This document shows, one piece after another, positions 1 to 43,914 of a stretch of DNA of 43,914 nucleotides. Every line of letters starts with the position of its first letter. Positions within the stretch are counted from its first letter, which is position 1. The stretch comes from Candidatus Staskawiczbacteria bacterium (GTDB taxonomy: Bacteria > Patescibacteriota > Minisyncoccia > Minisyncoccales > Staskawiczbacteraceae). The notes under the pieces were generated by a model. It did no database searches, was not told the origin of the DNA, and saw nothing but the letters and a program-made list of their open reading frames with translations. The DNA is taken from NCBI GenBank assembly GCA_023245195.1, contig JAHFKU010000003.1:1-43914 (forward strand), in the 5' to 3' direction. A program made the translations under genes and the position numbers.

Positions 1-698
1 GAAAGCAAATACAGCGCATTATCCCCGCCATCTAAGTGTTTGTGTAAAAAAACTAGCGCTTGTTTTTTGTTTTTTTCGGCTAAAGCATCTATGGTTTTAA
101 AAATATCACTTTGGATATTCGGCTTTACGAGCAGTTCAACATCGGCTTTTTGAATTACTCCTCCCTGTTTGAAATTTGCCAGCTTGTTAATTTCTCCTGA
201 AAGCTGCCATAAATTATTGCCAACATAATTTACCAATAAATCCAGCGCATCGTTGTTAATTCTTTGCTCGTTTTTTTCTCCGCCTTTAGTGGAAAATTCT
301 TTTTGCGCCCAGTTTTTTAAATTCTTGCTTTCCAAGGGCGCGAATTCCTGGCATTTGCAATCCTTAATGAGTGCTTTATATAATTTCAGGCGCTGATCGG
401 GCGCGTCTTCTTCATAGAGCACCACCACATCTTTTAATCCCTGCAATATTTTTAATTCTTCAAAAAAATCTTCTTGGAATTTTTTGTTTGAAAATACCTT
501 TTTTACAATGATTAATTTCGTTTCTGCAAACATTGAAGAAACTTTAATATGTTGATAAAAATCACTAAAATCTGCTTGACTTGCATCAACATACATCAAA
601 TTCAACCCGCTTTTGCGGAGCTCTTTATAATGCGCAACAATTTCATCTAGCTTCTGTTTTGACCGATATGAATCTTGTCCGTATAAAAATATAACCAT
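1..698 (-). CDS. holA: DNA polymerase III delta subunit (partial; 3' end runs off window)
   Basis: Not in ORF track. Hand translation from ATG at 698 gives MVIFLYGQDSYRSKQKLDEIVAHYK..., later SSMFAETKLIIVK and VGNNLWQLSGEINKLANFK, typical HolA motifs. Confidence 0.85.
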   Translation of the reverse strand, partial: MVIFLYGQDSYRSKQKLDEIVAHYKELRKSGLNLMYVDASQADFSDFYQHIKVSSMFAETKLIIVKKVFSNKKFQEDFFEELKILQGLKDVVVLYEEDAPDQRLKLYKALIKDCKCQEFAPLESKNLKNWAQKEFSTKGGEKNEQRINNDALDLLVNYVGNNLWQLSGEINKLANFKQGGVIQKADVELLVKPNIQSDIFKTIDALAEKNKKQALVFLHKHLDGGDNALYLL

Positions 699-735
699 AC
701 GTTTATAATATAATTAATGCAACCACAAAAACTCA

Positions 736-771
736 ATACCCTAAATTGTAAAGCTTTACAATTTAGGGTAT
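736..771. repeat. 36-bp perfect palindrome, copy 1, next to the stop codon of the PaaX/Cas2-like gene
   Basis: ataccctaaattgtaaag|ctttacaatttagggtat; identical to the core of 1324..1367. Confidence 0.97.
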
Positions 772-772
772 G

Positions 773-1303
773 TCATATTTCTTCTATTAAAAATACTTTT
801 ACAAATTTCTCTAGCGAGTAAAATTGGATTAATTTTTCTGTTTCCTCTGAAACATCATAAGGCGTTACCCAAATACTTTGTTGAAACATTTTATACTCAA
901 GACTATGCAAAATACTTCTTAGTAATTGTCGAGATTTTTTATATTTTTGAGGAATATCAAAAGTCAACATAATCCATTTTCCATCTTTTCGTTTTTTCTT
1001 TTCCCCTTTTGCAAAACTTGCCTTCAATGCCTTACCCAAACCATCTTTGGTCAAAACAATAGCTCTATTTCCCTTTAAATCTAAACTTCTTATAAGGCCT
1101 CTCTTTTTGAGAGAATATACTAATTTATTAAACTTTGCCTTATTTTTCTCGTCTTTGTATTTTTGAAAAATAGGATTTTTAGTTTGCCACAAAATTGCCC
1201 ACTTTGCAGCGCGGGGATTTAACATAAAAGCCGCAACATTTTCTGTTTCCATGAGAATACTATACATATCCCACAAGAATTCTTCGGTAACCCGTAATTT
1301 CAT
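773..1303 (-). CDS. PaaX-like protein (wHTH-like N-terminus plus Cas2/VapD-like C-terminal domain)
   Basis: LKKRGLI..IVLTKDG wHTH wing, then WIMLTFDIPQ..RQLLRSILHSLEYKMFQQSIWVTPY, matching the PaaX central/Cas2-like fold. Confidence 0.8.
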   Translation of the reverse strand: MKLRVTEEFLWDMYSILMETENVAAFMLNPRAAKWAILWQTKNPIFQKYKDEKNKAKFNKLVYSLKKRGLIRSLDLKGNRAIVLTKDGLGKALKASFAKGEKKKRKDGKWIMLTFDIPQKYKKSRQLLRSILHSLEYKMFQQSIWVTPYDVSEETEKLIQFYSLEKFVKVFLIEEI

Positions 1304-1323
1304 GATTACTTTTTCTTTAGTTT

Positions 1324-1367
1324 AATAATACCCTAAATTGTAAAGCTTTACAATTTAGGGTATTATT
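1324..1367. repeat. 44-bp perfect palindrome, copy 2, upstream of the PaaX/Cas2-like gene; contains TTGTAA-N17-TATTAT on both strands
   Basis: aataataccctaaattgtaaag|ctttacaatttagggtattatt. Confidence 0.97.
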
Positions 1368-1383
1368 TTCACGTGGTGGATTT

Positions 1384-2301
1384 TCATAACTTTTGACAAG
1401 TTGGACAAAAAAAGGCGCTTCGGGCGGTAATAACTTCCCGCACTATTTTTGATTTGCATCTTGTGCAAGGCTCGCCCTCTCTTTGATAAGCTTTTTTGTG
1501 GCCCTCAAAATTACCTTTTTTACCATCCACATCCCGATAATCAGAAAAACTGTCGCCCCCAAAATCAATTCCAGCCTTAAGTACTTTTTTTATCGCGCTA
1601 TATAATGCTTTTAGCTCTGCTCTGCTCAATTTCAAAACACTTTTTTTAGGGTGGATTTTCGCCCACCACAGCGCCTCGCTGGCATAAATATTGCCGATGC
1701 CGGCAATAACCTTTGGCTCCATAATAACCTGTTTTACCTTGCCTTTTTTATTCTTTAAAGCGGTTTGGAATTTTTCAAACGTAAAACTCTTTTCCAGGGG
1801 CTCCGGGCCCCAGCCCAAAAATTCTGGTGATACCAAAAATTCTTCTGTTTTCCATAATTCTACTTTGGCAAATTTACGAAGATCAGACAAGGCGATCATT
1901 TTTCCGTTATCTAAAAAAAAGATGATATGCAAATAGCCATTAATTTTCTCTTGCAACACACTGTCTTTAGCGGCCGTCCATGTTTCACGTTTCATGCTCC
2001 ATGTTCCATAAAGTAAGTGCCCCGTCATTTTCATGTGCACTAGCAAAGAATATCCACCTGATAAATCGAAAATGACATTTTTTGCGCGCCGCCAAACGTT
2101 AATAATTTTTCTGCCTTTTAATTCTTTTTTAAAAATTTCAAAATCGTGCGGCTTTTTTACCCGCCCCACCAGAGTCCCAGAAAAATCAGAGCGAAGGCGA
2201 ACCATTTTTTTCCAATCCGACCAAACATCAACAAAGGTCCTTTTAAGGACCTTTGTATTCAAACCATTTACGGTTGTTTGGACTTCTGGTAATTCTGGCA
2301 T
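1384..2301 (-). CDS. mutM: Formamidopyrimidine-DNA glycosylase
   Basis: N-terminal MPELPEV, HMKMTG, GIGNIYASE H2TH motif and C-terminal zinc finger CxxC..CPxCQ. Confidence 0.97.
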   Translation of the reverse strand: MPELPEVQTTVNGLNTKVLKRTFVDVWSDWKKMVRLRSDFSGTLVGRVKKPHDFEIFKKELKGRKIINVWRRAKNVIFDLSGGYSLLVHMKMTGHLLYGTWSMKRETWTAAKDSVLQEKINGYLHIIFFLDNGKMIALSDLRKFAKVELWKTEEFLVSPEFLGWGPEPLEKSFTFEKFQTALKNKKGKVKQVIMEPKVIAGIGNIYASEALWWAKIHPKKSVLKLSRAELKALYSAIKKVLKAGIDFGGDSFSDYRDVDGKKGNFEGHKKAYQREGEPCTRCKSKIVREVITARSAFFCPTCQKL

Positions 2302-2307
2302 CTTGCT

Positions 2308-2916
2308 TTAAATAGCGCTATTTTCTTGCACCTCCAAATCCTCATCTTTATTTTTCTTAGCACCGGGGCGCTTATCTAATTTTTCTTTTAATTCCGCTAG
2401 CTCGCTTTTTAATGCCGCTGATTCTTCTTCTCGTGCTTTTAAATTTTCTTTTAATTTTTCCATATCTAAAACCATTTTTTGCATTTCCAGCGTCCTGTTT
2501 TGCACTTTTTGCTCAAGCGCGCCGATGGTTTCTCTTAATGAGCGCGTTTCGGCTTCAACCTTAATTCCCACCGATCTTTTGGTTTTTTCATTATTAAAAC
2601 TGCCTTCTTCAAGCTGGTCGGCTATCCGGTTAAACACATTGGCCAGTTGGCCCATTTCATCTTTGCTTTCCAAATAAAACCGGCTCTTTAAATCTCCTTT
2701 GCTTAGGCTGTCGGCTTTTTGCAACAATTTTCTTACCGGAGCAGTAAAATTCTGGCCGATGGCAAACCCAAACAAAAATACATAGGCAGTAAGAAGCAAA
2801 AACATAATATAAAAACTCGGGCTCAAATTGTCATAATTTAAGGCAATAAACGAAACGATAACAAAAAGCCCTGTAATAATAATCGGAAACGCTACTTTGC
2901 GAGAAAGTTTTGACAT
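2308..2916 (-). CDS. Two-TM HAMP-domain protein with C-terminal coiled coil
   Basis: Two hydrophobic helices, HAMP signature (PVRKL..GDL..DEMGQLANVFNRI), coiled-coil tail, no kinase domain. Confidence 0.75.
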   Translation of the reverse strand: MSKLSRKVAFPIIITGLFVIVSFIALNYDNLSPSFYIMFLLLTAYVFLFGFAIGQNFTAPVRKLLQKADSLSKGDLKSRFYLESKDEMGQLANVFNRIADQLEEGSFNNEKTKRSVGIKVEAETRSLRETIGALEQKVQNRTLEMQKMVLDMEKLKENLKAREEESAALKSELAELKEKLDKRPGAKKNKDEDLEVQENSAI

Positions 2917-3011
2917 TGAAATTGAAAGCTATAAGGTCTGCCAGAACTGCCAATGCAAACGTTATAACCTGATAATATGTATCTAATACTATTTTAACTC
3001 AAATATTTTTT

Positions 3012-3905
3012 TTAATCAAAACCATCTGATAAGCCCTGCACCTTATCCATTATGGTATTAAAATTTAATTTTTCAAAAATAGCCGCCAGTTTTGCCTGGT
3101 CAAAATTTCCAAATTTACAGTCTTCTAAATTAAAATCAAGTTCCATATCTTGCACGGTTTTTACTAGCTCCAATGACAAAAAGGCTTTTTCTTTATTGGC
3201 CTTCAAGGCCTCTTTTATTTTCGGCTTCAAAATAGCGGTGTCGGTAGAAATTTCATCGTACAAATTTTTAATGCTGCCAAACCGCTGGATTAAATCGGCC
3301 GCCGTGGTTTTTCCAATTCCTGGCACCCCCGGCACATTATCTGAATTATCTCCCGTCAGCGCCTTAAAATCATTCATTTGTGTTGGTGTTACGCCAAAGC
3401 GCTCAATCACCCTGTCTTTGTCATATAAAATGGTTTCTTTAATGCTTTTGCCGGGCGTATAAACTGTAATATTTTCATCAACTAATTGCAGGTTATCTAA
3501 ATCTCCGCTGACAATAAACACTTTTGCATCGCCAGCATATTTTTTGGCGATCGTGGCAATCAAATCATCGGCTTCAAAGCCTTCTTTTTCAAATAAGGGA
3601 ATATTAAAAGCTCCGAGCACCTCTTTTAGTATAGGAAATTGGGAAATAATTCCATCGGGGGTTGGGGCCCGGCCAGCCTTATATTCATCAAATTTTTCGT
3701 GGCGGAAGGTTGGTTTTTTAGTATCAAAACAAGCCACCACATAATTAGCTTTTAAATCTTTTATGGCTTTAAAAAAAATCAGCAAAAATCCATATACGCC
3801 ATTGGTGAGCTGTCCCTTACTATTACTTAACGGAGGCAAAGCATGAAACGCCCGATATAATAGAGAAGAGGAATCAATAATAATTAACCGTTTTTCGTTT
3901 TCCAT
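3012..3905 (-). CDS. Stand-alone 5'-3' exonuclease/flap endonuclease (PolA N-terminal-domain type)
   Basis: IIDSSSLLYRAFHALP, YKAGR, EADDLIAT, GDNSDNVPGVPGIGKTTA; ends at 297 aa with no polymerase domain. Confidence 0.92.
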   Translation of the reverse strand: MENEKRLIIIDSSSLLYRAFHALPPLSNSKGQLTNGVYGFLLIFFKAIKDLKANYVVACFDTKKPTFRHEKFDEYKAGRAPTPDGIISQFPILKEVLGAFNIPLFEKEGFEADDLIATIAKKYAGDAKVFIVSGDLDNLQLVDENITVYTPGKSIKETILYDKDRVIERFGVTPTQMNDFKALTGDNSDNVPGVPGIGKTTAADLIQRFGSIKNLYDEISTDTAILKPKIKEALKANKEKAFLSLELVKTVQDMELDFNLEDCKFGNFDQAKLAAIFEKLNFNTIMDKVQGLSDGFD

Positions 3906-3911
3906 GATTGA

Positions 3912-3920
3912 ATTATATCA
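3912..3920 (-). promoter_or_regulatory. Extended -10 promoter (TGnTATAAT) 6 nt upstream of ATG; likely leaderless mRNA
   Basis: Minus strand reads tgatataat-tcaatc-ATG. Confidence 0.6.
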
Positions 3921-3923
3921 TTT

Positions 3924-4436
3924 TTAGAAAAAAGACGCATCGATAGTGATTTCTCTTTTGACTTCTTGCAAATGATTAAATGTAATCGAGATTAGATTGC
4001 TTCGCTTCGCTCGCAATGACGTTACGATTTTTTCCGGCCATTCAATAGCTACAATATTTTCTGGATTTGAAATAATTTCATCAAAATGCAAAAATTCCAC
4101 GTCTTTTTCATTTTCCAATCGATACAGATCAAAGTGGTAAAAATACTGGTAGAACAAATTACCAACGTTCGTAATTTGTTCTACTTTTTTATTTTTGGGA
4201 ATTTGGAATTTCTTCATCACAATGAAGGTTGGACTGTTAACCACCTCCTTGATCCCCAAACCTTTTGCAAAACCTTGTAAAAAGGTAGTTTTGCCGGCCC
4301 CCAAATCTCCCCGCAATGCCAAAACGACTGCCGTTTTTTGCGGCTTTGCGGCCAAAATTTCGCGCGCGAAATTTTGGCCCACCATCTGCGTCTCTTCAAA
4401 ACTATTTGTGTGGATTACTTTCATTGACTTTTGCAT
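3924..4436 (-). CDS. tsaE: tRNA t6A37 biosynthesis ATPase TsaE
   Basis: LRGDLGAGKTTF, VNSPTF, YHFDLYRL, AIEWPE. Confidence 0.96.
   Translation of the reverse strand: MQKSMKVIHTNSFEETQMVGQNFAREILAAKPQKTAVVLALRGDLGAGKTTFLQGFAKGLGIKEVVNSPTFIVMKKFQIPKNKKVEQITNVGNLFYQYFYHFDLYRLENEKDVEFLHFDEIISNPENIVAIEWPEKIVTSLRAKRSNLISITFNHLQEVKREITIDASFF
3994..4021. repeat. GTCATTGCGAG..GCAATCT repeat inserted in-frame in tsaE
   Basis: agattgcttcgcttcgctcgcaatgacg encodes TSLRAKRSNL; same family as 17527..17644. Confidence 0.85.
4149..4184. repeat. 36-bp near-perfect palindrome inside tsaE
   Basis: gtagaacaaattac-caacgttc-gtaatttgttctac encodes VEQITNVGNLFY. Confidence 0.85.
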
Positions 4437-4461
4437 TTAAATGAATTAGTTTGAATTTACC

Positions 4462-5271
4462 ATGCAAGAAGAAATCAAAAAACTTATCAGTGAAGCCAAG
4501 AATATTTGTGTAATTCCGAGTCCATCAAATGAGCCAGAAAGCTTAACCGTTGCCTTGGCTCTTTTTTATATTCTAAAGGACGCGGGCAAGAATGTAAATC
4601 TCATTATGGATCACCTCCCAGAAACCTTGGCTTTTTTAACCCCATCGCTTGATTTTATCACCCAACCCAAAAATTTTGTTATTTCAATTCCTAAAAACAT
4701 AGCCGAAGTTTCCCAGGTCTACTACGAAAAAAATGAAGAGAATTTAAAAATACACCTAACTATTGAAAAGGGCGCCATCAAAAAAGACAATATTTCTTTT
4801 TATTTTTCTGATGCAAAACCGGATTTAACCATAACCCTGGGCATCATGGACTTTAAGAAAGAACTGGAAAATAAATTGGACTCTTTCGGATTTTTACTAG
4901 ATTCGCCCATTATAAATATTGATAACCATAGCGCCAACACCAGGTTTGGCAAAATAAACATCGTCGAAGAAGAAACATCGCTATCGGAAATACTGTTTGA
5001 AATTACCAGATCCCTTAGCCAACATCCTATATCCTCACCAGAGGTGGGTTCGCCTTTGGCGAAAAAACATAGCGCAACTTCTCTTTTAACCGGATTAACG
5101 TTGTATTATGACAACTTTCAGAGCCAAAAAACAACTCCGGAAGTATTTGAACTTTGCGCAATATTAATGAAAGAGGGAGCCAATCGGCAAGAAATACTAT
5201 CAAACATATATAAAACAGAAATCCTGGGTCCGGGCCTTAAAAAAAGCGAAGAGGTAATTATAACATCTTAA
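4462..5271 (+). CDS. DHH-family (NrnA-like) protein with degenerate motifs
   Basis: IINIDNH (DHH variant), SLSEIL, ATSLLTGL..DNFQ, TTPEVFELCAILMKEGA. Confidence 0.7.
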   Translation: MQEEIKKLISEAKNICVIPSPSNEPESLTVALALFYILKDAGKNVNLIMDHLPETLAFLTPSLDFITQPKNFVISIPKNIAEVSQVYYEKNEENLKIHLTIEKGAIKKDNISFYFSDAKPDLTITLGIMDFKKELENKLDSFGFLLDSPIINIDNHSANTRFGKINIVEEETSLSEILFEITRSLSQHPISSPEVGSPLAKKHSATSLLTGLTLYYDNFQSQKTTPEVFELCAILMKEGANRQEILSNIYKTEILGPGLKKSEEVIITS

Positions 5272-5276
5272 GATAT

Positions 5277-6596
5277 ATGGAAAAATTATTAGGAGCCGTA
5301 GAAATTCCAAAAGACATTATCAAAAACATCAAAGATTCTGCCACTAATCTTTCTGATTTTGGCAAAAAAATTGATGAATACGCGAGCCAAAACACCACAA
5401 ATTTGTTGGATGTTGTTTTGTTTGGCGCCATCAACCTTGAATCTTCCGACATCCATATTGAACCCCAAAGCGACCACATAAAATTACGCATCAGAATTGA
5501 TGGTATTTTACATGATGTTATTTCTTTTCAGCAAGACATTTACCAGCATTTGTTATCTCGCTTAAAGTTGTTGTCAAAAATAAAATTAAATATTAACGAT
5601 AAGCCCCAAGATGGCCGGTTTACCATAACCATAGAAAAAGCGCCAATTGAGATAAGAACTTCCACTCTTCCAGCCGAATATGGAGAATCTATTGTAATGA
5701 GAATTTTAAATCCCAAAAATTTAATGCAACTGGAAACCCTGGGATTAAGAAAAGATATCCATGATATTTTTGAGCAAGAAATAAAAAGGCCCAATGGCAT
5801 GATTGTGGTCACCGGCCCCACTGGTTCTGGAAAAACCACCACCCTTTACGCTTTTTTAATGAAAGTCCAAAACCCGGAAATTAAAATTATCACCATTGAA
5901 GATCCGATTGAATACCACATCCAGGGAGTTTCACAAACTCAAGTAGCGCCCGAAAAAGGATACACCTTTTCCGAAGGCTTAAAATCGATTGTGCGCCAAG
6001 ATCCGGATATTATTTTAGTCGGAGAAATCCGAGATTCTCAAACCGCCAAAATCGCCCTACAAGCATCGTTGACGGGACATTTGGTATTTTCTACCTTGCA
6101 CACTAATGATGCTGCCGGCACCATTCCAAGATTGGTTGATTTGGGAGCCAGCGAATCATCAATAGCTTCGGCCATTAAAATGATCGTCAGCGAACGGTTA
6201 ATCAGGAAAGTCTGCAAAAAGTGCGCGGTTGCCAAAAAGCCCAGCGCAGAAGATTTAGCAGAAATAAAAAAGGGCTTGCACCATATTCCAAAAACCCTAA
6301 CTAAAAACATTGGCTTGGCGGAAGATTTGGATAATATCAAAACGATGCAGATTTCAAAAAAAGGGTGCGTGGCCTGCAATTTTATTGGATACAAAGGCAG
6401 AAAGGGCATTTTTGAAGTATTTTTAATTGATGACCAAATGGAAAAGTTTATTTTAACCAACCCACCTGTTTCTTCTATTAAAGAATTATTGGTAAAAAAC
6501 GGGATGATAACCATTTATCAATCAGGATTAATTGAAGTGGTGCTGGGGGAAACGACGCTCGAGGAAGTGAAGAAAGTGGTGGGAGAAGAGGAGTAG
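5277..6596 (+). CDS. GspE/PulE/PilB-family pilus assembly ATPase
   Basis: SDIHIEP, PQDGRF, GPTGSGKTTTLY, TIEDPIEY, RQDPDIILVGEIRD, TGHLVFSTLHTN, tetracysteine motif. Confidence 0.95.
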   Translation: MEKLLGAVEIPKDIIKNIKDSATNLSDFGKKIDEYASQNTTNLLDVVLFGAINLESSDIHIEPQSDHIKLRIRIDGILHDVISFQQDIYQHLLSRLKLLSKIKLNINDKPQDGRFTITIEKAPIEIRTSTLPAEYGESIVMRILNPKNLMQLETLGLRKDIHDIFEQEIKRPNGMIVVTGPTGSGKTTTLYAFLMKVQNPEIKIITIEDPIEYHIQGVSQTQVAPEKGYTFSEGLKSIVRQDPDIILVGEIRDSQTAKIALQASLTGHLVFSTLHTNDAAGTIPRLVDLGASESSIASAIKMIVSERLIRKVCKKCAVAKKPSAEDLAEIKKGLHHIPKTLTKNIGLAEDLDNIKTMQISKKGCVACNFIGYKGRKGIFEVFLIDDQMEKFILTNPPVSSIKELLVKNGMITIYQSGLIEVVLGETTLEEVKKVVGEEE

Positions 6597-6819
6597 GGGC
6601 GCTAGTACACATATTTTAAAGTACCGGGCGTGTCGCTTCGCTCCTTCAAAACCCTCGGTTTTGAATAATTTTCTACACGGGGAAATACCCAATTTCCCCG
6701 ACCCCCTTTGTGCGGCCTACACTCTCGGCAAAAAAGTCGTCTTCGGGGCGACACCAATCTTTTTTGCCTCCGAGAGTTACTTTTCATATCGGCGGCTCGC
6801 TTAAGTAGCTTAAACAACT

Positions 6820-6954
6820 AAAAACAGCTCTGGAGTTGGAGGCGCATTGTATCTGGGATACAAGTAAAAGCGTGTTTAGGGAATAGTTGAGCCGGAGCAA
6901 AACTATCCAATCTAAAACATGCCCATATAAACCTCCAACTCCAGAGCTGTTTTT
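6820..6954 (+). ncRNA. Candidate structured RNA: long rod with central bubble (6S-like shape)
   Basis: 23-bp perfect arms 6820-6842/6932-6954, asymmetric bubble containing a ttgtatc/gatacaa hairpin, imperfect apical stem. No family-level sequence recognition. Confidence 0.4.
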
Positions 6955-7045
6955 GTCTCTGTAAGTTTTCTGTAATTATAGTACGATAAAGATACAAAAA
7001 TGGGTGTTTCACCCAATGTCGTAATCATAGCATAAATATAAATCC

Positions 7046-8056
7046 ATGTCAAGTATTTTACATAAAACTCCTGATGCCCAAGATCAAATCCTCGATTCTT
7101 CGTTAAGGCCGAAAAATTGGGCTGATTATGTTGGCCAAGAAAAAATCAAGGAAAATATCCAGATTATTTTAATGGCCGCCAAAAAGCGCGGTCAATCCCC
7201 CGACCACTTGCTGCTCTATGGCAATTCTGGATTAGGAAAAACCACCCTGGCCCAACTAGTGGCCCTGGAAATGGGCAAAAAAATCCGTATCACTTCGGGC
7301 CCAGCCATAGAAAGAGCTGGGGATCTGGCCGCCATTTTGACTAATCTACAAGAAGGAGATGTGCTATTTTTAGATGAAATCCACAGGATGCACAAAACCA
7401 TTGAAGAATATATTTATCCAGCCATGGAAGACTATAAATTAAACTTGATATTGGGCAAAGGGCCGATGGCTCGAACCATGGAATTACACTTGCCTCGCTT
7501 TACCTTAATTGGAGCCACCACCAGGCCCGGACTACTATCTACCCCACTAAGAAATCGCTTTGGCGGCACCTTCCAGTTGAATTTTTACAAACCCGAAGAC
7601 ATTGAAAAAATTATTGAACGATCAGCTCGGCTTTTGGGAATATCTATCCACCCTGATGCGGTGCAAATTATCGCCAAGCGATCGCGATTTACTCCGCGGG
7701 TAGCCAATCGCCTCTTAAAAAGAGTCAGAGATTTTGCCCAAGTAAAAAATCAAGGCGTAGTAACTAAAGAAATCGCAAAACTTGCCTTAGAATCTTTAGA
7801 AGTTGATCACCAAGGACTTGAACCAGGCGATATTAAAATTTTATTGGCCTTAATTGAAAAATTTGACGGCGGACCAGTAGGGCTTCAATCGCTAGCCGCG
7901 GCCGCCCTTGAAGAAGAAGACACTATTTTGGACATGTACGAACCTTATTTAATGCAACTGGGATTTTTAGAAAGAACGCCCAAGGGCCGCGTGGCTTCAA
8001 AACTGGCCTACGAACATTTGGGATTGAAATACAATAAAACAAATAACCTAATTTGA
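7046..8056 (+). CDS. ruvB: Holliday junction branch migration ATPase RuvB
   Basis: SLRPK, GNSGLGKTTLA, ITSGPAIER, LFLDEIHR, FTLIGATTR, YEPYLMQLG. Confidence 0.98.
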   Translation: MSSILHKTPDAQDQILDSSLRPKNWADYVGQEKIKENIQIILMAAKKRGQSPDHLLLYGNSGLGKTTLAQLVALEMGKKIRITSGPAIERAGDLAAILTNLQEGDVLFLDEIHRMHKTIEEYIYPAMEDYKLNLILGKGPMARTMELHLPRFTLIGATTRPGLLSTPLRNRFGGTFQLNFYKPEDIEKIIERSARLLGISIHPDAVQIIAKRSRFTPRVANRLLKRVRDFAQVKNQGVVTKEIAKLALESLEVDHQGLEPGDIKILLALIEKFDGGPVGLQSLAAAALEEEDTILDMYEPYLMQLGFLERTPKGRVASKLAYEHLGLKYNKTNNLI

Positions 8057-8206
8057 AATTTACAATTTACAATTTGAAATCAATTCCTGCCTGCCGGCAG
8101 GCAGGTGAAAAGAATATGAATTTGAAATGATTAAAACCGTCAAAATTTCGCTTTGTCGAAATTTTGACACTTACTTTTTCAAATTTAAAATTTCAAATTT
8201 CAAATT
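8050..8206. repeat. 7-nt-periodic fold-back element between ruvB and yebC with nested palindromes
   Basis: Left arm (aatttga/aatttac)n, right arm (ttcaaat)n; nested cctgcctgccggcaggcagg 8086-8105 and gtcaaaatttcg..cgaaattttgac 8139-8168. Confidence 0.85.
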
Positions 8207-8213
8207 CACTATT

Positions 8214-8930
8214 ATGTCAGGACATAGTCACTTTAAAACCGTCGCGGCCACTAAAAACGCCAACGACGCTAAAAAAGGAAAAATATTTTCTAAAATGGCT
8301 CGAGTCATTACGATTGCCGTAAAAGACAAGGGGCCAGATATTTCAAGCAACATCCAACTAAAAGCTGCCATAGAAAAAGCCAAAGAGTTTAACATGCCCA
8401 AAGAAAATATTGAACGGGCAATTAAAAAGGGTACCGGAGAATTAGCCGGGGAATCTTTGGAAGAAGTGGCTTTTGAAGGGTTTGGCCCCGGAGGCATCGC
8501 CCTTATCATGGAAGGCATTACCGATAACAAAAACCGGACTCTTGGCGAAATAAAGGGAATTTTAGGGCAATACGATGGCAAGATAGCCGGAGAAGGAGCG
8601 GTGCGATGGATGTTTGAAAGAAAGGGGTTTTTGGTAATACCATCTGAAGGAAAATCAAAAGAAGACTGGGAAATGACGGTGATTGAAATCGGGGGCGACG
8701 ATATTAGATGGACCCAAGAAACTACTGAAATTTACACCAAACCCGAAGATTTTGAAGCGGTCAAAAAAGCTGCAAAGGAACGTGGCATAATAATTGACCA
8801 TGCTGCCCTAAGCTGGATTCCAAAAGAAGAAATTTCTATTAACGAAAAAGACATTGAAAAAGCTAAAAAATTATTTGAAGCTTTGGATGAAAACGATGCC
8901 GTTCAGGATGTTTACTCGAATTTGAAATAG
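8214..8930 (+). CDS. yebC: YebC/PmpR family protein (start corrected to ATG 8214)
   Basis: MSGHS start, NMPKENIERAIKKG, EGFGPGG, TDNKNRT, DAVQDVYSN. Confidence 0.95.
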   Translation: MSGHSHFKTVAATKNANDAKKGKIFSKMARVITIAVKDKGPDISSNIQLKAAIEKAKEFNMPKENIERAIKKGTGELAGESLEEVAFEGFGPGGIALIMEGITDNKNRTLGEIKGILGQYDGKIAGEGAVRWMFERKGFLVIPSEGKSKEDWEMTVIEIGGDDIRWTQETTEIYTKPEDFEAVKKAAKERGIIIDHAALSWIPKEEISINEKDIEKAKKLFEALDENDAVQDVYSNLK

Positions 8931-9021
8931 TTGAAGGTTTAAAGTTTAAAGTTTTAGTTTAAAGTTTCTAGTTGACTTTAAGCTAATAACTAAAACCAAT
9001 AACTTAAAACTAGAAACTATT
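8926..9021. repeat. 7-nt-periodic fold-back element between yebC and ruvC
   Basis: (aaagttt)n left arm, (aaaact/gaaact)n right arm; basal stem aatagtt/aactatt includes the TAG and ends at the ATG. Confidence 0.8.
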
Positions 9022-9537
9022 ATGATTATTTTAGGCATTGACCCAGGAACAGCTCTGGTAGGCTATGCGATTATTTCAACTAAAAAACCAAAGGGCCAAA
9101 AACAAGACCGAAACGAAAAACCCAAGGTTTTGGATTTTGGCTGCATTACCACCAGCAAATCATCTTTAATGGGCAGAAGGCTGGAAATAATATACGACCA
9201 GGTTTGCCTATTAATTAAAAAACACCAACCAGACGTAGTTTCAATTGAAAATCTTTTTTTCTTTAAAAACCTAAAAACCGTCATGCCCGTCAGCCAGGCC
9301 AGGGGAGTTATTTTGCTGGCGGCGGCAAAAAGCAATGTTCCTGTTTTGGAATTTACCCCCCTGCAAATGAAAATGACAATTGTGGGATATGGCAAAGCTG
9401 AAAAAAAACAGGTTCAAGAAATGACAAAACAACTTCTAGATTTAAGTGGTTTTGATTTAAAAGAAAAAGACCGGAAAAAAGATGACGCTTTTGATGCGCT
9501 AGGCATAGCGCTTTGCGCTTTTTTGAAGCCTACTTAA
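9022..9537 (+). CDS. ruvC: Holliday junction resolvase RuvC
   Basis: ILGIDPG, VSIENLFF, QARGVI, GYGKAEKKQV, DDAFDALGIA. Confidence 0.97.
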   Translation: MIILGIDPGTALVGYAIISTKKPKGQKQDRNEKPKVLDFGCITTSKSSLMGRRLEIIYDQVCLLIKKHQPDVVSIENLFFFKNLKTVMPVSQARGVILLAAAKSNVPVLEFTPLQMKMTIVGYGKAEKKQVQEMTKQLLDLSGFDLKEKDRKKDDAFDALGIALCAFLKPT

Positions 9538-9570
9538 AGAGGTTTTTATAGCCTGTGGAGAGGGAAAAGC

Positions 9571-9598
9571 TTGACAATAGTGCGTGAAAAAATATAAT
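9571..9598 (+). promoter_or_regulatory. Consensus sigma70 promoter
   Basis: TTGACA-N16-TATAAT. Confidence 0.8.
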
Positions 9599-9612
9599 AG
9601 GGAAAGATAAAA

Positions 9613-9757
9613 TAATTTACAATTTGAAATTTACAATTTGAAATCAATTTAAAAATATTACAATTTGAAATACTAAAATACGTTGCCTTTTCAAATTAAA
9701 ATATTGTAAGATTTAGTATTGAATTCAAATTTCAAATTACAAATTTAAAATTCAAAA
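9613..9757. repeat. 7-nt-periodic fold-back element in the 5' leader of the acidic ORF
   Basis: aatttacaatttgaaatttacaatttgaaatcaat...ttcaaatttcaaattacaaatttaaaatt; same subfamily as 8050..8206. Confidence 0.85.
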
Positions 9758-9758
9758 C

Positions 9759-9923
9759 ATGGAGGATGATTTTTTAAACATCTTAAATCAGTCTGACGAT
9801 TTAGACGATGACACTATGGACGACGATGAAGACGAAGAAGAAGATGACGAAAAAAAGGTTGACGACGAAGAAGATCTTGACGATGACGAAGAAGAGTTAA
9901 GTATGGCAGACGACGAAGAATAG
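9759..9923 (+). CDS. 54-aa highly acidic small protein
   Basis: MEDDFLNILNQSDDLDDDTMDDDEDEEEDDEKKVDDEEDLDDDEEELSMADDEE*; 34 of 54 residues D/E; flanked by promoter and terminator. Confidence 0.8.
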   Translation: MEDDFLNILNQSDDLDDDTMDDDEDEEEDDEKKVDDEEDLDDDEEELSMADDEE

Positions 9924-9953
9924 CTAGATATTTAATATAAAACATACCGCAAC

Positions 9954-9983
9954 CCAAAAACCAGCCCTCAAGCTGGTTTTTGG
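9954..9983 (+). terminator. Rho-independent terminator
   Basis: ccaaaaaccagc-cctcaa-gctggtttttgg. Confidence 0.75.
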
Positions 9984-10048
9984 TTTGTTGGAAAAAAGAG
10001 TCGTATTGATTTTTAATAAAAATGTTGTAGAATACGCGTATTACTGTG

Positions 10049-10207
10049 GACCTCTTGCAAAATAAGGCTTTACTGCAAATAAAGCCTTTGGACGAAAAAT
10101 ACGCAATAATTTTTTAGCTTACCGCAGAGGGTAAACTAAAAAATTCTATCGTATTTTTCGTCTGCAAAGTCTGTATTTTCGCACGAAGCCTAATTTTGCA
10201 AGAGGTC
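10049..10207. repeat. 159-bp fold-back/MITE-like element directly upstream of the PBP gene
   Basis: 15-bp terminal inverted repeats gacctcttgcaaaat/attttgcaagaggtc; internal arms gacgaaaaatacg/cgtatttttcgtc and aattttttag/ctaaaaaatt. Confidence 0.8.
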
Positions 10208-10209
10208 TT

Positions 10210-12420
10210 ATGAAACACTTTTTAGATTCGGTTAAAAAAATCCTAAAAAAGATAAAAAATTACGACAACAAGTGGGGTGTCGCCAAAACCATCGGCAAAT
10301 ATGTATTGTTTGCCTTTTTGGCTTTCTGTATTTTTATACTATTTCTCTTTTTTTACTATACCTACGACTTGCCCCGACCCGAAAAATTCGGCGAAAGCCC
10401 CATTATTCAGTCAACCAAAATTTATGATCGAACCGGAAAAGTGCTTTTGTATGACATTTACGGAGAAGAAAAAAGAGAGATTGTTTCTTTTGACAAAATT
10501 TCAGACAATTTAAAACATGCTGTTTTGGCATCTGAAGACGCCAGGTTTTACCAGCATGGCGGCATAGACTTTGAATCAATTATGCGGTCCATCCTCATTG
10601 ATTTAAAACTGCAATCAGCAAGCCAGGGAGCCTCCACTATTACCCAGCAATTAATTAGATCAGTCTATTTAACCAACCAAAAAACACTGTCCCGAAAGAT
10701 ACGGGAAATTGTATTGAGCATAGAATTAGAAAGAAGGTATTCCAAAGACCAAATTTTCAATTGGTACTTAAATCAAATACCCTTTGGCAAAAATGCTTAT
10801 GGCGCCGAAGCGGCAACGCAAACGTATTTTAACAAACCAGCTTCTGACTTATCGTTGGCAGAAGCTGCGGTTTTAACTGCTCTAATTCCCGCCCCAAGTT
10901 ATTATTCGCCCTATGGTTCCCACAAAGACCAGCTTTTGCAAAAAAAGAACTATATTTTGGAGCGAGAAAAACAACTTGGGTATATTAATCAAACACAATT
11001 AAAAGAAGCCAAAGATGAGATTTTGAATTTTGCCACCATCACTTCTCCCATAAAAGCTCCCCACTTTGTTATGTATGTCCAGCAATATTTGGAAGACCAA
11101 TATGGAGATGAGTTTTTAAAACAAAAGGGGTTAAAAGTGTATACCAGCCTTGATTGGGACCTACAAGATTATGCCGAGCAAGTGGTTAAGGATGCTGATA
11201 AAACAAATTTGAAATTTAAAGCCAACAACACCGCCCTGGTGGTTATTGATCCAAAAACCGGCGAAATTTTATCGCTTATTGGTTCAAAAGATTATTTTGG
11301 AACATCGTATCCAAAAGGGTGCGACCAGAAAGCCAGTGGCAGTTGTCTATTTGACCCGCAATACGACGTGGCCACTATTGGTCAGCGCCAACCAGGATCT
11401 TCTTTTAAGCCGTTTGTGTATGCGACCGCATTTAAAAAGGGGTATACTCCCAGCACCCTGGTGTGGGATGTAAAAACAGAATTTAATCCAAATTGCAGTA
11501 TGGATGGCAACCAAGAAAAAGACCAATACGGCTTAAAGTGTTATCACCCCCAAGATTATGATGGCAGATACCGGGGAATTATTTCTCTAAGAAATGCGCT
11601 CGACCAATCACTTAACATACCCGCCGTACAAGTCCTATACTTAGCTGGGTTGCGCGACAGCATCCAAACCGCCCACGAGATGGGAATTACCACCTTAAAT
11701 GATCCTGATAGCTATGGATTGTCTTTGGTGCTTGGCGGGGGCGAAGTAAACCTACTCGATATGACATCGGCTTATGGAGTTTTTGCAACCGAGGGCCAAA
11801 AAATACCTCCCGTAAGTATTTTAAAAATAGAAGACAGCCAAGGCAACATTATTGAAGAAAACAAAAGACAATCCACCAAGGTGCTCGACACTCAGGTAGC
11901 GCGACAAATAAATAACGTATTATCAGACAACAATGCCAGAGCCCCAATATTTGGCGTAAACAACCCACTGCATTTTGACAAATATCAGGTTGCCGCTAAA
12001 ACGGGTACCACTCAATATTTTAACGATGGTTGGACGATGGGATACACCCCATTTGCCTCCCTTGGAGTATGGGTTGGAAATAACGATAACTCTTCAACCA
12101 CCAACGAAGGCATTGGCCTGGCCGCTCCTATTTGGCACAAGGTGATGCAAAAATTACTAGAAACACATCCGGCAGAAAATTTTACGCCACCAAGCTTAGT
12201 AGAAAATCTAAACCCTATTTTACTAGGCCAATTACCAGCTGATCCTGCGCCCCACAGCATTTTATACTACATCGATAAAAACAATCCACTAAACACCTCG
12301 TATCCAAATCCCAACACCGACCCGATGTATCCTTTTTGGGAAGCCGCTGTGCAAAATTACACCAACTACACAAACCCCACAACACCCCCAGCAACGCCTC
12401 CAGCAAACCCCACACCCTAA
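10210..12420 (+). CDS. Class A penicillin-binding protein (PBP1A family, transglycosylase/transpeptidase)
   Basis: EDARFYQHGG, GASTITQQL, RKIRE, SSFK (SxxK), SLN, KTGT. Confidence 0.96.
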   Translation: MKHFLDSVKKILKKIKNYDNKWGVAKTIGKYVLFAFLAFCIFILFLFFYYTYDLPRPEKFGESPIIQSTKIYDRTGKVLLYDIYGEEKREIVSFDKISDNLKHAVLASEDARFYQHGGIDFESIMRSILIDLKLQSASQGASTITQQLIRSVYLTNQKTLSRKIREIVLSIELERRYSKDQIFNWYLNQIPFGKNAYGAEAATQTYFNKPASDLSLAEAAVLTALIPAPSYYSPYGSHKDQLLQKKNYILEREKQLGYINQTQLKEAKDEILNFATITSPIKAPHFVMYVQQYLEDQYGDEFLKQKGLKVYTSLDWDLQDYAEQVVKDADKTNLKFKANNTALVVIDPKTGEILSLIGSKDYFGTSYPKGCDQKASGSCLFDPQYDVATIGQRQPGSSFKPFVYATAFKKGYTPSTLVWDVKTEFNPNCSMDGNQEKDQYGLKCYHPQDYDGRYRGIISLRNALDQSLNIPAVQVLYLAGLRDSIQTAHEMGITTLNDPDSYGLSLVLGGGEVNLLDMTSAYGVFATEGQKIPPVSILKIEDSQGNIIEENKRQSTKVLDTQVARQINNVLSDNNARAPIFGVNNPLHFDKYQVAAKTGTTQYFNDGWTMGYTPFASLGVWVGNNDNSSTTNEGIGLAAPIWHKVMQKLLETHPAENFTPPSLVENLNPILLGQLPADPAPHSILYYIDKNNPLNTSYPNPNTDPMYPFWEAAVQNYTNYTNPTTPPATPPANPTP

Positions 12421-12421
12421 A

Positions 12422-12469
12422 GTTCAACAAAAAAACCACAAACATATGTTTGTGGTTTTTTTGTTGAAC
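12422..12469. terminator. 48-bp perfect palindrome, probable bidirectional terminator between convergent PBP and dnaN
   Basis: gttcaacaaaaaaaccacaaacat|atgtttgtggtttttttgttgaac. Confidence 0.7.
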
Positions 12470-12483
12470 AAAGTATTGCAATA

Positions 12484-13620
12484 CTACATTGATTTGATCG
12501 GCATCACCACATAAATATAACTAGAATCTCCCACGGGCTTTAAAATACACGGACCCTCTTCTTTACTAATATCAAAAATTATTTCAGAGCTTTTAATATT
12601 TAACAACCCATCTATAAGGTATTTATAATTAAAAGAAACGTCTATTGAATCTCCTTCCACTTTAACGGGCAAACTTGACCTATTTTCTCCCACATCGCCA
12701 CTTTTAGCAAAAACTTCAATTTCTTGTTTTTCTTTGTTTATTGAAATTTTCACCTCATTAACCTTGCCAGAAAAGAGTGATGCGGTTTTGATTTGATTTA
12801 AAAATTCGTCTTTTTTCAACACCACATGGGTTTTAAATTTGGTAGGAATAATATCCTGGTAATTAGGATATTCTCCCTCAATTAAACGAGATGTAATCTG
12901 CACCTGGGGATGCGCCGCCTCTTTCATGGGAAGCTCAAATAACACCTGATTGGATGAAAAATAAATCCTCATCAAACCCTCTTTGTTTTCTAAAATATTC
13001 ATAACTTCCCTAGCCGATTTTTGAGGCAAGATAAAAGAATAGTCTTTTTCTTTTATGTTTTTTAACGGTTCTTCCAAGTGGATATTTTTTTCTCCCAGCC
13101 TAAAACTATCGGTGGCTACCATTTTAATTGCATTTTTAGAAAAAGAAAAGTAAACACCGGAAATTTCAGGCCTTGATTGGGAGGTTGAAGCAATGTCAAT
13201 GATTTGAGCCAATCCCATGCAAAGCTTTTTACTATCTAATTCTATGTATTCAGCATTTTTAAATTCCGGTATTATGGGAAAATCCTCTGAACTATATCCC
13301 TGGATTTGGGTTTTAATATTCTTGCATTCAATATATAGATTCTGGTCTTTTACCTCCATGGTGATTTTTTCATTCGGTAAAGAAGAAATAAAGGCTGATA
13401 AAAACTTGGCTGGAACAACGATATTTCCATTTTTAATAATCTTAACTAATATCCATAATTTAATCGCTATTTCTAGGTCAGTAGAAACTAAACTTAAAAA
13501 ATTATTATCAGTGGTTATTAATACATTATTTAAAATTGGCAGTGATAAATTTTTCCCCACAATCCGTTCAGTAATATTAAGATTTGTTTTTAAATTTTCT
13601 TTTAACACTTCTATTTTCAT
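12484..13620 (-). CDS. dnaN: DNA polymerase III beta clamp (start likely ATG 13620)
   Basis: LPILNNVL, STDLEI, VATDSFRL, SRLIEGEYPNY, YVVMPI; downstream of dnaA. Confidence 0.97.
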   Translation of the reverse strand: MKIEVLKENLKTNLNITERIVGKNLSLPILNNVLITTDNNFLSLVSTDLEIAIKLWILVKIIKNGNIVVPAKFLSAFISSLPNEKITMEVKDQNLYIECKNIKTQIQGYSSEDFPIIPEFKNAEYIELDSKKLCMGLAQIIDIASTSQSRPEISGVYFSFSKNAIKMVATDSFRLGEKNIHLEEPLKNIKEKDYSFILPQKSAREVMNILENKEGLMRIYFSSNQVLFELPMKEAAHPQVQITSRLIEGEYPNYQDIIPTKFKTHVVLKKDEFLNQIKTASLFSGKVNEVKISINKEKQEIEVFAKSGDVGENRSSLPVKVEGDSIDVSFNYKYLIDGLLNIKSSEIIFDISKEEGPCILKPVGDSSYIYVVMPIKSM

Positions 13621-13639
13621 AAGCGATATTGTTAGCAAT

Positions 13640-13845
13640 TAAATTAATTTTTAAATAATATGTTTATAGTTGTTAGTGGATGCGTCTTTCTGATTTTTTT
13701 AAATATGGGTATGTTATTTTAACTATAAATTAATAATAAATAACCTGTTGATAAGTGGGTGGGAAAAACCTGAGGATAAAACGGATAAATTTTTTGTATA
13801 ATTTTTTAAATCAAATATTACCAGTTTTTCACGCACTTATCCACT
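13640..13845. other. Putative oriC part between dnaA and dnaN (AT-rich DNA plus DnaA-box-like nonamers)
   Basis: tgttgataa 13746-13754, tgaggataa 13771-13779, ttatccact 13837-13845 and an AT-rich stretch. Confidence 0.7.
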
Positions 13846-15204
13846 ATATACTCTTTGTTTTATTAGGTTTAATTCTTCGGTTAATTTGTTGTTTTGCTCA
13901 TTCTCTTTTTGGATTTTTTTATAAGCATATATTACCGTGGTGTGGTCTTTGCCGCCAAATTTGCGGGCGATAGCTGGGAAAGAATATTTTAACTCTTCTC
14001 GCAGTAAAAACATAGCTATTTGCCGTGGTTTTACTACTTCTTTGCGCCTCGTGGGATTAAAAATATTTTTTTCTTCCAGGTTGTAAAACTTAGCGACCGT
14101 TTCAACGATTTTCTTAAAACTGGCCACATTAAAAGGGGAAAAAACAAAATTTTTCAACAGTTTTTTGGTGGTTTCTAGGTTGGGAATATTGCCATTGGTT
14201 TTATAGTAAATAAGCAAACTATTTAAAGCTCCTTCTAGTTCCCTAATATTCTTTTTTACATTAGAGGCTATGTATTCTAAAACATCTTCTGGCAGTGCCA
14301 GGCTCTTTTCTTGAAGCTTTGTTTTAAGAATAGCTAGTCGCGTTTCATAATCAGGCAAGCTGATATCAATAATCATTCCGCCTTCAAAGCGGGATCGCAG
14401 CCGTTCTTCTAATTCCGCTATGGCGTTTGGGGGTTTGTCGGAAGAGAGGATTATTTGCTTGTTTTTTTCGTATAGCGAATTAAAGGTGTGAAAAAACTCT
14501 TCCTGGGTTTTATTTTTTCCGGCTAAAAACTGGATGTCGTCTATAATTAACACATCAATAGAAGATAGGCTGGCCTTGAAAACATCAATATTGTGGTTTC
14601 TAATTCCAGAAATAATGTTTGAAACGAACTTTTCAGAAGAAATATATTTTACCTTCTTTTTTTTAGGGCCATCGCTGATTTTGTTCCCAATAGCTTGTAT
14701 TAAATGTGTTTTACCAAGCCCGACTCCGCCATAAATAAAAAGCGGATTATAGGTATTGCCAACGTTTTCTGAAACCGCCAAGGCTGCTGCATAAGCCAAT
14801 TCATTAAATGATCCTACCACAAAGTTTTCAAATACATAGCGAGGATTAAGATTGGTTTCTTTATTAACCTTAAATTCGTCAAATTTTAATTGTTCTACGT
14901 CAATTTTGTTGCTTTCGGTGTTTTCTTTTACTTCTTTTATTTCCTTTTTCTCTAGGGATCTTGGATTTATGACAAATTCTAGCCCCTTAATGGAATTATC
15001 CTGATCAAAGATGGTTTTAAGGATTAGTTTGTAGTACTTGTTGTTTAACCACTCTTTAGAAAAAGCGTTGGGAACCGAAATAATCACCTTTTCTTCTTCT
15101 TTTGAAATAATTTGGGTGTTTTGGAACCAGGTTGCAAAATTAGCCTTGGATATATTGAGCTGCATTTGAGCTAAAACTGATTGCCAAAGTTCATGATTGT
15201 CCAT
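13837..15204 (-). CDS. dnaA: Chromosomal replication initiator DnaA
   Basis: YNPLFIYGGVGLGKTHL, IDDIQFL, QEEFFHTFN, NIRELEGAL, GGKDHTTV. Confidence 0.99.
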   Translation of the reverse strand: MDNHELWQSVLAQMQLNISKANFATWFQNTQIISKEEEKVIISVPNAFSKEWLNNKYYKLILKTIFDQDNSIKGLEFVINPRSLEKKEIKEVKENTESNKIDVEQLKFDEFKVNKETNLNPRYVFENFVVGSFNELAYAAALAVSENVGNTYNPLFIYGGVGLGKTHLIQAIGNKISDGPKKKKVKYISSEKFVSNIISGIRNHNIDVFKASLSSIDVLIIDDIQFLAGKNKTQEEFFHTFNSLYEKNKQIILSSDKPPNAIAELEERLRSRFEGGMIIDISLPDYETRLAILKTKLQEKSLALPEDVLEYIASNVKKNIRELEGALNSLLIYYKTNGNIPNLETTKKLLKNFVFSPFNVASFKKIVETVAKFYNLEEKNIFNPTRRKEVVKPRQIAMFLLREELKYSFPAIARKFGGKDHTTVIYAYKKIQKENEQNNKLTEELNLIKQRVYSG

Positions 15205-15382
15205 AATAATGAGATTTTGCGCAATTACGCCAAAATTGGCACAAGGTCACGCCGAAACTTTATAATAATTAAAATACTCTGAATCACGAAACTCTTTTGT
15301 AGTTCAGAATAACTATATAAAAAATATCAAGCTTATTAATGAGAGTCAAATAAGTATAAAATAAGGTCAATTGTTAATAAAG

Positions 15383-15391
15383 TGTGGATAA
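15383..15391 (-). promoter_or_regulatory. Perfect DnaA box upstream of dnaA
   Basis: tgtggataa, reverse complement TTATCCACA. Confidence 0.8.
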
Positions 15392-15433
15392 GGTGTGTTT
15401 TGGGTTAAACCTTAGACGCACAATAATGTTAAA

Positions 15434-15462
15434 TTGACCAATGCGTTCTTTTATACTATACT
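15434..15462 (+). promoter_or_regulatory. sigma70 promoter for the rpmH operon
   Basis: TTGACC-N17-TATACT. Confidence 0.65.
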
Positions 15463-15562
15463 AACCATAATATATTAACCTAGAAAATTATACAACTTTA
15501 CATCGCAAAATTCCTGAAACCCGTTTTTATTGAGTATTTTGCGATTTAAAGTTTACAAATAC

Positions 15563-15697
15563 ATGAGCTTTACTTATAAGCCAAAAAAGAAAAAAAGGAA
15601 AAGAACCCATGGTTTTTTGGTTCGCATGCAGACCAAAAAGGGCAAGCAGGTTATCCAAAGGAGAAGAGCCAAAGGAAGAAAGAAGCTCTCAGTATAG
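15563..15697 (+). CDS. rpmH: 50S ribosomal protein L34 (below ORF-track cutoff)
   Basis: [44 protein letters not shown]; canonical position. Confidence 0.98.
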
Positions 15698-15702
15698 TTA
15701 TT

Positions 15703-15821
15703 AATTTTCAATTTCTAATTTTCAATTTTCATTAAATTTTTAATACACTAATTTTCAAATACGTTTAGAAATTAAAGCAATTAGATATTTAATAGAAATT
15801 AGAAATTATGAATTAGAAATT
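15703..15821 (+). repeat. Empty 7-nt-periodic fold-back element (four-helix-bundle subfamily) between rpmH and rnpA
   Basis: (aattttc/aatttct)n-attaaat..aaa tacg ttt..atttaat-(agaaatt)n; near-identical to the reverse complement of 36526..36657. Confidence 0.9.
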
Positions 15822-15829
15822 CAGGGAAG

Positions 15830-16168
15830 GTGTTGCCAAAACCAAACCGTTTAACCAAAAAAAAGGATTTTGATCTGGTCTTTAAAAAAGGGGAAAGCGT
15901 AAAAAACGGCTTTTTAATATTTAAAATGTTAAAAAGTAATTTGCCAGAAAGCCGTTTTGGATTTGTGGTGAGCCGCAAGGTTTCTGGCAAGGCGACGGTA
16001 AGAAATAAGGTTAAAAGAAGATTGCGAGACGCAATCTTTCTTAGATTAAAAGAATTGAAAGGGGTTATAGATGTTGTTGTTATCACGTTACCGGGAATTG
16101 AAAAAAAAGAGTTTTTAGAAATACAAAACATGGTGGGAGGCGGGCTTAAAAAGTTAAAAATAATATAG
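15830..16168 (+). CDS. rnpA: Ribonuclease P protein component
   Basis: RLTKKKDF, RFGFVVSRKV, KATVRNKVKRRLR. Confidence 0.97.
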   Translation: MLPKPNRLTKKKDFDLVFKKGESVKNGFLIFKMLKSNLPESRFGFVVSRKVSGKATVRNKVKRRLRDAIFLRLKELKGVIDVVVITLPGIEKKEFLEIQNMVGGGLKKLKII

Positions 16169-16332
16169 GGAGTAATCACGAATATACTAATACGTTCAAA
16201 TATACCAATCTTACAAATATACGAATACGAGATTGCTTTTGCGCCTGCGGGCGCCTCGCAATGACGGCGGCAAGATTTGTATATTTGTAAAATTCGTATA
16301 TTATCGTAAATTTGTATATTCGCGACTACTCC
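16169..16332. repeat. 8-9-nt-periodic fold-back element between rnpA and yidC with a nested AGATTGC..GCAATGAC repeat
   Basis: Basal stem ggagtaatcacgaatata/tatattcgcgactactcc; acgaatat/acaaatat units versus atttgtat/attcgtat; nested repeat 16230-16266. Confidence 0.85.
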
Positions 16333-16338
16333 AATTAA

Positions 16339-17052
16339 ATGTTTGGATTTATAGTTAATTTTTTTAAAATCTTCTTATACTTTCCGCTTTTTAATGCGCT
16401 GGTTTTAATATACGACTATTTTCCCGGGCACGACTTTGGCATAGCCATTATTGTTCTTACGATTATTATAAGAGTTATTATTTATCCCCTTTCGGTAAAA
16501 GCCCTACAATCCCAAAAAGCCCTTTCAAGCCTTCAACCTCAATTAAAAGAGATTCAGGAAAAATACAAAAACGACAAAGAAAAACAAGCCAAAGAAACCC
16601 TAGAACTGTATCGCAAAGAAAAAATCAACCCTTTTAGTGGGCTACTGTTGGCTTTAATCCAGCTTCCCATATTAATTGCCCTTTATAATGTGTTTTGGAA
16701 CGGCTTAAAGCCCGAACAGCTTAGTAATTTATATGGCTTTGTCGTAAATCCGGGGCATATTAATCCAGTATTTCTTGGTCTTGCAGATTTGTCTAAGCCA
16801 AACGTGATTTTTGCTATTTTGGCCGGTATTTTGCAGTTTTTCCAGACAAAAATGTTAACACCTAGCCCCACCAAGGGCTTGGCGGCCAATGACATGTCTT
16901 CGATGATGCAAAAGCAAATGCTGTACTTTTTCCCAATCATAACCATAGTCATTCTTTTAAAACTGCCTTCAGCGCTAGGATTGTACTGGATAGCAAGCGG
17001 AATATTTTCTATAATCCAGCAGTATTTCATCCTTAAAAAGAATAAAAAATAA
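16339..17052 (+). CDS. yidC: YidC/Oxa1 membrane protein insertase (short form)
   Basis: GIAIIVLTIIIR, LQPQLKEIQEKYK, NPFSG..LIQLPILIALY, PSALGLYW. Confidence 0.95.
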   Translation: MFGFIVNFFKIFLYFPLFNALVLIYDYFPGHDFGIAIIVLTIIIRVIIYPLSVKALQSQKALSSLQPQLKEIQEKYKNDKEKQAKETLELYRKEKINPFSGLLLALIQLPILIALYNVFWNGLKPEQLSNLYGFVVNPGHINPVFLGLADLSKPNVIFAILAGILQFFQTKMLTPSPTKGLAANDMSSMMQKQMLYFFPIITIVILLKLPSALGLYWIASGIFSIIQQYFILKKNKK

Positions 17053-17519
17053 TGGAGGAACAAGAATTAAAAACAATTAAAGAAACCATAGAAAAGTTCC
17101 TGCAGAAAATGACGGTGGATGTTTTGACGGTGGAATTAAACTCATCATTGGTAAACAATAAAGAATGTGTGAATGTGGATATTCACATAAAAGAGCCGCA
17201 GGTTTTAATTGGGCAAAGCGGCCAAACATTGTTTGAATTGGGGCGCCTGTTAAGGATTATTTTAAATAAAAAGCTCCAGAAAGATTTTTATGTGGATTTA
17301 GATATTAACGATTATAAAAAACAAAAATTATTGTATTTGAAAAAAATGGCGGCGGATTTGGCGCGCGAAGTGGTGGTAACCCAAAAAGAAAAAATATTGC
17401 CTCCCATGCCTTCTTATGAAAGAAGAATTATTCATAGCGAACTTGCCGGCCGGCAAGATATTATTACCCAAAGCCATGGGGAGGGGGTAGATAGGTCGGT
17501 GATTATTAGTCCCAAATAA
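17052..17519 (+). CDS. jag: Jag/EloR-like KH-R3H RNA-binding protein
   Basis: LIGQSGQTL (KH), PMPSYERRIIH (R3H); follows yidC. Confidence 0.88.
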   Translation: MEEQELKTIKETIEKFLQKMTVDVLTVELNSSLVNNKECVNVDIHIKEPQVLIGQSGQTLFELGRLLRIILNKKLQKDFYVDLDINDYKKQKLLYLKKMAADLAREVVVTQKEKILPPMPSYERRIIHSELAGRQDIITQSHGEGVDRSVIISPK

Positions 17520-17526
17520 TTTTTTG

Positions 17527-17644
17527 GTCATTGCGAGCGGCGGCCGTAAGGCCGCCGCAAGGCAATCTGCACACCGTCATTGCGAGACTCGTCCGCAGAC
17601 GAGGCGTGGCAATCTAGATTACTTCGTAAAAACTCGCAATGACG
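17527..17644. repeat. Cluster of three GTCATTGCGAG..GCAATCT palindromic units
   Basis: Units at 17527-17568, 17576-17615 and inverted 17616-17643; the first two carry different internal hairpins. Confidence 0.88.
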
Positions 17645-17660
17645 AATAATTATGAAATCC

Positions 17661-17694
17661 ATCCCAAATTACTACGATCGTAGTAATTTGGGAT
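17661..17694. repeat. 34-bp perfect palindrome
   Basis: atcccaaattactacga|tcgtagtaatttgggat. Confidence 0.92.
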
Positions 17695-17706
17695 AGAGAT
17701 GATGAC

Positions 17707-17740
17707 CAAAAAGACAAGCTTACTTAAGCTTGTCTTTTTG
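17707..17740. terminator. Bidirectional terminator-like hairpin
   Basis: caaaaagacaagctta-ct-taagcttgtctttttg between convergent genes. Confidence 0.7.
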
Positions 17741-17763
17741 TTTGTGCGAAACTTATCAAAGAT

Positions 17764-20700
17764 TTACGGTACGATCGGGAAAATGTCCATTCTGAATATT
17801 TTTCTATTTTGGTCTACAATGTCATAATTGGCTAAATCTTGTATTTTGCCTGGGGAAATATAGCATTGGGCACCATCAGGGAGCCCGTTTTTACTATAAA
17901 GAATGGTTAAAAAGTTGCCACTAGGCTCTATAGCTCGGGTGCATGGATAGGCAGCACCAGTGGGATCGCAATTTCTGTCTGCTAAACAAGCGTCACCGTG
18001 GGAAGAATTTGGAAAAGAACATATTCCACTGGTGGGACTAGTCCCTGGACCTAGTAATTGCACTTCTTTATTGCATTCACCTTTAATGCCATTAATACTG
18101 CACTCAGTATCTAGTTCGCAAGGTTTCTGTGCGGGAAGAATAACGCATTTTTTAGTTTCAGAACACCATCCAGATGGCGCGCCACAATCAGCATTGGTGC
18201 CATTAGCATTATTATCAACCGAACTGCAGGGTGTATTAGAGAAAATTGGTATTTTGTAAGCCGTTATACATTTTAGGGTTTTTTTATTGCAATAACCAGA
18301 ATTTTGAGTATTAGGAAGTTGCGCGCAAGTGTCTTTTCCTGCAGCCGCCTTATCTGTGCCATAGTATTTTGGGTCAGTTAACAAGTCATCAGGCCCACCA
18401 TTATATTTAAAATGTTCTCCGGGGACACCATTATTGTATTCCCCGTTCTCTGTCATATAATATCTGCCAATAAAGGCAAATTTTGGGCCAACTAGCCTAT
18501 TTCCTTGGACTCGTGGTTCGCCCTGTGTTGCTGGGCCACCATCTTCATATATGCTTACCCCACTTCCAGAAAAGTCTGAATTATTAGCTTCAGCGGATTT
18601 TGAATTCAATCCTTTTATAATATAAATTGACGTAGCGGGGAACTGTTCGCATTGGCTGGTGTTTCCAGTGCCACCTGATCCACCGCCTCCACTACTACCC
18701 GAACCACCACTGCCTCCTCCAGAACCACTGCCGCAATCTGCAGGACAATTTGTTGAATCTTCATCGGGGTAATCACATGTACCATCGCCACATGTTACAC
18801 CAGGAACATCTTCTGCCAATATTGCTCCATTAAATCCGCTTAATATTGATGCAGGGTACAAGACTGCACCCTGCTTCGCTTCACTTGCTAAAACGAGGGG
18901 CAGATTATTTTTTATGCTAACCTCATTGTTTGGAGCTTGTTCATTTTCGGGGTATAAGCTCGTGCCCTGGTTCGTAAATGGTAGGATTCCTAAAAATGAA
19001 GCCAGTGGAGGGTTTTGGTTATTAAATGGCAGGGCGCCAGTATCAATTATGCTACAAGGTTGATCAAGCCGGCATTCGTCAAGTTCGGCTACCCCCGGTC
19101 TTTTATTTGCAACTAACATACACCTATTACCCGAAATATCTGGATCTGTTGATGCCTTGCAAATGGTGTGGAAGTTTGGATTAGAATTAACTTGGCAATC
19201 CGGGAAATAAGTGCACTGGTCGGTACCTGGTCCAAATACTAAGTCGCACGTATGATCCATAAAATTACATTCACTATGAAGGTAACCTGTTCCACATCCT
19301 CCAGAGGAAGGATTGCAATATCCATATCCATGGTAACCAGCTAAACATTGACCATCGATGTCGCAAGAGAATCCGCAATCACTGGCGCTAGTACAAGCTA
19401 CTCCACCATTATTATTTCCAAGCCGACATTGATTAGTTGCAATGTCACAAGAATAACTAGTGGTAAATTGTTGTGGGCAATCAGTGTCAAATTCGCACCA
19501 GGGCAGTTGTGGGCCTACTGCGCCCGGAACACAGGTTCCAGCCAAACAATGAGATGTACTAGTATCTATTTGACCAGAACAAGTTTGCGCGTCACAGCTA
19601 GTTCCCGATAATCCAGGAACACATTTTTGTGTGCTGGTGTCACAAGTTATTCCTGTTTTATTTGAAAGGAAACAGGTTGCTGGATCGCAAGTAAGTCCGG
19701 GTAATCCAGGAACACATTGTTTTAAATTAGTATCACAGGTCATTCCCGATCCTACTACTGCAGTAGAACATTGTTGGGCATCACAAGTCAGCCCAGGTAA
19801 CCCAGGAACACATTGTTTCGTGCTAGCATTGCATGTTATTCCCCCTGCCACTGCAGTAGAACATTGTTGGGCATCACAAGTCAGTCCAGGTAATCCAAGA
19901 ACACATTGTTTTGTAGCGGTGTTACAGGTCATGCCTCCTGTTGGAGGTGGCGGCGGCGGTGGAACCGGGACATTGCAAGGGTCGCCGCTTTTTGAGGTGC
20001 TACTACAGCCGTCATTGGTGTATGAACTTGTTCCAGCGGGTCCGCAAATACCACCACTGCCACCCTTTGGCGCACTGCACTTAAAGCCAGTTGAGGGTGG
20101 TAGCTCACAAGGACTTCCTAGTAAGCATGGATATCCATTTTGGAAATAAAACTTGTCGGTAGTACATTGATTATTTGAGAAATTACAATAACCTTTAGGG
20201 CCATTGCAATCAGTCACTCCAGGAGTACATTTTATTCCACTAGTTCCAGTTTCCGAGCATTGAGAATATGGGTTAAATAGGCTTGTAGTAGTGCAATAGC
20301 TTTCGGGTTCGGGTGGTGTGCAGGCGGGATTGCCTATTCCACCATTCGCATTGTTATTGCTGAAGTTGCAAGGAATGCAGTCTTCAAGGGCGGGATCACA
20401 ACTTTCATATACGCATTGCTGGGTGTCGGGGTCGCAGTAGCCGCCGCATTCGGTATCGCTCGTGCAATCTGCGCCAGTGCCGTTGGGGCTGCAACTAGGT
20501 GTAGGGCTAAATTCATCGCATTTGCTACCGGCACAGTCGATATTGTTAGTGCAAGATTGTTCGCCAACACCATAAGGACTACAGGTGGGCTCAGGGGCAA
20601 AGGGGTCGCAGTGGGCGCCACTGTCGATATTGCAATCATCGTCGTTGTTGCAACTTATACAGTCTTCTGTTTCGGGATCACAAGTGGATTCCGCCTCGCA

Positions 20701-21981
20701 AGTATGACTTTCGGTGTCACAATAGCCTCCTCGATTGTCTGGTGGAAGGGGGCAGTCGTTTACATCTTTGCAGGGTTCGCCAGTACCTTCGGGTCCACAA
20801 AATGCGTTACCATTATCGTCCACACCACACTTAGAGGGCTCTTCACAACTACTACCGACGTTAGTGCAAGAAGCAAGTTCTGTATAAGATTTGCAGTGTC
20901 CGACGGTTTGGCTTTCTGCACTTGCACCATCGCAATAATAATCACTGCCACCACCACAGTCGCTGTGCTCAATGCAGTATTGACCAGTGTAATCTTGAAT
21001 ACATTTATTGTTTAGGCTATCGCAAACTCCGGAATTTGGTTGATCTATTGGTGGCAAAGTGTTGGTGGGTTTGCAACCAGGGCCGGTGATAGACACGTTA
21101 ATGCATTGGTCTTCGGCACTAAAATTATTAAATGGCTCACTGCAGGTTCCTTGATTATTTGGGTCGGCGGTTAAGACAAATCCATAATGAGGGTCATTGT
21201 CGCCGGCTCCATTAACAATTAAGGCTGAAGTTACTTTTCTTTCAAATTCTTTGGGCAGGGTGCCGGTGTTGGTGATGACTTCGGTGCTAATGCCAGTACA
21301 GCCCGCTCCTTTAAAAAGGTATACACCTGGCTGTTTATAGGCTGTTTTGTAAGAGTATGTGCCAAAGATGTCTGTTGATTTTCCGCACTGCAATGTCACA
21401 ACGTCTGCATCTGGATCATTGTCATCTAGGCCTGGCAGCGAATATCTATAAACTAAAAGATCCGGGCTGTTTGTCGGGTTTTTGCAGATATAAACAAGTT
21501 TATTAAATCCTTCTAGTAAATTTGAGGTATCGGCCTGGTAAGGAGGGGCTACAATAAAATTATCAGAGCTATTAACCAAATAAAGTCCCGCTCCTACGGT
21601 TGTTGTGAGTGCGGGCTGGTTTGGATCTATAAGTTGGGGGTTAATCGTACTTAACAGAGTTATCGAAAACATCAAAAGTACAATGCCTAAAATGGAGCCG
21701 AAAATTCTTTCTCGCGCTGCGCCTTGCGAGGCCGGATTTCCCGCTGATGCCAAAAGCGTAATGCCGGCAATGACGATAGAAAGTACGCCTACGATTCCGG
21801 CAAATCCCACGGCTAAGTAAAAGAAGTAGGCGATAAAATCAGGTAATGTGGAATTTTTGTCTAGTTTAATGCCGCCAATAGTCGGATAGTCATTTTCAAG
21901 CGCGAAAACCGTTTGACTAACAGTCAAAAACAATACAAGAACAGCCAGAAATAATAGCGGGTATTTGAGTTTTTTGGGCAT
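17764..21981 (-). CDS. 1405-aa surface protein: signal peptide, TrbC/VirB2-like pilin domain and long Cys-rich repeat region
   Basis: N-terminal VFA signal, two TMs with IAGITLLASAGNP..ARERIFGSILG (CPR pilin-like), dozens of C-x(5-6)-C modules, CGDGTC..CPADC motif, Gly/Ser and Pro linkers. Confidence 0.8.
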   Translation of the reverse strand: MPKKLKYPLLFLAVLVLFLTVSQTVFALENDYPTIGGIKLDKNSTLPDFIAYFFYLAVGFAGIVGVLSIVIAGITLLASAGNPASQGAARERIFGSILGIVLLMFSITLLSTINPQLIDPNQPALTTTVGAGLYLVNSSDNFIVAPPYQADTSNLLEGFNKLVYICKNPTNSPDLLVYRYSLPGLDDNDPDADVVTLQCGKSTDIFGTYSYKTAYKQPGVYLFKGAGCTGISTEVITNTGTLPKEFERKVTSALIVNGAGDNDPHYGFVLTADPNNQGTCSEPFNNFSAEDQCINVSITGPGCKPTNTLPPIDQPNSGVCDSLNNKCIQDYTGQYCIEHSDCGGGSDYYCDGASAESQTVGHCKSYTELASCTNVGSSCEEPSKCGVDDNGNAFCGPEGTGEPCKDVNDCPLPPDNRGGYCDTESHTCEAESTCDPETEDCISCNNDDDCNIDSGAHCDPFAPEPTCSPYGVGEQSCTNNIDCAGSKCDEFSPTPSCSPNGTGADCTSDTECGGYCDPDTQQCVYESCDPALEDCIPCNFSNNNANGGIGNPACTPPEPESYCTTTSLFNPYSQCSETGTSGIKCTPGVTDCNGPKGYCNFSNNQCTTDKFYFQNGYPCLLGSPCELPPSTGFKCSAPKGGSGGICGPAGTSSYTNDGCSSTSKSGDPCNVPVPPPPPPPTGGMTCNTATKQCVLGLPGLTCDAQQCSTAVAGGITCNASTKQCVPGLPGLTCDAQQCSTAVVGSGMTCDTNLKQCVPGLPGLTCDPATCFLSNKTGITCDTSTQKCVPGLSGTSCDAQTCSGQIDTSTSHCLAGTCVPGAVGPQLPWCEFDTDCPQQFTTSYSCDIATNQCRLGNNNGGVACTSASDCGFSCDIDGQCLAGYHGYGYCNPSSGGCGTGYLHSECNFMDHTCDLVFGPGTDQCTYFPDCQVNSNPNFHTICKASTDPDISGNRCMLVANKRPGVAELDECRLDQPCSIIDTGALPFNNQNPPLASFLGILPFTNQGTSLYPENEQAPNNEVSIKNNLPLVLASEAKQGAVLYPASILSGFNGAILAEDVPGVTCGDGTCDYPDEDSTNCPADCGSGSGGGSGGSGSSGGGGSGGTGNTSQCEQFPATSIYIIKGLNSKSAEANNSDFSGSGVSIYEDGGPATQGEPRVQGNRLVGPKFAFIGRYYMTENGEYNNGVPGEHFKYNGGPDDLLTDPKYYGTDKAAAGKDTCAQLPNTQNSGYCNKKTLKCITAYKIPIFSNTPCSSVDNNANGTNADCGAPSGWCSETKKCVILPAQKPCELDTECSINGIKGECNKEVQLLGPGTSPTSGICSFPNSSHGDACLADRNCDPTGAAYPCTRAIEPSGNFLTILYSKNGLPDGAQCYISPGKIQDLANYDIVDQNRKIFRMDIFPIVP
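19573..19938 (-). repeat. Four ~30-codon intragenic tandem repeats
   Basis: G(M/I)TC(N/D)xxxKQCV(P/L)GLPGLTCDxxxC four times, with DNA-level similarity. Confidence 0.9.
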
Positions 21982-22049
21982 AACGCTAATTTAAAATTAA
22001 ATTAGTTAATAATAGCATAATTCATTTTCTAATAAGATGTGGATAACTC

Positions 22050-22478
22050 TTATTTTTTAGTTGTTGCCGGCTTGGTTGAAGTTTTCGCTGACCCTTCTTT
22101 TGGTGATTCTTTAGTTCCCTCTTCTGCAGGCTTTGAACTGCTTTCTTGGGTTGCTGTTCCTCCACCATAACCTCTGGTGTATACCCAGGTGACAAAAAAC
22201 CCGTCAATTGCCCATGTAATTAATGTGGTAAAAATTCCGCCGTCAAACCAAATTTCAAGAATACCCATGCTCAAAGTGACTATATAGCAAGACCCGGCGA
22301 TGGTCAGCATTAACATCCCTTCCGGTCCCATTAAATTTCCTTTCATGGTCTTCCAAACAAGTATAATATTTCCGGGCCATAAAAAACCAATGCCTGGCGT
22401 CCATTGGGGCAATGACCAGCCAAGTCTTTTTATTATTCCTCTTGCGACTTTTTGTATTGTGCCCTGTGATTCTGCCAT
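22050..22478 (-). CDS. Hypothetical membrane protein in T4SS-like cluster (start likely ATG 22478)
   Basis: Hydrophobic helices plus charged tail; the longer TTG-start extension is encoded by a GC palindrome. Confidence 0.6.
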   Translation of the reverse strand: MAESQGTIQKVARGIIKRLGWSLPQWTPGIGFLWPGNIILVWKTMKGNLMGPEGMLMLTIAGSCYIVTLSMGILEIWFDGGIFTTLITWAIDGFFVTWVYTRGYGGGTATQESSSKPAEEGTKESPKEGSAKTSTKPATTKK

Positions 22479-22501
22479 GTTCTCGAATTTTAAATTATCA
22501 A

Positions 22502-22527
22502 GCCGCGCGCCCCGCGGGGCGCGCGGC
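22502..22527. repeat. GC palindrome centred on CCCG|CGGG
   Basis: gccgcgcgccccg|cggggcgcgcggc. Confidence 0.9.
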
Positions 22528-22532
22528 AAAAA

Positions 22533-24341
22533 TTAGCCATTCTCTTTTAATCTCTTCCTCGCCTCCTTAATTTTCTCCACTTCCCCGGGGCTGGTCGTAA
22601 TAATCTGATCTTCGGTGTAGCTGGCTTTGACGGCAATGGCCACGTGTTTTTTGCCGGCAAAAAAGAGGCCCTCTCCCACGCTGGCTGACAACAATAATTC
22701 CTTTTCTTGTTCGGTTAAATTAAATACTTTTTCTACGGCTTCAATGCTGGCGGTAGATTGTTTTAATAATAATTGCAATGATGAATTGGTGATAATGGCT
22801 TTGCCATAGCTTGACCCCATAAAATCTTCCACGTCTTGAGTAATAGTGGTAACTCCCAGCCAGTATTTGCGGCCCCGTTTTACCAGGCCGAATAAAAACG
22901 AAGCGCCATCGGGAGTTTGCATGAGCCACCAAGCTTCGTCAACAACTAAAATTCTCTTTTTGATGTTGGTCCGAATAATATTCCAAATGTAGCGCATAAC
23001 AATAAACAAAGCTATCGGTCTTAGTGATTCTTCCATGTCGCGGATGCCAAAGACAATAAAGGGTTTATCCATGACAATGTTGGTTTTTTGGTTAAAAAAA
23101 CTAGAAAAAGTCCCGGTCGTAAATTTTTTAAGTCGTGTGGCCATGGATTCAGCTCCGGTGATGTTTTCTAAAATTTCGGCAAAATCAGATAAGAGCGGAA
23201 TATTTTCCTGCCACGAAGCCGGATTTGACTGGGCGGTAATATCGCGCACGGCGTAAGTTTCAGTTAGGGCTTGGTCTAAAATGCTGTCTTCTTCGGCGGT
23301 CAATCCCCCAAGCATAATTCTTAACAGTCCCACTAGGTTAATAATGTTTGAGCGTAAAATGTCTTGCGGATCTTCTTCGGGGCCCGGGGTTGGCAAATCA
23401 AACGGATTAATATGGATGTCCGAAGTCAAAGAAATTTTGAAAAAATCCCCGCCAACTCCATTGGCTAAAAATTCATATTCGTTTTCCGGGTCAACGACAA
23501 TCACATCAATCCCCCGCATCAAATAGCGCAGGATTTCTAATTTTATGGCATAAGATTTGCCCGCGCCGGATTTAGCAAAGACCACCATGTTATAGTTTTC
23601 CAACGTAAACCGGTCAAATAAAATAAGGGAATTGTTGTGCCGATTGATGCCGTATAAAATTCCTTGGTTTGAACTTAGGTCAAAAGAAATAAACGGAAAG
23701 GCGGTGGAAAGCGGTTCGGTGTCCATGGGGGTGTTGACCTGCAGTAAATCTAGGGCATAGGGGCTGGTAGAAATAAAGCCCTCTTTTTGTTTAAATAGGG
23801 CCGGTTTGATGTAAATCAAGCGCGATTCAAAAATGGATCGCAACGTAGTTTCAGTTTCTTTGATGGCTTCGGGGGTTTGTTCAAAAATGGTAATATACAA
23901 GCTAAATCGAAATATTTTTTCTTGGGCGGTGATGATTTTGTCGCGCAGGTTTTCAATGTCTTGGTAAGAAGTTTCAAGGGCCGGGTCGCGGATGAGGCCC
24001 TTTTCCTCCCGTTCCATTAATTCAGAAGAAACTTGAGTGACTTTAGATCGGAGCTTTTTTAAAATCATGGTGCTGTTAATGGGCTGGATGAAAAATGAGA
24101 TGTCCATGGGAACATTTAAATTGATGGCAGGCGAAAGCCACCCGGTGTTTAAATACCGCGGATAGGAAAAAATAAAAAAGGATTTGGCAATTTTTTCTCC
24201 TAGTTTTATATAGTCTTGGGTGATGCCAATGTAGGGAGGAGCAATGATATCTTTGATATTAATATCATCTGATGCAAATATTTTTTCATCAACATCCTCC
24301 ACCTTTTTTTTGTTACTGAATAAATTAAAATCAAAAACCAT
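22533..24341 (-). CDS. VirB4/TraC-like ATPase
   Basis: Walker A AKSGAGKS, VVDPENEY, INPFDL, Walker B VVDEAW, KRGRKY, ITQDVEDF. Confidence 0.92.
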   Translation of the reverse strand: MVFDFNLFSNKKKVEDVDEKIFASDDINIKDIIAPPYIGITQDYIKLGEKIAKSFFIFSYPRYLNTGWLSPAINLNVPMDISFFIQPINSTMILKKLRSKVTQVSSELMEREEKGLIRDPALETSYQDIENLRDKIITAQEKIFRFSLYITIFEQTPEAIKETETTLRSIFESRLIYIKPALFKQKEGFISTSPYALDLLQVNTPMDTEPLSTAFPFISFDLSSNQGILYGINRHNNSLILFDRFTLENYNMVVFAKSGAGKSYAIKLEILRYLMRGIDVIVVDPENEYEFLANGVGGDFFKISLTSDIHINPFDLPTPGPEEDPQDILRSNIINLVGLLRIMLGGLTAEEDSILDQALTETYAVRDITAQSNPASWQENIPLLSDFAEILENITGAESMATRLKKFTTGTFSSFFNQKTNIVMDKPFIVFGIRDMEESLRPIALFIVMRYIWNIIRTNIKKRILVVDEAWWLMQTPDGASFLFGLVKRGRKYWLGVTTITQDVEDFMGSSYGKAIITNSSLQLLLKQSTASIEAVEKVFNLTEQEKELLLSASVGEGLFFAGKKHVAIAVKASYTEDQIITTSPGEVEKIKEARKRLKENG

Positions 24342-24348
24342 GTTTGTT

Positions 24349-24816
24349 AATTTCTAATTTTCAATTTCTAATTTCTATTAAATGTATAATTTCTAATTTT
24401 CAAAAACTTTCTTGGCATCAATAGTATTAGTAATTTTTTGGAATATAAGATGAAATTCATGAGCTTCCTGCCAAAGATTTCTTATAGGCTCTTTTAGTTC
24501 TGTGTTATTTTTAGCTAACATTCTTAACCAATATTTTGTCTCATTCGCCTCTTTCTTTGAAATATATATTTTATTTCTAAAGTCCTTTTTAGAACTTGAA
24601 GCGTTTGCTTCGTAGTAATTTGCACCAACAGACGTGGCAGCTCTCGTCAATTGGATAATAATATTTCTATTAATATCATCCCTTTTTATATTTTTAACAA
24701 ATTCTATGATATTCTCGGCAAAGACTGCGGATCTTTCTTCTAGGTCGTAAGCTTTTTTGTTTTGAAATTGGTTCATTTAAAATTTAATAGAAATTAGAAA
24801 TTAGAAATTGAAAATT
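24349..24816 (-). mobile_element. Candidate cassette: four-helix-bundle gene enclosed by inverted 7-nt-periodic arms
   Basis: Arms 24349-24407 (aatttct/aattttc)n and 24759-24816 (agaaatt)n overlap the stop and start of the gene. Mobility is inferred. Confidence 0.6.
24393..24776 (-). CDS. Four helix bundle protein (23S rRNA intervening-sequence protein/Avd-like family)
   Basis: YDLEER, QLTRAATSVGANYYEA, SKKDF, ISKKEANETKYWL. Confidence 0.93.
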   Translation of the reverse strand: MNQFQNKKAYDLEERSAVFAENIIEFVKNIKRDDINRNIIIQLTRAATSVGANYYEANASSSKKDFRNKIYISKKEANETKYWLRMLAKNNTELKEPIRNLWQEAHEFHLIFQKITNTIDAKKVFEN

Positions 24817-24821
24817 CGTAG

Positions 24822-25496
24822 CTATTTCAGTAGTTCCGGTGAAATCTCCGGGCTGTATCCTATTTCCGCCTGATCCGGGTGGTGCAGTGACCAAAAGAGT
24901 TCAATTAATTCAGGGGTGGTCAGTGGAATGCTGTCTAAGCCGCATCGCTTAAGCCCCAGCGCTAAAAATTCCATTCTTTGCCAAAGCTGGTTTTTGCATT
25001 TTTCAAATTCTTCATCGGTTATTTGTGATTTTTGGCCCGGGTTTTCAGATTTCTTACCGCCGAATAATCCTGAAAAATTAAATTGGCGGGTTACGGCTCC
25101 CATTCCCAGCACCGCGGTTAAAGCATAGGGCACGACAATGTAAAAGTTTTTGGTCATCACGGCATCGCCCTGCACCAAATCTTGAATGAACTGGATGTAA
25201 GAATTAGTCTGTATTTTTAGCAATTCATTCGTTTGCTGTTGTTGCAGGCTTTTAAGATCGTCTAAGTAGGGGGTGATGTTGATTTTCCTTGATTGGACAA
25301 TAATCTGGCAGGGAAAATCCAGCGAATTTAAAAAATTCTGGAAGGCGTAAATAATGGCTGATTGGTCGTCGTTTGACTGTAATGCAAAATTCACCGAAGA
25401 GATCATTAAAACCCCGCGGATGTCGTTGTTTTTTAATATCAAAACCCCTTCTTTGATGTCTTTGAGTTCTAAAAATTCTTGAGTGGTTAGATCCAT
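24822..25496 (-). CDS. Conserved T4SS-like cluster protein found between PrgI and VirB4
   Basis: TQEFL..IKEGVLILK, SSVNFAL, FLNSLDFPCQIIVQSR; position in the cluster. Confidence 0.75.
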   Translation of the reverse strand: MDLTTQEFLELKDIKEGVLILKNNDIRGVLMISSVNFALQSNDDQSAIIYAFQNFLNSLDFPCQIIVQSRKINITPYLDDLKSLQQQQTNELLKIQTNSYIQFIQDLVQGDAVMTKNFYIVVPYALTAVLGMGAVTRQFNFSGLFGGKKSENPGQKSQITDEEFEKCKNQLWQRMEFLALGLKRCGLDSIPLTTPELIELFWSLHHPDQAEIGYSPEISPELLK

Positions 25497-25503
25497 TGTT
25501 TTG

Positions 25504-25748
25504 AACGAATTAACACAAATATGTTTAACGAATCAACACGAATCACGAATTACGCTTTTTGTATCAAGGGTATCCCACTTTTTCTAAACTCTTCCTCTAA
25601 AGCTTTTTGATAAATTTGCTCTTTTAGTCCCCTGCCGTATTTGTTAAACACATTATAAACTGCTCCCTGAATTTTATAAGAAAGCTCTGCTTCTAAAAAG
25701 TTTTTATTCGTGATTCGTGTTGATTCGTACATTGTGTGGAAATTCGTT
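25504..25748 (-). repeat. Inverted periodic arms enclosing the GxxExxY remnant
   Basis: 23-bp perfect inverted pair acgaatcaacacgaatcacgaat 25528-25550 / 25706-25728 with imperfect outward extension. Confidence 0.9.
25550..25732 (-). pseudogene. Truncated GxxExxY protein
   Basis: ELSYKIQGAVYNVFNKYGRGLKEQIYQKALEEEF carries G-x-x-E-x-x-Y; only 60 aa, and the PD-(D/E)xK-like C-terminal half is missing. Confidence 0.85.
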
Positions 25749-25750
25749 AT

Positions 25751-26140
25751 TTATTTCTTCCGGTATTCCACCATCCCCTTTACGCTCTGTAATTTGCTAT
25801 CCTCGGGTTTGGGCGGACCAGCAGTTATGGTGTCCTTCGTCTTAAACGGATATTCTGTTTGTTTTTTCTTCCAGACATAATTTTTTGATTTTGTCGAAAA
25901 CATCATATAGTTTAAGAGCAGCGCAATGACCGACATGTCGTCAATTTTGATAAACGCTACCAGAGCCACAAATAATGCTACGAGCGCCGATAAAATGATA
26001 AACAGCCAGAAAGGCAGCAGATAATAGCTTCCAATGCAAATAACACCGCCCCCAACCAGCCAAAAAAACTGTCGGAAGGTTAAAAAGGAAACAATCTTTC
26101 CTTCGGCTTCTATGAATTGTGGAATGGGATATTGAGCCAT
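25751..26140 (-). CDS. PrgI-family membrane protein
   Basis: QYPIPQFIEAEGKIVSFLTFRQF, two TMs, YVWKK. Confidence 0.88.
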   Translation of the reverse strand: MAQYPIPQFIEAEGKIVSFLTFRQFFWLVGGGVICIGSYYLLPFWLFIILSALVALFVALVAFIKIDDMSVIALLLNYMMFSTKSKNYVWKKKQTEYPFKTKDTITAGPPKPEDSKLQSVKGMVEYRKK

Positions 26141-26152
26141 GTTTTTAAGCTC

Positions 26153-26331
26153 TGAACTGTGAAACTCTCGTTTTAAAAATTACTTTTCGGGTCTTTTCTC
26201 CAAATCTGGGCTGGAAATTCGCAATAATTTTAAGCCAGAAGCCTCCGGCTAAGCCTAAAAATTCTATCACATTTCTATCTCCAAATTTGGACAAAATACC
26301 TCCGAGGGGTTTGCTAATTCACAGCTTCTAG
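26153..26331. repeat. ~180-bp imperfect fold-back in the prgI leader sharing a core with 10049..10207
   Basis: ctgtgaa/ttcacag, tccaaatctgg/ccaaatttgga arms; core cgcaataatttt..aaaattctatc. Confidence 0.7.
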
Positions 26332-26412
26332 ACGTTTATCTGATATATTTGTCTATTATATCACATTAGAAATCAAGTAAATAATCGAGATATTAACAAC
26401 TGTATAAGTATT

Positions 26413-26440
26413 TTGTAATTTGAGGATTTTGTGCTACAAT
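26413..26440 (+). promoter_or_regulatory. sigma70 promoter for the TA pair, 6 nt before ATG 26447 (leaderless)
   Basis: TTGTAA-N16-TACAAT with TGn extension. Confidence 0.6.
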
Positions 26441-26446
26441 AAAGAC

Positions 26447-26692
26447 ATGAAACAAGCAATAAAACCGATGAAATTTAGACAGACGCTATTTTGGGATGTT
26501 AACCCTAAAAACATAGACGTTAAAAAAAACGCCCGATATATTATTGAGCGTGTTTTAGAGTTTGGAGAACCAGGCGAAGTAGGATGGGTTTTGCGTTATT
26601 ATCCAAAACACACTATTAAAAAAGTTATTGGTCTTCCGCGCGTTCAATTGAGTCCCAAATCAAAAGCCCTATGGTCTCTGATTTTGAAATAA
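26447..26692 (+). CDS. DUF6922-like small protein, putative antitoxin partner
   Basis: LFWDVNPKNID..YIIERVLEFG..LSPKSKALW; overlaps the AbiEii gene. Confidence 0.8.
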   Translation: MKQAIKPMKFRQTLFWDVNPKNIDVKKNARYIIERVLEFGEPGEVGWVLRYYPKHTIKKVIGLPRVQLSPKSKALWSLILK

Positions 26693-27351
26693 AACAAAAT
26701 ACTGCTAAGCTTTTTTTTAATACTTTGCCAAAAGATGCTGTCTTAGCGTTAAAAAAGTGTTCACAGATGGATTTTCTTTTGCGCGATAAATGGTATTTAG
26801 CAGGAGGCACCGCATTGGCTCTGCAGTCTGGGCATCGCCGGTCTTACGATTTAGATTTTTTTACAGAAAACAAAACTTTTGATGAAAAGGGCGTTGAAAA
26901 AATATTATATGAGCAAGGAGAGTGGATTACCAATAACATAAGTGAAGGAACAGTATTTGGCATACTTTCAAAAACAAAAATGAGTTTTATTGCTTATCCC
27001 TTTTTTACGCCAGCTGAGAAAATATGTAAGTTTGGCACAGTTTCTTTGTTGGCTATTCCCGATATTGCTGTGATGAAAATCATAGCAATATCTCAGCGAG
27101 GCAAAAAACGGGATTTTTTTGATTTATATTGGATATGCCAAAATATAGTACCGTTGCACGAGAGTATTTTGAAAATAGATAAGCAGTACAATATACGTCA
27201 AAATCTTACCCATATTTTAAAAAGCTTGGTATATTTTGATGACGCAGAAACGGATCCGGAACCCGAAATTTATTTTAAAGCAACCTGGAAAGAGGTTAAA
27301 AAGTTTTTTATTAAAGAAATTCCGCAAATTGCAAAAAAAATAATAAAGTAA
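26671..27351 (+). CDS. AbiEii/AbiGii-family nucleotidyltransferase toxin
   Basis: YLAGGTALALQSGHRRSYDLDFF, MKIIAISQRGKKRDFFDLY, KSLVYFDDAE. Confidence 0.92.
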   Translation: MVSDFEIKQNTAKLFFNTLPKDAVLALKKCSQMDFLLRDKWYLAGGTALALQSGHRRSYDLDFFTENKTFDEKGVEKILYEQGEWITNNISEGTVFGILSKTKMSFIAYPFFTPAEKICKFGTVSLLAIPDIAVMKIIAISQRGKKRDFFDLYWICQNIVPLHESILKIDKQYNIRQNLTHILKSLVYFDDAETDPEPEIYFKATWKEVKKFFIKEIPQIAKKIIK

Positions 27352-27372
27352 GTGTTTTGCTTGTGAATTCAA

Positions 27373-27411
27373 CCACGAAAAAATCGCTTCAAAAAAGCGA
27401 TTTTTTTGTGG
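27373..27411 (+). terminator. Rho-independent terminator
   Basis: aaaaaatcgctt-caaaa-aagcgattttttt. Confidence 0.65.
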
Positions 27412-27432
27412 AGTAGCACATTTTAATTTATG

Positions 27433-27464
27433 CTCTACGGCGGCCCCGCGGGGCCGCCGTAGAG
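27433..27464. repeat. 32-bp perfect GC palindrome centred on CCCG|CGGG
   Basis: ctctacggcggccccg|cggggccgccgtagag. Confidence 0.92.
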
Positions 27465-27568
27465 GAATGGGTTATTAAACTGTCCACTACCGTCATTGCG
27501 CGGCAATCTCTTTTTCGCATTAGGATCATTCGGATGCGATTTGCGTATTAGGATCGCGTGGGAAAAAT

Positions 27569-27597
27569 TTGACAAGAAAACATTATCATGATAGTGT
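27569..27597 (+). promoter_or_regulatory. Probable sigma70 promoter
   Basis: TTGACA-N17-TAGTGT with TGn extension. Confidence 0.5.
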
Positions 27598-27696
27598 ATT
27601 GATAGTAACTTGGACGTTCCAAGTGGCCCTTTGACAATTTGCCTGTTAGAATCCGCTTGTTGCGGCATTAAAACGGGTATTCTAAGAGGAGTGAGG

Positions 27697-28860
27697 ATGG
27701 AGATTCTACTTACTAATGTAGAAGAAGGAACTGCAAAAGCAGTAAAAAGATTCAAGGGATTTCTGAAAATCATCATGAAGTGGGAAGGTCACAAATTAGC
27801 TGAGAGTGACGAGGTAGATGCAGCAGGCAACGTAGTTGTTGATGGGTATAAAAAGGGAGATGTTATTCCCATAAAAGATTCATCGTCTTTTTGGGGAGGA
27901 TTAAGGTATATCGGCATACCTTTTATTGATACTATTCATCATTACAAGTTTCGTTGGAGAGGAATTCAGCTTGTAAAGGGAAAAGAAGAAATCAGGTTTG
28001 AAGAAAAGATAATAAATTACATTCTTGTTAGGCCGGATGTCTATGCAACAGAAATCGAAAAAGCCGAAACCAGGCCACCGGAAAGAATTCCCTTAACTAT
28101 ACGATTTTTGGTAACTATGCGAGTTTTAAACCCTGAAAAAGCGCTCTTTAAAGCGCCTTCAAACTGGTTTGAGAACGTCATGACCAAGCTAAATGCTCTC
28201 CTTGGAGCGTGGATTAGAAACTTGACTTTGGATGACATTCTGAAGCGAGAAGATTCCAATAAAGATTTGTGGGATGGGTTTACCATTAAAAGTGAAAATG
28301 GCCACCCAGACATAAAAATTGCTGGCATCGGCAGTGATCCCTTACTGAAAATGTTCAAGGATGAATGGGGTATTCTCATAGAGCCTCACGGGATCGAAAT
28401 CAGAGACATTAGTCCTCCTGACGACATCCAAGAAGCCGCTAATGCGGAAAGAAAACAGCAGTTTGTCGCCAAAGGTTTTGCGGCAGAGACTACGGGGCGC
28501 TTAGTGGCAATGATTGCTAATCTAACGGGCGCCAAATTTGAAGTGGTTCAGAAAGAATTTCAAGACAACTTGGACGGGGCTTTGTTAAAATACAAATCAA
28601 TTATCGAAATGAATCTTGATATTATAAAAAGAAGACTGGGTTTGGGAACAGGTATCCAAGAGATTCACGTCTCAAGTCCAGAAGGATATGTTGCCATGTT
28701 GGCGAAAATTCTTCATGGAGGCTTGAGTGGCGGTTCTGGCGGAGGACAAGCTTCTGATGGAACCAGTGATAGTGGTGGAAAAAAGAAGAAGAAAAAAACA
28801 AAGTCATCTGACGACGACAATGATGACGACGATCCCGATGAGGGATGGGAAATTAAGTAA
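27697..28860 (+). CDS. SPFH/band-7-like domain protein (start likely ATG 27697)
   Basis: AGGAG/GAGG RBS; VTMRVLNPEKALF, EWGILI..IEIRDISPP..QEAA resemble SPFH; Gly/Lys/Asp low-complexity tail. Confidence 0.6.
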   Translation: MEILLTNVEEGTAKAVKRFKGFLKIIMKWEGHKLAESDEVDAAGNVVVDGYKKGDVIPIKDSSSFWGGLRYIGIPFIDTIHHYKFRWRGIQLVKGKEEIRFEEKIINYILVRPDVYATEIEKAETRPPERIPLTIRFLVTMRVLNPEKALFKAPSNWFENVMTKLNALLGAWIRNLTLDDILKREDSNKDLWDGFTIKSENGHPDIKIAGIGSDPLLKMFKDEWGILIEPHGIEIRDISPPDDIQEAANAERKQQFVAKGFAAETTGRLVAMIANLTGAKFEVVQKEFQDNLDGALLKYKSIIEMNLDIIKRRLGLGTGIQEIHVSSPEGYVAMLAKILHGGLSGGSGGGQASDGTSDSGGKKKKKKTKSSDDDNDDDDPDEGWEIK

Positions 28861-28865
28861 TAGAT

Positions 28866-28906
28866 AGAAAGGGTTAGATCTTTATAGATTTAAACCCTCT
28901 TTTTTT
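28866..28906. terminator. Terminator-like hairpin between convergent genes
   Basis: agggtt..atct..agat..aaccct followed by a T tract. Confidence 0.5.
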
Positions 28907-28912
28907 GCAAAA

Positions 28913-29596
28913 TTATTCAATCGGTTCTTTATATGGATCTGGTTTTGTTTCTTCTTCGGGTGTTTTACTATCCTCATTTTTTTTGGAGAATTTATTTTTT
29001 TCCTGTGTAGTTATATTTTTTCCTTCTTTTTCCATGTTCTCTGCATTTTTTTCTACATTCGTAATGGGTGTTATTTTAAGGTGCGCCAATTCTGAATCGT
29101 TCTTTTTTATTCCATTATAATCTTGTATTTCGCTAGGCTTTTTATTTATCGTAGATATGGGATTATTTTTGTTAGTCATTATTTTTTCTATTAATTCTTT
29201 TGTTTCACTTTCTATTTCTGATTTACCGTCTTCAATGCCAAAAACTTTTTTAGAAATTTCTTCTCTAAAAACTTTGTCATTAAATTTTTCATCGGGGTAG
29301 ATTAATAATAATGGCAAGAGTTTGTTTTTTATGTCTTCTACTATTTTCTTTATAGTATATTCGGGAGCTTTGAGATGTTTTTGCAAAAGTTCAATTAAAT
29401 TCTTCTCGGGAATTAGGCCATTTGCAATAGTAATTGTAGCGTCCCTTATAATTTTCGCTTTTGACTCCACATCCTTGTCGAGTTCATTAAAGAAATCTTC
29501 GTCACTTTCTTCGAAGCCGTTATTCTTTAAAATATCAGAAAAAACAGATTCCGCATTTTGATCGAATATTACTCTTATTTTTTTTTGTTCTTTCAT
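28913..29596 (-). CDS. Hypothetical protein with C-terminal DPYKEPIE motif
   Basis: 227-aa ORF downstream of the VirB6-like gene; no recognised domain. Confidence 0.7.
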   Translation of the reverse strand: MKEQKKIRVIFDQNAESVFSDILKNNGFEESDEDFFNELDKDVESKAKIIRDATITIANGLIPEKNLIELLQKHLKAPEYTIKKIVEDIKNKLLPLLLIYPDEKFNDKVFREEISKKVFGIEDGKSEIESETKELIEKIMTNKNNPISTINKKPSEIQDYNGIKKNDSELAHLKITPITNVEKNAENMEKEGKNITTQEKNKFSKKNEDSKTPEEETKPDPYKEPIE

Positions 29597-29609
29597 TGTT
29601 TGTGATTTA

Positions 29610-31589
29610 TTATGGTAGGTCTCTAATTTCTTTTCTTATATTTTTTAACCTATTTACTTCTGCTTTATTGCCAGCAGCTTTCGCAGCAGCAATCTGATCT
29701 TTTAATGCTTTTCTAATTGCAGGGTCTCTAAGAGCATTGATATGTGCGCGATCTGCTGTCTTGAATTTTCTTGCTATATTTGCGGTAAATGATTTACTTG
29801 TTACAAGGTCAGCTGTAATATCTTCTTTATCGATATTTCTTATTTGCTCACCAGACATGCTTGGTAGGCTTGCCTCAAGCTGTTCTTGTCTTGCTGCTGC
29901 TTTTGCTTGAGCCAATGTAAGTCTTGGATTTGTTGCTCGAATTCTATCAATAGTCTTTTTATCAAATTCCGCATAACGATAATCTGCTTCTGCAAACTTG
30001 CTAGTGTCAATACCATGCTTTTCTGCATTGTTTATAGCTTCTTGGCGCTTTGATGGATCGATCTTGCTTAGTTTCTTTCTGTCAGACAACACCTTAGTGT
30101 ATGCCGCCCTTTCAGCAGCGCTTTTTCCATTTTGTGCTCTATCTGCAATAACATCAGAATTTTTCTCAGCTTCTGCCAATTCTGTATAAGGTTTGATTTT
30201 TGCTGCTTGTCTATCCTGAAAGTTCTTATTTGCGGTTCCTGCTTTGGTTAGCCCAGCTTTTTCTCCAAATCTTCCTATGCCATATCTTATTTGACCATAT
30301 AATTCTCCAAAACTATCTTTAAATCCTTGTGCCCCAACTATGTTACCAGCGACGCCGCCAGCTGCTTTGCCCGTTGCAAGTCCAGCCTTAAGCGATCCTT
30401 TGGCAAGACCTTTTGCTGCTCCAATAGCTTTGCTATTTATCCATCTACTGGCTTTAAGCGCTCCGCTAGCCCCCATGGCCGATATCTGCATGGAAGCAAT
30501 AAATCCCATGACCAAAAACATCCCCGGTACGAGAAAAGCAAGGATTCCGCCAATGGCCTTATCGGGACCATTAAGTAATTCCCTAAATCCTGGATAAGTC
30601 CCAATGCCAGCGTGCACTTGGTTTCCGATATAAATAAACATGGCACCAATTCCTCCAATAAAACACCATTGTAAAAAGTTATTGATCCACTTGTCAAAAA
30701 TCATGCTTTTTGTTTGGGGCAAAACAACAGAGGCAAAAGCCAAAGGGGATAAAATAACTAAAATCCAAAGGGCGAAGATCCTGAATAAAAATAGAAAGGC
30801 AAAAAGAAAAGAAATGGCGCCTTTCATGGCAAAAAAGAATGTAGTGCCGGCTGCTCTTGCGATAGAATCAAGGGTGGATGGATTGCTACCTGCCTTTCCA
30901 AGCAACTCTTTGAAGGTTTCTAGTTCGTTTTTAGATATAAAATCTGCCACGGTAGTACCGCCACTTTTTTGGCCGCCATACAAAGCATATTTCATAAAAA
31001 TATTTGAAGCGTCAATAACTATTCCGCAGATTACCAAAGAAAAATTAATTAAAAGGGCGGCGATGATTAACTTGACCAGAGCCTTTTTTCTGTCTCCAAA
31101 CATTTCTAAACGCAAAATCATGGCTAGCGCTATTGCAATAAGCGAAATAACAATAACCATATTAGCTAGGCCTCTTACGATAGGCCATCCTATATTCACG
31201 GCGCCATTTTTTGTGTATTCGGTATTGCTTATTGCTAGAGTTATGACGGCGTTAAGTAGCGTTGTCCCAAGAAAAGAAAAAAATCCACTAAGACCAATAG
31301 GAATAGATAATAGGGCACTAACAACAGCATCTCCAGTTGCCCCTGCAACTTCGCTCACCTTGTCTTTTGCCGACTGACTAAGGTTGTTATATGCTTTGCT
31401 TCCTTGTTTATAGGCTCCGTAGGGAGGAACTACTATTTGGAGGCCTGCGTCAGCTATACTGGTAATAGTTTCCAATCCATAATCTGCTTTGGCGATGGTT
31501 GGAGCAACAATTCCCCCCAACATAAAAACCAAAACCACCAAAGAGATGATCTTTTTTTCTTTAAAAATATGGGATAAAAAATGGGGCAC
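29610..31589 (-). CDS. VirB6/TrbL-like polytopic membrane protein
   Basis: GWPIVRGLAN, LIIAALLINFSL..IDASN, RIFALWILVILSPLAF..LP..W; Ala/Gly-rich and helical C-terminus. Confidence 0.8.
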   Translation of the reverse strand: MPHFLSHIFKEKKIISLVVLVFMLGGIVAPTIAKADYGLETITSIADAGLQIVVPPYGAYKQGSKAYNNLSQSAKDKVSEVAGATGDAVVSALLSIPIGLSGFFSFLGTTLLNAVITLAISNTEYTKNGAVNIGWPIVRGLANMVIVISLIAIALAMILRLEMFGDRKKALVKLIIAALLINFSLVICGIVIDASNIFMKYALYGGQKSGGTTVADFISKNELETFKELLGKAGSNPSTLDSIARAAGTTFFFAMKGAISFLFAFLFLFRIFALWILVILSPLAFASVVLPQTKSMIFDKWINNFLQWCFIGGIGAMFIYIGNQVHAGIGTYPGFRELLNGPDKAIGGILAFLVPGMFLVMGFIASMQISAMGASGALKASRWINSKAIGAAKGLAKGSLKAGLATGKAAGGVAGNIVGAQGFKDSFGELYGQIRYGIGRFGEKAGLTKAGTANKNFQDRQAAKIKPYTELAEAEKNSDVIADRAQNGKSAAERAAYTKVLSDRKKLSKIDPSKRQEAINNAEKHGIDTSKFAEADYRYAEFDKKTIDRIRATNPRLTLAQAKAAARQEQLEASLPSMSGEQIRNIDKEDITADLVTSKSFTANIARKFKTADRAHINALRDPAIRKALKDQIAAAKAAGNKAEVNRLKNIRKEIRDLP

Positions 31590-31595
31590 TGGTTT

Positions 31596-31702
31596 AATTT
31601 GAAATTTACAATTTGAAATTTGAAATCAATTTGAAATGTGTAAATTTGAAATTTGAAAAATTTGAGACTGTTTCTGTCCCGCGCGCCCGCGGGCGCGGGG
31701 GA
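31596..31702. repeat. Single 7-nt-periodic arm (aatttga)n plus CCCG|CGGG palindrome
   Basis: aatttgaaatttacaatttgaaatttgaaatcaatttga...; tccc[g]cgcgcccg|cgggcgcg[g]ggga 31677-31702. Confidence 0.85.
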
Positions 31703-31797
31703 TCACACGGATTCTAAATTCAGTCATTGTACCATGTTTTGCATTTTTGGTAATAAATTTTGGCTGTTGATAACTTTTTGTTAAAAACGTGGCATAC

Positions 31798-31833
31798 AAA
31801 CAAGCGGGTTCGCTTTCGCGAACCCACTTGTTT
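31798..31833 (-). terminator. Terminator downstream of hepT
   Basis: aaacaagcgggttcgc-tttc-gcgaacccacttgttt. Confidence 0.65.
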
Positions 31834-31852
31834 AATCTTTTTAAGATTTCAT

Positions 31853-32185
31853 TTAGATAGAAATTTTCTGCAATTCCTCTTTTAATGGTGGTAGATCAAT
31901 GATAATAGTATTCCAAACTACATCTAGATTAATATCAAAATAATTATGAATAGCTTTGTCTCGGAAACCGGCAATTTCTTTCCATGGCAAATTTACCTTT
32001 TCTTTTAAGTCATCAGAAACTTTCTTCGAAACTTCTCCAATCAGAGTAAGTTGCATAATTACCGCACTTTGGACCAAAGAGTTTTTGGAGAAATTATCCT
32101 TATCAATTCCATCCACAAACGATTCAATTTTTCTGATTGAATCAAGTATTTGATCTACATATACTTTATCATTCTTTATCGTCAT
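31853..32185 (-). CDS. HepT-like (DUF86) HEPN RNase toxin
   Basis: IGEVSK, PWKEIAGFRDKAIHNYFDIN (Rx4HxY). Confidence 0.93.
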   Translation of the reverse strand: MTIKNDKVYVDQILDSIRKIESFVDGIDKDNFSKNSLVQSAVIMQLTLIGEVSKKVSDDLKEKVNLPWKEIAGFRDKAIHNYFDINLDVVWNTIIIDLPPLKEELQKISI

Positions 32186-32462
32186 ATATATTTTTTAAAT
32201 CTGGCAAAATATAAGGTTTTATAAATTTATTTACGCCACCTTCTGTTACTAAGTCAACTTTTCGTCCAAGCACTTTTTCCATTTCAGTTACTAATTCCAC
32301 AAATCCAACTAGTCCCATAGGTTTGCCAAGTCTTACCATAACATCAACATCGCTTTCTGGATTATCGTCGCCCCTAGATACAGATCCAAAAACCGCGGCA
32401 TGCTTAATGCCATAATGACGAAATATGGGAGCTAATTTAGTTTGTAAATCTTTTACGCTCAT
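32169..32462 (-). CDS. MntA-like minimal nucleotidyltransferase antitoxin
   Basis: VFGSVSRGDDNPESDVDVMV (GSx10DxD), LGRKVDLVT. Confidence 0.93.
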   Translation of the reverse strand: MSVKDLQTKLAPIFRHYGIKHAAVFGSVSRGDDNPESDVDVMVRLGKPMGLVGFVELVTEMEKVLGRKVDLVTEGGVNKFIKPYILPDLKNIYDDKE

Positions 32463-32468
32463 ATGGTA

Positions 32469-32497
32469 ATTGTAAAATAGAAATACGGAAGATGCAA
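32469..32497 (-). promoter_or_regulatory. sigma70 promoter 6 nt upstream of the MNT ATG (leaderless)
   Basis: Minus strand TTGCAT-N17-TACAAT-taccat-ATG. Confidence 0.65.
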
Positions 32498-32541
32498 GAG
32501 GGCCAACCTATACATTTTAGCCCATTTATACGGTTTCTGCA

Positions 32542-33474
32542 CTAGAGGCTGTTTGTTAAATTTATCCAATTTTGAATGGAGAGGGTTTCTGCTCTTTGAT
32601 TGGATTTTATGTCGTTTTTTGAAAGCCAGACTTCAACTTCTTTCCGGTCTTTTTTTAGAATCACCGAAAAGTTATTTGCTAGTTGTTTTCGGGGATGGGA
32701 AAACCCGGCTTTTACGATTTGAAAGAATTTTTCGACAAATGCAGGATTGTTAGATTGCCACAGCGCGACGCCCGCGGGCGCCGCGCTTCGCAATGACGAA
32801 TTAGAATATGGCGTTATTTTTATAATTGCCGAATCAACTTTTGGCGAGGGCCAGAACTTTTCTTTTCCAACATAAGAAATAATTTCTGCTTTGGCATAAA
32901 ATTGCACCGAAACTGCTAGAATGCTCATATGGGGCGGCTTTGCACAGATTCTTTGCGCCACCTCTTTTTGGACCATTAGCACCATGGATTCGGGAGGATT
33001 GCCTGACTCTAAAAACATTCTAATTAAGGGCGAGGTCAAATAATAAGGTATATTGGCTACGATTTTATATTTTTTAGGTAATTGAGTATTAGATTGCTTC
33101 GCTTTGCTCGCAATGACGATATTTTTCGTTAATTGGTCATTGGCTATTGGGATTTGGGGTTTCATTTTAAGAATATCTCCATGAATTACATTTATATTCT
33201 TAAAATGCGCAAGGGTTTCTTTTAGGATTTCTACCATATTCTTGTCCTTTTCTATAGCAAGGACAGTTTTTGCCAAAGGTGCTAATGCTTGGGTTAGGGT
33301 GCCTATGCCTGGGCCTACTTCTAAAATAGTATCTGTGGGCTTGAGATCTGCGGCTTCAACGATTTTTTTGAGAGTTGCTTGGTCTATTAAAAAATTCTGG
33401 CCCAACCCTTTTAGGGGCTTGGTACTGTGTTTAGCTAGTAATTCTTTAATGGTTTTTGGAGAAGTTAAATCCAT
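32542..33474 (-). CDS. rsmA: 16S rRNA m6,2A dimethyltransferase with repeat-derived insertions
   Basis: LGQNFL, LEVGPGIGTLT, VANIPYYLTS, MVQKEVAQR, PSPKVDSA, RAETLS. Confidence 0.97.
   Translation of the reverse strand: MDLTSPKTIKELLAKHSTKPLKGLGQNFLIDQATLKKIVEAADLKPTDTILEVGPGIGTLTQALAPLAKTVLAIEKDKNMVEILKETLAHFKNINVIHGDILKMKPQIPIANDQLTKNIVIASKAKQSNTQLPKKYKIVANIPYYLTSPLIRMFLESGNPPESMVLMVQKEVAQRICAKPPHMSILAVSVQFYAKAEIISYVGKEKFWPSPKVDSAIIKITPYSNSSLRSAAPAGVALWQSNNPAFVEKFFQIVKAGFSHPRKQLANNFSVILKKDRKEVEVWLSKNDIKSNQRAETLSIQNWINLTNSL
32752..32798. repeat. AGATTGC..GCAATGAC repeat with nested CCCG|CGGG palindrome, in-frame in rsmA
   Basis: Encodes SSLRSAAPAGVALWQSN. Confidence 0.88.
33091..33160. repeat. 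Second AGATTGC..GCAATGAC repeat plus a 4x7-nt tract, in-frame in rsmA
   Basis: 33091-33118 encodes VIASKAKQS; ttggtca ttggcta ttgggat ttggggt at 33133-33160. Confidence 0.85.
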
Positions 33475-33477
33475 AAT

Positions 33478-33578
33478 AGTTAAACTCTAAACCCAAAACT
33501 CTAAATCCTAAACAAATCCAAAATTCTAAATACCAAATCACAAACACGTTTAGATAGAGTTTAGGATTTAGAATTTCT
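33478..33578. repeat. 7-nt-periodic fold-back element upstream of rsmA
   Basis: (ctaaatc/caaaact)n versus (tttagga/tttagaa)n. Confidence 0.75.
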
Positions 33579-33611
33579 TTTTATTATGCTAATCATAGCA
33601 TAATAAAAGGC

Positions 33612-33653
33612 TGTGGATAACTGCTTGACTGACCTGCTTAAAATTGCTAAACT
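33612..33653 (+). promoter_or_regulatory. DnaA box adjacent to a sigma70 promoter of the LysM/M23 gene
   Basis: tgtggataa 33612-33620; TTGACT-N17-TAAACT with TGn. Confidence 0.6.
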
Positions 33654-33665
33654 TAAAGCAACACC

Positions 33666-34892
33666 TTGCTTACATTTTTTAATAGAAAATTCACCCGGTT
33701 AAACAGCTTTTACCTTAAGGCAAAAGCTAAAATCCAAAGGATTTTGTTTAACTGGGTAAACAGCATCTATGAAAAGGGATTCTCAAAAAACCCCTTCTTT
33801 TGTTTTTTACGGCGGAAAACAAAACTTCTCTTTGGTAAAGAGGCTCTGCGCCTGAAAAATGGCAATTTCTATTTTGGATTGATGTCAATTGTCTTGCTGG
33901 GGTCGCTGTTTATCAGTTCTGATAGCTTGGCCCAAGACACTTATGCCAACAACAGTAATGTGATCTTTTTTAATTCATTTTTCAAAAATACAGATAATTT
34001 AACCAATAACGACCTCTTTTTCAGCCAAAACAAAGAATTGGCCCTTGAAACCCCGGATTTAAAGATTATCCAAGATAATTCTATTTATGCCGTCAGCACC
34101 CCCTCTATTTTAACCACCCAGACGTTGGGAGACATTTTTGGCGGATCAGACGAACAGAGGAAAGAAATTGTAGAATACCAGGTGCAAATTGGCGATACAA
34201 TTGCCAAGCTTGCCAATGATTACAATATTACGCCCGAAACCATTGCTTCTGCCAATGGCATTTCAAAAAATGCGGCCCTTAAGGTTGGCCAAACGATTGT
34301 TATTTTACCCGTTTCCGGAGTGGTGCACATTGTAAAACCCGGAGATGTGATAAGCCAAATTGCTAAAACCTATAAAGCGAAAGCCGATGATATTGTCGCC
34401 TTTAATAATCTTGCTGGAGAGGGCGATATTTTTATTGGAGATTCTTTGATTATTCCAAATGGAGTGATGCCGGCAAAACCCGTGCCGTCTTTCATCACGG
34501 TTCCCTTGGCTGATAATTTCTTTATCTATCCTGCAGAGGGTCTTATTACCCAAGGTTTGCACTATTACAATGGCGTGGATTTGGCAAACAAAGTTGGAAC
34601 GCCTATTTATGCCGCCGCTTCTGGCGTGGTTCAAAGAGCAGTAGCTGACGGATTTTACCACGGAGGCATGGGAAACCATATTTCCATTTTACATTCCAAT
34701 GGCACGGTTACCTATTATGGCCACCTTCAGACGGTTTTTGTTAAATCCGGCGATAGAGTTGGCACGGGAGATAGAATTGGATTAATGGGCCAAACCGGCC
34801 GGGCAACTGGCCCCCATGTGCACTTTGAGGTTATTGGAGCCCAAAATCCTTTGGCCAAGTTCTTGGTTGGATCGGTGATTAAATATAAATAA
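33666..34892 (+). CDS. LysM-LysM-M23 peptidoglycan peptidase
   Basis: Two LysM repeats (YQVQIGDT.., HIVKPGD..), M23 motifs GVDLA, YYGHL, TGPHVHFEV. Start uncertain. Confidence 0.92.
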   Translation: MLTFFNRKFTRLNSFYLKAKAKIQRILFNWVNSIYEKGFSKNPFFCFLRRKTKLLFGKEALRLKNGNFYFGLMSIVLLGSLFISSDSLAQDTYANNSNVIFFNSFFKNTDNLTNNDLFFSQNKELALETPDLKIIQDNSIYAVSTPSILTTQTLGDIFGGSDEQRKEIVEYQVQIGDTIAKLANDYNITPETIASANGISKNAALKVGQTIVILPVSGVVHIVKPGDVISQIAKTYKAKADDIVAFNNLAGEGDIFIGDSLIIPNGVMPAKPVPSFITVPLADNFFIYPAEGLITQGLHYYNGVDLANKVGTPIYAAASGVVQRAVADGFYHGGMGNHISILHSNGTVTYYGHLQTVFVKSGDRVGTGDRIGLMGQTGRATGPHVHFEVIGAQNPLAKFLVGSVIKYK

Positions 34893-34903
34893 AAATTCTT
34901 GTT

Positions 34904-34940
34904 AAAAAACAGCGGCGCCCGAAGGCGCCGCTGTTTTTTT
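34904..34940. terminator. Bidirectional terminator
   Basis: aaaaaacagcggcgcc-cgaa-ggcgccgctgtttttt. Confidence 0.85.
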
Positions 34941-34986
34941 GTAATCCGCGTAAATTCAGCGTAATAATCAGCGTTGTATTAGCGGA

Positions 34987-36519
34987 TTATCTTGCATACT
35001 CCACCACCCTGTTTTCTCTGATAACCGTTACCTTAATTTCTCCTGGATATTTTAATTCTTCTTCAATGTTGGCGGCGATTTGGCGGGCCATTTTTGAAAC
35101 GCCCAAATCATCTACTTTGTCAGCTTTCACAAATACTCTAATTTCTCTACCAGCCTGAATAGCATAAGCTTTTTCTACCCCTTCAAATTTATTAGCAATG
35201 CTTTCCAACGCACTTAATCGTTGCAGATAGTTTTCCAAGGTGTCTTTACGGGCTCCCGGGCGCGAAGCCGAAATAGAATCAGCCACAATCACAATAGCGC
35301 CTTCCAGTGAATCCACCGGAAAATCTCCGTGGTGGCTTCTCATGGCATGGATAATTTCTTCTTTTTCACCGAATTTTTCCAAAATCTTAATACCAATATC
35401 AATGTGGCTTCCTTCCATTTGCTGGTCAAGCGCCTTTCCAATATCATGAAATAATCCTGCTCGCTTGGCGACTGGCGCATTAGCTCCTATTTCTTCAGCA
35501 ATCGTTTCGGCAATTAAGGCTACTTCCATGGAATGTTGAAGTACGTTTTGGCCGTAGCTGGTCCGATAGTATAATCTGCCCAAAATCTGCACTAGCTTTT
35601 CGTTAACTCCCAAGATATTCATGTCATACAGCGTTTTTTCTCCGGCGTCTTTGATGACTTTGGAAATTTCTTGCTTGGCTTCTTCTACTTTTTCTTCAAT
35701 TTTGGCAGGCTGGATTCGGCCATCCTGAATTAATTTATCCAAAGCCATTTTGGCAATCTGGCGCCGCACGGGATTAAAGCAGGAAATAACGACTGAATCG
35801 GGCGTATCATCAACAATCAATTCAACGCCCGTGATTTTTTCGAAAGCCTTAATATTACGTCCCTCTTTGCCGATGATTCGGCCCTTAATATCTTCACTGG
35901 CAAGGTGAAGAGTAGTCGTGGAAAGCTCTAGCGTATGATTTACCGCGCATTTTTGGATAGCGAGCGTGACAATTTCACGAGCTTTGGTGGCCAAAGCGTC
36001 CTGCCCGGCCTGTTCTACTTTTCTCATCCTTTCCAAAATGTCTTTTTCGGAGTCTTTTTCTACTAAACTCAATAATTCTTTTTTAGCGTCTTCCCGCGAA
36101 AGATTGGCGACTTTTTCGAGCTTGGTTTCAGCTTCAAGGCGCAATTTGTCTAGATCTTCTTTAACCGTTTTTAGTTTTTCTACGTTTTTGCCTAACTCAT
36201 CTTCTTTTTTCTCAAAAGCGCCGATTTTTTCTTCCAGTAATTTTTCTCGATCTAAAATAAGCTGCTGGGCTTTTAAAAATTCCCTTCTTCGTTCATCAAT
36301 TTCTTTTTGGGATTCGGCCAGAATTTTTGAAGACTGGGTTTTGGCATCTTTGACCAATTTTTCAGTTTCTTCTTTGGTTTCCTGAACCTTTTTTACCAGT
36401 TTTGCTTCCAGTGAGCCGGCCCGCTGCTTGGCCAGTGATTGGCGGGTGTAATAGCCGATAATGCACCCCAGCGCTAATGATATAAATCCAGCGATAGCGA
36501 TAATAATGATTTGATCCAT
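34987..36519 (-). CDS. rny: Ribonuclease Y
   Basis: TM, coiled coil, KH (KGRIIGKEGRNI), HD (RTSYGQNVLQH..HDIGK), AIQAGREIRV. Confidence 0.98.
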   Translation of the reverse strand: MDQIIIIAIAGFISLALGCIIGYYTRQSLAKQRAGSLEAKLVKKVQETKEETEKLVKDAKTQSSKILAESQKEIDERRREFLKAQQLILDREKLLEEKIGAFEKKEDELGKNVEKLKTVKEDLDKLRLEAETKLEKVANLSREDAKKELLSLVEKDSEKDILERMRKVEQAGQDALATKAREIVTLAIQKCAVNHTLELSTTTLHLASEDIKGRIIGKEGRNIKAFEKITGVELIVDDTPDSVVISCFNPVRRQIAKMALDKLIQDGRIQPAKIEEKVEEAKQEISKVIKDAGEKTLYDMNILGVNEKLVQILGRLYYRTSYGQNVLQHSMEVALIAETIAEEIGANAPVAKRAGLFHDIGKALDQQMEGSHIDIGIKILEKFGEKEEIIHAMRSHHGDFPVDSLEGAIVIVADSISASRPGARKDTLENYLQRLSALESIANKFEGVEKAYAIQAGREIRVFVKADKVDDLGVSKMARQIAANIEEELKYPGEIKVTVIRENRVVEYAR

Positions 36520-36525
36520 GTTCGT

Positions 36526-36657
36526 GAATTTCTAATTCTTAATTTCTAATTTCTATTAAATATCTAATCGCTTTAATTTCCAAACACCATGGTTTTAGAA
36601 ATTAGCAGGATTAAAAATTTAATGAAAATTGAAAATTAGAAATTGAAAATTTAATAA
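36526..36657 (-). repeat. Empty 7-nt-periodic fold-back element (four-helix-bundle subfamily) upstream of rny
   Basis: Reverse complement aligns closely with 15698..15822. Confidence 0.9.
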
Positions 36658-36770
36658 ATTTATTAAGACTTTTTGTTTGCGTACAAATTTCTTTATTCGC
36701 AAACAAAAAAACTCATCCAACATGGTGAGTTGCTCGCATAAAACATATTTTCTCGGATTTTAGAGAATGG

Positions 36771-37355
36771 TTACTTGGCTCCGGTTATGACTTCATCAAT
36801 TAAGCCGTATTTTTGGGCTTCCAAAGCGGTCATATAAAAATCCCGGTCGGTATCTTTTTCAACCATGCTCATTGACTGGCCGGTGTGGCTAGCCAAAATC
36901 TCGTTGATCTTACCTTTGATTTTTATAATCTGCTTGGCAGTAATTTCAATGTCTGCGGCTTGCCCTTGCATGCCGCCGGCAACTTGGTGGAGCATGATTT
37001 CGGCGTTGGGCAAAGCAAAACGCTTGCCTTTGGTGCCACAAGCCAAAATAACCGCTCCCATCGAAGCTGCCAGGCCGATGCAAATGGTAGAAACCGGGCA
37101 TTTAATAAACTGCATGGTGTCATAGATAGCCAGTCCCGCTGTAACCGAACCTCCAGGGCTGTTAATATAAAGCTTTATGTCTCTTTTTGGGTCTTTTGAG
37201 ACCAAGTACAGCATTTGGGCAATTACCACATTAGCATTCATATCGGTAACCGGCCCAGCCAAAAAGATAATACGCTCTTCTAAAAGCCTAGAAAATATGT
37301 CATATACGCGCTCACCGCGTTGTGATTTTTCGATAATCGTTGGTACGATAGGCAC
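36771..37355 (-). CDS. clpP: ATP-dependent Clp protease proteolytic subunit (start likely GTG 37355)
   Basis: [35 protein letters not shown]. Confidence 0.98.
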
Positions 37356-37360
37356 AATTG

Positions 37361-37465
37361 TTAATTCAAAATGCAAATATCAAACTGCAAAATAACAGTT
37401 TAAAATTTAAAATATCGCGAAGCGATAACAAAATTTTGAATTTTGATCTTTTAATTTTACATTTA
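37361..37465. repeat. 7-nt-periodic fold-back element between tig and clpP
   Basis: (tcaaaat/gcaaaat)n versus (attttga)n with a central tatcgcgaagcgata hairpin. Confidence 0.75.
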
Positions 37466-38731
37466 ACGAGATAAATTTTCTAGAAACTGGAAAATTTTCT
37501 CGTTAAATATCGCTCCTTTACTATACTCCGTTAATTGGTTGATGTCAATTTGTTTTAGTTGGTCCTGGGTGTAATTTTTCATCAATTTTTGTAGATCTTT
37601 TGCTATTTCTTCTGGAGTTACCTCAATGTGTTCTGCTTTCCCGATTTCGCGCAGCACCAAAAAGTTTTTGATCCTTTTTTCAGCCTCCAATTTATAGGTG
37701 TTTTTAATCTCTTCTTCGGTTTTATTGACCGAAGCCAGATATTTTTCAAACGACATGTTGAATTGATTGTTGACTTGCACTTTTAAATCTTCCAGTAATC
37801 GCTCTTTTTCAAATTCCACCATTTTTTCAGGAATATCAAAGGTAATTTGCATGGAAATTTTTTCTAACACCTCACCGCGTGTTCGTTGCTTTTCTGATTC
37901 TTGTTTTTCCAGGGTAATTCCCTCTTTTAAATTTTCTTTCAATGCCACCAAGCTATCAAAAGCACCTAGGCTCTTGGCAAATTCATCGTTAATTTCGGCC
38001 AGTTCCATTTTTTGAACCGAAAGCATTTTTACCTTAAATAAGGCTGGTTTTCCGGCCAAATCTTTGCGCGGCATATTCTCCGGGAACTTGGCCGTAAATT
38101 CTTTTTGGTCGCCGGCTTTCATGCCAATAACATTTTCTTCAAAGTCTTTTAAAAACCCGCCCTGGCCTAAAATAAACCGGTCTTTTACGGTTTTGTTATC
38201 ATTGATTGCTTCGTTGGAATATTCAATTTCTACAAAATCCTTATCTTGCGCTGGCCGATTTTCAGTCGTAAATTTAGCCCGAGATTTTTGCAGATAATCT
38301 ATCGTGTCTTGAATTTCTTTTTCATCCACCGAAATTTCTTTGCCTTTTATATGGCTGGCGATTTCTTTATAATTAGGCAGTTTTATTTCCGGTAACACGG
38401 AAACTGTTACGGTAAATAAAAATTCGTTTCCTTTAGCAATTTTTTTAATTTGGACTTCGGGGTCGCCAATCGGTTCTAATTTTTGTTCTTCCACAAACTT
38501 TGGATAGGTTGCCTTAACTGCCAAGTCACCCGCTTCCATAAGCAATTCTTCAGGTTTTATCTTTTCTTCCACCATTTTTAACGGCACTTGGCCCTTGCGA
38601 AATCCATCTATTTTGACATGTTCCTTCAATGCCAAAAGCGCCTTGTCAAAATATTTGCCAAATTCTTCAGCCGTCAACTCGAATTCTATTTCTATTTGTG
38701 ATTGGGGTAATTTTTTAATTTCGGTTTTCAT
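37463..38731 (-). CDS. tig: Trigger factor
   Basis: IDGFRKGQVP signature, FKBP-like core; upstream of clpP. Confidence 0.96.
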   Translation of the reverse strand: MKTEIKKLPQSQIEIEFELTAEEFGKYFDKALLALKEHVKIDGFRKGQVPLKMVEEKIKPEELLMEAGDLAVKATYPKFVEEQKLEPIGDPEVQIKKIAKGNEFLFTVTVSVLPEIKLPNYKEIASHIKGKEISVDEKEIQDTIDYLQKSRAKFTTENRPAQDKDFVEIEYSNEAINDNKTVKDRFILGQGGFLKDFEENVIGMKAGDQKEFTAKFPENMPRKDLAGKPALFKVKMLSVQKMELAEINDEFAKSLGAFDSLVALKENLKEGITLEKQESEKQRTRGEVLEKISMQITFDIPEKMVEFEKERLLEDLKVQVNNQFNMSFEKYLASVNKTEEEIKNTYKLEAEKRIKNFLVLREIGKAEHIEVTPEEIAKDLQKLMKNYTQDQLKQIDINQLTEYSKGAIFNEKIFQFLENLSR

Positions 38732-39150
38732 TTACCTGAAAAATATTTTTGTAGAGCGATAAAACCGTCATTTCCTTTATCAAATTTTTGGAAATTATTT
38801 TGATCTGCCCACTCAAATTTATTATGTTCTTCGCTTAGTTTTAAATCTCCTGAAATATATTTAGTACGAAAAAGTATAATATACACTTTCTTTCCGTACA
38901 AGGGGTGAGTTTTTTTAGAAATTTCAAAAAACCAAACAGCAAAAGGATTTTTAACTTCAATCTCAAAGCCTGTTTCTTCTCTAACCTCCCGTTTTAAAGA
39001 AAGTTCTAGGTCACCAGGTTTTTGAATTTCATCTTCTTGAATTTTTCCACCAGGAAAATCCAATCCAAATATTGGATCAAAAACTATAAGTACCTTTCCG
39101 TCCTTTTCAATTAGTGCTTTTTGTCCGACGTAAAATAGTGCTTCCTCCAT
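38728..39150 (-). CDS. NUDIX hydrolase
   Basis: PGGK..LKREVREETG, LSEEH..W. Confidence 0.9.
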   Translation of the reverse strand: MEEALFYVGQKALIEKDGKVLIVFDPIFGLDFPGGKIQEDEIQKPGDLELSLKREVREETGFEIEVKNPFAVWFFEISKKTHPLYGKKVYIILFRTKYISGDLKLSEEHNKFEWADQNNFQKFDKGNDGFIALQKYFSGK

Positions 39151-39153
39151 AAA

Positions 39154-41139
39154 TTACACTAAGAAAGCAACGATCAAGAGAGCCACGATGTTGAGTACCT
39201 TAATCATTGGGTTAATTGCTGGGCCGGCGGTGTCTTTGTATGGGTCTCCAACGGTGTCGCCAGTTACAGCGGCTTGGTGGGCAAATGATCCTTTTCCGCC
39301 GAATGCGCCTCCTTCAATATATTTTTTAGCATTGTCCCAAGCGGCGCCTCCGGTGGTCATGGAAATTCCTACAAAGAGTCCCGTAACCGTGGCTCCAATT
39401 AACAATCCCCCCAGTGCCTCTACTCCCAAAAATACGCCTACCAAAATCGGTGCAGCCACCGGAATTAAGGCCGGGATCATCATTTCTTTAATGGCGGCTT
39501 TGGTTACAATGTCCACGCATTTTCCGTATTCTGGTTTGGCCGTGCCTTCCATTAAACCTTTAATTTCTTTAAATTGTCTTCGAACTTCTTCAACCACTTT
39601 GCCGGCGGTTTTTCCAACCGCGCCCATTAAAAAGCTGGCAAATAAATATGGTAATAGGCCTCCAATCAAAAGACCGGCAATCACTCTTGGATTTGATAAA
39701 TCAAAAATGGCATGAGAGCCTAATCGATTAGTAATTTCTTGGGTGTAGGCAGAAAATAATACTAGGGCCGCCAATCCCGCTGAAGCAATAGCATAACCTT
39801 TGGTAACGGCTTTGGTGGTATTTCCCACGGCGTCTAATTCATCGGTAATTTTTCTAACTTCCGGAGCCATGCCCGACATTTCGGCAATTCCGCCGGCGTT
39901 ATCGGTAATCGGGCCATAGGCATCAACTCCAACCACAATGCCTCCAATAGAAAGCATAGAAACCACCGCTAGCGCTACTCCATAAATTCCGGCCAGCCAA
40001 AAGCTTGCAATAGTACCGGCAGCGATTAACAGTACCGGAAGGGCGGTTGATTGCATGCCAATTCCCAAACCGCGGATAATATTGGTTCCATGACCCGTTT
40101 CAGAAGCCTTAGCAATGGATTTTACGGGGCTCCATTTTTTGTCGGTGTAGTATTCGGTAATAACAAACATTAAAGCGGCAACTGCTAAGCCGATTAGGCA
40201 TGACAAAAAGAGATTATCGGTTGGCACGATTTGCCCAGCCATCATTTTTGAAATGACAAAATAAAAGACAACGGCTGATAAAATAATGGAAGCCGCCACG
40301 CCTTTATACATGGCTCCCATGATTGATTTGTTGGCGCCCAATTTTACAAAAAAGCTCCCAATAATAGAAGTTAGCATAGAAACGCTTCCCAGCATCAGCG
40401 GAAGTAAAACAAACTTGTCTGAATTTGGGTACAAAAGGGCCCCGAGGATCATGGTGGCAACCATGGTGACTGAATAGGTTTCAAAAATATCGGCGGCCAT
40501 GCCAGCGCAGTCTCCCACGTTGTCGCCCACTTGGTCGGCAATCACTCCTGGGTTTCGAGGATCATCTTCAGGAATATTCTTTTCAATTTTTCCGACCATG
40601 TCGGTTCCCACATCAGCAGCTTTGGTGTAAATTCCGCCGCCAACCCTGGCAAAAACCGAAATTAAGCTGGCGCCAAAGCCCAAGCCAATAAGTCCTTCAA
40701 TTCCGGTGGTATAATAATATCCCGATACGGCCAAAAGCCCGAGCGACACCACTAAGAGTCCAGTAACTAATCCGCCTTTAAATGATAAATCTAGGCCTTG
40801 TGCCAAGCCTCGTTTTGAGGCTTCGGCAACTCGGGTATTGGTTTGAGTGGAAACTAACATGCCGATAAATCCTGAAACTCCCGATAATACTGCTCCGATT
40901 AAAAACCCAATCGCAATTTTCCAGCCCAAAAACAGTAGCCCGACAAAGATAATAATTGCAACGATGCTGACAGTTTTATACTGTCTTTTTAAAAAAGACA
41001 TGGCGCCTTCTTTTATGGCTTCAGTGATAGCAATGGCTTTGTCTTTTGCCGCCGGAGCTTTGTTAATTTTTGAAATTAAAAAAAACACAAACGCAACGGT
41101 AAAGAGCGAAACGATGATGGGATAAAAGATGATAGACAT
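39154..41139 (-). CDS. hppA: Membrane-bound pyrophosphatase (likely K+-independent H+-PPase)
   Basis: [40 protein letters not shown]. Confidence 0.96.
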
Positions 41140-41143
41140 GACT

Positions 41144-41285
41144 AATTTGAAATTTGAAATTTAAAATTTAAAATCAATCCGCGGCACCCGCGGGTGCCGC
41201 GGATGAATAATTCGAAATGATTAAAAATCTGAAATTGCAAACTCGGCTTTTATTTTATAAATTTAAAACTAAATATCTAATTTTG
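41144..41285. repeat. 7-nt-periodic element with nested 28-bp CCCG|CGGG palindrome upstream of hppA
   Basis: aatttgaaatttgaaatttaaaatttaaaatca-atccgcggcacccg|cgggtgccgcggat(41177-41204)-gaataattcgaaatgattaaaa. Confidence 0.85.
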
Positions 41286-42797
41286 AATATATCTAATGCT
41301 AGGATAATGATCGGAAAAAAGTGTCTGGTTTTTAATTATTTGACCATTATTTACAATAATTTCATTAATTCTGTTGAGTTGACCTTTAAGACTATTTTCT
41401 ACTATTTTTATTTTTTGATCTTCTGTGGGATTTGAGGATCCATCCATACTGTAATTTGCTGTGGCCACTAAGTTAACTTCATTGGTATTAAAATCATATT
41501 CTGTAATTGATTGTGAGGCAAAGCCCGCATCTCCAAAGGCCCATCTCATATACAATTTATTTAAAACAGGATCATAGCCTACAATAGACGGAGAATCAAT
41601 ATTTTTTGCTAGCATTTTACTTTGTTCGGAGGCCAAGTCGTATTGTTGAAGAGTTAAGTTGCATTTTGCCATATAGTAATTACAATTTTCTCCAAAAAGG
41701 TAGTACAGATTATTTTTGTAAATGAAAAAGTCATTTACTACATTATTTGGTAAGGGGGCTTTTTGGGCAAGTCCAACTTCTGGCAAATTAATGTCCTCAA
41801 TTTGTTTTGACAAAAGATCAATAGAAGAAAGTTGCCCTCTCAAACCCACGAAGTAAATCTTATTTCCCGCAAGCTGCATTTGGGGGGCGGAATTACTGTA
41901 CAAGTCGAGGTAAGCCAAAACTTGTTCATTTCCGTTCCGATCCCTAAAAACTAACACTGTTTTTGTGTTTTCCCACTGAGGATCCATGCCTACGGAATTA
42001 AAACTTACATTTCTTTCAATCGTACCATTTGAACTGGGGCTAATAATATATAAAGAGTCACGCAAACTAATTCCACTAGTTAATAATGTAAGAAAATCGT
42101 TTACGCAATCATTATCAATAGTTGATCCATTTGAATATAGTACTAAACTATTCTGGCTATCTGTTTGAGGGAAATGATTTACATATACGCCGATATATTT
42201 AGTTCCTCCACCATTTTGATTTCTTTGCCAGAAAGAGATTATTTTAAAATGACTGCTCTGTAAATAGATGTCTTTTGTTTCTTTTTCCCAAAAATCTCGA
42301 GTAATTTCATTGAATTGGTAACTATTATATTTACTACTTAATGCTTCAGTGTCTATTTTTCCATAAGAAAGAATACAACCAGAAGAGTGCTTTAACTGCA
42401 AATTTATATTTTTGTCAGTCGTGGCTATAGCAGACCACTTTCCATTATAATTTATTTTAAATCCATACTCGCTATCTGTATAAGTTTCCCGATGAGAAAC
42501 GATTTTGCTAGTCCTATAGTCTTGGTATATAAAAACTCCAACCACTAAAACAGGCAATAAGATGATGGCGAGCGCCAAAATAGGAAAAATTCTTCTTTCA
42601 CTCTCCCGTCGTAATGCGAAAATTGAGAGGACGAAAACACTGACTAGAAGAAGAATAAAAAAAGCAATAAATACCAAGTAAGTAGAACTTTTTACAGGAA
42701 CAGTGGGACTTAGCGGGAAAACAAAAGGGAGAATAAAAAACAAAACGATAGGTAAAAGAGCAATAACCAGTGCTATGATTCCTAATTTATTTTTCAT
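41277..42797 (-). CDS. Hypothetical membrane-anchored extracellular protein
   Basis: Three N-terminal TMs, YTDSEYGFKINY motif, beta-rich C-terminus with paired Cys. Confidence 0.7.
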   Translation of the reverse strand: MKNKLGIIALVIALLPIVLFFILPFVFPLSPTVPVKSSTYLVFIAFFILLLVSVFVLSIFALRRESERRIFPILALAIILLPVLVVGVFIYQDYRTSKIVSHRETYTDSEYGFKINYNGKWSAIATTDKNINLQLKHSSGCILSYGKIDTEALSSKYNSYQFNEITRDFWEKETKDIYLQSSHFKIISFWQRNQNGGGTKYIGVYVNHFPQTDSQNSLVLYSNGSTIDNDCVNDFLTLLTSGISLRDSLYIISPSSNGTIERNVSFNSVGMDPQWENTKTVLVFRDRNGNEQVLAYLDLYSNSAPQMQLAGNKIYFVGLRGQLSSIDLLSKQIEDINLPEVGLAQKAPLPNNVVNDFFIYKNNLYYLFGENCNYYMAKCNLTLQQYDLASEQSKMLAKNIDSPSIVGYDPVLNKLYMRWAFGDAGFASQSITEYDFNTNEVNLVATANYSMDGSSNPTEDQKIKIVENSLKGQLNRINEIIVNNGQIIKNQTLFSDHYPSIRYIQN

Positions 42798-42814
42798 AAA
42801 TTATAATTTATTCT

Positions 42815-43914
42815 TTATTCTGCCGAATCTTCTTTTTTAACTTTTTTAGTTTTTTTCTTGGGTTTTTCTTCCTTTGCCTCGCCGGAGCTTTCAGCGGCGG
42901 TGGGTTCTGTTTCTTTTATGGCTTCTGCGGGTTTTTTCTCATCTGGCTTGATATCTATTTTCCAGCCCGTTAGTTGAGCTGCCAGTCTTACGTTTCGGCC
43001 GTCTTTGCCAATAGCCAAAGAAAGTTGGTCGGCGCCCACAAAAACTGTAGCCGTATTATTGCCCTCAATTTTTACGCCAGAAATTTTGGCTGGCGACAAG
43101 GCGTTGGGAATATACTTAGCTGGATCTTCATTCCATTCAATCACATCAATTTTTTCTCCGCCTAATTCGTTGATGACTGCCATAATGCGGGTTCCGCGCT
43201 GGCCAACGCAACTGCCAATTGGGTCAATACCCTGTTCGGTTGAAGTTACCGCAATTTTTGTCCGGTAGCCGGGCTCACGGGCGATGGATTTTATTACCAC
43301 CGTGCCCGAAGAAATTTCTGGAACTTCTAGTTCAAAAAGCCGGGATACCAATTTTGGATATGCCCGTGAAAGCAAAACCACCGAGCCCTTCGGCCCGTCT
43401 TCCACCTTTAAAATATACAGTTTTAATCGTTGGGCTTGGCGGTAAAATTCACCGGGAATTTGTTCTTCCCTGTTTAAAATACCCAGAGTCTTTCCAATGT
43501 CAATTAAAATGGTACTGCCTTCTATTCGCTGAACAACTCCAGAAATAATTTCACCTTCTTTGCTTCGGTATTCAGAGGCAATGACATCTTTTTCGGCTTC
43601 CCGTATTTTTTGCAAAATAACTTGTTTGGCGGTTTGGGCGGCAATTCGGCCGTAATCTTGTTTTGAGGTTAAGGGAATTTCTAGTTCTTCGCCCAGCTGG
43701 ATTTTTGGGTTTTTTTGGCGGGCCTCATCAAGCATGACGTGTTTTTCAGGATTGAAAACCACTTTTTTGGGTGCTTCTTCACCCTCTGCGACTCTATCAA
43801 AATCTTCGGCTGGCATGATTTTTTGCTCTTTTAGTGCATCAATTTCTTCTTGGGTGTAGAGCATGGAATCGTCTACCACCAATTTTAATTGCCAAAACTT
43901 AACATCGCCCGAAA
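42815..43914 (-). CDS. nusA: Transcription termination/antitermination factor NusA (5' end outside window)
   Basis: YGRIAAQTAKQVI, S1 domain, AREPGYRTKIAV, GSCVGQRG, SLAIGKDGRNVRLA. The frame stays open to the window edge. Confidence 0.97.
   Translation of the reverse strand, partial: SGDVKFWQLKLVVDDSMLYTQEEIDALKEQKIMPAEDFDRVAEGEEAPKKVVFNPEKHVMLDEARQKNPKIQLGEELEIPLTSKQDYGRIAAQTAKQVILQKIREAEKDVIASEYRSKEGEIISGVVQRIEGSTILIDIGKTLGILNREEQIPGEFYRQAQRLKLYILKVEDGPKGSVVLLSRAYPKLVSRLFELEVPEISSGTVVIKSIAREPGYRTKIAVTSTEQGIDPIGSCVGQRGTRIMAVINELGGEKIDVIEWNEDPAKYIPNALSPAKISGVKIEGNNTATVFVGADQLSLAIGKDGRNVRLAAQLTGWKIDIKPDEKKPAEAIKETEPTAAESSGEAKEEKPKKKTKKVKKEDSAE

Follow-up and report, generated by a model that had tools for sequence, protein, structure and literature searches.

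The stretch of DNA analysed here (the window; 43,914 bases) opens with the 5′ part of holA, the gene for DNA polymerase III delta (3–698, minus strand; TIGR01128, E = 6.1e-42), which runs past the window start. Farther along, the same strand carries fpg/mutM (1384–2301; TIGR00577, E = 1.8e-72; Pfam H2TH, Fapy_DNA_glyco and zf-FPG). Downstream of fpg and upstream of holA lies a small gene, again on the minus strand (773–1303), whose 176-aa product combines a winged-helix (wHTH) region with a PaaX_M/Cas2-like domain. This gene is bracketed by a 37-nt direct repeat (735–771 and 1327–1363) with 100% identity between the copies, which was found with a repeat finder and by reading the sequence. Each copy contains a loopless perfect palindrome of 18 + 18 bases. 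The downstream one (736–771, 36 bp) begins 1 nt past the stop codon of the gene, and the upstream one (core 1328–1363) grows to 22 + 22 bases, i.e. 44 bp (1324–1367), 20 nt from the ATG. A preliminary description of the locus, which had reported two identical perfect 36-bp palindromes around the gene and the extension of the upstream one, proved accurate. In the following, the palindrome-gene-palindrome unit is called a cassette. When up to three mismatches were allowed, a pattern search of the window returned exactly these two sites, and none of 100 shuffled sequences gave two or more matches. A half-site search yielded four arms where shuffled sequences gave 0.11 on average.

Folded as single-stranded DNA, the downstream copy reaches −13.7 kcal/mol (z = −8) and the upstream copy −17.5 kcal/mol (z = −10). 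An Rfam search gave sub-threshold matches to generic hairpins (miRNA precursors) alone. As previously described, the upstream copy carries the promoter-like pattern TTGTAA-N17-TATTAT on both strands (1325–1366); the −10 hexamer on the gene strand occupies 1330–1325, 21 nt before the ATG. The downstream copy is terminator-like on both strands. Its final base is also the first base of the −35 hexamer of another promoter-like element, TTGAGT-18-TATATT (707–736, minus strand), a pattern match from a consensus scan that lies 9 nt 5′ of the holA ATG. Promoter-like matches between 600 and 2400 are, taken together, not above shuffles (6 versus 5.3).

We considered whether the gene had been misplaced between two repeat copies during assembly. 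Public short-read contigs from four groundwater DNA runs of one study break exactly at the palindromes; one of them covers 742–1353, and none of the pieces listed reaches across the whole stretch. The loose contig ends in these runs lead to the other genomic copies of the palindrome. However, the order fpg-palindrome-gene-palindrome-holA also occurs in independent assemblies of the related species G007 and G001 and partly in G010, and in the tree the nearest relative is the gene from G007. Because independent assemblies share the locus layout, an artefactual duplication, which the preliminary description had named as a possible objection, is extremely unlikely.

The cassette protein

The domain assignment rests on a match to PF20803 (PaaX_M; E = 3.3e-17). 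The Pfam models for the PaaX N-terminal domain and for PaaX_C do not match at E values up to 0.1, and the winged-helix-like N-terminal part is seen in the structure model alone. Scores against TIGR02277, the PaaX equivalog (16.9 bits, cut-off 264.55), and TIGR01573, the Cas2 family (20 bits, cut-off 24.5), stay below the thresholds. PADLOC Cas2 models match weakly (E = 4.5e-5 to 7e-3), a PHROGs search gave nothing meaningful, and no recombinase, transposase or Y1_Tnp domain was detected with Pfam. The best fold matches of an AlphaFold2 model (pLDDT 75) are PaaX (8a39), Rv0674 (3kfw), Cas2 (5zyf) and VapD (3ui3), with 5xvn as a further match. D116, part of an FDIP motif, is invariant in all 36 aligned sequences and lines up with FDMP in type II Cas2. 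Residues typical of Cas2, namely FD.P and Q.SVW, are likewise retained in 36 of 36. The PaaX-like regulator Rv0674 has Thr at the aligned Asp position. Alignment and model thus bear out the earlier view that the protein combines a wHTH domain with a Cas2-like fold, and they show the Asp to be invariant.

With PaaX of E. coli and Pseudomonas, a phenylacetyl-CoA-responsive repressor (PDB 8a39), the protein shares the succession of an N-terminal winged helix and a PaaX_M/Cas2-like domain. It differs in lacking the PaaX_C ligand domain, in its size (176 aa versus 305–316 residues in the solved PaaX chain) and in retaining the Cas2-type Asp and Q.SVW. With Cas2 and VapD it has in common the ferredoxin-like fold with an Asp in β1; unlike Cas2, it has a fused DNA-binding domain and falls short of the Cas2 family cut-off. 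Nor is there a CRISPR context. Cas1 (PF01867) has no match in the 95%-complete genome, whereas control genomes do match, and the window holds no CRISPR-like array, in agreement with the initial remark that cas genes and arrays are missing from the neighbourhood.

Among 5.8 billion database proteins the nearest relative is 68% identical, and three paralogues in the genome are mutually 47–50% identical. We also tried the cassette as an insertion sequence or transposon and rejected this assignment, as near-identical copies and a transposase domain are both lacking.

The layout recurs in the gene family

All three paralogues in the 787-kb genome are bracketed by cognate palindromes, with three different sequences. 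Among 683 open reading frames of at least 100 aa in the same genome, the pattern occurs at six, three of which are the paralogues, leaving 3 of 680 others. For close homologues from 17 genomes of the genus we found a cognate pair in 33 of 56 cases; the remaining 23 have a divergent pair (3), a palindrome on one side (14) or none (6). Cognate pairs also flank 14 of 53 distant homologues in Patescibacteria and are not detectable at the other 39. A family match is present in 17 of 24 genus genomes, with up to eight close copies per 0.6-Mb genome, and more than 521 relatives exist among species representatives. The data therefore support paired palindromes as a property of the gene family, in which each gene has its own sequence; the preliminary description had suggested looking for such pairs at the flanks of homologues. 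Because the layout recurs at many related genes of these very small bacteria from groundwater, it resembles a self-contained insertable module rather than a chance repeat. In a literature search limited to the papers themselves, we found no printed description of a gene placed between its own palindromes in this way.

Gene and palindrome are correlated. Closely related cassette genes have motifs in common between their palindromes, and a Mantel test gave r = 0.18 overall (reached by 16 of 2000 permutations) and r = 0.22 for the palindrome centre (0 of 2000). The complete genome of G008 (661,750 bp), which has no homologue, contains 16 long zero-loop palindromes, compared with 53 in the genome under study; nearly all of the 16 are rich in GC and resemble terminators, and the cassette type is missing among them.

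Further copies stand alone. For the three families we counted four, five and three solo palindromes in this genome, and three palindrome copies match each other at 36 of 36 bases. One solo lies in frame within comEC and another in frame within tsaE, inside the window; some sit between convergent genes, and several have A-run/T-run flanks or adjoin GC-rich terminators. The solos are insertion-polymorphic, and sequences at the same position differ between species yet stay palindromic. In the G017 genome comEC retains its palindrome, although no cassette homologue was found there. Palindromic elements of the Rickettsia type also insert in frame in coding genes. The solos in comEC and tsaE resemble them in this respect; a difference is that the palindromes here are linked to the gene for a cognate protein and that their sequence at a given position changes from species to species without loss of the symmetry. 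Five solo or half sites of the orthologous cassette in G007 share none of their neighbours with the four solos here that belong to family A (0/5), and so there is no conserved regulon.

Occupied and empty junctions

The fpg-holA junction is empty in six relatives. In five of them the fpg stop codon and the holA ATG overlap as ATGA, and in the sixth they are 15 nt apart. It follows that the gene interrupts fpg and holA, as had been stated, and that synteny is not fixed. Two further junctions, dprA-topA and ligA-ftsW, are empty in this genome and occupied by cassettes in others. This pattern of presence and absence is the one to be expected of a module that was gained and lost as a whole, which is how it probably arose. 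The six genes located downstream of ligA cannot form one clade (AU p = 7.1e-5). For the residents of fpg-holA, the AU test does not exclude a single clade (p = 0.29). The gene-family tree, a quick tree, puts five of these residents in three places, and a single-gene FastTree of fpg scatters the genomes with an occupied junction (judged by topology alone). We considered repeated insertion at fpg-holA but do not regard it as demonstrated, because the AU test keeps a single resident clade possible.

Cassettes have junctions in common with other small selfish-looking genes, namely Y1_Tnp and 23S_rRNA_IVP. This, together with the patchy and multi-copy distribution, would suit an accessory conflict gene: a toxin-like or defence-like nuclease module with a Cas2/VapD fold, in which the wHTH domain merely holds expression down through a palindromic operator. 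The relationship of the fold to VapD and Cas2 and the invariant Asp116 point the same way, and an excerpt of PMC3710099 reports Cas2-like proteins in integron cassettes that are likely toxins. Yet the cassette contains no partner gene, the PADLOC and PHROGs results give little encouragement, and neither the downstream copy nor the solos would be explained. We consider such a function distinctly improbable.

Empty junctions also bear on the proposal, made in the preliminary description, that the cassette is excisable. Recombination between the palindromes would free the gene as a circle and leave one palindrome behind, and integration at a solo would be the reverse. The part of this proposal that stood is that the gene is absent from some junctions and that the direct repeats are identical over 36–37 bp. 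Moreover, every family has solos, and the palindrome centre, which surpasses the other parts in symmetry and in phylogenetic information, is reminiscent of a crossover core. The predicted single palindromes at vacated junctions, however, did not appear: none of the six empty fpg-holA junctions has one, nor do the empty dprA-topA and ligA-ftsW junctions of this genome (0/8). Of 13 solos, 12 lie away from known cassette junctions; the exception, a family B solo at C13:34228, adjoins a gene whose G001 orthologue precedes a cassette. Excision joints or circle junctions were not seen in the public contigs, which, because they end at the palindromes, speak neither for nor against excision. As the protein has no recombinase domain either, excision is weakly supported and, in our view, very improbable. 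The cassette has the same palindrome on both flanks, unlike neighbouring integron attC sites.

Geometry of the palindromes

In a set of 82 palindromes, mispairing amounts to 0–4% at positions 1–4 (the centre), 6–18% at positions 5–10 and 2–6% at positions 11–17 (the outer motif). When the two copies of one cassette are compared, 38 double differences are compensated, while about 3 would be expected. The arms are kept complementary beyond what reading by a protein needs, a constraint suggesting that the DNA or RNA probably also acts, or is copied, as a hairpin or cruciform.

Of 35 upstream copies, 26 have a TAnnnT hexamer in fixed register at the end nearest the gene, compared with 20 of 44 downstream copies. 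Downstream copies lie at a median distance of 11.5 nt between stop codon and core, and their distance to the next gene varies between an overlap and 220 nt. Hence the downstream copy is positioned relative to the cassette gene and not to the next gene. TTTT was found after 11 of the 44 downstream and 2 of the 35 upstream copies. A terminator role thus does not seem to be general, even though the downstream copy in the window scans as terminator-like. A signature of RNA stems, i.e. an excess of G·T over A·C mismatches on the sense strand, did not reach significance (30 versus 17, p = 0.08).

These observations allow two further explanations to be weighed. First, the palindromes could be hairpins with no specific relation to the protein. 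They would be either terminators or structural elements of a REP-like kind that simply tend to lie beside small inserted genes. The genome is indeed rich in long palindromes (192 versus 3 in a shuffle), complementarity is conserved as such, several solos have terminator-like surroundings, and G017 has a palindrome, with no gene detected. Against this, every gene has its own pair, motifs are shared between close relatives with the Mantel correlations given above, the gene-free G008 is devoid of cassette-type palindromes, T-runs accompany only 11 of 44 downstream copies, and the mismatch asymmetry expected of an RNA stem is not significant. Protein-independent hairpins therefore appear very doubtful.

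Second, the protein could be a domesticated wHTH-Cas2-like nuclease that recognizes its own palindrome as a hairpin or cruciform and copies, moves or homogenizes it, in the manner of REP/RAYT systems. REP sequences and their RAYT genes (REP-associated tyrosine transposases) are the subject of PMC3116915 and PMC3337134. Like a RAYT gene, the cassette gene has its own flanking repeat, a private family for each paralogue and three to five dispersed solos per family; it differs in that the protein is not a Y1 (HUH) transposase, that the repeats are zero-loop perfect palindromes of 34–60 bp and that one copy overlaps the promoter of the gene. The three copies identical at 36/36 positions, the 38 compensated sites, the polymorphic solos with an in-frame representative in comEC and the retained FD.P and Q.SVW residues, where Rv0674 has Thr in place of the Asp, would all fit. 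In addition, the bracketing screen recovered a true Y1_Tnp gene with flanking REP hairpins in this genome. On the other hand, copy numbers are tiny in comparison with REPs, the genes have no near-identical copies, comEC of G017 has kept a palindrome although that genome yielded no homologue, and the symmetry is tightest in the centre, where a hairpin loop would not need it. To our knowledge, strand-transfer chemistry is not known for the Cas2 fold. On balance we regard this possibility as unlikely.

Discussion

With moderate confidence, we propose that a DNA-binding protein of the PaaX type forms the core of the palindrome-gene-palindrome unit, which would be a self-contained module that regulates itself. 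Judging by homology, the protein would dimerize via its Cas2-like domain and bind a private dyad of 34–36 bp, with half-sites about three helical turns apart. An excerpt of PMC9493321 states that PaaX represses its own promoter and gives widely spaced inverted half-sites for E. coli, TGATTC-N27-GAATCA. This site is on the scale of the dyads at cassette genes, and a dyad of about 36 bp would therefore be the natural footprint for such a dimer. Since the upstream copy overlaps the −10 and −35 hexamers of the gene itself, binding there may repress the gene. The downstream copy, set against the stop codon, would close the unit as a hairpin-capable terminator, as a second operator or as both, and abuts a putative restart promoter of holA. 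The accessory module is presumably gained and lost in one piece, at a small number of junctions of co-directional host genes, and may leave or spawn solos.

The preliminary description had argued that a simple autoregulator needs no downstream copy. This argument is weakened by two ordinary-looking HTH genes of this genome, a TrpR-like one and another of 108 aa, which are also bracketed by their own palindromes. The cassettes depart from PaaX in several ways: the site is perfectly palindromic over its entire length, there is a second copy behind the stop codon, and the gene is present in several copies and is polymorphic for insertion. A plain operator leaves unexplained the perfect palindromes of 40–60 bp with symmetry through the centre, the 38 compensated differences, and the solos between convergent genes or in comEC.

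A bolder interpretation, which we deem improbable, is that wHTH-Cas2-like proteins and their palindromes form a new repeat-and-protein replicator of Patescibacteria. Its nuclease, with a Cas2 fold, would recognize a palindromic repeat of roughly 36 bp, equalize the arms and seed or convert copies, also in frame in host genes. The gene would be a 'spacer' between two repeats. If this were true, the system would represent a free-living relative of that side of CRISPR adaptation which handles repeats, and the REP/RAYT lifestyle would have a second solution, one of non-HUH type.

The family is of interest for several reasons. In bacteria of the candidate phyla radiation regulators are scarce, and almost no cis-elements are known from experiments; here protein and DNA target can be paired by position alone. 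The more than 521 relatives would provide dozens of natural protein-site pairs from which a recognition code could be derived. The modules also mark junctions at which streamlined genomes accept DNA, i.e. fpg-holA, dprA-topA and ligA-ftsW, and they place essential genes such as holA beside a foreign putative control element. Compensated evolution of the arms and palindromes that are translated in frame point to a biology of hairpins or cruciforms. Finally, should the conserved Asp of Cas2 type prove catalytic, the family would link a fold of CRISPR adaptation to the sequence-specific handling of palindromic repeats outside CRISPR.

A PaaX/Cas2-like gene between two copies of a palindrome

The window contains a 37-nt exact direct repeat (735-771 and 1327-1363) that brackets a minus-strand ORF of 176 aa (773-1303). 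The downstream copy (736-771) forms a perfect, loopless 18+18 palindrome and lies 1 nt past the stop codon. The upstream copy (1328-1363) is likewise a perfect 18+18 palindrome; it grows to 22+22 at 1324-1367, is located 20 nt from the ATG and carries TTGTAA-N17-TATTAT on both strands. A search of the window allowing up to three mismatches recovered these two sites and no others, and two matches occurred in 0 of 100 shuffles. As single strands, the downstream and upstream sites fold with -13.7 kcal/mol (z -8) and -17.5 kcal/mol (z -10), respectively. The neighbours fpg (1384-2301) and holA (3-698), both assigned by profile match, are encoded on the same strand as the cassette ORF. The downstream palindrome is terminator-like by scan, and a TTGAGT-18-TATATT match begins at its last base and stops 9 nt short of the holA start codon. 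The repeat, gene position, flanks and hexamers thus agree in every checked detail with the preliminary description of paired palindromes at 736-1367. Elsewhere in the window, a 93-bp repeat is present in 2.4 tandem copies with 82% matches (19684-19911).

The ORF scores 3.3e-17 against PF20803, the central, Cas2-like domain of PaaX, and matches Cas2 models weakly, under their cut-offs. The protein fails the equivalog models of both PaaX (16.9 bits vs 264.55) and Cas2 (20 vs 24.5), and no Cas1 was found in the 95%-complete source genome. In the AlphaFold2 model (pLDDT 75), the N-terminal half consists of helices and a beta-hairpin, and the C-terminal half forms a beta-alpha-beta-beta-alpha-beta domain. 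The top fold matches, all with weak E-values, were E. coli PaaX (8a39), Rv0674 (3kfw), type II-A Cas2 (5zyf) and VapD (3ui3). An alignment of 36 family members, reaching down to 22% identity, revealed T85, G88, W110, F115, D116, R125, Q141 and S143 as invariant. In profile alignments FDIP...Q.SVW of the cassette protein aligns with FDMP...QFSVY of Cas2, whereas the PaaX-like Rv0674 reads T...R.G at these signature positions. Named relatives come from Candidatus Staskawiczbacteria and other Patescibacteria, and the close ones are labelled 'hypothetical protein', 'CRISPR-associated endonuclease Cas2' or 'transcriptional regulator PaaX' in the databases.

The bracketed layout recurs across the family

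The source genome (787 kb, 41 contigs) encodes two further paralogues, 50% and 47% identical. One, on contig C24, is bracketed by perfect palindromes of 40 and 38 bp with the centre GCAATTGC, the other, on contig C32, by imperfect palindromes with the centre AAAAGCTTTT. Homologues are present in 17 of the 24 other genomes of the genus, with up to eight close copies per genome. Among the close set (all 56 rows of the genus search with E <= 7.3e-41), 33 loci have a cognate pair, i.e. palindromes on both sides with at least 70% identity across the central 30 nt. Divergent pairs were found at three loci, a one-sided palindrome at 14 (two of these genes are truncated by the contig end) and none at six. 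A species-representative scan yielded at least 521 relatives; 80 loci were listed, and after omission of the 27 near the genus set, the remaining, most distant 53 (L143-L196 except L152) showed cognate pairs at 14, one palindrome at 13 and none at 24. Paired palindromes recur in the flanks of homologues, where the preliminary description had suggested looking for them, and the palindrome-gene-palindrome layout is a property of the gene family. No account of it was found in the literature searched.

The same test was applied to 683 source-genome ORFs with a length of 100 aa or more. Six were positive: besides the three paralogues, these were a TrpR-like gene, a 108-aa HTH-like gene and a RAYT-like Y1_Tnp gene accompanied by REP hairpins. 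Since the TrpR-like gene (C3:7663-8199; PF01371, 5.5e-14) and the HTH-like gene (C13:36613-36939; no Pfam match) are also bracketed by palindromes of their own, the design is not confined to the PaaX_M family. The palindrome family of the HTH-like gene (ATTATAACATTATATATAATGTTATAAT) has about six copies in the source genome.

Anatomy and placement of the sites

The core, determined over 82 zero-loop palindromes, reaches 17 positions to either side of the centre. Mispairs amount to 0-4% at positions 1-4, 6-18% at 5-10, 2-6% at 11-17 and 17% at position 18. Symmetry is highest at the centre, where a simple hairpin loop would not require it. Pooled and running to the centre, the half-site reads roughly ATA-S-Y-M-TAA-W-TTT-N-R-M-R-V, and T is almost absent from positions 1, 3 and 4. 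Closely related cassette genes have common motifs. In Mantel tests, protein identity correlated with half-site identity overall (r = 0.18; 16 of 2000 permutations as high) and with the four central positions (r = 0.22; 0 of 2000), and the outer seven positions gave no significant result.

The median spacing is 23 nt from the upstream core to the ATG and 11.5 nt from the stop codon to the downstream core; the following gene lies anywhere from overlapping the downstream copy to 220 nt away. TAnnnT at a fixed register over the gene-proximal end occurs in 26/35 upstream and 20/44 downstream copies, a TATAAT match at five or more positions in 18/35 and 14/44, and TTTT within the next 15 nt in 2/35 and 11/44. 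Neighbouring genes are co-directional upstream in 47 of 53 cases and downstream in 43 of 54. A review (PMC9493321) describes E. coli PaaX as a repressor of its own promoter that has the site TGATTC(N27)GAATCA. By analogy with the length of this site, dyads as long as the cassette palindromes would be expected for a PaaX-type dimer. Such a dimer would bind its private dyad operator, and the upstream copy, placed over the cassette gene's own promoter, would confer autorepression.

Compensated arms and palindromes without the gene

Comparing the two copies of each of 36 cassettes over 17 positions, we found differences at 98 of 612 positions. At 38 of these both arms are changed and pairing is kept in both copies; at 49 the change affects one arm, and at 11 both arms are changed and unpaired. 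With a per-arm difference rate of about 0.12, simple arithmetic on these counts predicts for independent arms about nine double differences, about three of them compensated. A single protein presumably uses both copies, so the excess of compensated changes argues that symmetry is kept for its own sake, either by selection for the paired form or by arm-to-arm copying. An RNA-stem signature was not clear among the mismatches (30 G.T vs 17 A.C, p = 0.08).

Cassette-type palindromes also stand without the gene (solos). Four more members of the window family occur in the source genome: an identical copy after an ORF that is FtsH-sized (judged by size only), just ahead of a sequence that by eye is tRNA-like; a copy that reaches 58-60 bp, with one change mirrored between the arms; a copy with two changes in both arms, between convergent genes; and a copy with one mispair inside a comEC-family ORF. 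The C24 and C32 families contribute five and three solos, several of which sit between convergent genes or by GC-rich terminators. The comEC solo falls in a loop and is in frame. Six other species have different palindromes at this position, including a degenerate one; another five are shorter there and lack a palindrome. The comEC palindromes of the source genome, G020 and G015 show 3-4 differences per arm, nearly all mirrored in the other arm. G007, the genome with the most closely related cassette, has solos of its own, and they share no neighbours with those of the source genome (0 of 5 sites); one of the 13 source-genome solos adjoins a gene whose orthologue in G001 precedes a cassette.

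In the window, the TsaE gene (3924-4436, minus strand; PF02367, 1.3e-30) contains two palindromes in frame, one of 36 bp with 17/18 pairs and an AACGTT centre (4149-4184) and a perfect one of 30 bp (4350-4379), and its product has about 26 residues beyond the profile span. These look like further solos translated as protein. A 40-bp palindrome at 17658-17697 (19/20 pairs, CGATCG centre) has the family's general build and may be an orphan solo, because the source assembly contains no cognate gene. Long palindromes (arms of 14 or more, no more than two mismatches, loops of up to 6) number 192 in the source genome vs 3 after shuffling. Among the 192 are several other repeated families of looped hairpins, e.g. 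TACGAATATACGAAT...ATTCGTATATTCGTA and AGAATTTCTATGCGTAGCC...GGCTACGCATAGAAATT. The source genome has 53 long zero-loop palindromes vs 16 in G008, a complete genome of 661,750 bp in which no homologue was found; those of G008 are nearly all GC-rich and terminator-like, and none has cassette-type architecture. One terminator-like G008 palindrome, AAAAGCGCCCCGATGTACATCGGGGCGCTTTT, recurs with close variants at five places (L197-L230).

An operator does not account for perfect palindromes of such length, for the compensated changes in the arms or for the solos in coding sequence. All three keep alive the alternative of a REP/RAYT-like system, where the Cas2-like domain, which retains its Asp, would act on the palindrome.

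Occupied and empty junctions

We surveyed the fpg junction in the 24 genomes of the genus, including the source genome (G000), in which fpg was found. The cassette is located between fpg and holA in five (G000, G007, G001, G010 and G002). Five others (G023, G006, G012, G015 and G017) have an ATGA overlap of fpg and holA, and G020 has a 15-nt gap. The preliminary description had proposed an excisable cassette or a DNA-looping unit; excision would leave a single palindrome behind. Yet none of these six gene-free junctions carries one, and the excision model is weakly supported. A 23S_rRNA_IVP four-helix-bundle gene resides at fpg-holA in five genomes, twice with a second ORF (L043 in G011, by Pfam; L046 in G003, L062 in G008, L053 in G016 and L057 in G018, by eye). 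Short tandem repeats of the ATAAAGTT or TCTAAAC type precede these genes. Two genomes have a Y1_Tnp gene with hairpins (L045 in G019 and L058 in G004) and one a 207-aa ORF with no family assigned; in the remaining five the contig ends or holA is out of reach. The fpg-holA junction is generally open to the insertion of small genes. The Y1_Tnp (IS200-like, RAYT-like) genes at C32:68487-69239 and in G019 have REP-type hairpins on their flanks.

Clustering by neighbour genes revealed two further recurrent cassette junctions, dprA to topA (nine genomes) and downstream of ligA (six loci, with an FtsW/RodA-family gene next at three). In the source genome both lack cassette and palindrome, and the genes are 75 and 17 nt apart, respectively. 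Cassettes and solos recur beside DNA-handling genes (fpg/holA, dprA/topA, ligA and comEC). In a quick tree of 55 rows, the fpg-holA residents occupy three positions, and the G000 gene is sister to that of G007; a single clade of these residents was not rejected by the AU test (p = 0.29). For the six ligA-junction residents, a group defined by synteny after the tree had been viewed, a single clade was rejected (lnL difference 110, p = 7.1e-5). Members from different lineages of the cassette family have therefore occupied at least one of the junctions.

The cassette is most economically read as an accessory module in which a PaaX-type dimer has a dyad operator of its own. The downstream copy would close the unit, and the whole module would be gained and lost as one at a few junctions.

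Follow-up and report, generated by a model that had tools for sequence, protein, structure and literature searches.

Twelve periodic fold-back elements of differing sequence lie between genes along a single stretch of a Candidatus Staskawiczbacteria genome, and several of them appear to join the stop codon of one gene to the start codon of the next at the base of a stem. Does this geometry serve to keep neighboring genes translationally coupled, or does it follow from the way in which such elements insert and fold? The stretch analyzed here (the window) comprises 43,914 nt (positions 1 to 43,914 of the forward strand of contig JAHFKU010000003.1, assembly GCA_023245195.1), and the genome scanned amounts to 787 kb. 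The host is a very small groundwater bacterium. Genes and start codons were called with our own crude caller, so that all codon-to-stem distances given below carry some error.

All 12 elements that a sequence-only reading had listed in the window were fold-backs with inverted, 7–9-nt periodic arms, and Tandem Repeats Finder recovered the named units at the places given (Table 1). Each element consists of two inverted arms of tandem 7–9-nt A/T-rich units and a variable loop, which holds a GC-rich palindrome in some copies and a small gene in fuller ones. Stem length ranges from 19 to 57 bp.

Table 1. Fold-back elements and a related palindrome in the window (MFE, minimum free energy).
Element	Positions	Strand	Location	Fold, arms and loop	Neighboring codons
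F1 (AATTTGA-family) fold-back	8050..8206	+	ruvB-yebC gap	MFE −44, z −5.3; GC-rich hairpin and second hairpin in loop	ruvB TGA (8054–8056) within first unit; yebC ATG (8214) 7 nt past stem
AAAGTTT-type fold-back	8926..9021	+	yebC-ruvC gap	MFE −25.2, z −3.7 (fold of 8922–9027)	see text
F1-like fold-back	9614..9752	+		z −3.2	touches start only; 6 nt upstream of ATG (9759) of 54-aa acidic ORF; 76 nt past ruvC stop
F2 (AATTTCT/AATTTTC-family) fold-back	15703..15821	+	rpmH-rnpA gap	stem weak at 37°C (15692–15835: z −1.7; 12/200 shuffles equally good)	starts 5 nt past rpmH TAG (15695–15697); ends 8 nt upstream of rnpA GTG (15830)
F3 (ACGAATAT-family, 8-nt units) fold-back	16169..16332	+	rnpA-yidC gap	MFE −62.3, z −7.7; termini 5′ GGAGTAATCAC..., 3′ ...GACTACTCC; GC hairpin in loop	see text
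Stand-alone 26-nt GC palindrome	22502..22527	.		identical to F1 loop hairpin	4 nt past TraG-like gene stop; ∼23 nt upstream of next ATG
F2-family fold-back with cargo	24349..24816	−		arms 24349–24383 / 24782–24816, 31/35 complementary; 127-aa PF05635 (23S rRNA intervening-sequence protein) ORF (24393–24776)	5 nt past stop of gene 24822–25496; 7 nt upstream of TraG-like ATG (24341)
ACGAAT-type fold-back	25504..25750	−		inner arms 25528–25550 / 25706–25728, 23/23 complementary; gapped outer arms (reaching 25504 and 25750) read by eye; encloses 60-aa PDDEXK_3 gene fragment (25550–25732)	between stop of gene 25751–26140 and ATG 25496 (7 nt away) of gene 24822–25496
F1-type heptamer hairpin (31596–31653) and GC-rich hairpin	31596..31700	−			start only; 6 nt upstream of GTG (31589) of gene 29610–31589; no stop codon nearby
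CTAAATC/CTAAACT-type fold-back	33482..33576	−	divergent spacer	z −6.5	start only; 7 nt upstream of ksgA-like ATG (33474)
F2-family fold-back	36527..36651	−		z −4.4	start only; 7 nt upstream of RNase Y ATG (36519); ∼120 nt, with terminator-like hairpins, to clpP stop
TCAAAAT-type fold-back	37363..37442	−	tig-clpP gap	stem weak at 37°C (37350–37470: z −1.7; 10/200 shuffles equally good)	starts 20 nt past tig TAA; ends 7 nt upstream of GTG 37355, which aligns with relatives' clpP start
F1-family element	41144..41276	−	fills gap between gene 41277–42797 (stop) and H+-pyrophosphatase	z −4.6; second arm degenerate; GC hairpin in loop	heptamer arm adjoins H+-pyrophosphatase ATG (41139)

The sequence-only reading had proposed that the stem base joins stop to start across these elements. 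A start codon indeed lay within 10 nt of the element end in all 12, but both codons were close in only six. An element was taken as closed when the stop fell within the stem or preceded it by ≤8 nt and the start followed it by ≤8 nt. By this cut-off, the elements at 8050, 8926, 15703, 16169 and 24349 were closed at both ends, as was the one at 25504 provided that the gapped outer arms are included. The stems at 37361 and 41144 were 20 and ∼32 nt away from the stop, and the elements listed at 9613, 31596, 33478 and 36526 approached a start alone. Two placements described in detail agreed with the predicted folds: the stem of 8926–9021 includes the yebC TAG (8928–8930, paired) and its last base directly precedes the ruvC ATG (9022), and that of 16169–16332 begins directly past the rnpA TAG and stops 6 nt short of the yidC ATG (16339; fold of 16160–16344). 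The idea that folding restores stop-start proximity also held, as the predicted folds of the window junctions and of 36 occupied junctions from this genome and its relatives bring both codons together, with the outer helix ≤8 nt from the stop in 28 and ≤9 nt from the start in 22 of the 36. Stop and next start come to lie side by side because each element folds back on itself.

Genome-wide, 71 periodic elements separate co-directional genes, and 31 of them were closed at both ends, compared to 16 of 138 non-periodic inverted repeats; most of these 16 represent the outer stems of elements from the same families. The excess of codon proximity over chance was only modest once slack was considered: in junctions with 30–400 nt of slack, elements were near the start in 11 of 41 cases (6.4 expected under uniform placement, p = 0.04) and near the stop in 10 of 39 (6.4 expected, p = 0.09). 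Tight junctions were occupied in 32 of 175 cases, though each offers only a few nucleotides. Of 32 closed elements, 20 had a stop that overlapped the stem and 17 had a start 5–7 nt away, the spacing between stem end and start having its mode at 6–7 nt. The closed geometry is largely a consequence of arms that are paired right up to their ends and of insertion into gaps of 0–10 nt.

The families are dispersed throughout the genome. With a self-match threshold of ≥85%, period 7 was dominant (54 tracts) and period 14, twice 7, accounted for 25 tracts, while the remaining periods yielded 1 (period 4), 0 (5), 0 (6), 2 (8), 13 (9), 3 (10), 0 (11), 3 (12) and 1 (13). Merging gave 90 periodic elements summing to 12.9 kb, with ∼16–20 copies each of F1, F2 and F3 in the 787 kb, and genomes of the genus had between 0 and 56 F1 matches each. 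No transposase or other mobilizing enzyme was found tied to the arms, the element flanks showed no target-site duplication, and the sole Y1-transposase-like gene has its own hairpins at its flanks, unrelated to the elements. Long inverted ends made of a variable number of short tandem repeats, around a variable and sometimes coding center, are also a hallmark of the Foldback (FB) transposons of Drosophila, which are eukaryotic and much larger than the elements described here. Dispersed intergenic tandem heptamers occur as STRR repeats in filamentous cyanobacteria, with unit sequences that differ from ours; we know of no description of STRR repeats as stop-to-start bridges.

Comparison with relatives revealed insertion polymorphism. 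At five orthologous junctions (∼22 genomes of the genus), the genes were closely spaced or overlapped (ATGA, TAATG) in some genomes and were separated in others by inserts of 55–400 nt from many different families, so that spacers were bimodal (≤20 or ≥55 nt; 19–24 genomes per junction). Between yebC and ruvC, for example, 6 of 19 genomes carry an insert of 58–136 nt and the other 13 have 2–19 nt, with TAATG or ATGA found in relatives without an insert. More generally, the genes of these pairs run into each other or are almost contiguous in element-free relatives, with spacers between −17 and +20 nt. Overlapping or touching pairs of this kind are the usual layout of coupled genes (PMC12548453), and the tight ancestral pairs therefore identify the elements as insertions into coupling junctions. 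The scarcity of Shine–Dalgarno (SD) motifs, to which the sequence-only reading had tied preserved coupling, was borne out: GGAG, GAGG or AGGA stands at −18 to −4 in 75 of 625 ATG genes, a control window gave 25 of 625, and none of the 32 closed junctions had such a motif. When mapped onto a species tree of concatenated proteins (11 of 21 branches starred; 17–23 genomes per junction), the five junctions required 5, 6, 4, 3 and 6 state changes, for a total of at least 24 gains or losses. Seven genomes (G006, G008, G009, G011, G012, G017 and G035) have none of the five junctions occupied and retain the same genes, which makes the elements dispensable.

An F1 copy is also present in the 23S rRNA of this genome, at position ∼1218 of 2925 of the Rfam model, the classical intervening-sequence site. 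It is common to the close relative G002, and six other genomes have ∼20–26 nt there. The three PF05635 genes and two PDDEXK_3 genes that the genome encodes are all situated within or beside periodic arms. Genus-wide, inverted arms, mostly of 7-nt period, surround 20 of 30 PF05635 genes, compared to 6 of 203 control genes. The elements thereby resemble the 23S intervening sequences of Coxiella burnetii, Leptospira and Salmonella, in which inverted repeats at the termini pair into a long stem, the loop may carry an S23p/PF05635 ORF (ORF-less forms exist too) and occurrence among relatives is patchy (PMC4990558). The rRNA copy occupies the same site, ∼1.2 kb into the 23S, a distance that agrees with helix 45, for which fragments of 1.2 and 1.7 kb have been reported (PMC4990558). 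In contrast to those sequences, copies here lie mostly at mRNA junctions, their arms are built of tandem 7–9-nt units, and a single genome holds dozens of copies from many families. They also share with MITEs and palindromic repeats such as Correia, ERIC and Chunjie that they are short, non-coding, multi-copy, hairpin-forming and co-transcribed with operons (PMC10969869), but the parent insertion sequence, target duplication and defined inverted-repeat ends of bacterial MITEs were not found here. The terms 'translational coupling', 'stop codon' and 'start codon' are absent from that review.

Based on the 23S copy and the PF05635 genes in loops, the elements probably form a selfish fold-back superfamily of the intervening-sequence type, with a geometry that mainly makes the insert tolerable and did not evolve as a coupling device. 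Fuller copies carry as cargo a gene for a small PF05635 four-helix-bundle or PDDEXK_3 nuclease-like protein. Turnover would be rapid, with elements coming and going and one family replacing another at the same site, and copies would persist where the transcript tolerates a self-sealing insert, i.e. at the tip of a 23S rRNA hairpin or in a stop-start gap of a few nucleotides.

A less likely, though possible, explanation is that the elements are processing sites, at which RNase III would cut the long A/U stems and split the operon RNA. Coupling would then be lost, and the downstream gene would be translated alone from a short, unstructured A/U-rich leader, the freed 3′ arm. Intervening sequences with 28-bp terminal stems, within the range of stem lengths seen here, are cut mid-stem by RNase III (PMC4990558), as are Correia elements in mRNAs at their inverted repeats (PMC10969869). 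Since F1 occupies the classical 23S site and RNase III is encoded in this genome, cutting of operon RNA is as possible as coupling. However, several stems are weak, with many mismatches, and cutting alone leaves the stop within the stem base unexplained; to our knowledge, moreover, excision is not known for all rRNA insertions of CPR bacteria.

The stronger proposal of the sequence-only reading, an adaptive coupling device or tunable switch selected for stop-start joining, whose slippable 7-nt register sets the strength of downstream expression, seems unlikely. In its favor, the same five junctions are occupied repeatedly and by different families, and alternative registers are possible, a one-unit slip improving the unit-order fit in six of eight full F1 copies by our own reading. 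Between rpmH and rnpA, 8 of the 10 occupied junctions have GTG or TTG as the rnpA start codon and all 13 empty ones have ATG, a trend that points the same way in ∼4.5 of 5 independent contrasts (sign test, p = 0.06). Long hairpins that end just upstream of a start are known from unfolding-based coupling in phage f1 (VII/IX) and MS2 (coat/lysis), where they are opened only by ribosomes finishing the upstream gene; those hairpins lie within the upstream coding sequence of compact genomes, whereas the hairpins of this genome are dispensable insertions (PMC12548453). In one library screen, structure directly after the stop lowered coupling (PMC12548453). Against preserved coupling and the switch alike, the arms show neither compensatory evolution nor a sense-strand bias. 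The sense fold was favored in 17 and the antisense fold in 31 of 52 cases in this genome (p = 0.013, in the wrong direction) and in 17 versus 15 of 32 cases in relatives, and sense-orientation arm mismatches gave no wobble signature (G:U 36, A:C 53). Across 11 F1 copies, doubly changed pairs were not above shuffles (36 of 500 reached the observed number), and variable arm positions were mostly mispaired or unpaired and uncompensated. Elements also occur in divergent (7) and convergent (5) spacers and within reading frames, and the seven genomes without any occupied junction argue against the switch as well.

It is rather improbable that the tandem 7-nt units are primarily protein-binding arrays, with the hairpin secondary, that are recognized by a translational regulator or the element's own protein (candidates are S1, cold-shock proteins, CsrA-like proteins and the loop-borne PF05635 protein). 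Such binding has been proposed for the TAACTGA heptamer arrays just before starts in Beggiatoaceae (MacGregor 2015, PMC4679880). These direct repeats are intergenic in Beggiatoaceae, cyanobacteria and Bacteroidetes and, in ribosomal-protein operons, end ∼1 nt upstream of starts without ribosome-binding sites (PMC4679880). Our elements share with them tandem heptamers a few nucleotides upstream of starts, rare ribosome-binding sites, a location within ribosomal-protein operons, suspected mobile carriage and, because the unit carries stop triplets, a possible overlap with the upstream ORF end (PMC4679880). The constant start proximity in the window, which includes four elements without a nearby stop, the match between stem-start spacing and the GGAG-ATG spacing of this genome, and the link of PF05635 genes to periodic arms are all consistent with binding. 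Yet unit sequences differ so widely among families that no single binder fits, three PF05635 genes face dozens of unit types, and start proximity only modestly exceeds the tight-gap effect. Furthermore, TAACTGA arrays are direct, of one unit and without predicted structure (PMC4679880), whereas inverted pairs with a loop, many units and cargo genes are found here.

Local, immobile growth of microsatellites by polymerase slippage, to which bacterial heptamer over-representation has been attributed (PMC4692102), would fit the varying number and order of units and the native ruvB and yebC ends that already resemble the F1 unit, but is highly improbable as the sole origin given the conserved loop sequence and identical GC palindrome at unlinked sites, the presence of one family at many junctions and in rRNA, and copy numbers that leap from 0 to 56 between species.

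If the elements are selfish inserts of the intervening-sequence type, their tolerance at stop-start gaps could be explained as follows. Because the arms pair to the outermost bases, an insert of 60–170 nt forms a single stem whose ends meet. The upstream frame terminates within the first unit or shortly ahead of it, frequently at a stop triplet that belongs to the unit, and the next start follows ∼6–7 nt past the stem. A ribosome reaching the stop at the stem base would already have opened the lowest part of the stem, which may expose the A/U-rich 3′ arm and the short gap for ribosome landing. With no SD motif, initiation at the downstream gene would then continue to rely on translation of the upstream one, and the inserted element may in this way preserve translational coupling.

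The repeat units and inverted arms that the sequence-only reading had named at 12 places of the window were confirmed by Tandem Repeats Finder and by a repeat search, respectively. Across the source genome (787 kb in 41 contigs, ∼39% G+C; the window is contig C11, and the DNA runs containing its sequence are labelled groundwater metagenome, with no RNA run found among those listed for window positions 15400–17600), 54 tracts had a period of 7 nt, compared to 0–13 tracts for each other period from 4 to 13 nt and 25 for its multiple, 14 nt. An inverted-repeat search (arm length ≥18 nt, complementarity ≥78%, separation ≤700 nt) returned 366 pairs, 100 of which had arms periodic at 7–9 nt. Arms were 19–57 nt long and 72–100% complementary, with fold stability scores against shuffled sequences (z) between −1.7 and −7.7; two of the listed elements form weak stems at 37 °C (z −1.7). 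Merging yielded 90 periodic elements totalling 12.9 kb. BLAST of representatives placed family F1 (AATTTGA units, ∼165 nt), family F2 (AATTTCT/AATTTTC units, ∼100–125 nt) and family F3 (ACGAATAT, 8-nt units, 130–210 nt) at roughly 16–20 places each, and many unit types exist beyond these three. Within the genus, F1 matches ranged from 0 to 56 per genome.

Pfam identified ruvB, yebC, ruvC, a PBP gene, dnaN, dnaA, rpmH, rnpA, yidC, a Jag-like gene, a conjugation-like cluster, RNase Y, clpP, tig and an H+-pyrophosphatase gene in the window, which gave no Rfam match at the gathering score and no hit in an ARAGORN tRNA scan. Genes other than those checked by Pfam come from a crude custom ORF caller (818 genes, 84% coding), so that distances to start codons carry some error. 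As the earlier reading had stated, Shine–Dalgarno (SD)-like motifs are few: GGAG, GAGG or AGGA occurred at −18 to −4 of 75 out of 625 ATG genes, compared to 25 out of 625 in a control window. The genome-wide GGAG peak had its 3′ end 6–7 nt ahead of the ATG.

We then considered the geometry of the elements, for which it had been claimed that the stem base joins a stop codon to the next start codon. Both junctions described in full, yebC–ruvC and rnpA–yidC, folded exactly as stated (see table). For the 12 listed elements together the claim stood in part: each has a start codon no more than 10 nt from its end and six are closed at both ends, but two lie 20–32 nt from the stop and four touch the start only. 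Genome-wide, 53 periodic inverted repeats in co-directional spacers have a stop as well as a start at a distance of up to 40 nt. Using strict limits (stop at −26 to +12 nt, start at 0 to 15 nt), closure at both ends was seen for 31 of the 71 periodic repeats located between co-directional genes, compared to 16 of 138 non-periodic ones, and most of these 16 are non-periodic outer stems of F3 or of another hairpin element. Among 32 closed elements, the stop overlaps or lies inside the stem in 20 and the start follows 5–7 nt past the stem in 17; none of them shows GGAG, GAGG or AGGA in the gap or the adjoining 12 nt of the arm. Where the spacer left 30–400 nt of slack, proximity to starts exceeded uniform placement only modestly (11 of 41 near, 6.4 expected, p = 0.04); the corresponding figures for stops were 10 of 39 near and 6.4 expected (p = 0.09). 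Upstream of RNase Y, elements of several families end 5–8 nt before the ATG in this genome and about a dozen relatives, following a conserved terminator-like hairpin. The reported pattern is genuine and holds generally, in this genome as well as across the genus.

Occupancy per junction was 32/175 for tight co-directional gaps, 40/423 for other co-directional, 7/84 for divergent and 5/84 for convergent ones, rates that are rough because the ‘empty’ class still includes other repeat types. Since the tight gaps provide much less sequence to insert into, their use per nucleotide is strongly raised, through either site preference or survival. Arms that pair to their outermost bases, inserted into a gap of 0–10 nt, leave stop and start at the stem base. 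End-to-end arm pairing and the tiny target gap account for most of the stop–start pattern.

Locations of elements and other sequence features (C, contigs of the source genome; L, loci)
Feature	Location	Observation
Element at yebC–ruvC	window 8926–9021 (fold of 8922–9027)	yebC TAG within basal stem; ruvC ATG is the next base
Element at rnpA–yidC	window 16169–16332 (fold of 16160–16344)	Directly after rnpA TAG; 6 nt to yidC ATG; z −7.7
Elements touching the start only	window 9613, 31596, 33478, 36526	
Element with F2 arms	window 24349–24816	PF05635 ORF (24393–24776, E 3e-17) in loop, inside the arms
Element with gene fragment	window 25504–25750	PDDEXK_3 fragment in loop
rnpA start (rpmH–rnpA, L021–L043)	window 15830	
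F1 copy in 23S rRNA gene	C27:1288–1431	Loop of helix at Rfam LSU model positions 1210–1226 of 2925
23S rRNA gene	C27:1–3212 (L073)	Only model positions 1–2366 within 3212 nt
TAATCACATAAC.../...CATG family	C13:16860–16940	
TAATCACATAAC.../...CATG family	C28:1900–1990	
TAATCACATAAC.../...CATG family	C38:4020–4110	
TAATCACATAAC.../...CATG family	C32:103900–103980	
TAATCACATAAC.../...CATG family	C9:2490–2585	
TAATCACATAAC.../...CATG family	C1:5510–5600	
CATGAAA/CATGGAA single arrays	C8:42978–43009 and C19:4668–4705	In frame inside long ORFs
Box sequence		TTAGAAATT
GC-rich perfect palindrome	window 22502–22527	CCGCGG-type centre; one of 29 sites genome-wide
Nested inverted repeat	window 10049–10207	Just upstream of PBP gene (10210); outer arms 21/22 match; inner hairpin 10091–10162; a different, non-periodic hairpin element with a similar arm at C23:754–924
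Y1_Tnp-like gene	C32:68487–69239	Single copy
Hairpins bracketing that gene	C32:68452–69296	Three copies of one 20–25-nt hairpin; REP/RAYT-like arrangement
Toxin–antitoxin-like pair	window 26420–27351	DUF6922 with AbiEii
Toxin–antitoxin-like pair	window 31853–32462	Nucleotidyltransferase with HepT
Perfect palindrome, two copies	window 735–771 (37 nt) and 1324–1367 (44 nt)	Common 37-nt core; flank PaaX-like gene (773–1303) and resemble paired operator sites of that regulator
93-nt tandem repeat	window 19684–19911	2.4 copies, 82% identity, within 1405-aa pilin-domain gene (17764–21981)

Comparison with orthologous loci of relatives at five junctions (yebC–ruvC, rpmH–rnpA, rnpA–yidC, yidC–jag and tig–clpP; 19–24 genomes each) indicated that the elements are insertions into coupling junctions. 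In 13 of 19 genomes, only 2–19 nt separate the last aligned YebC codon from the ruvC ATG, with TAATG or ATGA overlaps, and six of 19 carry inserts of 58–136 nt belonging to at least four repeat types. Spacers were bimodal at all five junctions, being either tight (≤20 nt; 13, 11, 14, 16 and 7 genomes in the order listed) or occupied (≥55 nt; 5, 10, 6, 4 and 12 genomes). On a species tree of eight proteins (24 genomes, 11 of 21 inner branches starred), which we used instead of a poorly resolved YidC+Jag tree (1 of 20 branches starred), these states require 5, 6, 4, 3 and 6 changes, respectively, 24 in total. Four genomes (G014, G007, G000 and G003) have four or five of the five junctions occupied; seven (G006, G008, G009, G011, G012, G017 and G035) have none. 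At the same junction, the closest species carry different families. Minimum-energy folds of 36 occupied junctions placed the outermost helix ≤8 nt from the stop in 28 and ≤9 nt from the start in 22, with 17 junctions satisfying both limits. At several of the tig–clpP junctions, the last tig codons and the stop belong to a repeat unit, so that the reading frame enters the arm and terminates there. Contigs of four DNA runs, compared with window positions 7900–27800, broke at repeats and showed ‘joints’ that were further members of these families; neither an empty site nor an excision was readable in them. Several relatives encode a small secreted protein between ruvB and yebC (loci L003, L005, L008, L012, L014, L016, L017, L019 and L020); our genome is without this gene and has an F1 element alone there.

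A separate F1 copy lies in the 23S rRNA gene of this genome (none of the 12 window copies is in rRNA), and it is common to a close relative, G002; six other genomes have ∼20–26 nt there. As the site of an intervening sequence we required a hairpin tip of 23S rRNA helix 9, 25 or 45. We take the F1 site to be helix 45, because its position would split the rRNA into ∼1.2 and 1.7 kb. In Coxiella, the intervening sequence of helix 45 is described as leaving fragments of 1.2 and 1.7 kb (PMC4990558). The span covered by the LSU model implies a further ∼850 nt of insertions in the same 23S gene beyond the F1 copy, one of them long, from near model position 583. The complementary, long-stem termini of intervening sequences are also found in the elements, as arms of 19–57 nt. 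Two window elements carry cargo in their loops (see table), and the remaining PF05635 and PDDEXK_3 genes of the genome likewise lie between or adjoining periodic arms. Within the genus, inverted, mostly 7-nt-periodic arms of many unit types flank 20 of 30 PF05635 genes, compared to 6 of 203 size-matched control genes of our genome. The cargo genes, the association of PF05635 with arms and the F1 copy in 23S rRNA tie the elements to rRNA intervening sequences. We therefore read them as selfish, fast-turning-over fold-back inserts of the intervening-sequence type, with the stop–start geometry being mainly a condition for insert tolerance in an SD-poor, tightly packed genome.

Individual families differ in how they supply codons. 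F3 copies have the ends GGAGTAATCAC... and ...GTGATTACTCC; in five copies the element itself supplies the TAA that ends the upstream gene, with CTCC 3–7 nt ahead of the ATG. In the TAATCACATAAC.../...CATG family, the 5′ arm opens with TAA, giving the upstream stop, and the 3′ arm has an ATG every 7 nt and hence in all three frames, with the downstream gene starting at the last or second-last of them; the arms pair better antisense. The idea that heptamer units are generally built to offer a stop in every frame did not hold up, as only 6 of 32 5′ arms do so (2.1 expected from shuffles). Three-frame stops are a tendency that is clear only in some families, e.g. TAATCACATAAC.../...CATG. The ORFs that contain CATGAAA/CATGGAA arrays resemble, by eye, tsaD-like and nucleotidyltransferase-like genes, and by their in-frame position such arrays can be translated. 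We also dropped the F1 loop as a portable promoter (TTGACA-N16-TAAAAT by eye), since its orientation relative to genes is mixed (5 forward, 3 reverse). The CCGCGG-type palindromes occur within F1 loops or alone at gene junctions, in copies changed on both halves.

What the hairpins do to the RNA can be viewed in two opposite ways. They may keep upstream and downstream translation coupled, as the sequence-only reading had supposed. Coupling models invoke RNA unfolding or ribosome scanning, and the f1 VII/IX hairpin, an example of RNA-unfolding coupling, is a close parallel to the junction hairpins; in one screen, structure just after the stop lowered coupling (PMC12548453). Conversely, each hairpin may be an RNase III cut site, as is the case for rRNA and for Correia-bearing mRNAs (PMC10969869); a gene for RNase III is present in our genome. 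The arms themselves gave no RNA-level signal. Sense-strand wobble was not supported by the arm mismatches (36 G:U vs 53 A:C), and the sense strand folded better than the antisense in 17 and worse in 31 of 52 own elements, which is the wrong direction (p = 0.013); in relatives, the split was 17 vs 15 of 32 (p = 0.96). In an alignment of 11 F1 copies, pairing extended to 91.6% of cells, but the variable unit positions lacked a partner in 4–8 of the 11, and doubly changed pairs were not above shuffles (36 of 500 reached the observed value). Changes on both sides were seen only in the GC-rich loop hairpin of F1 (4 of 9 pairs, small numbers). Lacking a wobble, strand or covariation signal, the arms amount to near-perfect DNA palindromes that either are too young or slip too freely to bear an RNA signature. 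By eye, a slip of one unit improves the match in unit order for 6 of 8 full F1 copies.

Start codons differed with occupancy. At rpmH–rnpA, 8 of the 10 occupied junctions have GTG or TTG as the rnpA start, and all 13 empty ones have ATG (Fisher's exact test, 9e-5, kinship ignored). Independent contrasts on the eight-protein tree agreed with this association in ∼4.5 of 5 cases and opposed it in none (sign test, 0.06), five contrasts being too few for significance in the kinship-controlled test. The trend was weaker at tig–clpP (5 of 13 vs 1 of 10, hand count, clpP starts anchored on the conserved N-terminus).

A bolder reading starts from the spacing in this bacterium, which is largely free of SD motifs. 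A fold-back end 5–7 nt before the start equals the GGAG-to-ATG spacing; the upstream stop lies at that helix end too, on the other strand, and in F3 the end is GGAG paired to CTCC. In this reading, the stem base would replace the SD helix, and a ribosome terminating at the stop would pass over the closed hairpin to the start that follows, much as in ribosome shunting but in a bacterium. Efficiency of the transfer would be set by the 7-nt register, which can slip, and by the GTG/TTG shift at occupied junctions, and PF05635 proteins might read the heptamer arrays. We regard this reading as improbable.

The elements were also compared with other classes. Like MITEs, they are multi-copy and show presence/absence polymorphism at orthologous sites. 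A constant target duplication was found neither in the flanks of the 53 elements nor in those of 11 paired F3 copies, the element ends being blurred by the repeat structure; nor did we find a parent insertion sequence with matching ends and a transposase, Y1_Tnp being the one transposase family searched. ORFs inside arms comprised PF05635, PDDEXK_3 and ordinary genes only. RNA-active MITEs have been reviewed, and that review does not contain the terms ‘translational coupling’, ‘stop codon’ or ‘start codon’ (PMC10969869). TAACTGA-type arrays resemble the window's tandem heptamers, which also end a few nt before starts (12 of 12 within 10 nt), and the genome has no SD-like motif at any of the 32 closed junctions; those arrays, however, are direct repeats of one unit, whereas here many other units form inverted pairs. 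TAACTGA arrays are described within ribosomal-protein operons, where they end just before starts and lack ribosome-binding sites; because of their stop triplets, they can extend up to 18 nt into the upstream ORF (PMC4679880). A general excess of heptamer repeats has also been described (PMC4692102). The elements did not fit REP/BIME sequences with a RAYT, as the 20–25-nt hairpins flanking the Y1_Tnp-like gene are its own and unrelated to the heptamer families. Our literature search of main texts returned no paper describing elements of this kind, whether from Patescibacteria or in the role of stop-to-start bridges. Further parallels are the Foldback elements of Drosophila and the STRR repeats of cyanobacteria.

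The finding links three topics that have been treated separately and left unexplained in the literature: rRNA intervening sequences with their four-helix-bundle genes, the bacterial heptamer excess, and start-abutting heptamer arrays. It presents all three as one kind of self-sealing insert, able to live in the operons of a 0.8-Mb genome while essential gene pairs, e.g. in rpmH–rnpA–yidC, remain unbroken. If the hairpins keep coupling, or if instead each junction is a place where they cut the operon RNA, gene expression throughout Patescibacteria would be shaped by them, and they would provide a natural test bed for ribosomes meeting a stop–start hairpin.

Follow-up and report, generated by a model that had tools for sequence, protein, structure and literature searches.

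The two A-U hairpins called here copy A and copy B are probably ORF-less copies of a dispersed element in which inverted arms of 7-nt units (heptads) enclose a small core, and which resembles either the intervening sequences (IVSs) of rRNA or MITEs. The genome has this element type in three forms, of which A and B represent the empty one; another carries the gene of a four-helix-bundle protein, and the third is an insertion in the 23S rRNA. Both copies lie in the window, that is, the whole stretch of 43,914 nt that was analysed. It belongs to the 787-kb genome of a small groundwater bacterium whose relatives are named Ca. Staskawiczbacteria.

Copies A and B and their family

Copy A (15703..15821, plus strand) occupies the gap between rpmH (ribosomal protein L34; 15578..15697, plus strand), whose stop codon lies 5 nt before it, and rnpA (RNase P protein; 15830..16168, plus strand), whose GTG start follows 8 nt after it. 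Its left arm (15703-15731) and right arm (15793-15821), both read on the plus strand and consisting of four heptads each, flank a non-repeat core with an inner hairpin. Copy B (36527..36651, minus strand) ends 7 nt before the start codon (36519) of the downstream gene rny (RNase Y; 34987..36519, minus strand). Upstream of it is clpP (36771..37376, minus strand), and between clpP and copy B there are two small genus-conserved hairpins (36672..36731, minus strand), the first of which has a T-run and looks terminator-like by eye.

As the preliminary description had it, both copies are sense-oriented, A with rpmH and rnpA on the plus strand and B with clpP and rny on the minus strand, and they are near reverse complements of each other. 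In a blastn alignment of 133 nt (E 1.7e-34), positions 15695-15828 (plus) are 88% identical to the opposite strand of B, compared with only 70% on the same strand. The difference is mainly at the loop, where B carries about 7 additional bases at its apex. Both also fold into the long A-U hairpin that had been predicted, copy A at -19.5 kcal/mol (z -2.6; 1/200 shuffles as good), capped by a UACG loop, and copy B, on the minus strand, at -31.8 kcal/mol (z -5.1; 0/200 shuffles as good). They are thus stem-loops bordered by complementary sequences, as IVSs are.

The pairing of AATTTTC with AGAAATT, with a U.G pair and an unpaired C/A position, is real in this family (family 1). The U.G pair at the outermost heptad is found in 11/12 aligned copies, and C.A, with C on the 5' arm, is the most frequent 1x1 mismatch over 35 copies (47/100). 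The mismatch every 7 nt that had been described for the two hairpins is strict in some copies such as B; among the 35 copies, however, only 20/71 intervals have a spacing of 6-8 nt. It is not a general trait of heptad hairpins either, since the arms of the second big heptad family (family 2) are perfectly complementary.

Furthermore, the hairpins are not just two. Family 1 was searched with nhmmer in its own genome, giving 22 loci, 16 of them full length, and with a covariance model in 26 genomes of the genus, where it was found in 15. The copies have in common not only the heptads but also the non-repeat core, about 50 nt at 80-90% identity, which bears out the earlier proposal of shared ancestry over independent slippage; the number of units differs between copies. 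In fact, a family-1 copy of genome G013 is 90% identical to A, and the RnpA proteins of the same two genomes are only 53% identical. Conservation is higher in the right arm than in the left one. A strand bias had also been suspected, and orientation is indeed biased without being fixed: 11 sense to 4 antisense copies in the own genome (p 0.12) and 28 to 9 when relatives are included (p 0.003, with kin that are not independent). Family 1 has the terminal inverted repeats, the multiple copies and the insertion polymorphism of MITEs, and no target-site duplication was evident by eye in the flanks in an alignment of 26 copies.

Regarding the genome as a whole, a detector with a minimum tract length of 28 nt found 136 period-7 tracts, versus 0-13 for each of the periods 5, 6, 8, 9, 10 and 11. 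They total 4587 nt (~4.6 kb), with a mean length of 33.7 nt, and 103/136 lie outside ORFs, as called crudely by a custom script. These are tandem heptanucleotide units in non-coding DNA, like STRRs and other heptamer simple repeats. With arms at most 160 nt apart, they form 34 short hairpins of several heptad families. In the window, a family-2 hairpin with AATTTGA/AATTTAC arms (8048..8209, plus strand) is separated by 5 nt from a following ATG at 8215, a family-2-like one is at 9614..9757 (plus strand), one of a further family with AAACTCT/AAATCCT arms (33482..33576, plus strand) lies between divergent genes, and a heptad-like hairpin (37363..37458, minus strand) is in the gap between tig and clpP. 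Some heptad elements are located between convergent genes, between tRNAs or in 23S rRNA, and one contig (C41) has a loaded and an empty heptad hairpin between tRNA genes. Public contigs from the same metagenomes break at heptad elements.

Loaded copies, the 23S rRNA copy and turnover at orthologous sites

The loaded family-1 element (24349..24818, minus strand) has a left arm at 24818-24782 and a right arm at 24399-24349, both on the minus strand, and its right arm ends 7 nt before the ATG (24341) of the next gene. The arms enclose an ORF of 127 aa (24393..24776, minus strand) that belongs to PF05635, '23S rRNA intervening sequence protein', and TIGR02436, four helix bundle protein; a PF05635 ORF in the loop is also a feature of some IVSs. 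A and B are the ORF-less form of the same element. The alignments of four empty copies to the loaded one are split into two pieces each, which reach ~16-20 nt into the 5' end of the cargo ORF and ~20 nt into its 3' end; in the empty copies, it is the inner hairpin that matches the first and last ~20 nt of the ORF. Judging by these alignments, the empty copies would seem to derive from an ORF-bearing one by internal deletion.

The association of this gene with complementary arms extends beyond one genome. In the genus, 20/30 PF05635 loci have flanks complementary at a score of at least 17, the highest score of the shuffles being 13, and 10/30 are below 17; none of the 30 is inside rRNA. Across Patescibacteria, flank complementarity exceeded all 20 shuffles in 25/30 genomes, with period 7 in 21/30. 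On plasmids of Cyanobacteriota, Chloroflexota and Bacteroidota, all eight PF05635 loci were above their shuffles, two of them by 1-2 points; 4/8 reached a score of 17 and 7/8 had period 7. Moreover, genomes with more AAATT-type heptads tend to have more PF05635 genes (Spearman 0.57, p 0.002; n = 26, with no correction for kinship). No description of a link between heptad arms and a four-helix-bundle gene was found in the literature searched. The cargo was also considered as the DGR accessory protein Avd, whose gene neighbours a reverse transcriptase as well as template/variable repeats, and this was rejected, as the 95%-complete genome gave no match to reverse transcriptase (PF00078).

In the 23S rRNA of this genome, a heptad hairpin of ~180 nt is inserted at position 1218/1219 of the Rfam LSU model, within a hairpin loop that probably corresponds to helix 45 of E. 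coli. A and B lie between protein genes and not in the 23S rRNA loops (helices 9, 25 or 45) that are the sites of IVSs.

At orthologous gaps, related species are empty or have hairpins of other heptad families. The gap between rpmH and rnpA, in 23 genomes of the genus, measures 0-17 nt in 11, holds a heptad hairpin in eight and something else in four. The heptads of these eight hairpins visibly differ, the one of G018 resembling family 1. Around dnaA of relatives, some of whose genomes overlap the genus set, the same gap is at most 20 nt in 26/35 loci. Every long gap between rpmH and rnpA folds (10/10, z -2.8 to -9.7). The rnpA start is GTG or TTG in 7/8 hairpin-bearing genomes versus ATG in 11/11 with short gaps. 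Between clpP and rny, inspection of 24 genomes by eye showed that in 13 the rny ATG is directly preceded by a heptad hairpin, the families being various, and that 11 have none; their distribution on the Rny tree requires several gains or losses. Over the time that separates species of one genus, individual intergenic sites acquire elements, lose them or exchange them for others, and the elements therefore behave like miniature mobile DNA. In a clade of seven genomes, the hairpins at both loci could be one old insertion that had its sequence replaced afterwards, so that part of the 'mobility' would be turnover in place or gene conversion. It counts against a mobile reading that neither a transposase nor an excision footprint came to light and that the flanks have no target-site duplication evident by eye, and three genomes retain a family-1 copy ahead of apparently the same gene, which counts toward long retention and perhaps function.

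The elements, which may be selfish, are probably tolerated in transcribed spacers and processed at the RNA level. They would be transcribed within a host operon or leader, the arms would then zip into a long A-U helix, and a double-strand RNase could cut this helix out or through, as in rRNA IVSs; RNase III, whose gene is present in the genome, is a candidate. Such removal or cutting in the RNA would account for why rRNA, tRNA spacers and the gaps between essential genes can all harbour insertions.

Leaders, RNA shape and other readings

A tentative alternative, to which we give limited credence, is that the elements function as cis-regulatory leaders, if not as a whole then through their right arms. 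The A-rich NNAAATT heptads directly ahead of the start codon would be a promoter for a near-leaderless mRNA, or a landing site for ribosomes or proteins independent of Shine-Dalgarno sequences, and the left arm would modulate the right arm through pairing. A start codon lies 0-7 nt beyond one end in 15/16 full-length family-1 copies and at most 12 nt away in 22/23 copies of relatives, and 43/136 heptad tracts end at most 20 nt ahead of a start codon. However, pre-insertion gaps are only 0-30 nt, so that any insertion necessarily ends beside a start codon. Shine-Dalgarno motifs are rare in this genome (GGAG upstream of 40/536 genes) and TANNNT has a weak peak at -12 upstream of genes, both in favour of leaders; neither copy A nor copy B, however, scored as having a consensus promoter. 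Right-arm-type arrays also occur alone, such as a TCAAATT-type array without partner arm (31596..31665, minus strand) that is followed, after 6 nt, by a GTG start (31589). The better-conserved right arm and the 28:9 orientation bias, which are not predicted by a purely neutral palindrome, point to leaders as well, as does the association of hairpins with GTG or TTG starts of rnpA. On the other hand, four of 15 copies in the own genome are antisense, about half of the related species have no element at the same essential genes, and some elements occupy places that need no leader, namely gaps between convergent genes or tRNAs and the 23S rRNA. The heptamer repeats (TAACTGA) described in Beggiatoaceae occupy the same position ahead of genes (part of the account in PMC4679880), again in favour of this alternative.

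The preliminary description had further proposed a defined sense-strand RNA, a periodically bulged helix that would be a protein-binding lattice or escape double-strand RNases; the analysis gave no support for such a selected shape, and we consider it improbable. The U.G pair and unpaired C/A position do recur in family 1, copies of other species included, and a binding unit that repeats would be compatible with arms of ~4-5 heptads, the mean tract length being close to this with a detector minimum of 28 nt. Nevertheless, a tandem U.G and C.A on one strand is C.A and U.G on the other, so wobble and mismatch positions are equal in number on both strands and neither is favoured. In fact, sense RNA folds better in only 9/23 heptad hairpins between co-directional genes. 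The loose spacing of the mismatches and the perfect arms of family 2 also speak against the proposal. Finally, rRNA IVSs, the closest known relatives, are cut by RNase III and not protected, according to the portion of PMC4990558 that deals with them.

Movement in trans by a Y1 (RAYT/IS200-like) transposase, as for REP/REPIN-type elements, is very doubtful. The genome does have a PF01797 (Y1_Tnp) ORF of 263 aa (C32:68751-68984), and REPINs, too, are doublets in inverted orientation that fold into intergenic hairpins (as outlined in PMC3116915). Nevertheless, PF01797 was not found in 10/26 genomes of the genus, among them G024, G007 and G022, which are rich in heptads, and G009 has two PF01797 hits yet no AAATT heptads; the correlation of PF01797 with heptad load is 0.17 and not significant. 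There is no period-7 tract within 5.8 kb of the Y1 gene, and a RAYT gene flanked by and co-occurring with its REPs was not seen here.

Hardly any credence is left for independent local slippage, with heptamer repeats palindromic by chance, or for ordinary intrinsic terminators: the heptanucleotide is the commonest long simple repeat in many bacteria, with polymerase slippage proposed (Mrazek 2007, as quoted in PMC4679880), and unit numbers vary, but the common non-repeat core largely refutes slippage, and a G+C-rich stem followed by a T-run was not scored at A or B, where A-U stems are followed by a start codon, unlike the genus-conserved T-run hairpin directly after clpP, and A sits inside a gene pair that is nearly contiguous in 11/23 relatives.

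Relation to known systems and wider meaning

Ours and the 23S rRNA IVSs of Leptospira, Coxiella, Salmonella and others both have complementary termini that form a stem-loop, a PF05635-family ORF in the loop of some copies and none in others, and a sporadic distribution among relatives; the heptad hairpin in the own 23S rRNA loop and the host RNase III add to the likeness. As summarised in part of PMC4990558, the termini of rRNA IVSs are complementary and form a stem-loop, which RNase III cuts; some IVSs have an S23p ORF, and mobility has long been suspected. The elements described here differ in that A and B are in mRNA spacers, in their 0/30 genus PF05635 loci in rRNA, in arms that are arrays of 7-nt units, and in their tens of copies per genome; here, cleavage by RNase III is only inferred.

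With MITEs and REPINs the elements share being short, intergenic, multi-copy and hairpin-forming, with presence or absence varying at orthologous sites; in addition, their empty copies look like internal deletions of the ORF-bearing one. In contrast, no transposase partner was found, and inspection by eye showed no target-site duplication. The only product of the ORF-bearing form is a four-helix-bundle protein that is not known to act as a recombinase, and not the transposase of an autonomous MITE partner, and the Y1 gene does not track the elements.

Cyanobacterial STRRs are likewise tandem 7-nt units of many sequences in non-coding DNA, and on cyanobacterial plasmids the same four-helix-bundle genes lie inside inverted heptamer arrays. 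STRR arrays reportedly lengthen a helix of cyanobacterial RNase P RNA. They differ in being described as direct tandem arrays for fingerprinting, in another phylum, and no description of STRRs as the paired arms of a dispersed cargo-gene hairpin was found in the literature searched. The TAACTGA arrays of marine Beggiatoaceae mostly end a few nt upstream of start codons in forward orientation, at genes without Shine-Dalgarno sites, essential ones included, and have stop codons in all three frames (MacGregor 2015; sections of PMC4679880). The right arm shares this start-proximal position; its unit sequence differs, and its arrays are paired as inverted arms. The TAACTGA arrays are direct repeats of one dominant unit, with one inverted set among 170, and no cargo gene or rRNA insertion is reported in those sections of PMC4679880.

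It is conceivable, if rather unlikely, that inverted heptamer arms and a PF05635/TIGR02436 Avd-like protein are one widespread, undescribed kind of mobile cassette, whose protein would recognise arms of 4-5 heptads and aid spread or excision, A and B being non-autonomous derivatives. Solved relatives of the four-helix-bundle protein are pentamers. If true, this would unite the long-standing puzzles of rRNA IVSs with an S23p ORF, cyanobacterial STRRs and start-proximal heptamer arrays, and would account for the occurrence of such genes, in other phyla, between cas2 and cas1, between DISARM and BREX genes and between subunits of RND pumps. Furthermore, if the link of heptad arms to the four-helix-bundle protein is causal, roles of S23p/Avd-like proteins outside retroelements, as well as roles of heptamer repeats, would become directly testable.

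For the organism itself, a tiny Patescibacteria genome carries an unexplained load of 136 period-7 tracts, some within its most conserved operons and rRNA. This affects annotation, as gene starts are mis-called across heptad elements (e.g., 8127 versus 8215), and it bears on gene expression in organisms in which Shine-Dalgarno sites are mostly absent.

Copies A and B: match, fold and setting

Copy A (about 15703-15821, plus strand) and copy B (about 36527-36651, minus strand) are reverse complements of each other, with 88% identity over 133 nt (blastn, E = 1.7e-34) and 70% identity when compared on the same strand. This confirms the near-exact reverse-complement pair of the preliminary description, and the alignment shows most of the difference at the apex, which is around 7 bases longer in B. 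On the plus strand A separates rpmH (L34) from rnpA, and on the minus strand B separates clpP from the RNase Y gene rny, so both copies are co-oriented with their neighbours, in agreement with the sense orientation proposed for them. As RNA, A folds with an energy of -19.5 kcal/mol (z = -2.6, equalled by 1 of 200 dinucleotide-shuffled controls) and is capped by the expected UACG loop, and the minus-strand RNA of B reaches -31.8 kcal/mol (z = -5.1; 0 of 200). Promoter and terminator scans at both copies gave nothing beyond shuffle expectation, and no Rfam family reached its gathering score across the entire window.

Public contigs covering 15200-35199 (four DNA runs from one groundwater study) break at the heptad arms. 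Their apparent joints are other family-1 copies, which makes these contigs uninformative about insertion polymorphism. Elsewhere in the window, the rnpA-yidC gap (16181-16320) carries repeats with periods of 17-18 and 8, and length variants of it exist in contigs of the same study, with 43-45 nt replaced in some and an 8-nt unit gained in another. The ORF at 17764-21981 (minus strand, 1405 aa) has an internal 93-nt tandem repeat at 19684-19911 (2.4 copies, 82% matches).

Regarding the family to which A and B belong (family 1), the left arm consists mostly of AATTTTC or AATTTCT and the right arm of AGAAATT. Per heptad this amounts to five Watson-Crick pairs plus one U.G pair, with the C/A position left unpaired, which is the pairing originally described. 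In the outer heptad, position six is U.G in 11 of 12 aligned copies, and in 35 copies from 16 genomes the commonest single mismatch is C.A with the C on the 5' arm (47 of 100, versus 2 for A.C). The strict 7-nt regularity claimed for the mismatch did not hold, as the spacing is 6-8 nt in just 20 of 71 intervals in those 35 copies. A preferred RNA shape on the sense strand found no support either: a tandem U.G and C.A becomes C.A and U.G on the opposite strand, so that neither strand is favoured. Among the 23 heptad hairpins lying between co-directional genes, 9 fold more stably as sense RNA, and the strand difference in fold is inconsistent across the rpmH-rnpA gaps of 10 genomes. Compensatory changes affect 2 of 39 predicted pairs in 12 copies; this low covariation is due to the nearly invariant AATT cores, and the pairing is supported by the fact that different heptad families all retain complementary arms.

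A dispersed class of heptad hairpins and its turnover

The genome comprises 787 kb in 41 contigs, the window being one of them in full, and is 95% complete. A profile built on 12 family-1 copies found 22 loci in it, 16 of them full length. The genome-wide covariance-model search proposed in the preliminary description detected the family in 15 of 26 genus genomes (E <= 1e-6), and a plain DNA search gave matches in 32 of 41 relatives; the related records retrieved with DnaA bear the names Candidatus Staskawiczbacteria or Parcubacteria. One copy in a congener (G013) is 90% identical to A, even though RnpA is 53% identical between the two genomes.

Family 1 is part of a larger class. The genome contains 136 period-7 tracts, and the same detector returned 13, 2, 2, 12, 1 and 0 tracts for periods 5, 6, 8, 9, 10 and 11, respectively. 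According to ORF calls from a crude script, 103 of the 136 are outside ORFs. Paired tracts with arms up to 160 nt apart form 34 hairpins of several heptad families, including a large second family (AATTTGA/AATTTAC) whose arms are perfectly complementary. A pattern of three AAATT cores at 7-nt spacing occurs 115 times here and 0-182 times in 25 congeners (reversed control, 0-8). Since these genomes were binned from metagenomes, such counts miss some repeats that fall at contig ends.

The rpmH-rnpA junction was compared in 23 genus genomes. The gap is 0-17 nt long in 11 of them, holds a heptad hairpin of 94-156 nt in eight and has other content in four. Most of the eight hairpins have visibly different heptads, and that of G018 resembles family 1. 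All ten gaps of at least 60 nt fold far better than shuffles (z from -2.8 to -9.7). In the DnaA-retrieved relatives, some of which are shared with the genus set, the gap is 20 nt or shorter at 26 of 35 loci; a short gap is thus common and probably ancestral.

At the clpP-rny junction, inspection by eye found heptad hairpins of varied families that stop about 7-9 nt short of the rny ATG in 13 of 24 loci and none in the other 11; family 1 occupies this site here and in G024. A small hairpin with a T-run follows clpP in all 23 loci that include clpP, of 24 examined, and by eye it looks like a terminator. In the window it belongs to a pair of small hairpins (36672-36731, minus strand), the first with the T-run, conserved in the clpP-holding loci among L034-L057. 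Many of these loci also have a AAAAAGTCTTAA motif downstream of the pair, which may mark the rny promoter region.

On a tree of Rny proteins, a clade of seven genomes (support 100/96) carries hairpins at both sites except in G009, which is hairpin-free at both, and in G005, which has one at the rny site only. Outside this clade the hairpin states are scattered, and the distribution requires several gains or losses; within it, a single old insertion whose sequence was later replaced is an alternative. G009, nested in the hairpin-rich clade (support 91/80), has zero matches to the AAATT pattern and empty rpmH-rnpA and clpP-rny gaps, and it retains one PF05635 gene with arms of a different heptad type.

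Protein-coding copies and a hairpin in the 23S rRNA gene

One family-1 element of the window (24349-24818, minus strand) contains a gene. Its left arm is followed immediately by an ATG, a 127-codon ORF and the right arm, which ends 7 nt ahead of the ATG of the next gene; both arms are those of family 1. The ORF belongs to PF05635 ("23S rRNA intervening sequence protein", E = 3e-17) and TIGR02436 ("four helix bundle protein", E = 3e-22), and its closest solved relative is 2RLD. Downstream of the element lies a gene for a TraG/VirB4-like P-loop ATPase (PF19044; 22533-24341, minus strand). Each of four empty copies matches the loaded copy in two pieces that extend about 16-20 nt into the 5' end of the ORF and about 20 nt into its 3' end, so the empty form resembles what an internal deletion in the loaded form would leave. 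A second possibility is that the ORF sits precisely within the apical loop of what is otherwise an empty element.

The genome has three PF05635 genes, the third truncated by a contig end. The second, on contig C41, lies between two tRNA-Met genes within arms that belong to a different heptad family. In this region (6600-7470), the gene and its arms are followed by an empty heptad hairpin between tRNA-Met and tRNA-Asp, and orthologous arrangements occur in G002 and G009.

PF05635 was found in 25 of 26 genus genomes, with up to nine copies each. The complementarity of the sequences flanking these ORFs was scored without gaps, which is conservative, at 68 loci in total, taken as the best-scoring matches and not as a random draw. 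In the genus, 20 of 30 loci score at least 17 and the rest 8-14, with a top score of 13 for any locus in 20 shuffles per locus. A few genus loci adjoin tRNAs or RNase P RNA, and none of the 30 is within an rRNA gene. In a sample of the phylum, 75 of 151 genomes carry PF05635; of 30 loci from 30 genomes, 25 score above all their shuffles and eight reach 17, and 21 have a period-7 tract in a flank, with period 8 instead in two.

Beyond the phylum, a search of plasmid-encoded proteins returned 27 records, mainly from Nostoc and other cyanobacteria. The flanks of eight of them (L255-L262) all score above their own shuffles, two by just 1-2 points; four reach 17 and seven show period 7. Inverted heptamer arrays are clear in Planktothrix, two Nostoc strains, N. 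punctiforme and a Chloroflexota plasmid. As for their setting, the plasmid genes lie between cas2 and cas1 (Nostoc, Anabaena), between drmD (DISARM) and pglX (BREX) (Planktothrix), between RND pump adaptor and permease genes (Chondrinema) and between helicase and methylase genes (Chlorohelix), most of them with inverted heptamer arrays on either side. Across the 26 genus genomes, the AAATT-heptad count correlates with the number of PF05635 genes (Spearman 0.57, p = 0.002, uncorrected for kinship).

The 23S rRNA gene on contig C27 (about 1250-1460) carries an insertion of about 180 nt in the loop of a hairpin that spans positions 1203-1226 of the Rfam bacterial LSU model, the insertion point being 1218/1219. 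The insert is a family-2 heptad hairpin. A second insertion, of about 24 nt, is found at model position 1152/1153. Based on the E. coli sequence, we take the loop holding the larger insert to be helix 45. Passages of a paper on intervening sequences (IVSs) name helix 45 as one of three classical IVS sites and describe complementary borders that form a stem-loop, excision by RNase III in several genera, a sporadic distribution of IVSs, and an ORF, S23p, in some of them; they also include the proposal that IVSs were once mobile elements whose ORF served mobility (PMC4990558). The present genome encodes an RNase III, on contig C34 at 8785-9177.

Location beside start codons and possible roles

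The elements occupy the space from a stop codon to the following start codon. In 15 of 16 full-length family-1 copies an ORF starts 0-7 nt past one end, and among the 136 tracts, 43 terminate within 20 nt ahead of a start codon and 47 begin within 20 nt past a stop codon. The orientation is that of A and B in 11 full-length copies and reversed in four, and one copy lies between convergent genes; at 23 loci from relatives, 17 are sense, 4-5 antisense and one neither. The strand bias suspected earlier is therefore present in the pooled set (28:9, binomial p = 0.003, although some loci are orthologous and the events are not independent) but is not significant in this genome alone (11:4, p = 0.12).

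Shine-Dalgarno sequences are scarce in the genome, with GGAG preceding 40 of 536 long ORFs, and TANNNT shows a weak enrichment at position -12 relative to the start codon, a hint of mRNAs with short leaders or none. In the ORF annotated at 8127-8930, the earliest in-frame ATG falls within a heptad hairpin, and the start is likely the ATG at 8215, 5 nt past the last heptad.

This location raises the question of whether the elements are more than selfish DNA and have a regulatory role at start codons. The right arm is conserved better than the left, the pooled orientation is biased, apparently the same gene is preceded by a family-1 copy in three genomes, and solitary arrays of the right-arm type stand ahead of start codons. 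Furthermore, rnpA starts with GTG or TTG in seven of the eight genomes with a heptad hairpin versus ATG in all 11 with a short gap (17 nt or less; Fisher p = 1.6e-4, the genomes being kin and not independent). These features also recall the TAACTGA arrays of Beggiatoaceae, which stand directly ahead of start codons and were proposed to act in translation (PMC4679880). However, the gaps before insertion are short (0-30 nt), which is enough to force any insertion beside a start codon, and we consider a regulatory role rather improbable. In G021, rnpA also has a GTG start, with a plain 63-nt hairpin upstream (the rnpA start in the window is at 15830; loci L011-L033).

A function specific to rnpA or rny is unlikely given the shared core, the size of the family, the identity across species and the occupancy pattern at the two sites, and the same evidence makes independent slippage untenable, so the shared ancestry first proposed for A and B stands. 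The Y1 (PF01797, RAYT-like) transposase was rejected as mobiliser: its gene is present, but it is not flanked by the elements and does not track them in the genus (Spearman 0.17 with the AAATT-heptad count, 26 genomes). No target duplication was evident by eye at the element flanks. A DGR/Avd reading of the cargo gene was dismissed because no reverse transcriptase was matched in the 95%-complete genome.

Hairpin repeats, IVSs, cyanobacterial heptanucleotide repeats (STRRs) and start-proximal heptamers are already known; the classic papers on STRRs and small dispersed repeats are Mazel 1990, Vioque 1997 and Elhai 2008. In the literature searched, mainly outside the subscription journals, we did not find heptad arrays described as paired arms of a dispersed hairpin element, TIGR02436/PF05635 genes systematically flanked on both sides by such arms, or ORF-less heptad-armed derivatives in operon spacers. 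A 2026 preprint that mines non-coding elements makes no mention of four-helix-bundle proteins, intervening sequences, heptamers, Patescibacteria or 23S rRNA. By analogy with IVSs, the most economical mechanism would have the transcript fold and be processed at the helix, which would leave an insertion without harm. In this lineage, heptad-armed hairpins form a class that colonises presumably transcribed spacers and at least one loop of rRNA, and copies A and B belong to it as members that lack an ORF.

What the first reader, a model, noticed from the sequence alone, without database searches (positions are those of the whole stretch)
24349..24816. Four-helix-bundle gene cassette enclosed by 7-nt-periodic inverted arms, with matching empty copies elsewhere: candidate new mRNA intervening-sequence or mobile system
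Seen: on the sense strand the gene is preceded by aattttc-aatttct-aatttct-aatttct-attaaat and followed by atttaat-agaaatt-agaaatt-gaaaatt-agaaatt. The arms encode the protein's first (MNQFQN) and last (FEN*) residues. The same two arms, with no gene, occur at 15703-15821 and 36526-36657 in the same orientation relative to transcription. The cassette base lies 5 nt from the upstream stop and 7 nt from the VirB4 ATG. Known: this protein family is encoded inside 23S rRNA intervening sequences, which are stem-loops excised from RNA, and is related to the DGR protein Avd, an RNA-binding oligomer. Inference: this is an autonomous/non-autonomous element pair that lives in operon junctions and folds out of the mRNA. 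The protein may bind the periodic stem or help it spread without a classical transposase.
Basis: partly seen in the sequence, partly recalled or inferred. Interest (0 to 1): 0.92.

Follow-up and report, generated by a model that had tools for sequence, protein, structure and literature searches.

The report
Mobile hairpin cassette with heptamer arms
A small four-helix-bundle gene sits inside a long hairpin whose arms are built from 7-base repeats, and this gene-plus-arms unit, together with many gene-less copies, behaves like a widespread selfish element that lodges between genes in many bacterial phyla.

Summary
Gene 24393-24776 (-) is a PF05635/TIGR02436 four-helix-bundle (FHB) protein. It lies between inverted arms of four to five tandem heptamers, 5 nt from the upstream stop and 7 nt from the VirB4 ATG. 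Gene-less copies lie at 15701-15822 and 36526-36654.

The pattern is general:
- This 787-kb genome holds 41 inverted heptamer-array pairs in several families.
- Of 76 FHB genes from many phyla, 62 have complementary flanks and 54 have period-7 arms on both sides. Each element has its own heptamer.
- Gene-less copies keep the ORF's two ends, so they are deletion derivatives.
- The 224-aa-gene/VirB4 junction is empty, hairpin-only or gene-bearing in 23 congeners. Sister species disagree, and FHB identity does not track flank identity.
- A second cargo, GxxExxY nuclease-fold protein, has similar inverted arms of repeated short units.

FHB proteins are under purifying selection. In the clearest pair the arms are better conserved than synonymous sites.

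The closest known thing is the S23p-type 23S rRNA intervening sequence, but here it sits in mRNA junctions with MITE-like offspring.

Not supported: fixed orientation of gene-less copies, and an RNA-wobble signature in the arms. RNA excision and protein binding to the arms are untested.

The parts
24782..24816 (-). 5' outer arm on the sense strand: aattttc aatttct aatttct aatttct attaaat (five 7-nt units)
   Evidence: It ends 5 nt after the stop of gene 24822..25496.
24760..24781 (-). 5' half of the inner stem, including the ATG and the first codons (MNQFQN)
   Evidence: arm pair I1 reaches 24760; the MFE fold pairs this stretch with the ORF's 3' end.
24393..24776 (-). Four-helix-bundle protein gene, 127 aa (PF05635 / TIGR02436)
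   Evidence: E 3.3e-17, 63.1 bits against cut-off 33.8. (E 2.8e-22, 79 bits against cut-off 24). (PDB 2RLD, E 9.3e-13).
24384..24405 (-). 3' half of the inner stem (last codons VFEN, the stop, and a spacer)
24349..24383 (-). 3' outer arm on the sense strand: atttaat agaaatt agaaatt gaaaatt agaaatt. It ends 7 nt before the VirB4-like ATG.
15701..15822 (+). Gene-less family-A copy between rpmH (stop at 15697) and rnpA (GTG at 15830)
   Evidence: RNA fold z-score -3.0.
36526..36654 (-). Gene-less family-A copy between clpP (36771..37376) and rny (34987..36519)
   Evidence: RNA fold z-score -5.0.
8047..8213 (.). Gene-less family-B copy (arms AATTTGAAATTTACAATTT...), carrying a nested GC-rich palindrome
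9612..9758 (.). Gene-less family-B copy
   Evidence: RNA fold z-score -3.7.
25504..25748 (-). Second cassette in the next junction (PrgI to the 224-aa gene). Arms are built of CACGAAT-type units around a truncated GxxExxY / PDDEXK_3 ORF (25550..25732, 60 aa).
   Evidence: sequence. (TIGR04256, E 2.9e-9). (PF13366, E 6e-10). (match with 1 TAA inside).
22533..24341 (-). Downstream neighbour: VirB4-like ATPase (TraG P-loop domain)
   Evidence: PF19044, E 3.2e-29.
24822..25496 (-). Upstream neighbour: 224-aa protein resembling the VirB4 N-terminal domain and TrsD. It is a separate ORF throughout the genus.
   Evidence: (found in 23 of 26 genomes, open frames 216-248 aa).

Best explanation
The region is a gene-bearing copy of a foldback-type selfish element. 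It has two terminal inverted arms, each made of about four to five tandem 7-nt units. Inside these is a short inner stem, and in the loop a four-helix-bundle (S23p / PF05635) gene.

It has the same architecture as the S23p-type intervening sequence of 23S rRNA. Here, however, it is lodged in the few bases between two co-transcribed protein genes. It has also spawned gene-less, MITE-like derivatives that fill other gene junctions of the genome.

Shown here:
- The architecture.
- Its generality across phyla.
- Element-specific but matched arms.
- Derivation of the gene-less copies by internal deletion.
- Many copies per genome.
- Gain, loss and replacement at orthologous junctions.
- Purifying selection on the protein.
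- Sequence constraint on the arms in the clearest pair.

Inferred:
1. Spread happens at the DNA level. The repeated units of both arms are recognised by the element's own oligomeric protein, whose solved relatives crystallise with five chains, roughly one unit per subunit.
2. When the operon is transcribed, the arms form a long A/U-rich stem that RNase III can cut, as shown for rRNA IVSs. This would separate the cassette from its neighbours. It is tolerated because the junction lies outside coding sequence.

The catalytic step of movement is unknown.
For: Architecture and significance.

Protein family. PDB entries 2RLD and 2GSC each hold 5 chains.

Genome census: 170 period-7 arrays and 41 inverted pairs in several families. 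Nearly all lie flush between a stop and a start codon.

Background rate: of 767 genes in this genome, 4 have complementary flanks (score 12 or more) with period 7 on both sides, and 2 of those 4 are FHB genes.

Link of gene to arms:
- In relatives, 24 of 29 FHB genes have flanks more complementary than 95% of mismatched flank pairs (median 20.5 against mean 8.4). Period 7 dominates in 44 of 58 arms.
- Across phyla, 62 of 76 have complementary flanks. Period 7 dominates in 118 of 152 arms, against 18 of 152 in shuffles.
- The 5' and 3' heptamer consensus agree within 2 bases in 54 of 58 elements, against 24% for different elements. Heptamer distance falls from 3.6 to 0.8 as protein identity rises.

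Deletion derivatives.

Same arm type in full and gene-less copies of one genome (G000, G007, G014, G024).

Junction polymorphism:
- The 224-aa-gene/VirB4 junction in 23 genomes has 9 with an FHB gene, 2 with GxxExxY, 1 other ORF, 1 decayed, 4 hairpin-only and 6 absent.
- Four sister pairs with SH-aLRT 99-100 differ in state, and at least 5 occupied/absent changes are needed.
- FHB identity is discordant with flank identity, for example 37% against 80% in sisters G041/G018, and 82% against 67% in G001/G004.
- The rpmH-rnpA junction carries periodic hairpins of at least 6 arm types in 8 of 23 genomes and is short in 11.

Selection:
- dN/dS is 0.03-0.14 in the 8 of 14 FHB pairs where dS could be estimated. 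dS was saturated in the other 6.
- Arms are 45/49 and 47/50 identical in one pair where synonymous sites differ at pS 0.73.
- The family-B 24-mer is exact in five species.

DNA-level rather than RNA-level arms: G:U 85 against A:C 119. Gene-less copies lie in both orientations.

Folding: the full element folds at -89.6 kcal/mol with z -3.8. Gene-less copies give z -3.0 to -5.0.

RNase III: the gene is present in this genome.

Published work, passages read in PMC4990558: RNase III cuts the 28-bp stem of the Coxiella IVS. Heptameric repeats lie upstream of its S23p ORF. The Xanthomonas S23p is a homopentamer. Mobility of IVSs had already been proposed.
Against: - No target-site duplication or defined target could be read from filled versus empty junctions.
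- No catalytic domain is known in the FHB protein, and no movement was observed. The contig lay-out gave only cross-mapping of other copies.
- Replacement at conserved junctions could come from homologous recombination between species rather than transposition.
- Not all elements are period 7. In relatives, 14 of 58 arms have period 8-10. Across phyla, 34 of 152 arms have another dominant period.
- 14 of 76 FHB genes lack clearly complementary flanks.
- In five plasmid examples, heptamer arrays were present beside the gene in all five, but inverted arms in only 1. Pseudanabaena has direct arrays on both sides.
- The five-subunit / five-unit match is numerology until binding is measured.
- The genome also encodes a Y1 (IS200/RAYT-like) transposase.
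- Several arm comparisons are in low-complexity AT-rich sequence, which inflates identity.
Confidence: 0.7

Rival explanations
1. The hairpins are host regulatory RNA elements. They would be operon-internal processing or stability sites, for example RNase III sites that uncouple cistrons. The FHB protein would be a domesticated RNA-binding factor. Nothing is mobile, and the diversity reflects divergence in place.
For: - Copies lie between co-directional genes, flush with stop and start codons.
- The T4SS-like operon is occupied in most species of the genus.
- The protein is under purifying selection and the arms are conserved.
- The folds are significantly stable.
- RNase III is present.
Against: - Well-supported sister species differ between absent, hairpin-only and full.
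- FHB identity is discordant with flank identity.
- At least 6 unrelated arm types occupy the same rpmH-rnpA junction.
- Gene-less copies occur in both orientations.
- There is no G:U excess.
- 6 of the 30 relatives' copies are truncated or carry in-frame stops.
- There are tens of near-identical copies per genome.
- The same unit also occurs inside rRNA and inside cas operons (passages read).
Confidence: 0.12
2. The arms are REP-like hairpins moved by a classical enzyme encoded elsewhere, such as the Y1 (IS200/RAYT-type) transposase. The FHB and GxxExxY genes are passengers caught in hairpin loops.
For: - A Y1_Tnp match above cut-off lies at G000 C32:68751-68984 in a 250-aa ORF.
- Gene-less copies far outnumber gene-bearing ones.
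- Family B has 11 gene-less copies but no gene-bearing copy in this assembly.
Against: - The Y1 gene is flanked by its own, different GC-rich hairpins (GCGAGGTATGACCTCGC), not by heptamer arrays.
- The arm-gene link holds across many phyla.
- Arm sequence tracks FHB protein identity.
- By eye, the units flanking GxxExxY genes (ACGAAT, ACGCAGA, ACGCTGA and similar) differ from FHB arms, though my consensus measure did not separate the two sets.
- I did not test whether Y1 genes co-occur with these elements in other genomes.
Confidence: 0.08
3. The FHB gene spreads like a free-standing homing gene, by recombination between genomes at conserved junctions. The heptamer arrays are slippage-prone simple repeats that arise secondarily next to it.
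For: - There is discordance between FHB and flank phylogeny at one conserved junction.
- No target duplication is seen.
- Heptamer copy number is reported as variable between Coxiella strains (passage read).
- Direct rather than inverted arrays flank the gene in Pseudanabaena.
Against: - This does not explain tens of gene-less copies at unrelated junctions within one genome.
- It does not explain matched arm sequences on both sides.
- It does not explain arms conserved above synonymous sites.
Confidence: 0.08

Closest known systems
S23p-type intervening sequence (IVS) of 23S rRNA (Coxiella, Leptospira and others)
   Same: Both have a PF05635 ORF in the sense orientation inside a hairpin whose terminal inverted repeats form a stem of about 28 bp. 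The Coxiella IVS has heptameric repeats next to the ORF start and a poor ribosome-binding site. ORF decay is seen in both. The IVS has been proposed to be a selfish or mobile element. RNase III cuts its stem (passages of PMC4990558 read).
   Different: This unit sits between protein genes in an mRNA, not in helix 25 or 45 of rRNA. It comes with families of gene-less derivatives in tens of copies and with a second cargo family. The periodic arms are shown here to be a general feature across phyla.
MITEs and intergenic palindromic repeats co-transcribed in operons
   Same: Both are imperfect palindromes of about 100-170 nt in transcribed junctions. Both occur in many copies and in either orientation, and both are deletion derivatives of a longer gene-bearing element.
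   Different: The gene-bearing partner matched no Pfam family other than PF05635, so no transposase domain. No target-site duplication was seen. The arms are tandem arrays of a short unit rather than a unique terminal sequence.
Foldback (FB) transposons of eukaryotes (recalled)
   Same: Both have long inverted arms that are themselves tandem arrays of a short unit. Many copies lack any central coding part.
   Different: FB elements belong to a different domain of life and have different unit lengths. No relationship of proteins is implied. This is a likeness of form only.
REP sequences with RAYT (Y1) transposases
   Same: Both are short hairpins that multiply in intergenic DNA.
   Different: The Y1 gene of this genome carries its own, different GC-rich hairpins. 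The heptamer arms track the FHB and GxxExxY genes instead.
Unexplained intergenic tandem heptamers: GGGAATC in Xanthomonas, GGGGAYT in Nostoc (PMC4692102), TAACTGA in Beggiatoaceae, Cyanobacteria and Bacteroidetes (PMC4679880)
   Same: These are intergenic arrays of 7-nt units that often end just upstream of a start codon. In Xanthomonas, 70-75 pairs lie in convergent (inverted) arrangement (passages read).
   Different: The terms 'four helix', 'S23' and 'intervening' have no occurrence in the main text of either paper. Their supplementary tables were not seen. A link is a lead from this work, supported only by five plasmid examples.
Avd, the accessory protein of diversity-generating retroelements
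   Same: It is a distantly related four-helix-bundle protein. A paralogue in this genome hits NF033474 at E 3.9e-5, below the cut-off. That Avd is a nucleic-acid-binding pentamer is recalled, not checked here.
   Different: I saw no reverse transcriptase or template/variable repeat pair beside the loci I read, and did not search for them. The window protein does not reach the Avd model.

Membership tests
PF05635 / TIGR02436 four-helix-bundle protein (23S rRNA IVS protein) | Score above the curated cut-off of the family models | tested here: met
   PF05635 gives 63.1 bits against cut-off 33.8. TIGR02436 gives 79 bits against cut-off 24.
PF05635 / TIGR02436 four-helix-bundle protein (23S rRNA IVS protein) | Conserved R...S...N..E motif | tested here: met
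   In alignment A1, which includes the window protein, columns Q43, S50, N54 and E57 are invariant and R46 is nearly invariant. The window protein reads QLTRAATSVGANYYEA. The motif GxxRxxxSxxxNxxE is quoted in a passage of PMC3936711. The G position is not kept here.
PF05635 / TIGR02436 four-helix-bundle protein (23S rRNA IVS protein) | Pentameric toroid | not testable with these tools
   Relatives 2RLD and 2GSC each have 5 chains in the entry. The complex tool takes at most 4 copies, so it was not run.
S23p-type rRNA intervening sequence | Inserted in a helix of 23S (or 16S) rRNA | tested here: not met
   The unit lies between two protein genes. No Rfam family matched in the window.
S23p-type rRNA intervening sequence | Terminal inverted repeats forming a long stem around a sense-oriented S23p ORF | tested here: met
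   The published Coxiella stem is 28 bp.
S23p-type rRNA intervening sequence | Heptameric repeats at the ORF-proximal side of the stem | tested here: met
   Passage read.
S23p-type rRNA intervening sequence | Excision from the transcript by RNase III | not testable with these tools
   No RNA run was listed. The RNase III gene is present.
MITE / autonomous-element pair | Terminal inverted repeats shared by long and short copies, with the short copies keeping both ends of the long one | tested here: met
MITE / autonomous-element pair | Many dispersed copies | tested here: met
MITE / autonomous-element pair | Target-site duplication | tested here: inconclusive
   None was visible at filled versus empty junctions. 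However, the compared species are too diverged in the few junction bases to decide.
MITE / autonomous-element pair | Recognised transposase in the long copy | tested here: not met
   The only Pfam hit is PF05635.
REP / RAYT system | Y1 transposase gene flanked by the same hairpins that are dispersed | tested here: not met
   The Y1 ORF is flanked by GC-rich hairpins unlike the heptamer arms.
Intrinsic terminator | G+C-rich stem followed by a T run | tested here: not met
   None of the 5 terminator-like sites in 15500-26300 falls in an element.

The most novel reading that the evidence does not exclude
Four-helix-bundle (S23p) pentamers, and in a sister class GxxExxY nuclease-fold proteins, are the sequence-reading components of a mobility system that has not been described and that uses no DDE, HUH, serine or tyrosine recombinase. 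Each protein lineage would recognise its own short tandem unit, roughly one unit per subunit. The elements, and the arrays they leave behind, would then be the source of the long-unexplained intergenic heptamer repeats of many bacteria. These include cyanobacterial tandem heptamers, Xanthomonas GGGAATC and Beggiatoa TAACTGA. They would also be the source of rRNA intervening sequences and of in-frame inserts such as the one in recG.
Probability: 0.3. Interest if true: 0.92.

Novelty: new variant of a known kind. Interest (0 to 1): 0.85.

Why it matters
PF05635 proteins are among the commonest small proteins of unknown function in bacteria. Published work has recorded rRNA intervening sequences, FHB genes sitting inside cas operons, and intergenic heptamer repeats as separate unexplained facts.

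Here they fall into one picture. The unit is a gene plus arms made of tandem short repeats. It inserts between genes, in rRNA helices and, in its GxxExxY form, even in frame inside recG. It decays to gene-less hairpins that multiply.

In small Patescibacteria genomes these hairpins occupy a notable share of all gene junctions. They must therefore shape operon transcripts and also break assemblies.

The hypothesis is directly testable. Cultured Flavobacterium, Sphingobacterium and Adhaeribacter strains carry typical copies. Cognate and non-cognate repeat arrays are easy to synthesise. If the protein reads the repeats, it would be a new programmable way of recognising nucleic acid and possibly a new way for DNA to move.

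Tried and rejected
- Rfam at gathering thresholds: no family matched in the window.
- RNA evidence: no RNA holder was listed. There were only four DNA runs, all from one study.
- Laying their contigs on 7800-26800: contigs break at the arms. The apparent joint 24391 to 24788 carries the loop of the copy at G000 C8:5673, so it is cross-mapping of another copy, not an empty allele. This gives no evidence either way.
- RNA-level selection on the stem: there is no G:U excess, so I dropped 'conserved RNA helix' as the main reading.
- Fixed orientation of gene-less copies: rejected.
- The cassette as the cause of the VirB4 split: rejected. The 224-aa gene is separate in all 23 genomes where it was found, including six with no insert.
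- Terminator or promoter reading: no consensus sites fall in the elements.
- Heptamer-consensus comparison of GxxExxY arms with FHB arms: uninformative. The GxxExxY units are spaced 7-10 nt apart and my period-7 consensus failed on them. Only the inverted-repeat count is used (25 of 27).
- Complex prediction was not run. It allows at most four copies, and the question concerns a pentamer.
- Structure prediction and the big protein searches were not needed.
- Literature searches found no paper in the held library that links FHB genes to periodic inverted arms in general. The nearest is the remark on heptameric repeats in the Coxiella IVS. Subscription papers and all supplementary files were not seen. 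The supplementary tables of PMC4679880 and PMC4692102 list genes next to heptamer arrays and may bear on this.
Full report
**What is there.**

On the minus strand, a 127-aa ORF (24393..24776) lies between a 224-aa gene (24822..25496) and a VirB4-like ATPase gene (22533..24341).

- The ORF belongs to PF05635 (E 3.3e-17) and TIGR02436 (E 2.8e-22).
- Its nearest solved relative is 2RLD (E 9.3e-13), an entry with five chains.
- On the sense strand it is preceded by aattttc-aatttct-aatttct-aatttct-attaaat and followed by the reverse complement of that series.
- The complementary stretch is 57 nt at 77% and runs into both ends of the ORF.
- The unit begins 5 nt after the upstream stop and ends 7 nt before the next ATG.
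- The two-heptamer pattern occurs 23 times in the window against 2.9 expected.
- Gene-less copies lie at 15701-15822 (rpmH-rnpA) and 36526-36654 (clpP-rny).

**The genome is full of such hairpins.**

The window is contig C11 of a 787-kb, 41-contig genome with 39% G+C. A census found 170 period-7 arrays and 41 inverted pairs. They fall into families:

| Family | Unit | Copies in this genome |
|---|---|---|
| A | AATTTCT | about 15 gene-less copies plus the gene-bearing one |
| B | AATTTGAAATTTACA... | 11 gene-less copies of about 165 nt, two of them in the window at 8047 and 9612 |
| C | TTGACAA | short hairpins |
| others | various | a few |

- Nearly all lie between a stop and a start codon, with a few bases to spare or even supplying the stop codon.
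- The gene-less copies keep the outer arms, the ATTAAAT linker and an inner stem.
- In the gene-bearing copy that inner stem is the first and last roughly 15-20 nt of the ORF region. They are therefore internal-deletion derivatives.
- For family B the gene-bearing form is not in this assembly. It is present in congener G041, at the VirB4 junction.

**The link between gene and arms is general.**

PF05635 genes occur in 23 of 24 other genomes of the genus, at 1-9 matches each. This genome has three.

| Measure | Relatives (29 of 30 loci; one short pseudogene left out) | Many phyla (76 usable of the best 80 among 591 relatives; 4 cut by contig ends) |
|---|---|---|
| Flanks more complementary than 95% of mismatched flank pairs | 24 of 29 | 62 of 76 |
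| Arms with dominant period 7 | 44 of 58 (the other 14 have period 8-10) | 118 of 152 (18 of 152 in shuffles) |
| Both arms period 7 | not counted | 54 of 76 |

- The phyla include cultured Bacteroidota, and MAGs labelled Acidobacteriota, Nitrospira, Elusimicrobia, Omnitrophota, Desulfobacterota, Clostridia and Proteobacteria.
- The unit differs from element to element: GAATTAT, TAGGGTT, CAACCAA, TGACGGG and so on.
- Within an element the two arms agree. The consensus distance is 0-2 in 54 of 58 elements, against 24% for pairs of different elements.
- In this genome, only 4 of 767 genes show complementary flanks with period 7 on both sides. Two of the four are FHB genes.

**Evidence for movement.**

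*The junction between the 224-aa gene and VirB4, in 23 genomes:*

| State | Genomes |
|---|---|
| FHB gene | 9 |
| GxxExxY gene | 2 |
| Another small ORF | 1 |
| Decayed 301-nt remnant with nested arms | 1 |
| Hairpin only (87-123 nt) | 4 |
| Nothing (6-16 nt) | 6 |

- On a tree of the flanking proteins, four sister pairs with SH-aLRT 99-100 differ in state. At least 5 occupied/absent changes are needed.
- FHB identity does not follow flank identity:

| Pair | Relationship | FHB identity | Flank identity |
|---|---|---|---|
| G041 / G018 | sisters | 37% | 80% |
| G001 / G004 | distant | 82% | 67% |
| G007 / G003 | non-sisters, same ATCAATT arms | 81% | 75% |

*The rpmH-rnpA junction, in 23 genomes:*

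- 8 carry periodic hairpins of at least six arm types.
- 11 are short.
- 4 hold something else.
- For 7 of the 23 my parser failed, and I read the printed sequence by eye.

*Arm types within and between genomes:*

- In G000, G007, G014 and G024 the arm type at rpmH-rnpA is the arm type of that genome's gene-bearing (in G024, decayed) copy at the VirB4 junction.
- Pattern counts agree. The ATCAATT-type array has 76 hits in G007 against 1-13 in four other genomes.
- The family-B 24-mer is present without mismatch in all five species tested.

**Constraint.**

- Of 14 FHB pairs compared, 8 gave dN/dS of 0.03-0.14. dS was saturated in the other 6.
- In the clearest pair the arms are 45/49 and 47/50 identical while pS is 0.73. 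Other pairs are 70-85% identical, in low-complexity sequence.
- 6 of the 30 relatives' copies are truncated or have in-frame stops.

**DNA or RNA?**

- As RNA, the units fold into long hairpins. The full unit gives -89.6 kcal/mol with z -3.8. Gene-less copies give z -3.0 to -5.0.
- The genome has RNase III.
- However, among 94 elements with usable stems, the non-Watson-Crick positions are 301 transversion pairs, 119 A:C and 85 G:U on the sense strand.
- Gene-less copies lie in either orientation.

This is the pattern expected of terminal inverted repeats that are two copies of one recognised sequence. It is not the pattern of an RNA helix preserved by wobble and compensation. I therefore place the spreading step at the DNA level. 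Cleavage of the transcript stem I treat as a likely consequence, by analogy with the IVS.

**A second cargo.**

- The next junction in the window (25504-25748) holds arms of CACGAAT-type units around the first third of a GxxExxY / PDDEXK_3 ORF.
- An intact copy at G000 C23:7455-7793 has perfect 35-nt inverted arms of TACGAAT-type units. Four gene-less copies with the same arms sit in neighbouring junctions.
- In the genus, 25 of 27 GxxExxY genes have complementary flanks.
- In five species the GxxExxY unit, arms included, lies in frame inside recG, between the DEQHRFG and MTATPIPR motifs.

**What is known.**

- Passages of PMC4990558 describe the Coxiella 23S IVS. It has a 28-bp terminal stem, an S23p ORF in the loop and a variable number of heptameric repeats before the ORF. 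RNase III cleaves in the stem and the ORF is decaying. The paper cites the older proposal that IVSs are mobile, and the pentameric Xanthomonas S23p structure.
- A passage of PMC3936711 reports FHB genes inside cas operons, for example between cmr3 and cmr2. I saw the same kind of placement between cas6 and cas4 on a Pseudanabaena plasmid.
- A preprint on CPR rRNA insertions finds the family in 16S and 23S inserts.
- Two papers describe intergenic heptamer arrays in Xanthomonas, Nostoc, Beggiatoaceae and Bacteroidetes. The terms 'four helix', 'S23' and 'intervening' have no occurrence in their main text.
- None of my eight literature searches found the general link or the gene-less families. 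Supplements and subscription journals were not seen.

**Limits.**

- No movement was observed, no target rule was found and no RNA data exist.
- The protein's role is inferred.
- Of five plasmid examples, all have a period-7 array on at least the 3' side, but only one (Riemerella) has clearly inverted arms. Pseudanabaena has direct arrays on both sides.
- A Y1 transposase exists in the genome, although it has its own hairpins.
- Kin are not independent, so the counts within the genus overstate the number of events.

**Verdict.**

This is a real and striking feature. It is best read as an IVS-type foldback element living in mRNA junctions, with MITE-like offspring. It belongs to a class that spans many phyla and has not, in what I could search, been described as such.

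Noticed in passing
window 25504-25748 (- strand): The neighbouring junction (PrgI to the 224-aa gene) holds a second cassette. Its arms are CACGAAT-type units around a truncated GxxExxY / PDDEXK_3 ORF (60 aa; the family match runs on through one TAA).
   Followed up: yes
G000 C23:6080-11320 (L136 covers part): One operon carries an intact GxxExxY gene with perfect 35-nt inverted arms (GGCTACGAAATACGAAT...). Four gene-less hairpins with the same arms sit in neighbouring junctions. This is a second full/empty set.
   Followed up: partly
L161 181-2823, and likewise L163-L166: In five species of the genus a GxxExxY unit with its repeat arms lies in frame inside recG, between the helicase motifs DEQHRFG and MTATPIPR. 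The frame stays open over 866-928 aa.
   Followed up: partly
window 8047-8213 and 9612-9758; exact 24-mer also at window 31596-31619: Family-B hairpins often carry a nested G+C-rich perfect palindrome (for example CCTGCCTGCCGGCAGGCAGG) on one side of the loop. The 24-mer AATTTGAAATTTACAATTTGAAAT is exact in five species.
   Followed up: partly
G000 C32:68487-69239: A Y1 (IS200/RAYT-like) ORF is flanked, and once interrupted, by GC-rich hairpins GCGAGGTATGACCTCGC. This looks like a separate REP-like system.
   Followed up: partly
L138-L160, start of rnpA: Where a periodic hairpin sits before rnpA, the start codon is GTG or TTG in 7 of 8 genomes. In the 7 parsed genomes with a short junction it is ATG in all 7. 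The cause could be shared ancestry or an effect of the hairpin.
   Followed up: no
G000 C10:3035, C23:11723, C31:11784, C32:38028, 96990, 100749: A third family of short hairpins has arms of TTGACAA-type heptamers separated by only 1-19 nt.
   Followed up: no
L193 (Pseudanabaena galeata plasmid): An FHB gene between cas6 and cas4 is flanked by long direct, not inverted, heptamer arrays: (AAAGCTA)n upstream and (AAAGCCA)n downstream.
   Followed up: partly
L038 2172-2474 (G024): A 301-nt junction without an ORF has CCCAAT-type arms nested inside CTAATT-type arms. This suggests one element inserted into another.
   Followed up: no
window 24822-25496: The 224-aa protein matches the N-terminal part of VirB4 models and TrsD. 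It is a separate gene in all 23 genomes of the genus where it was found.
   Followed up: yes
G000 C1:425-1219, C28:10201-12273 and others: Several genes have long complementary flanks (scores 30-56) without period 7. Other palindromic junction repeats therefore exist in this genome.
   Followed up: no
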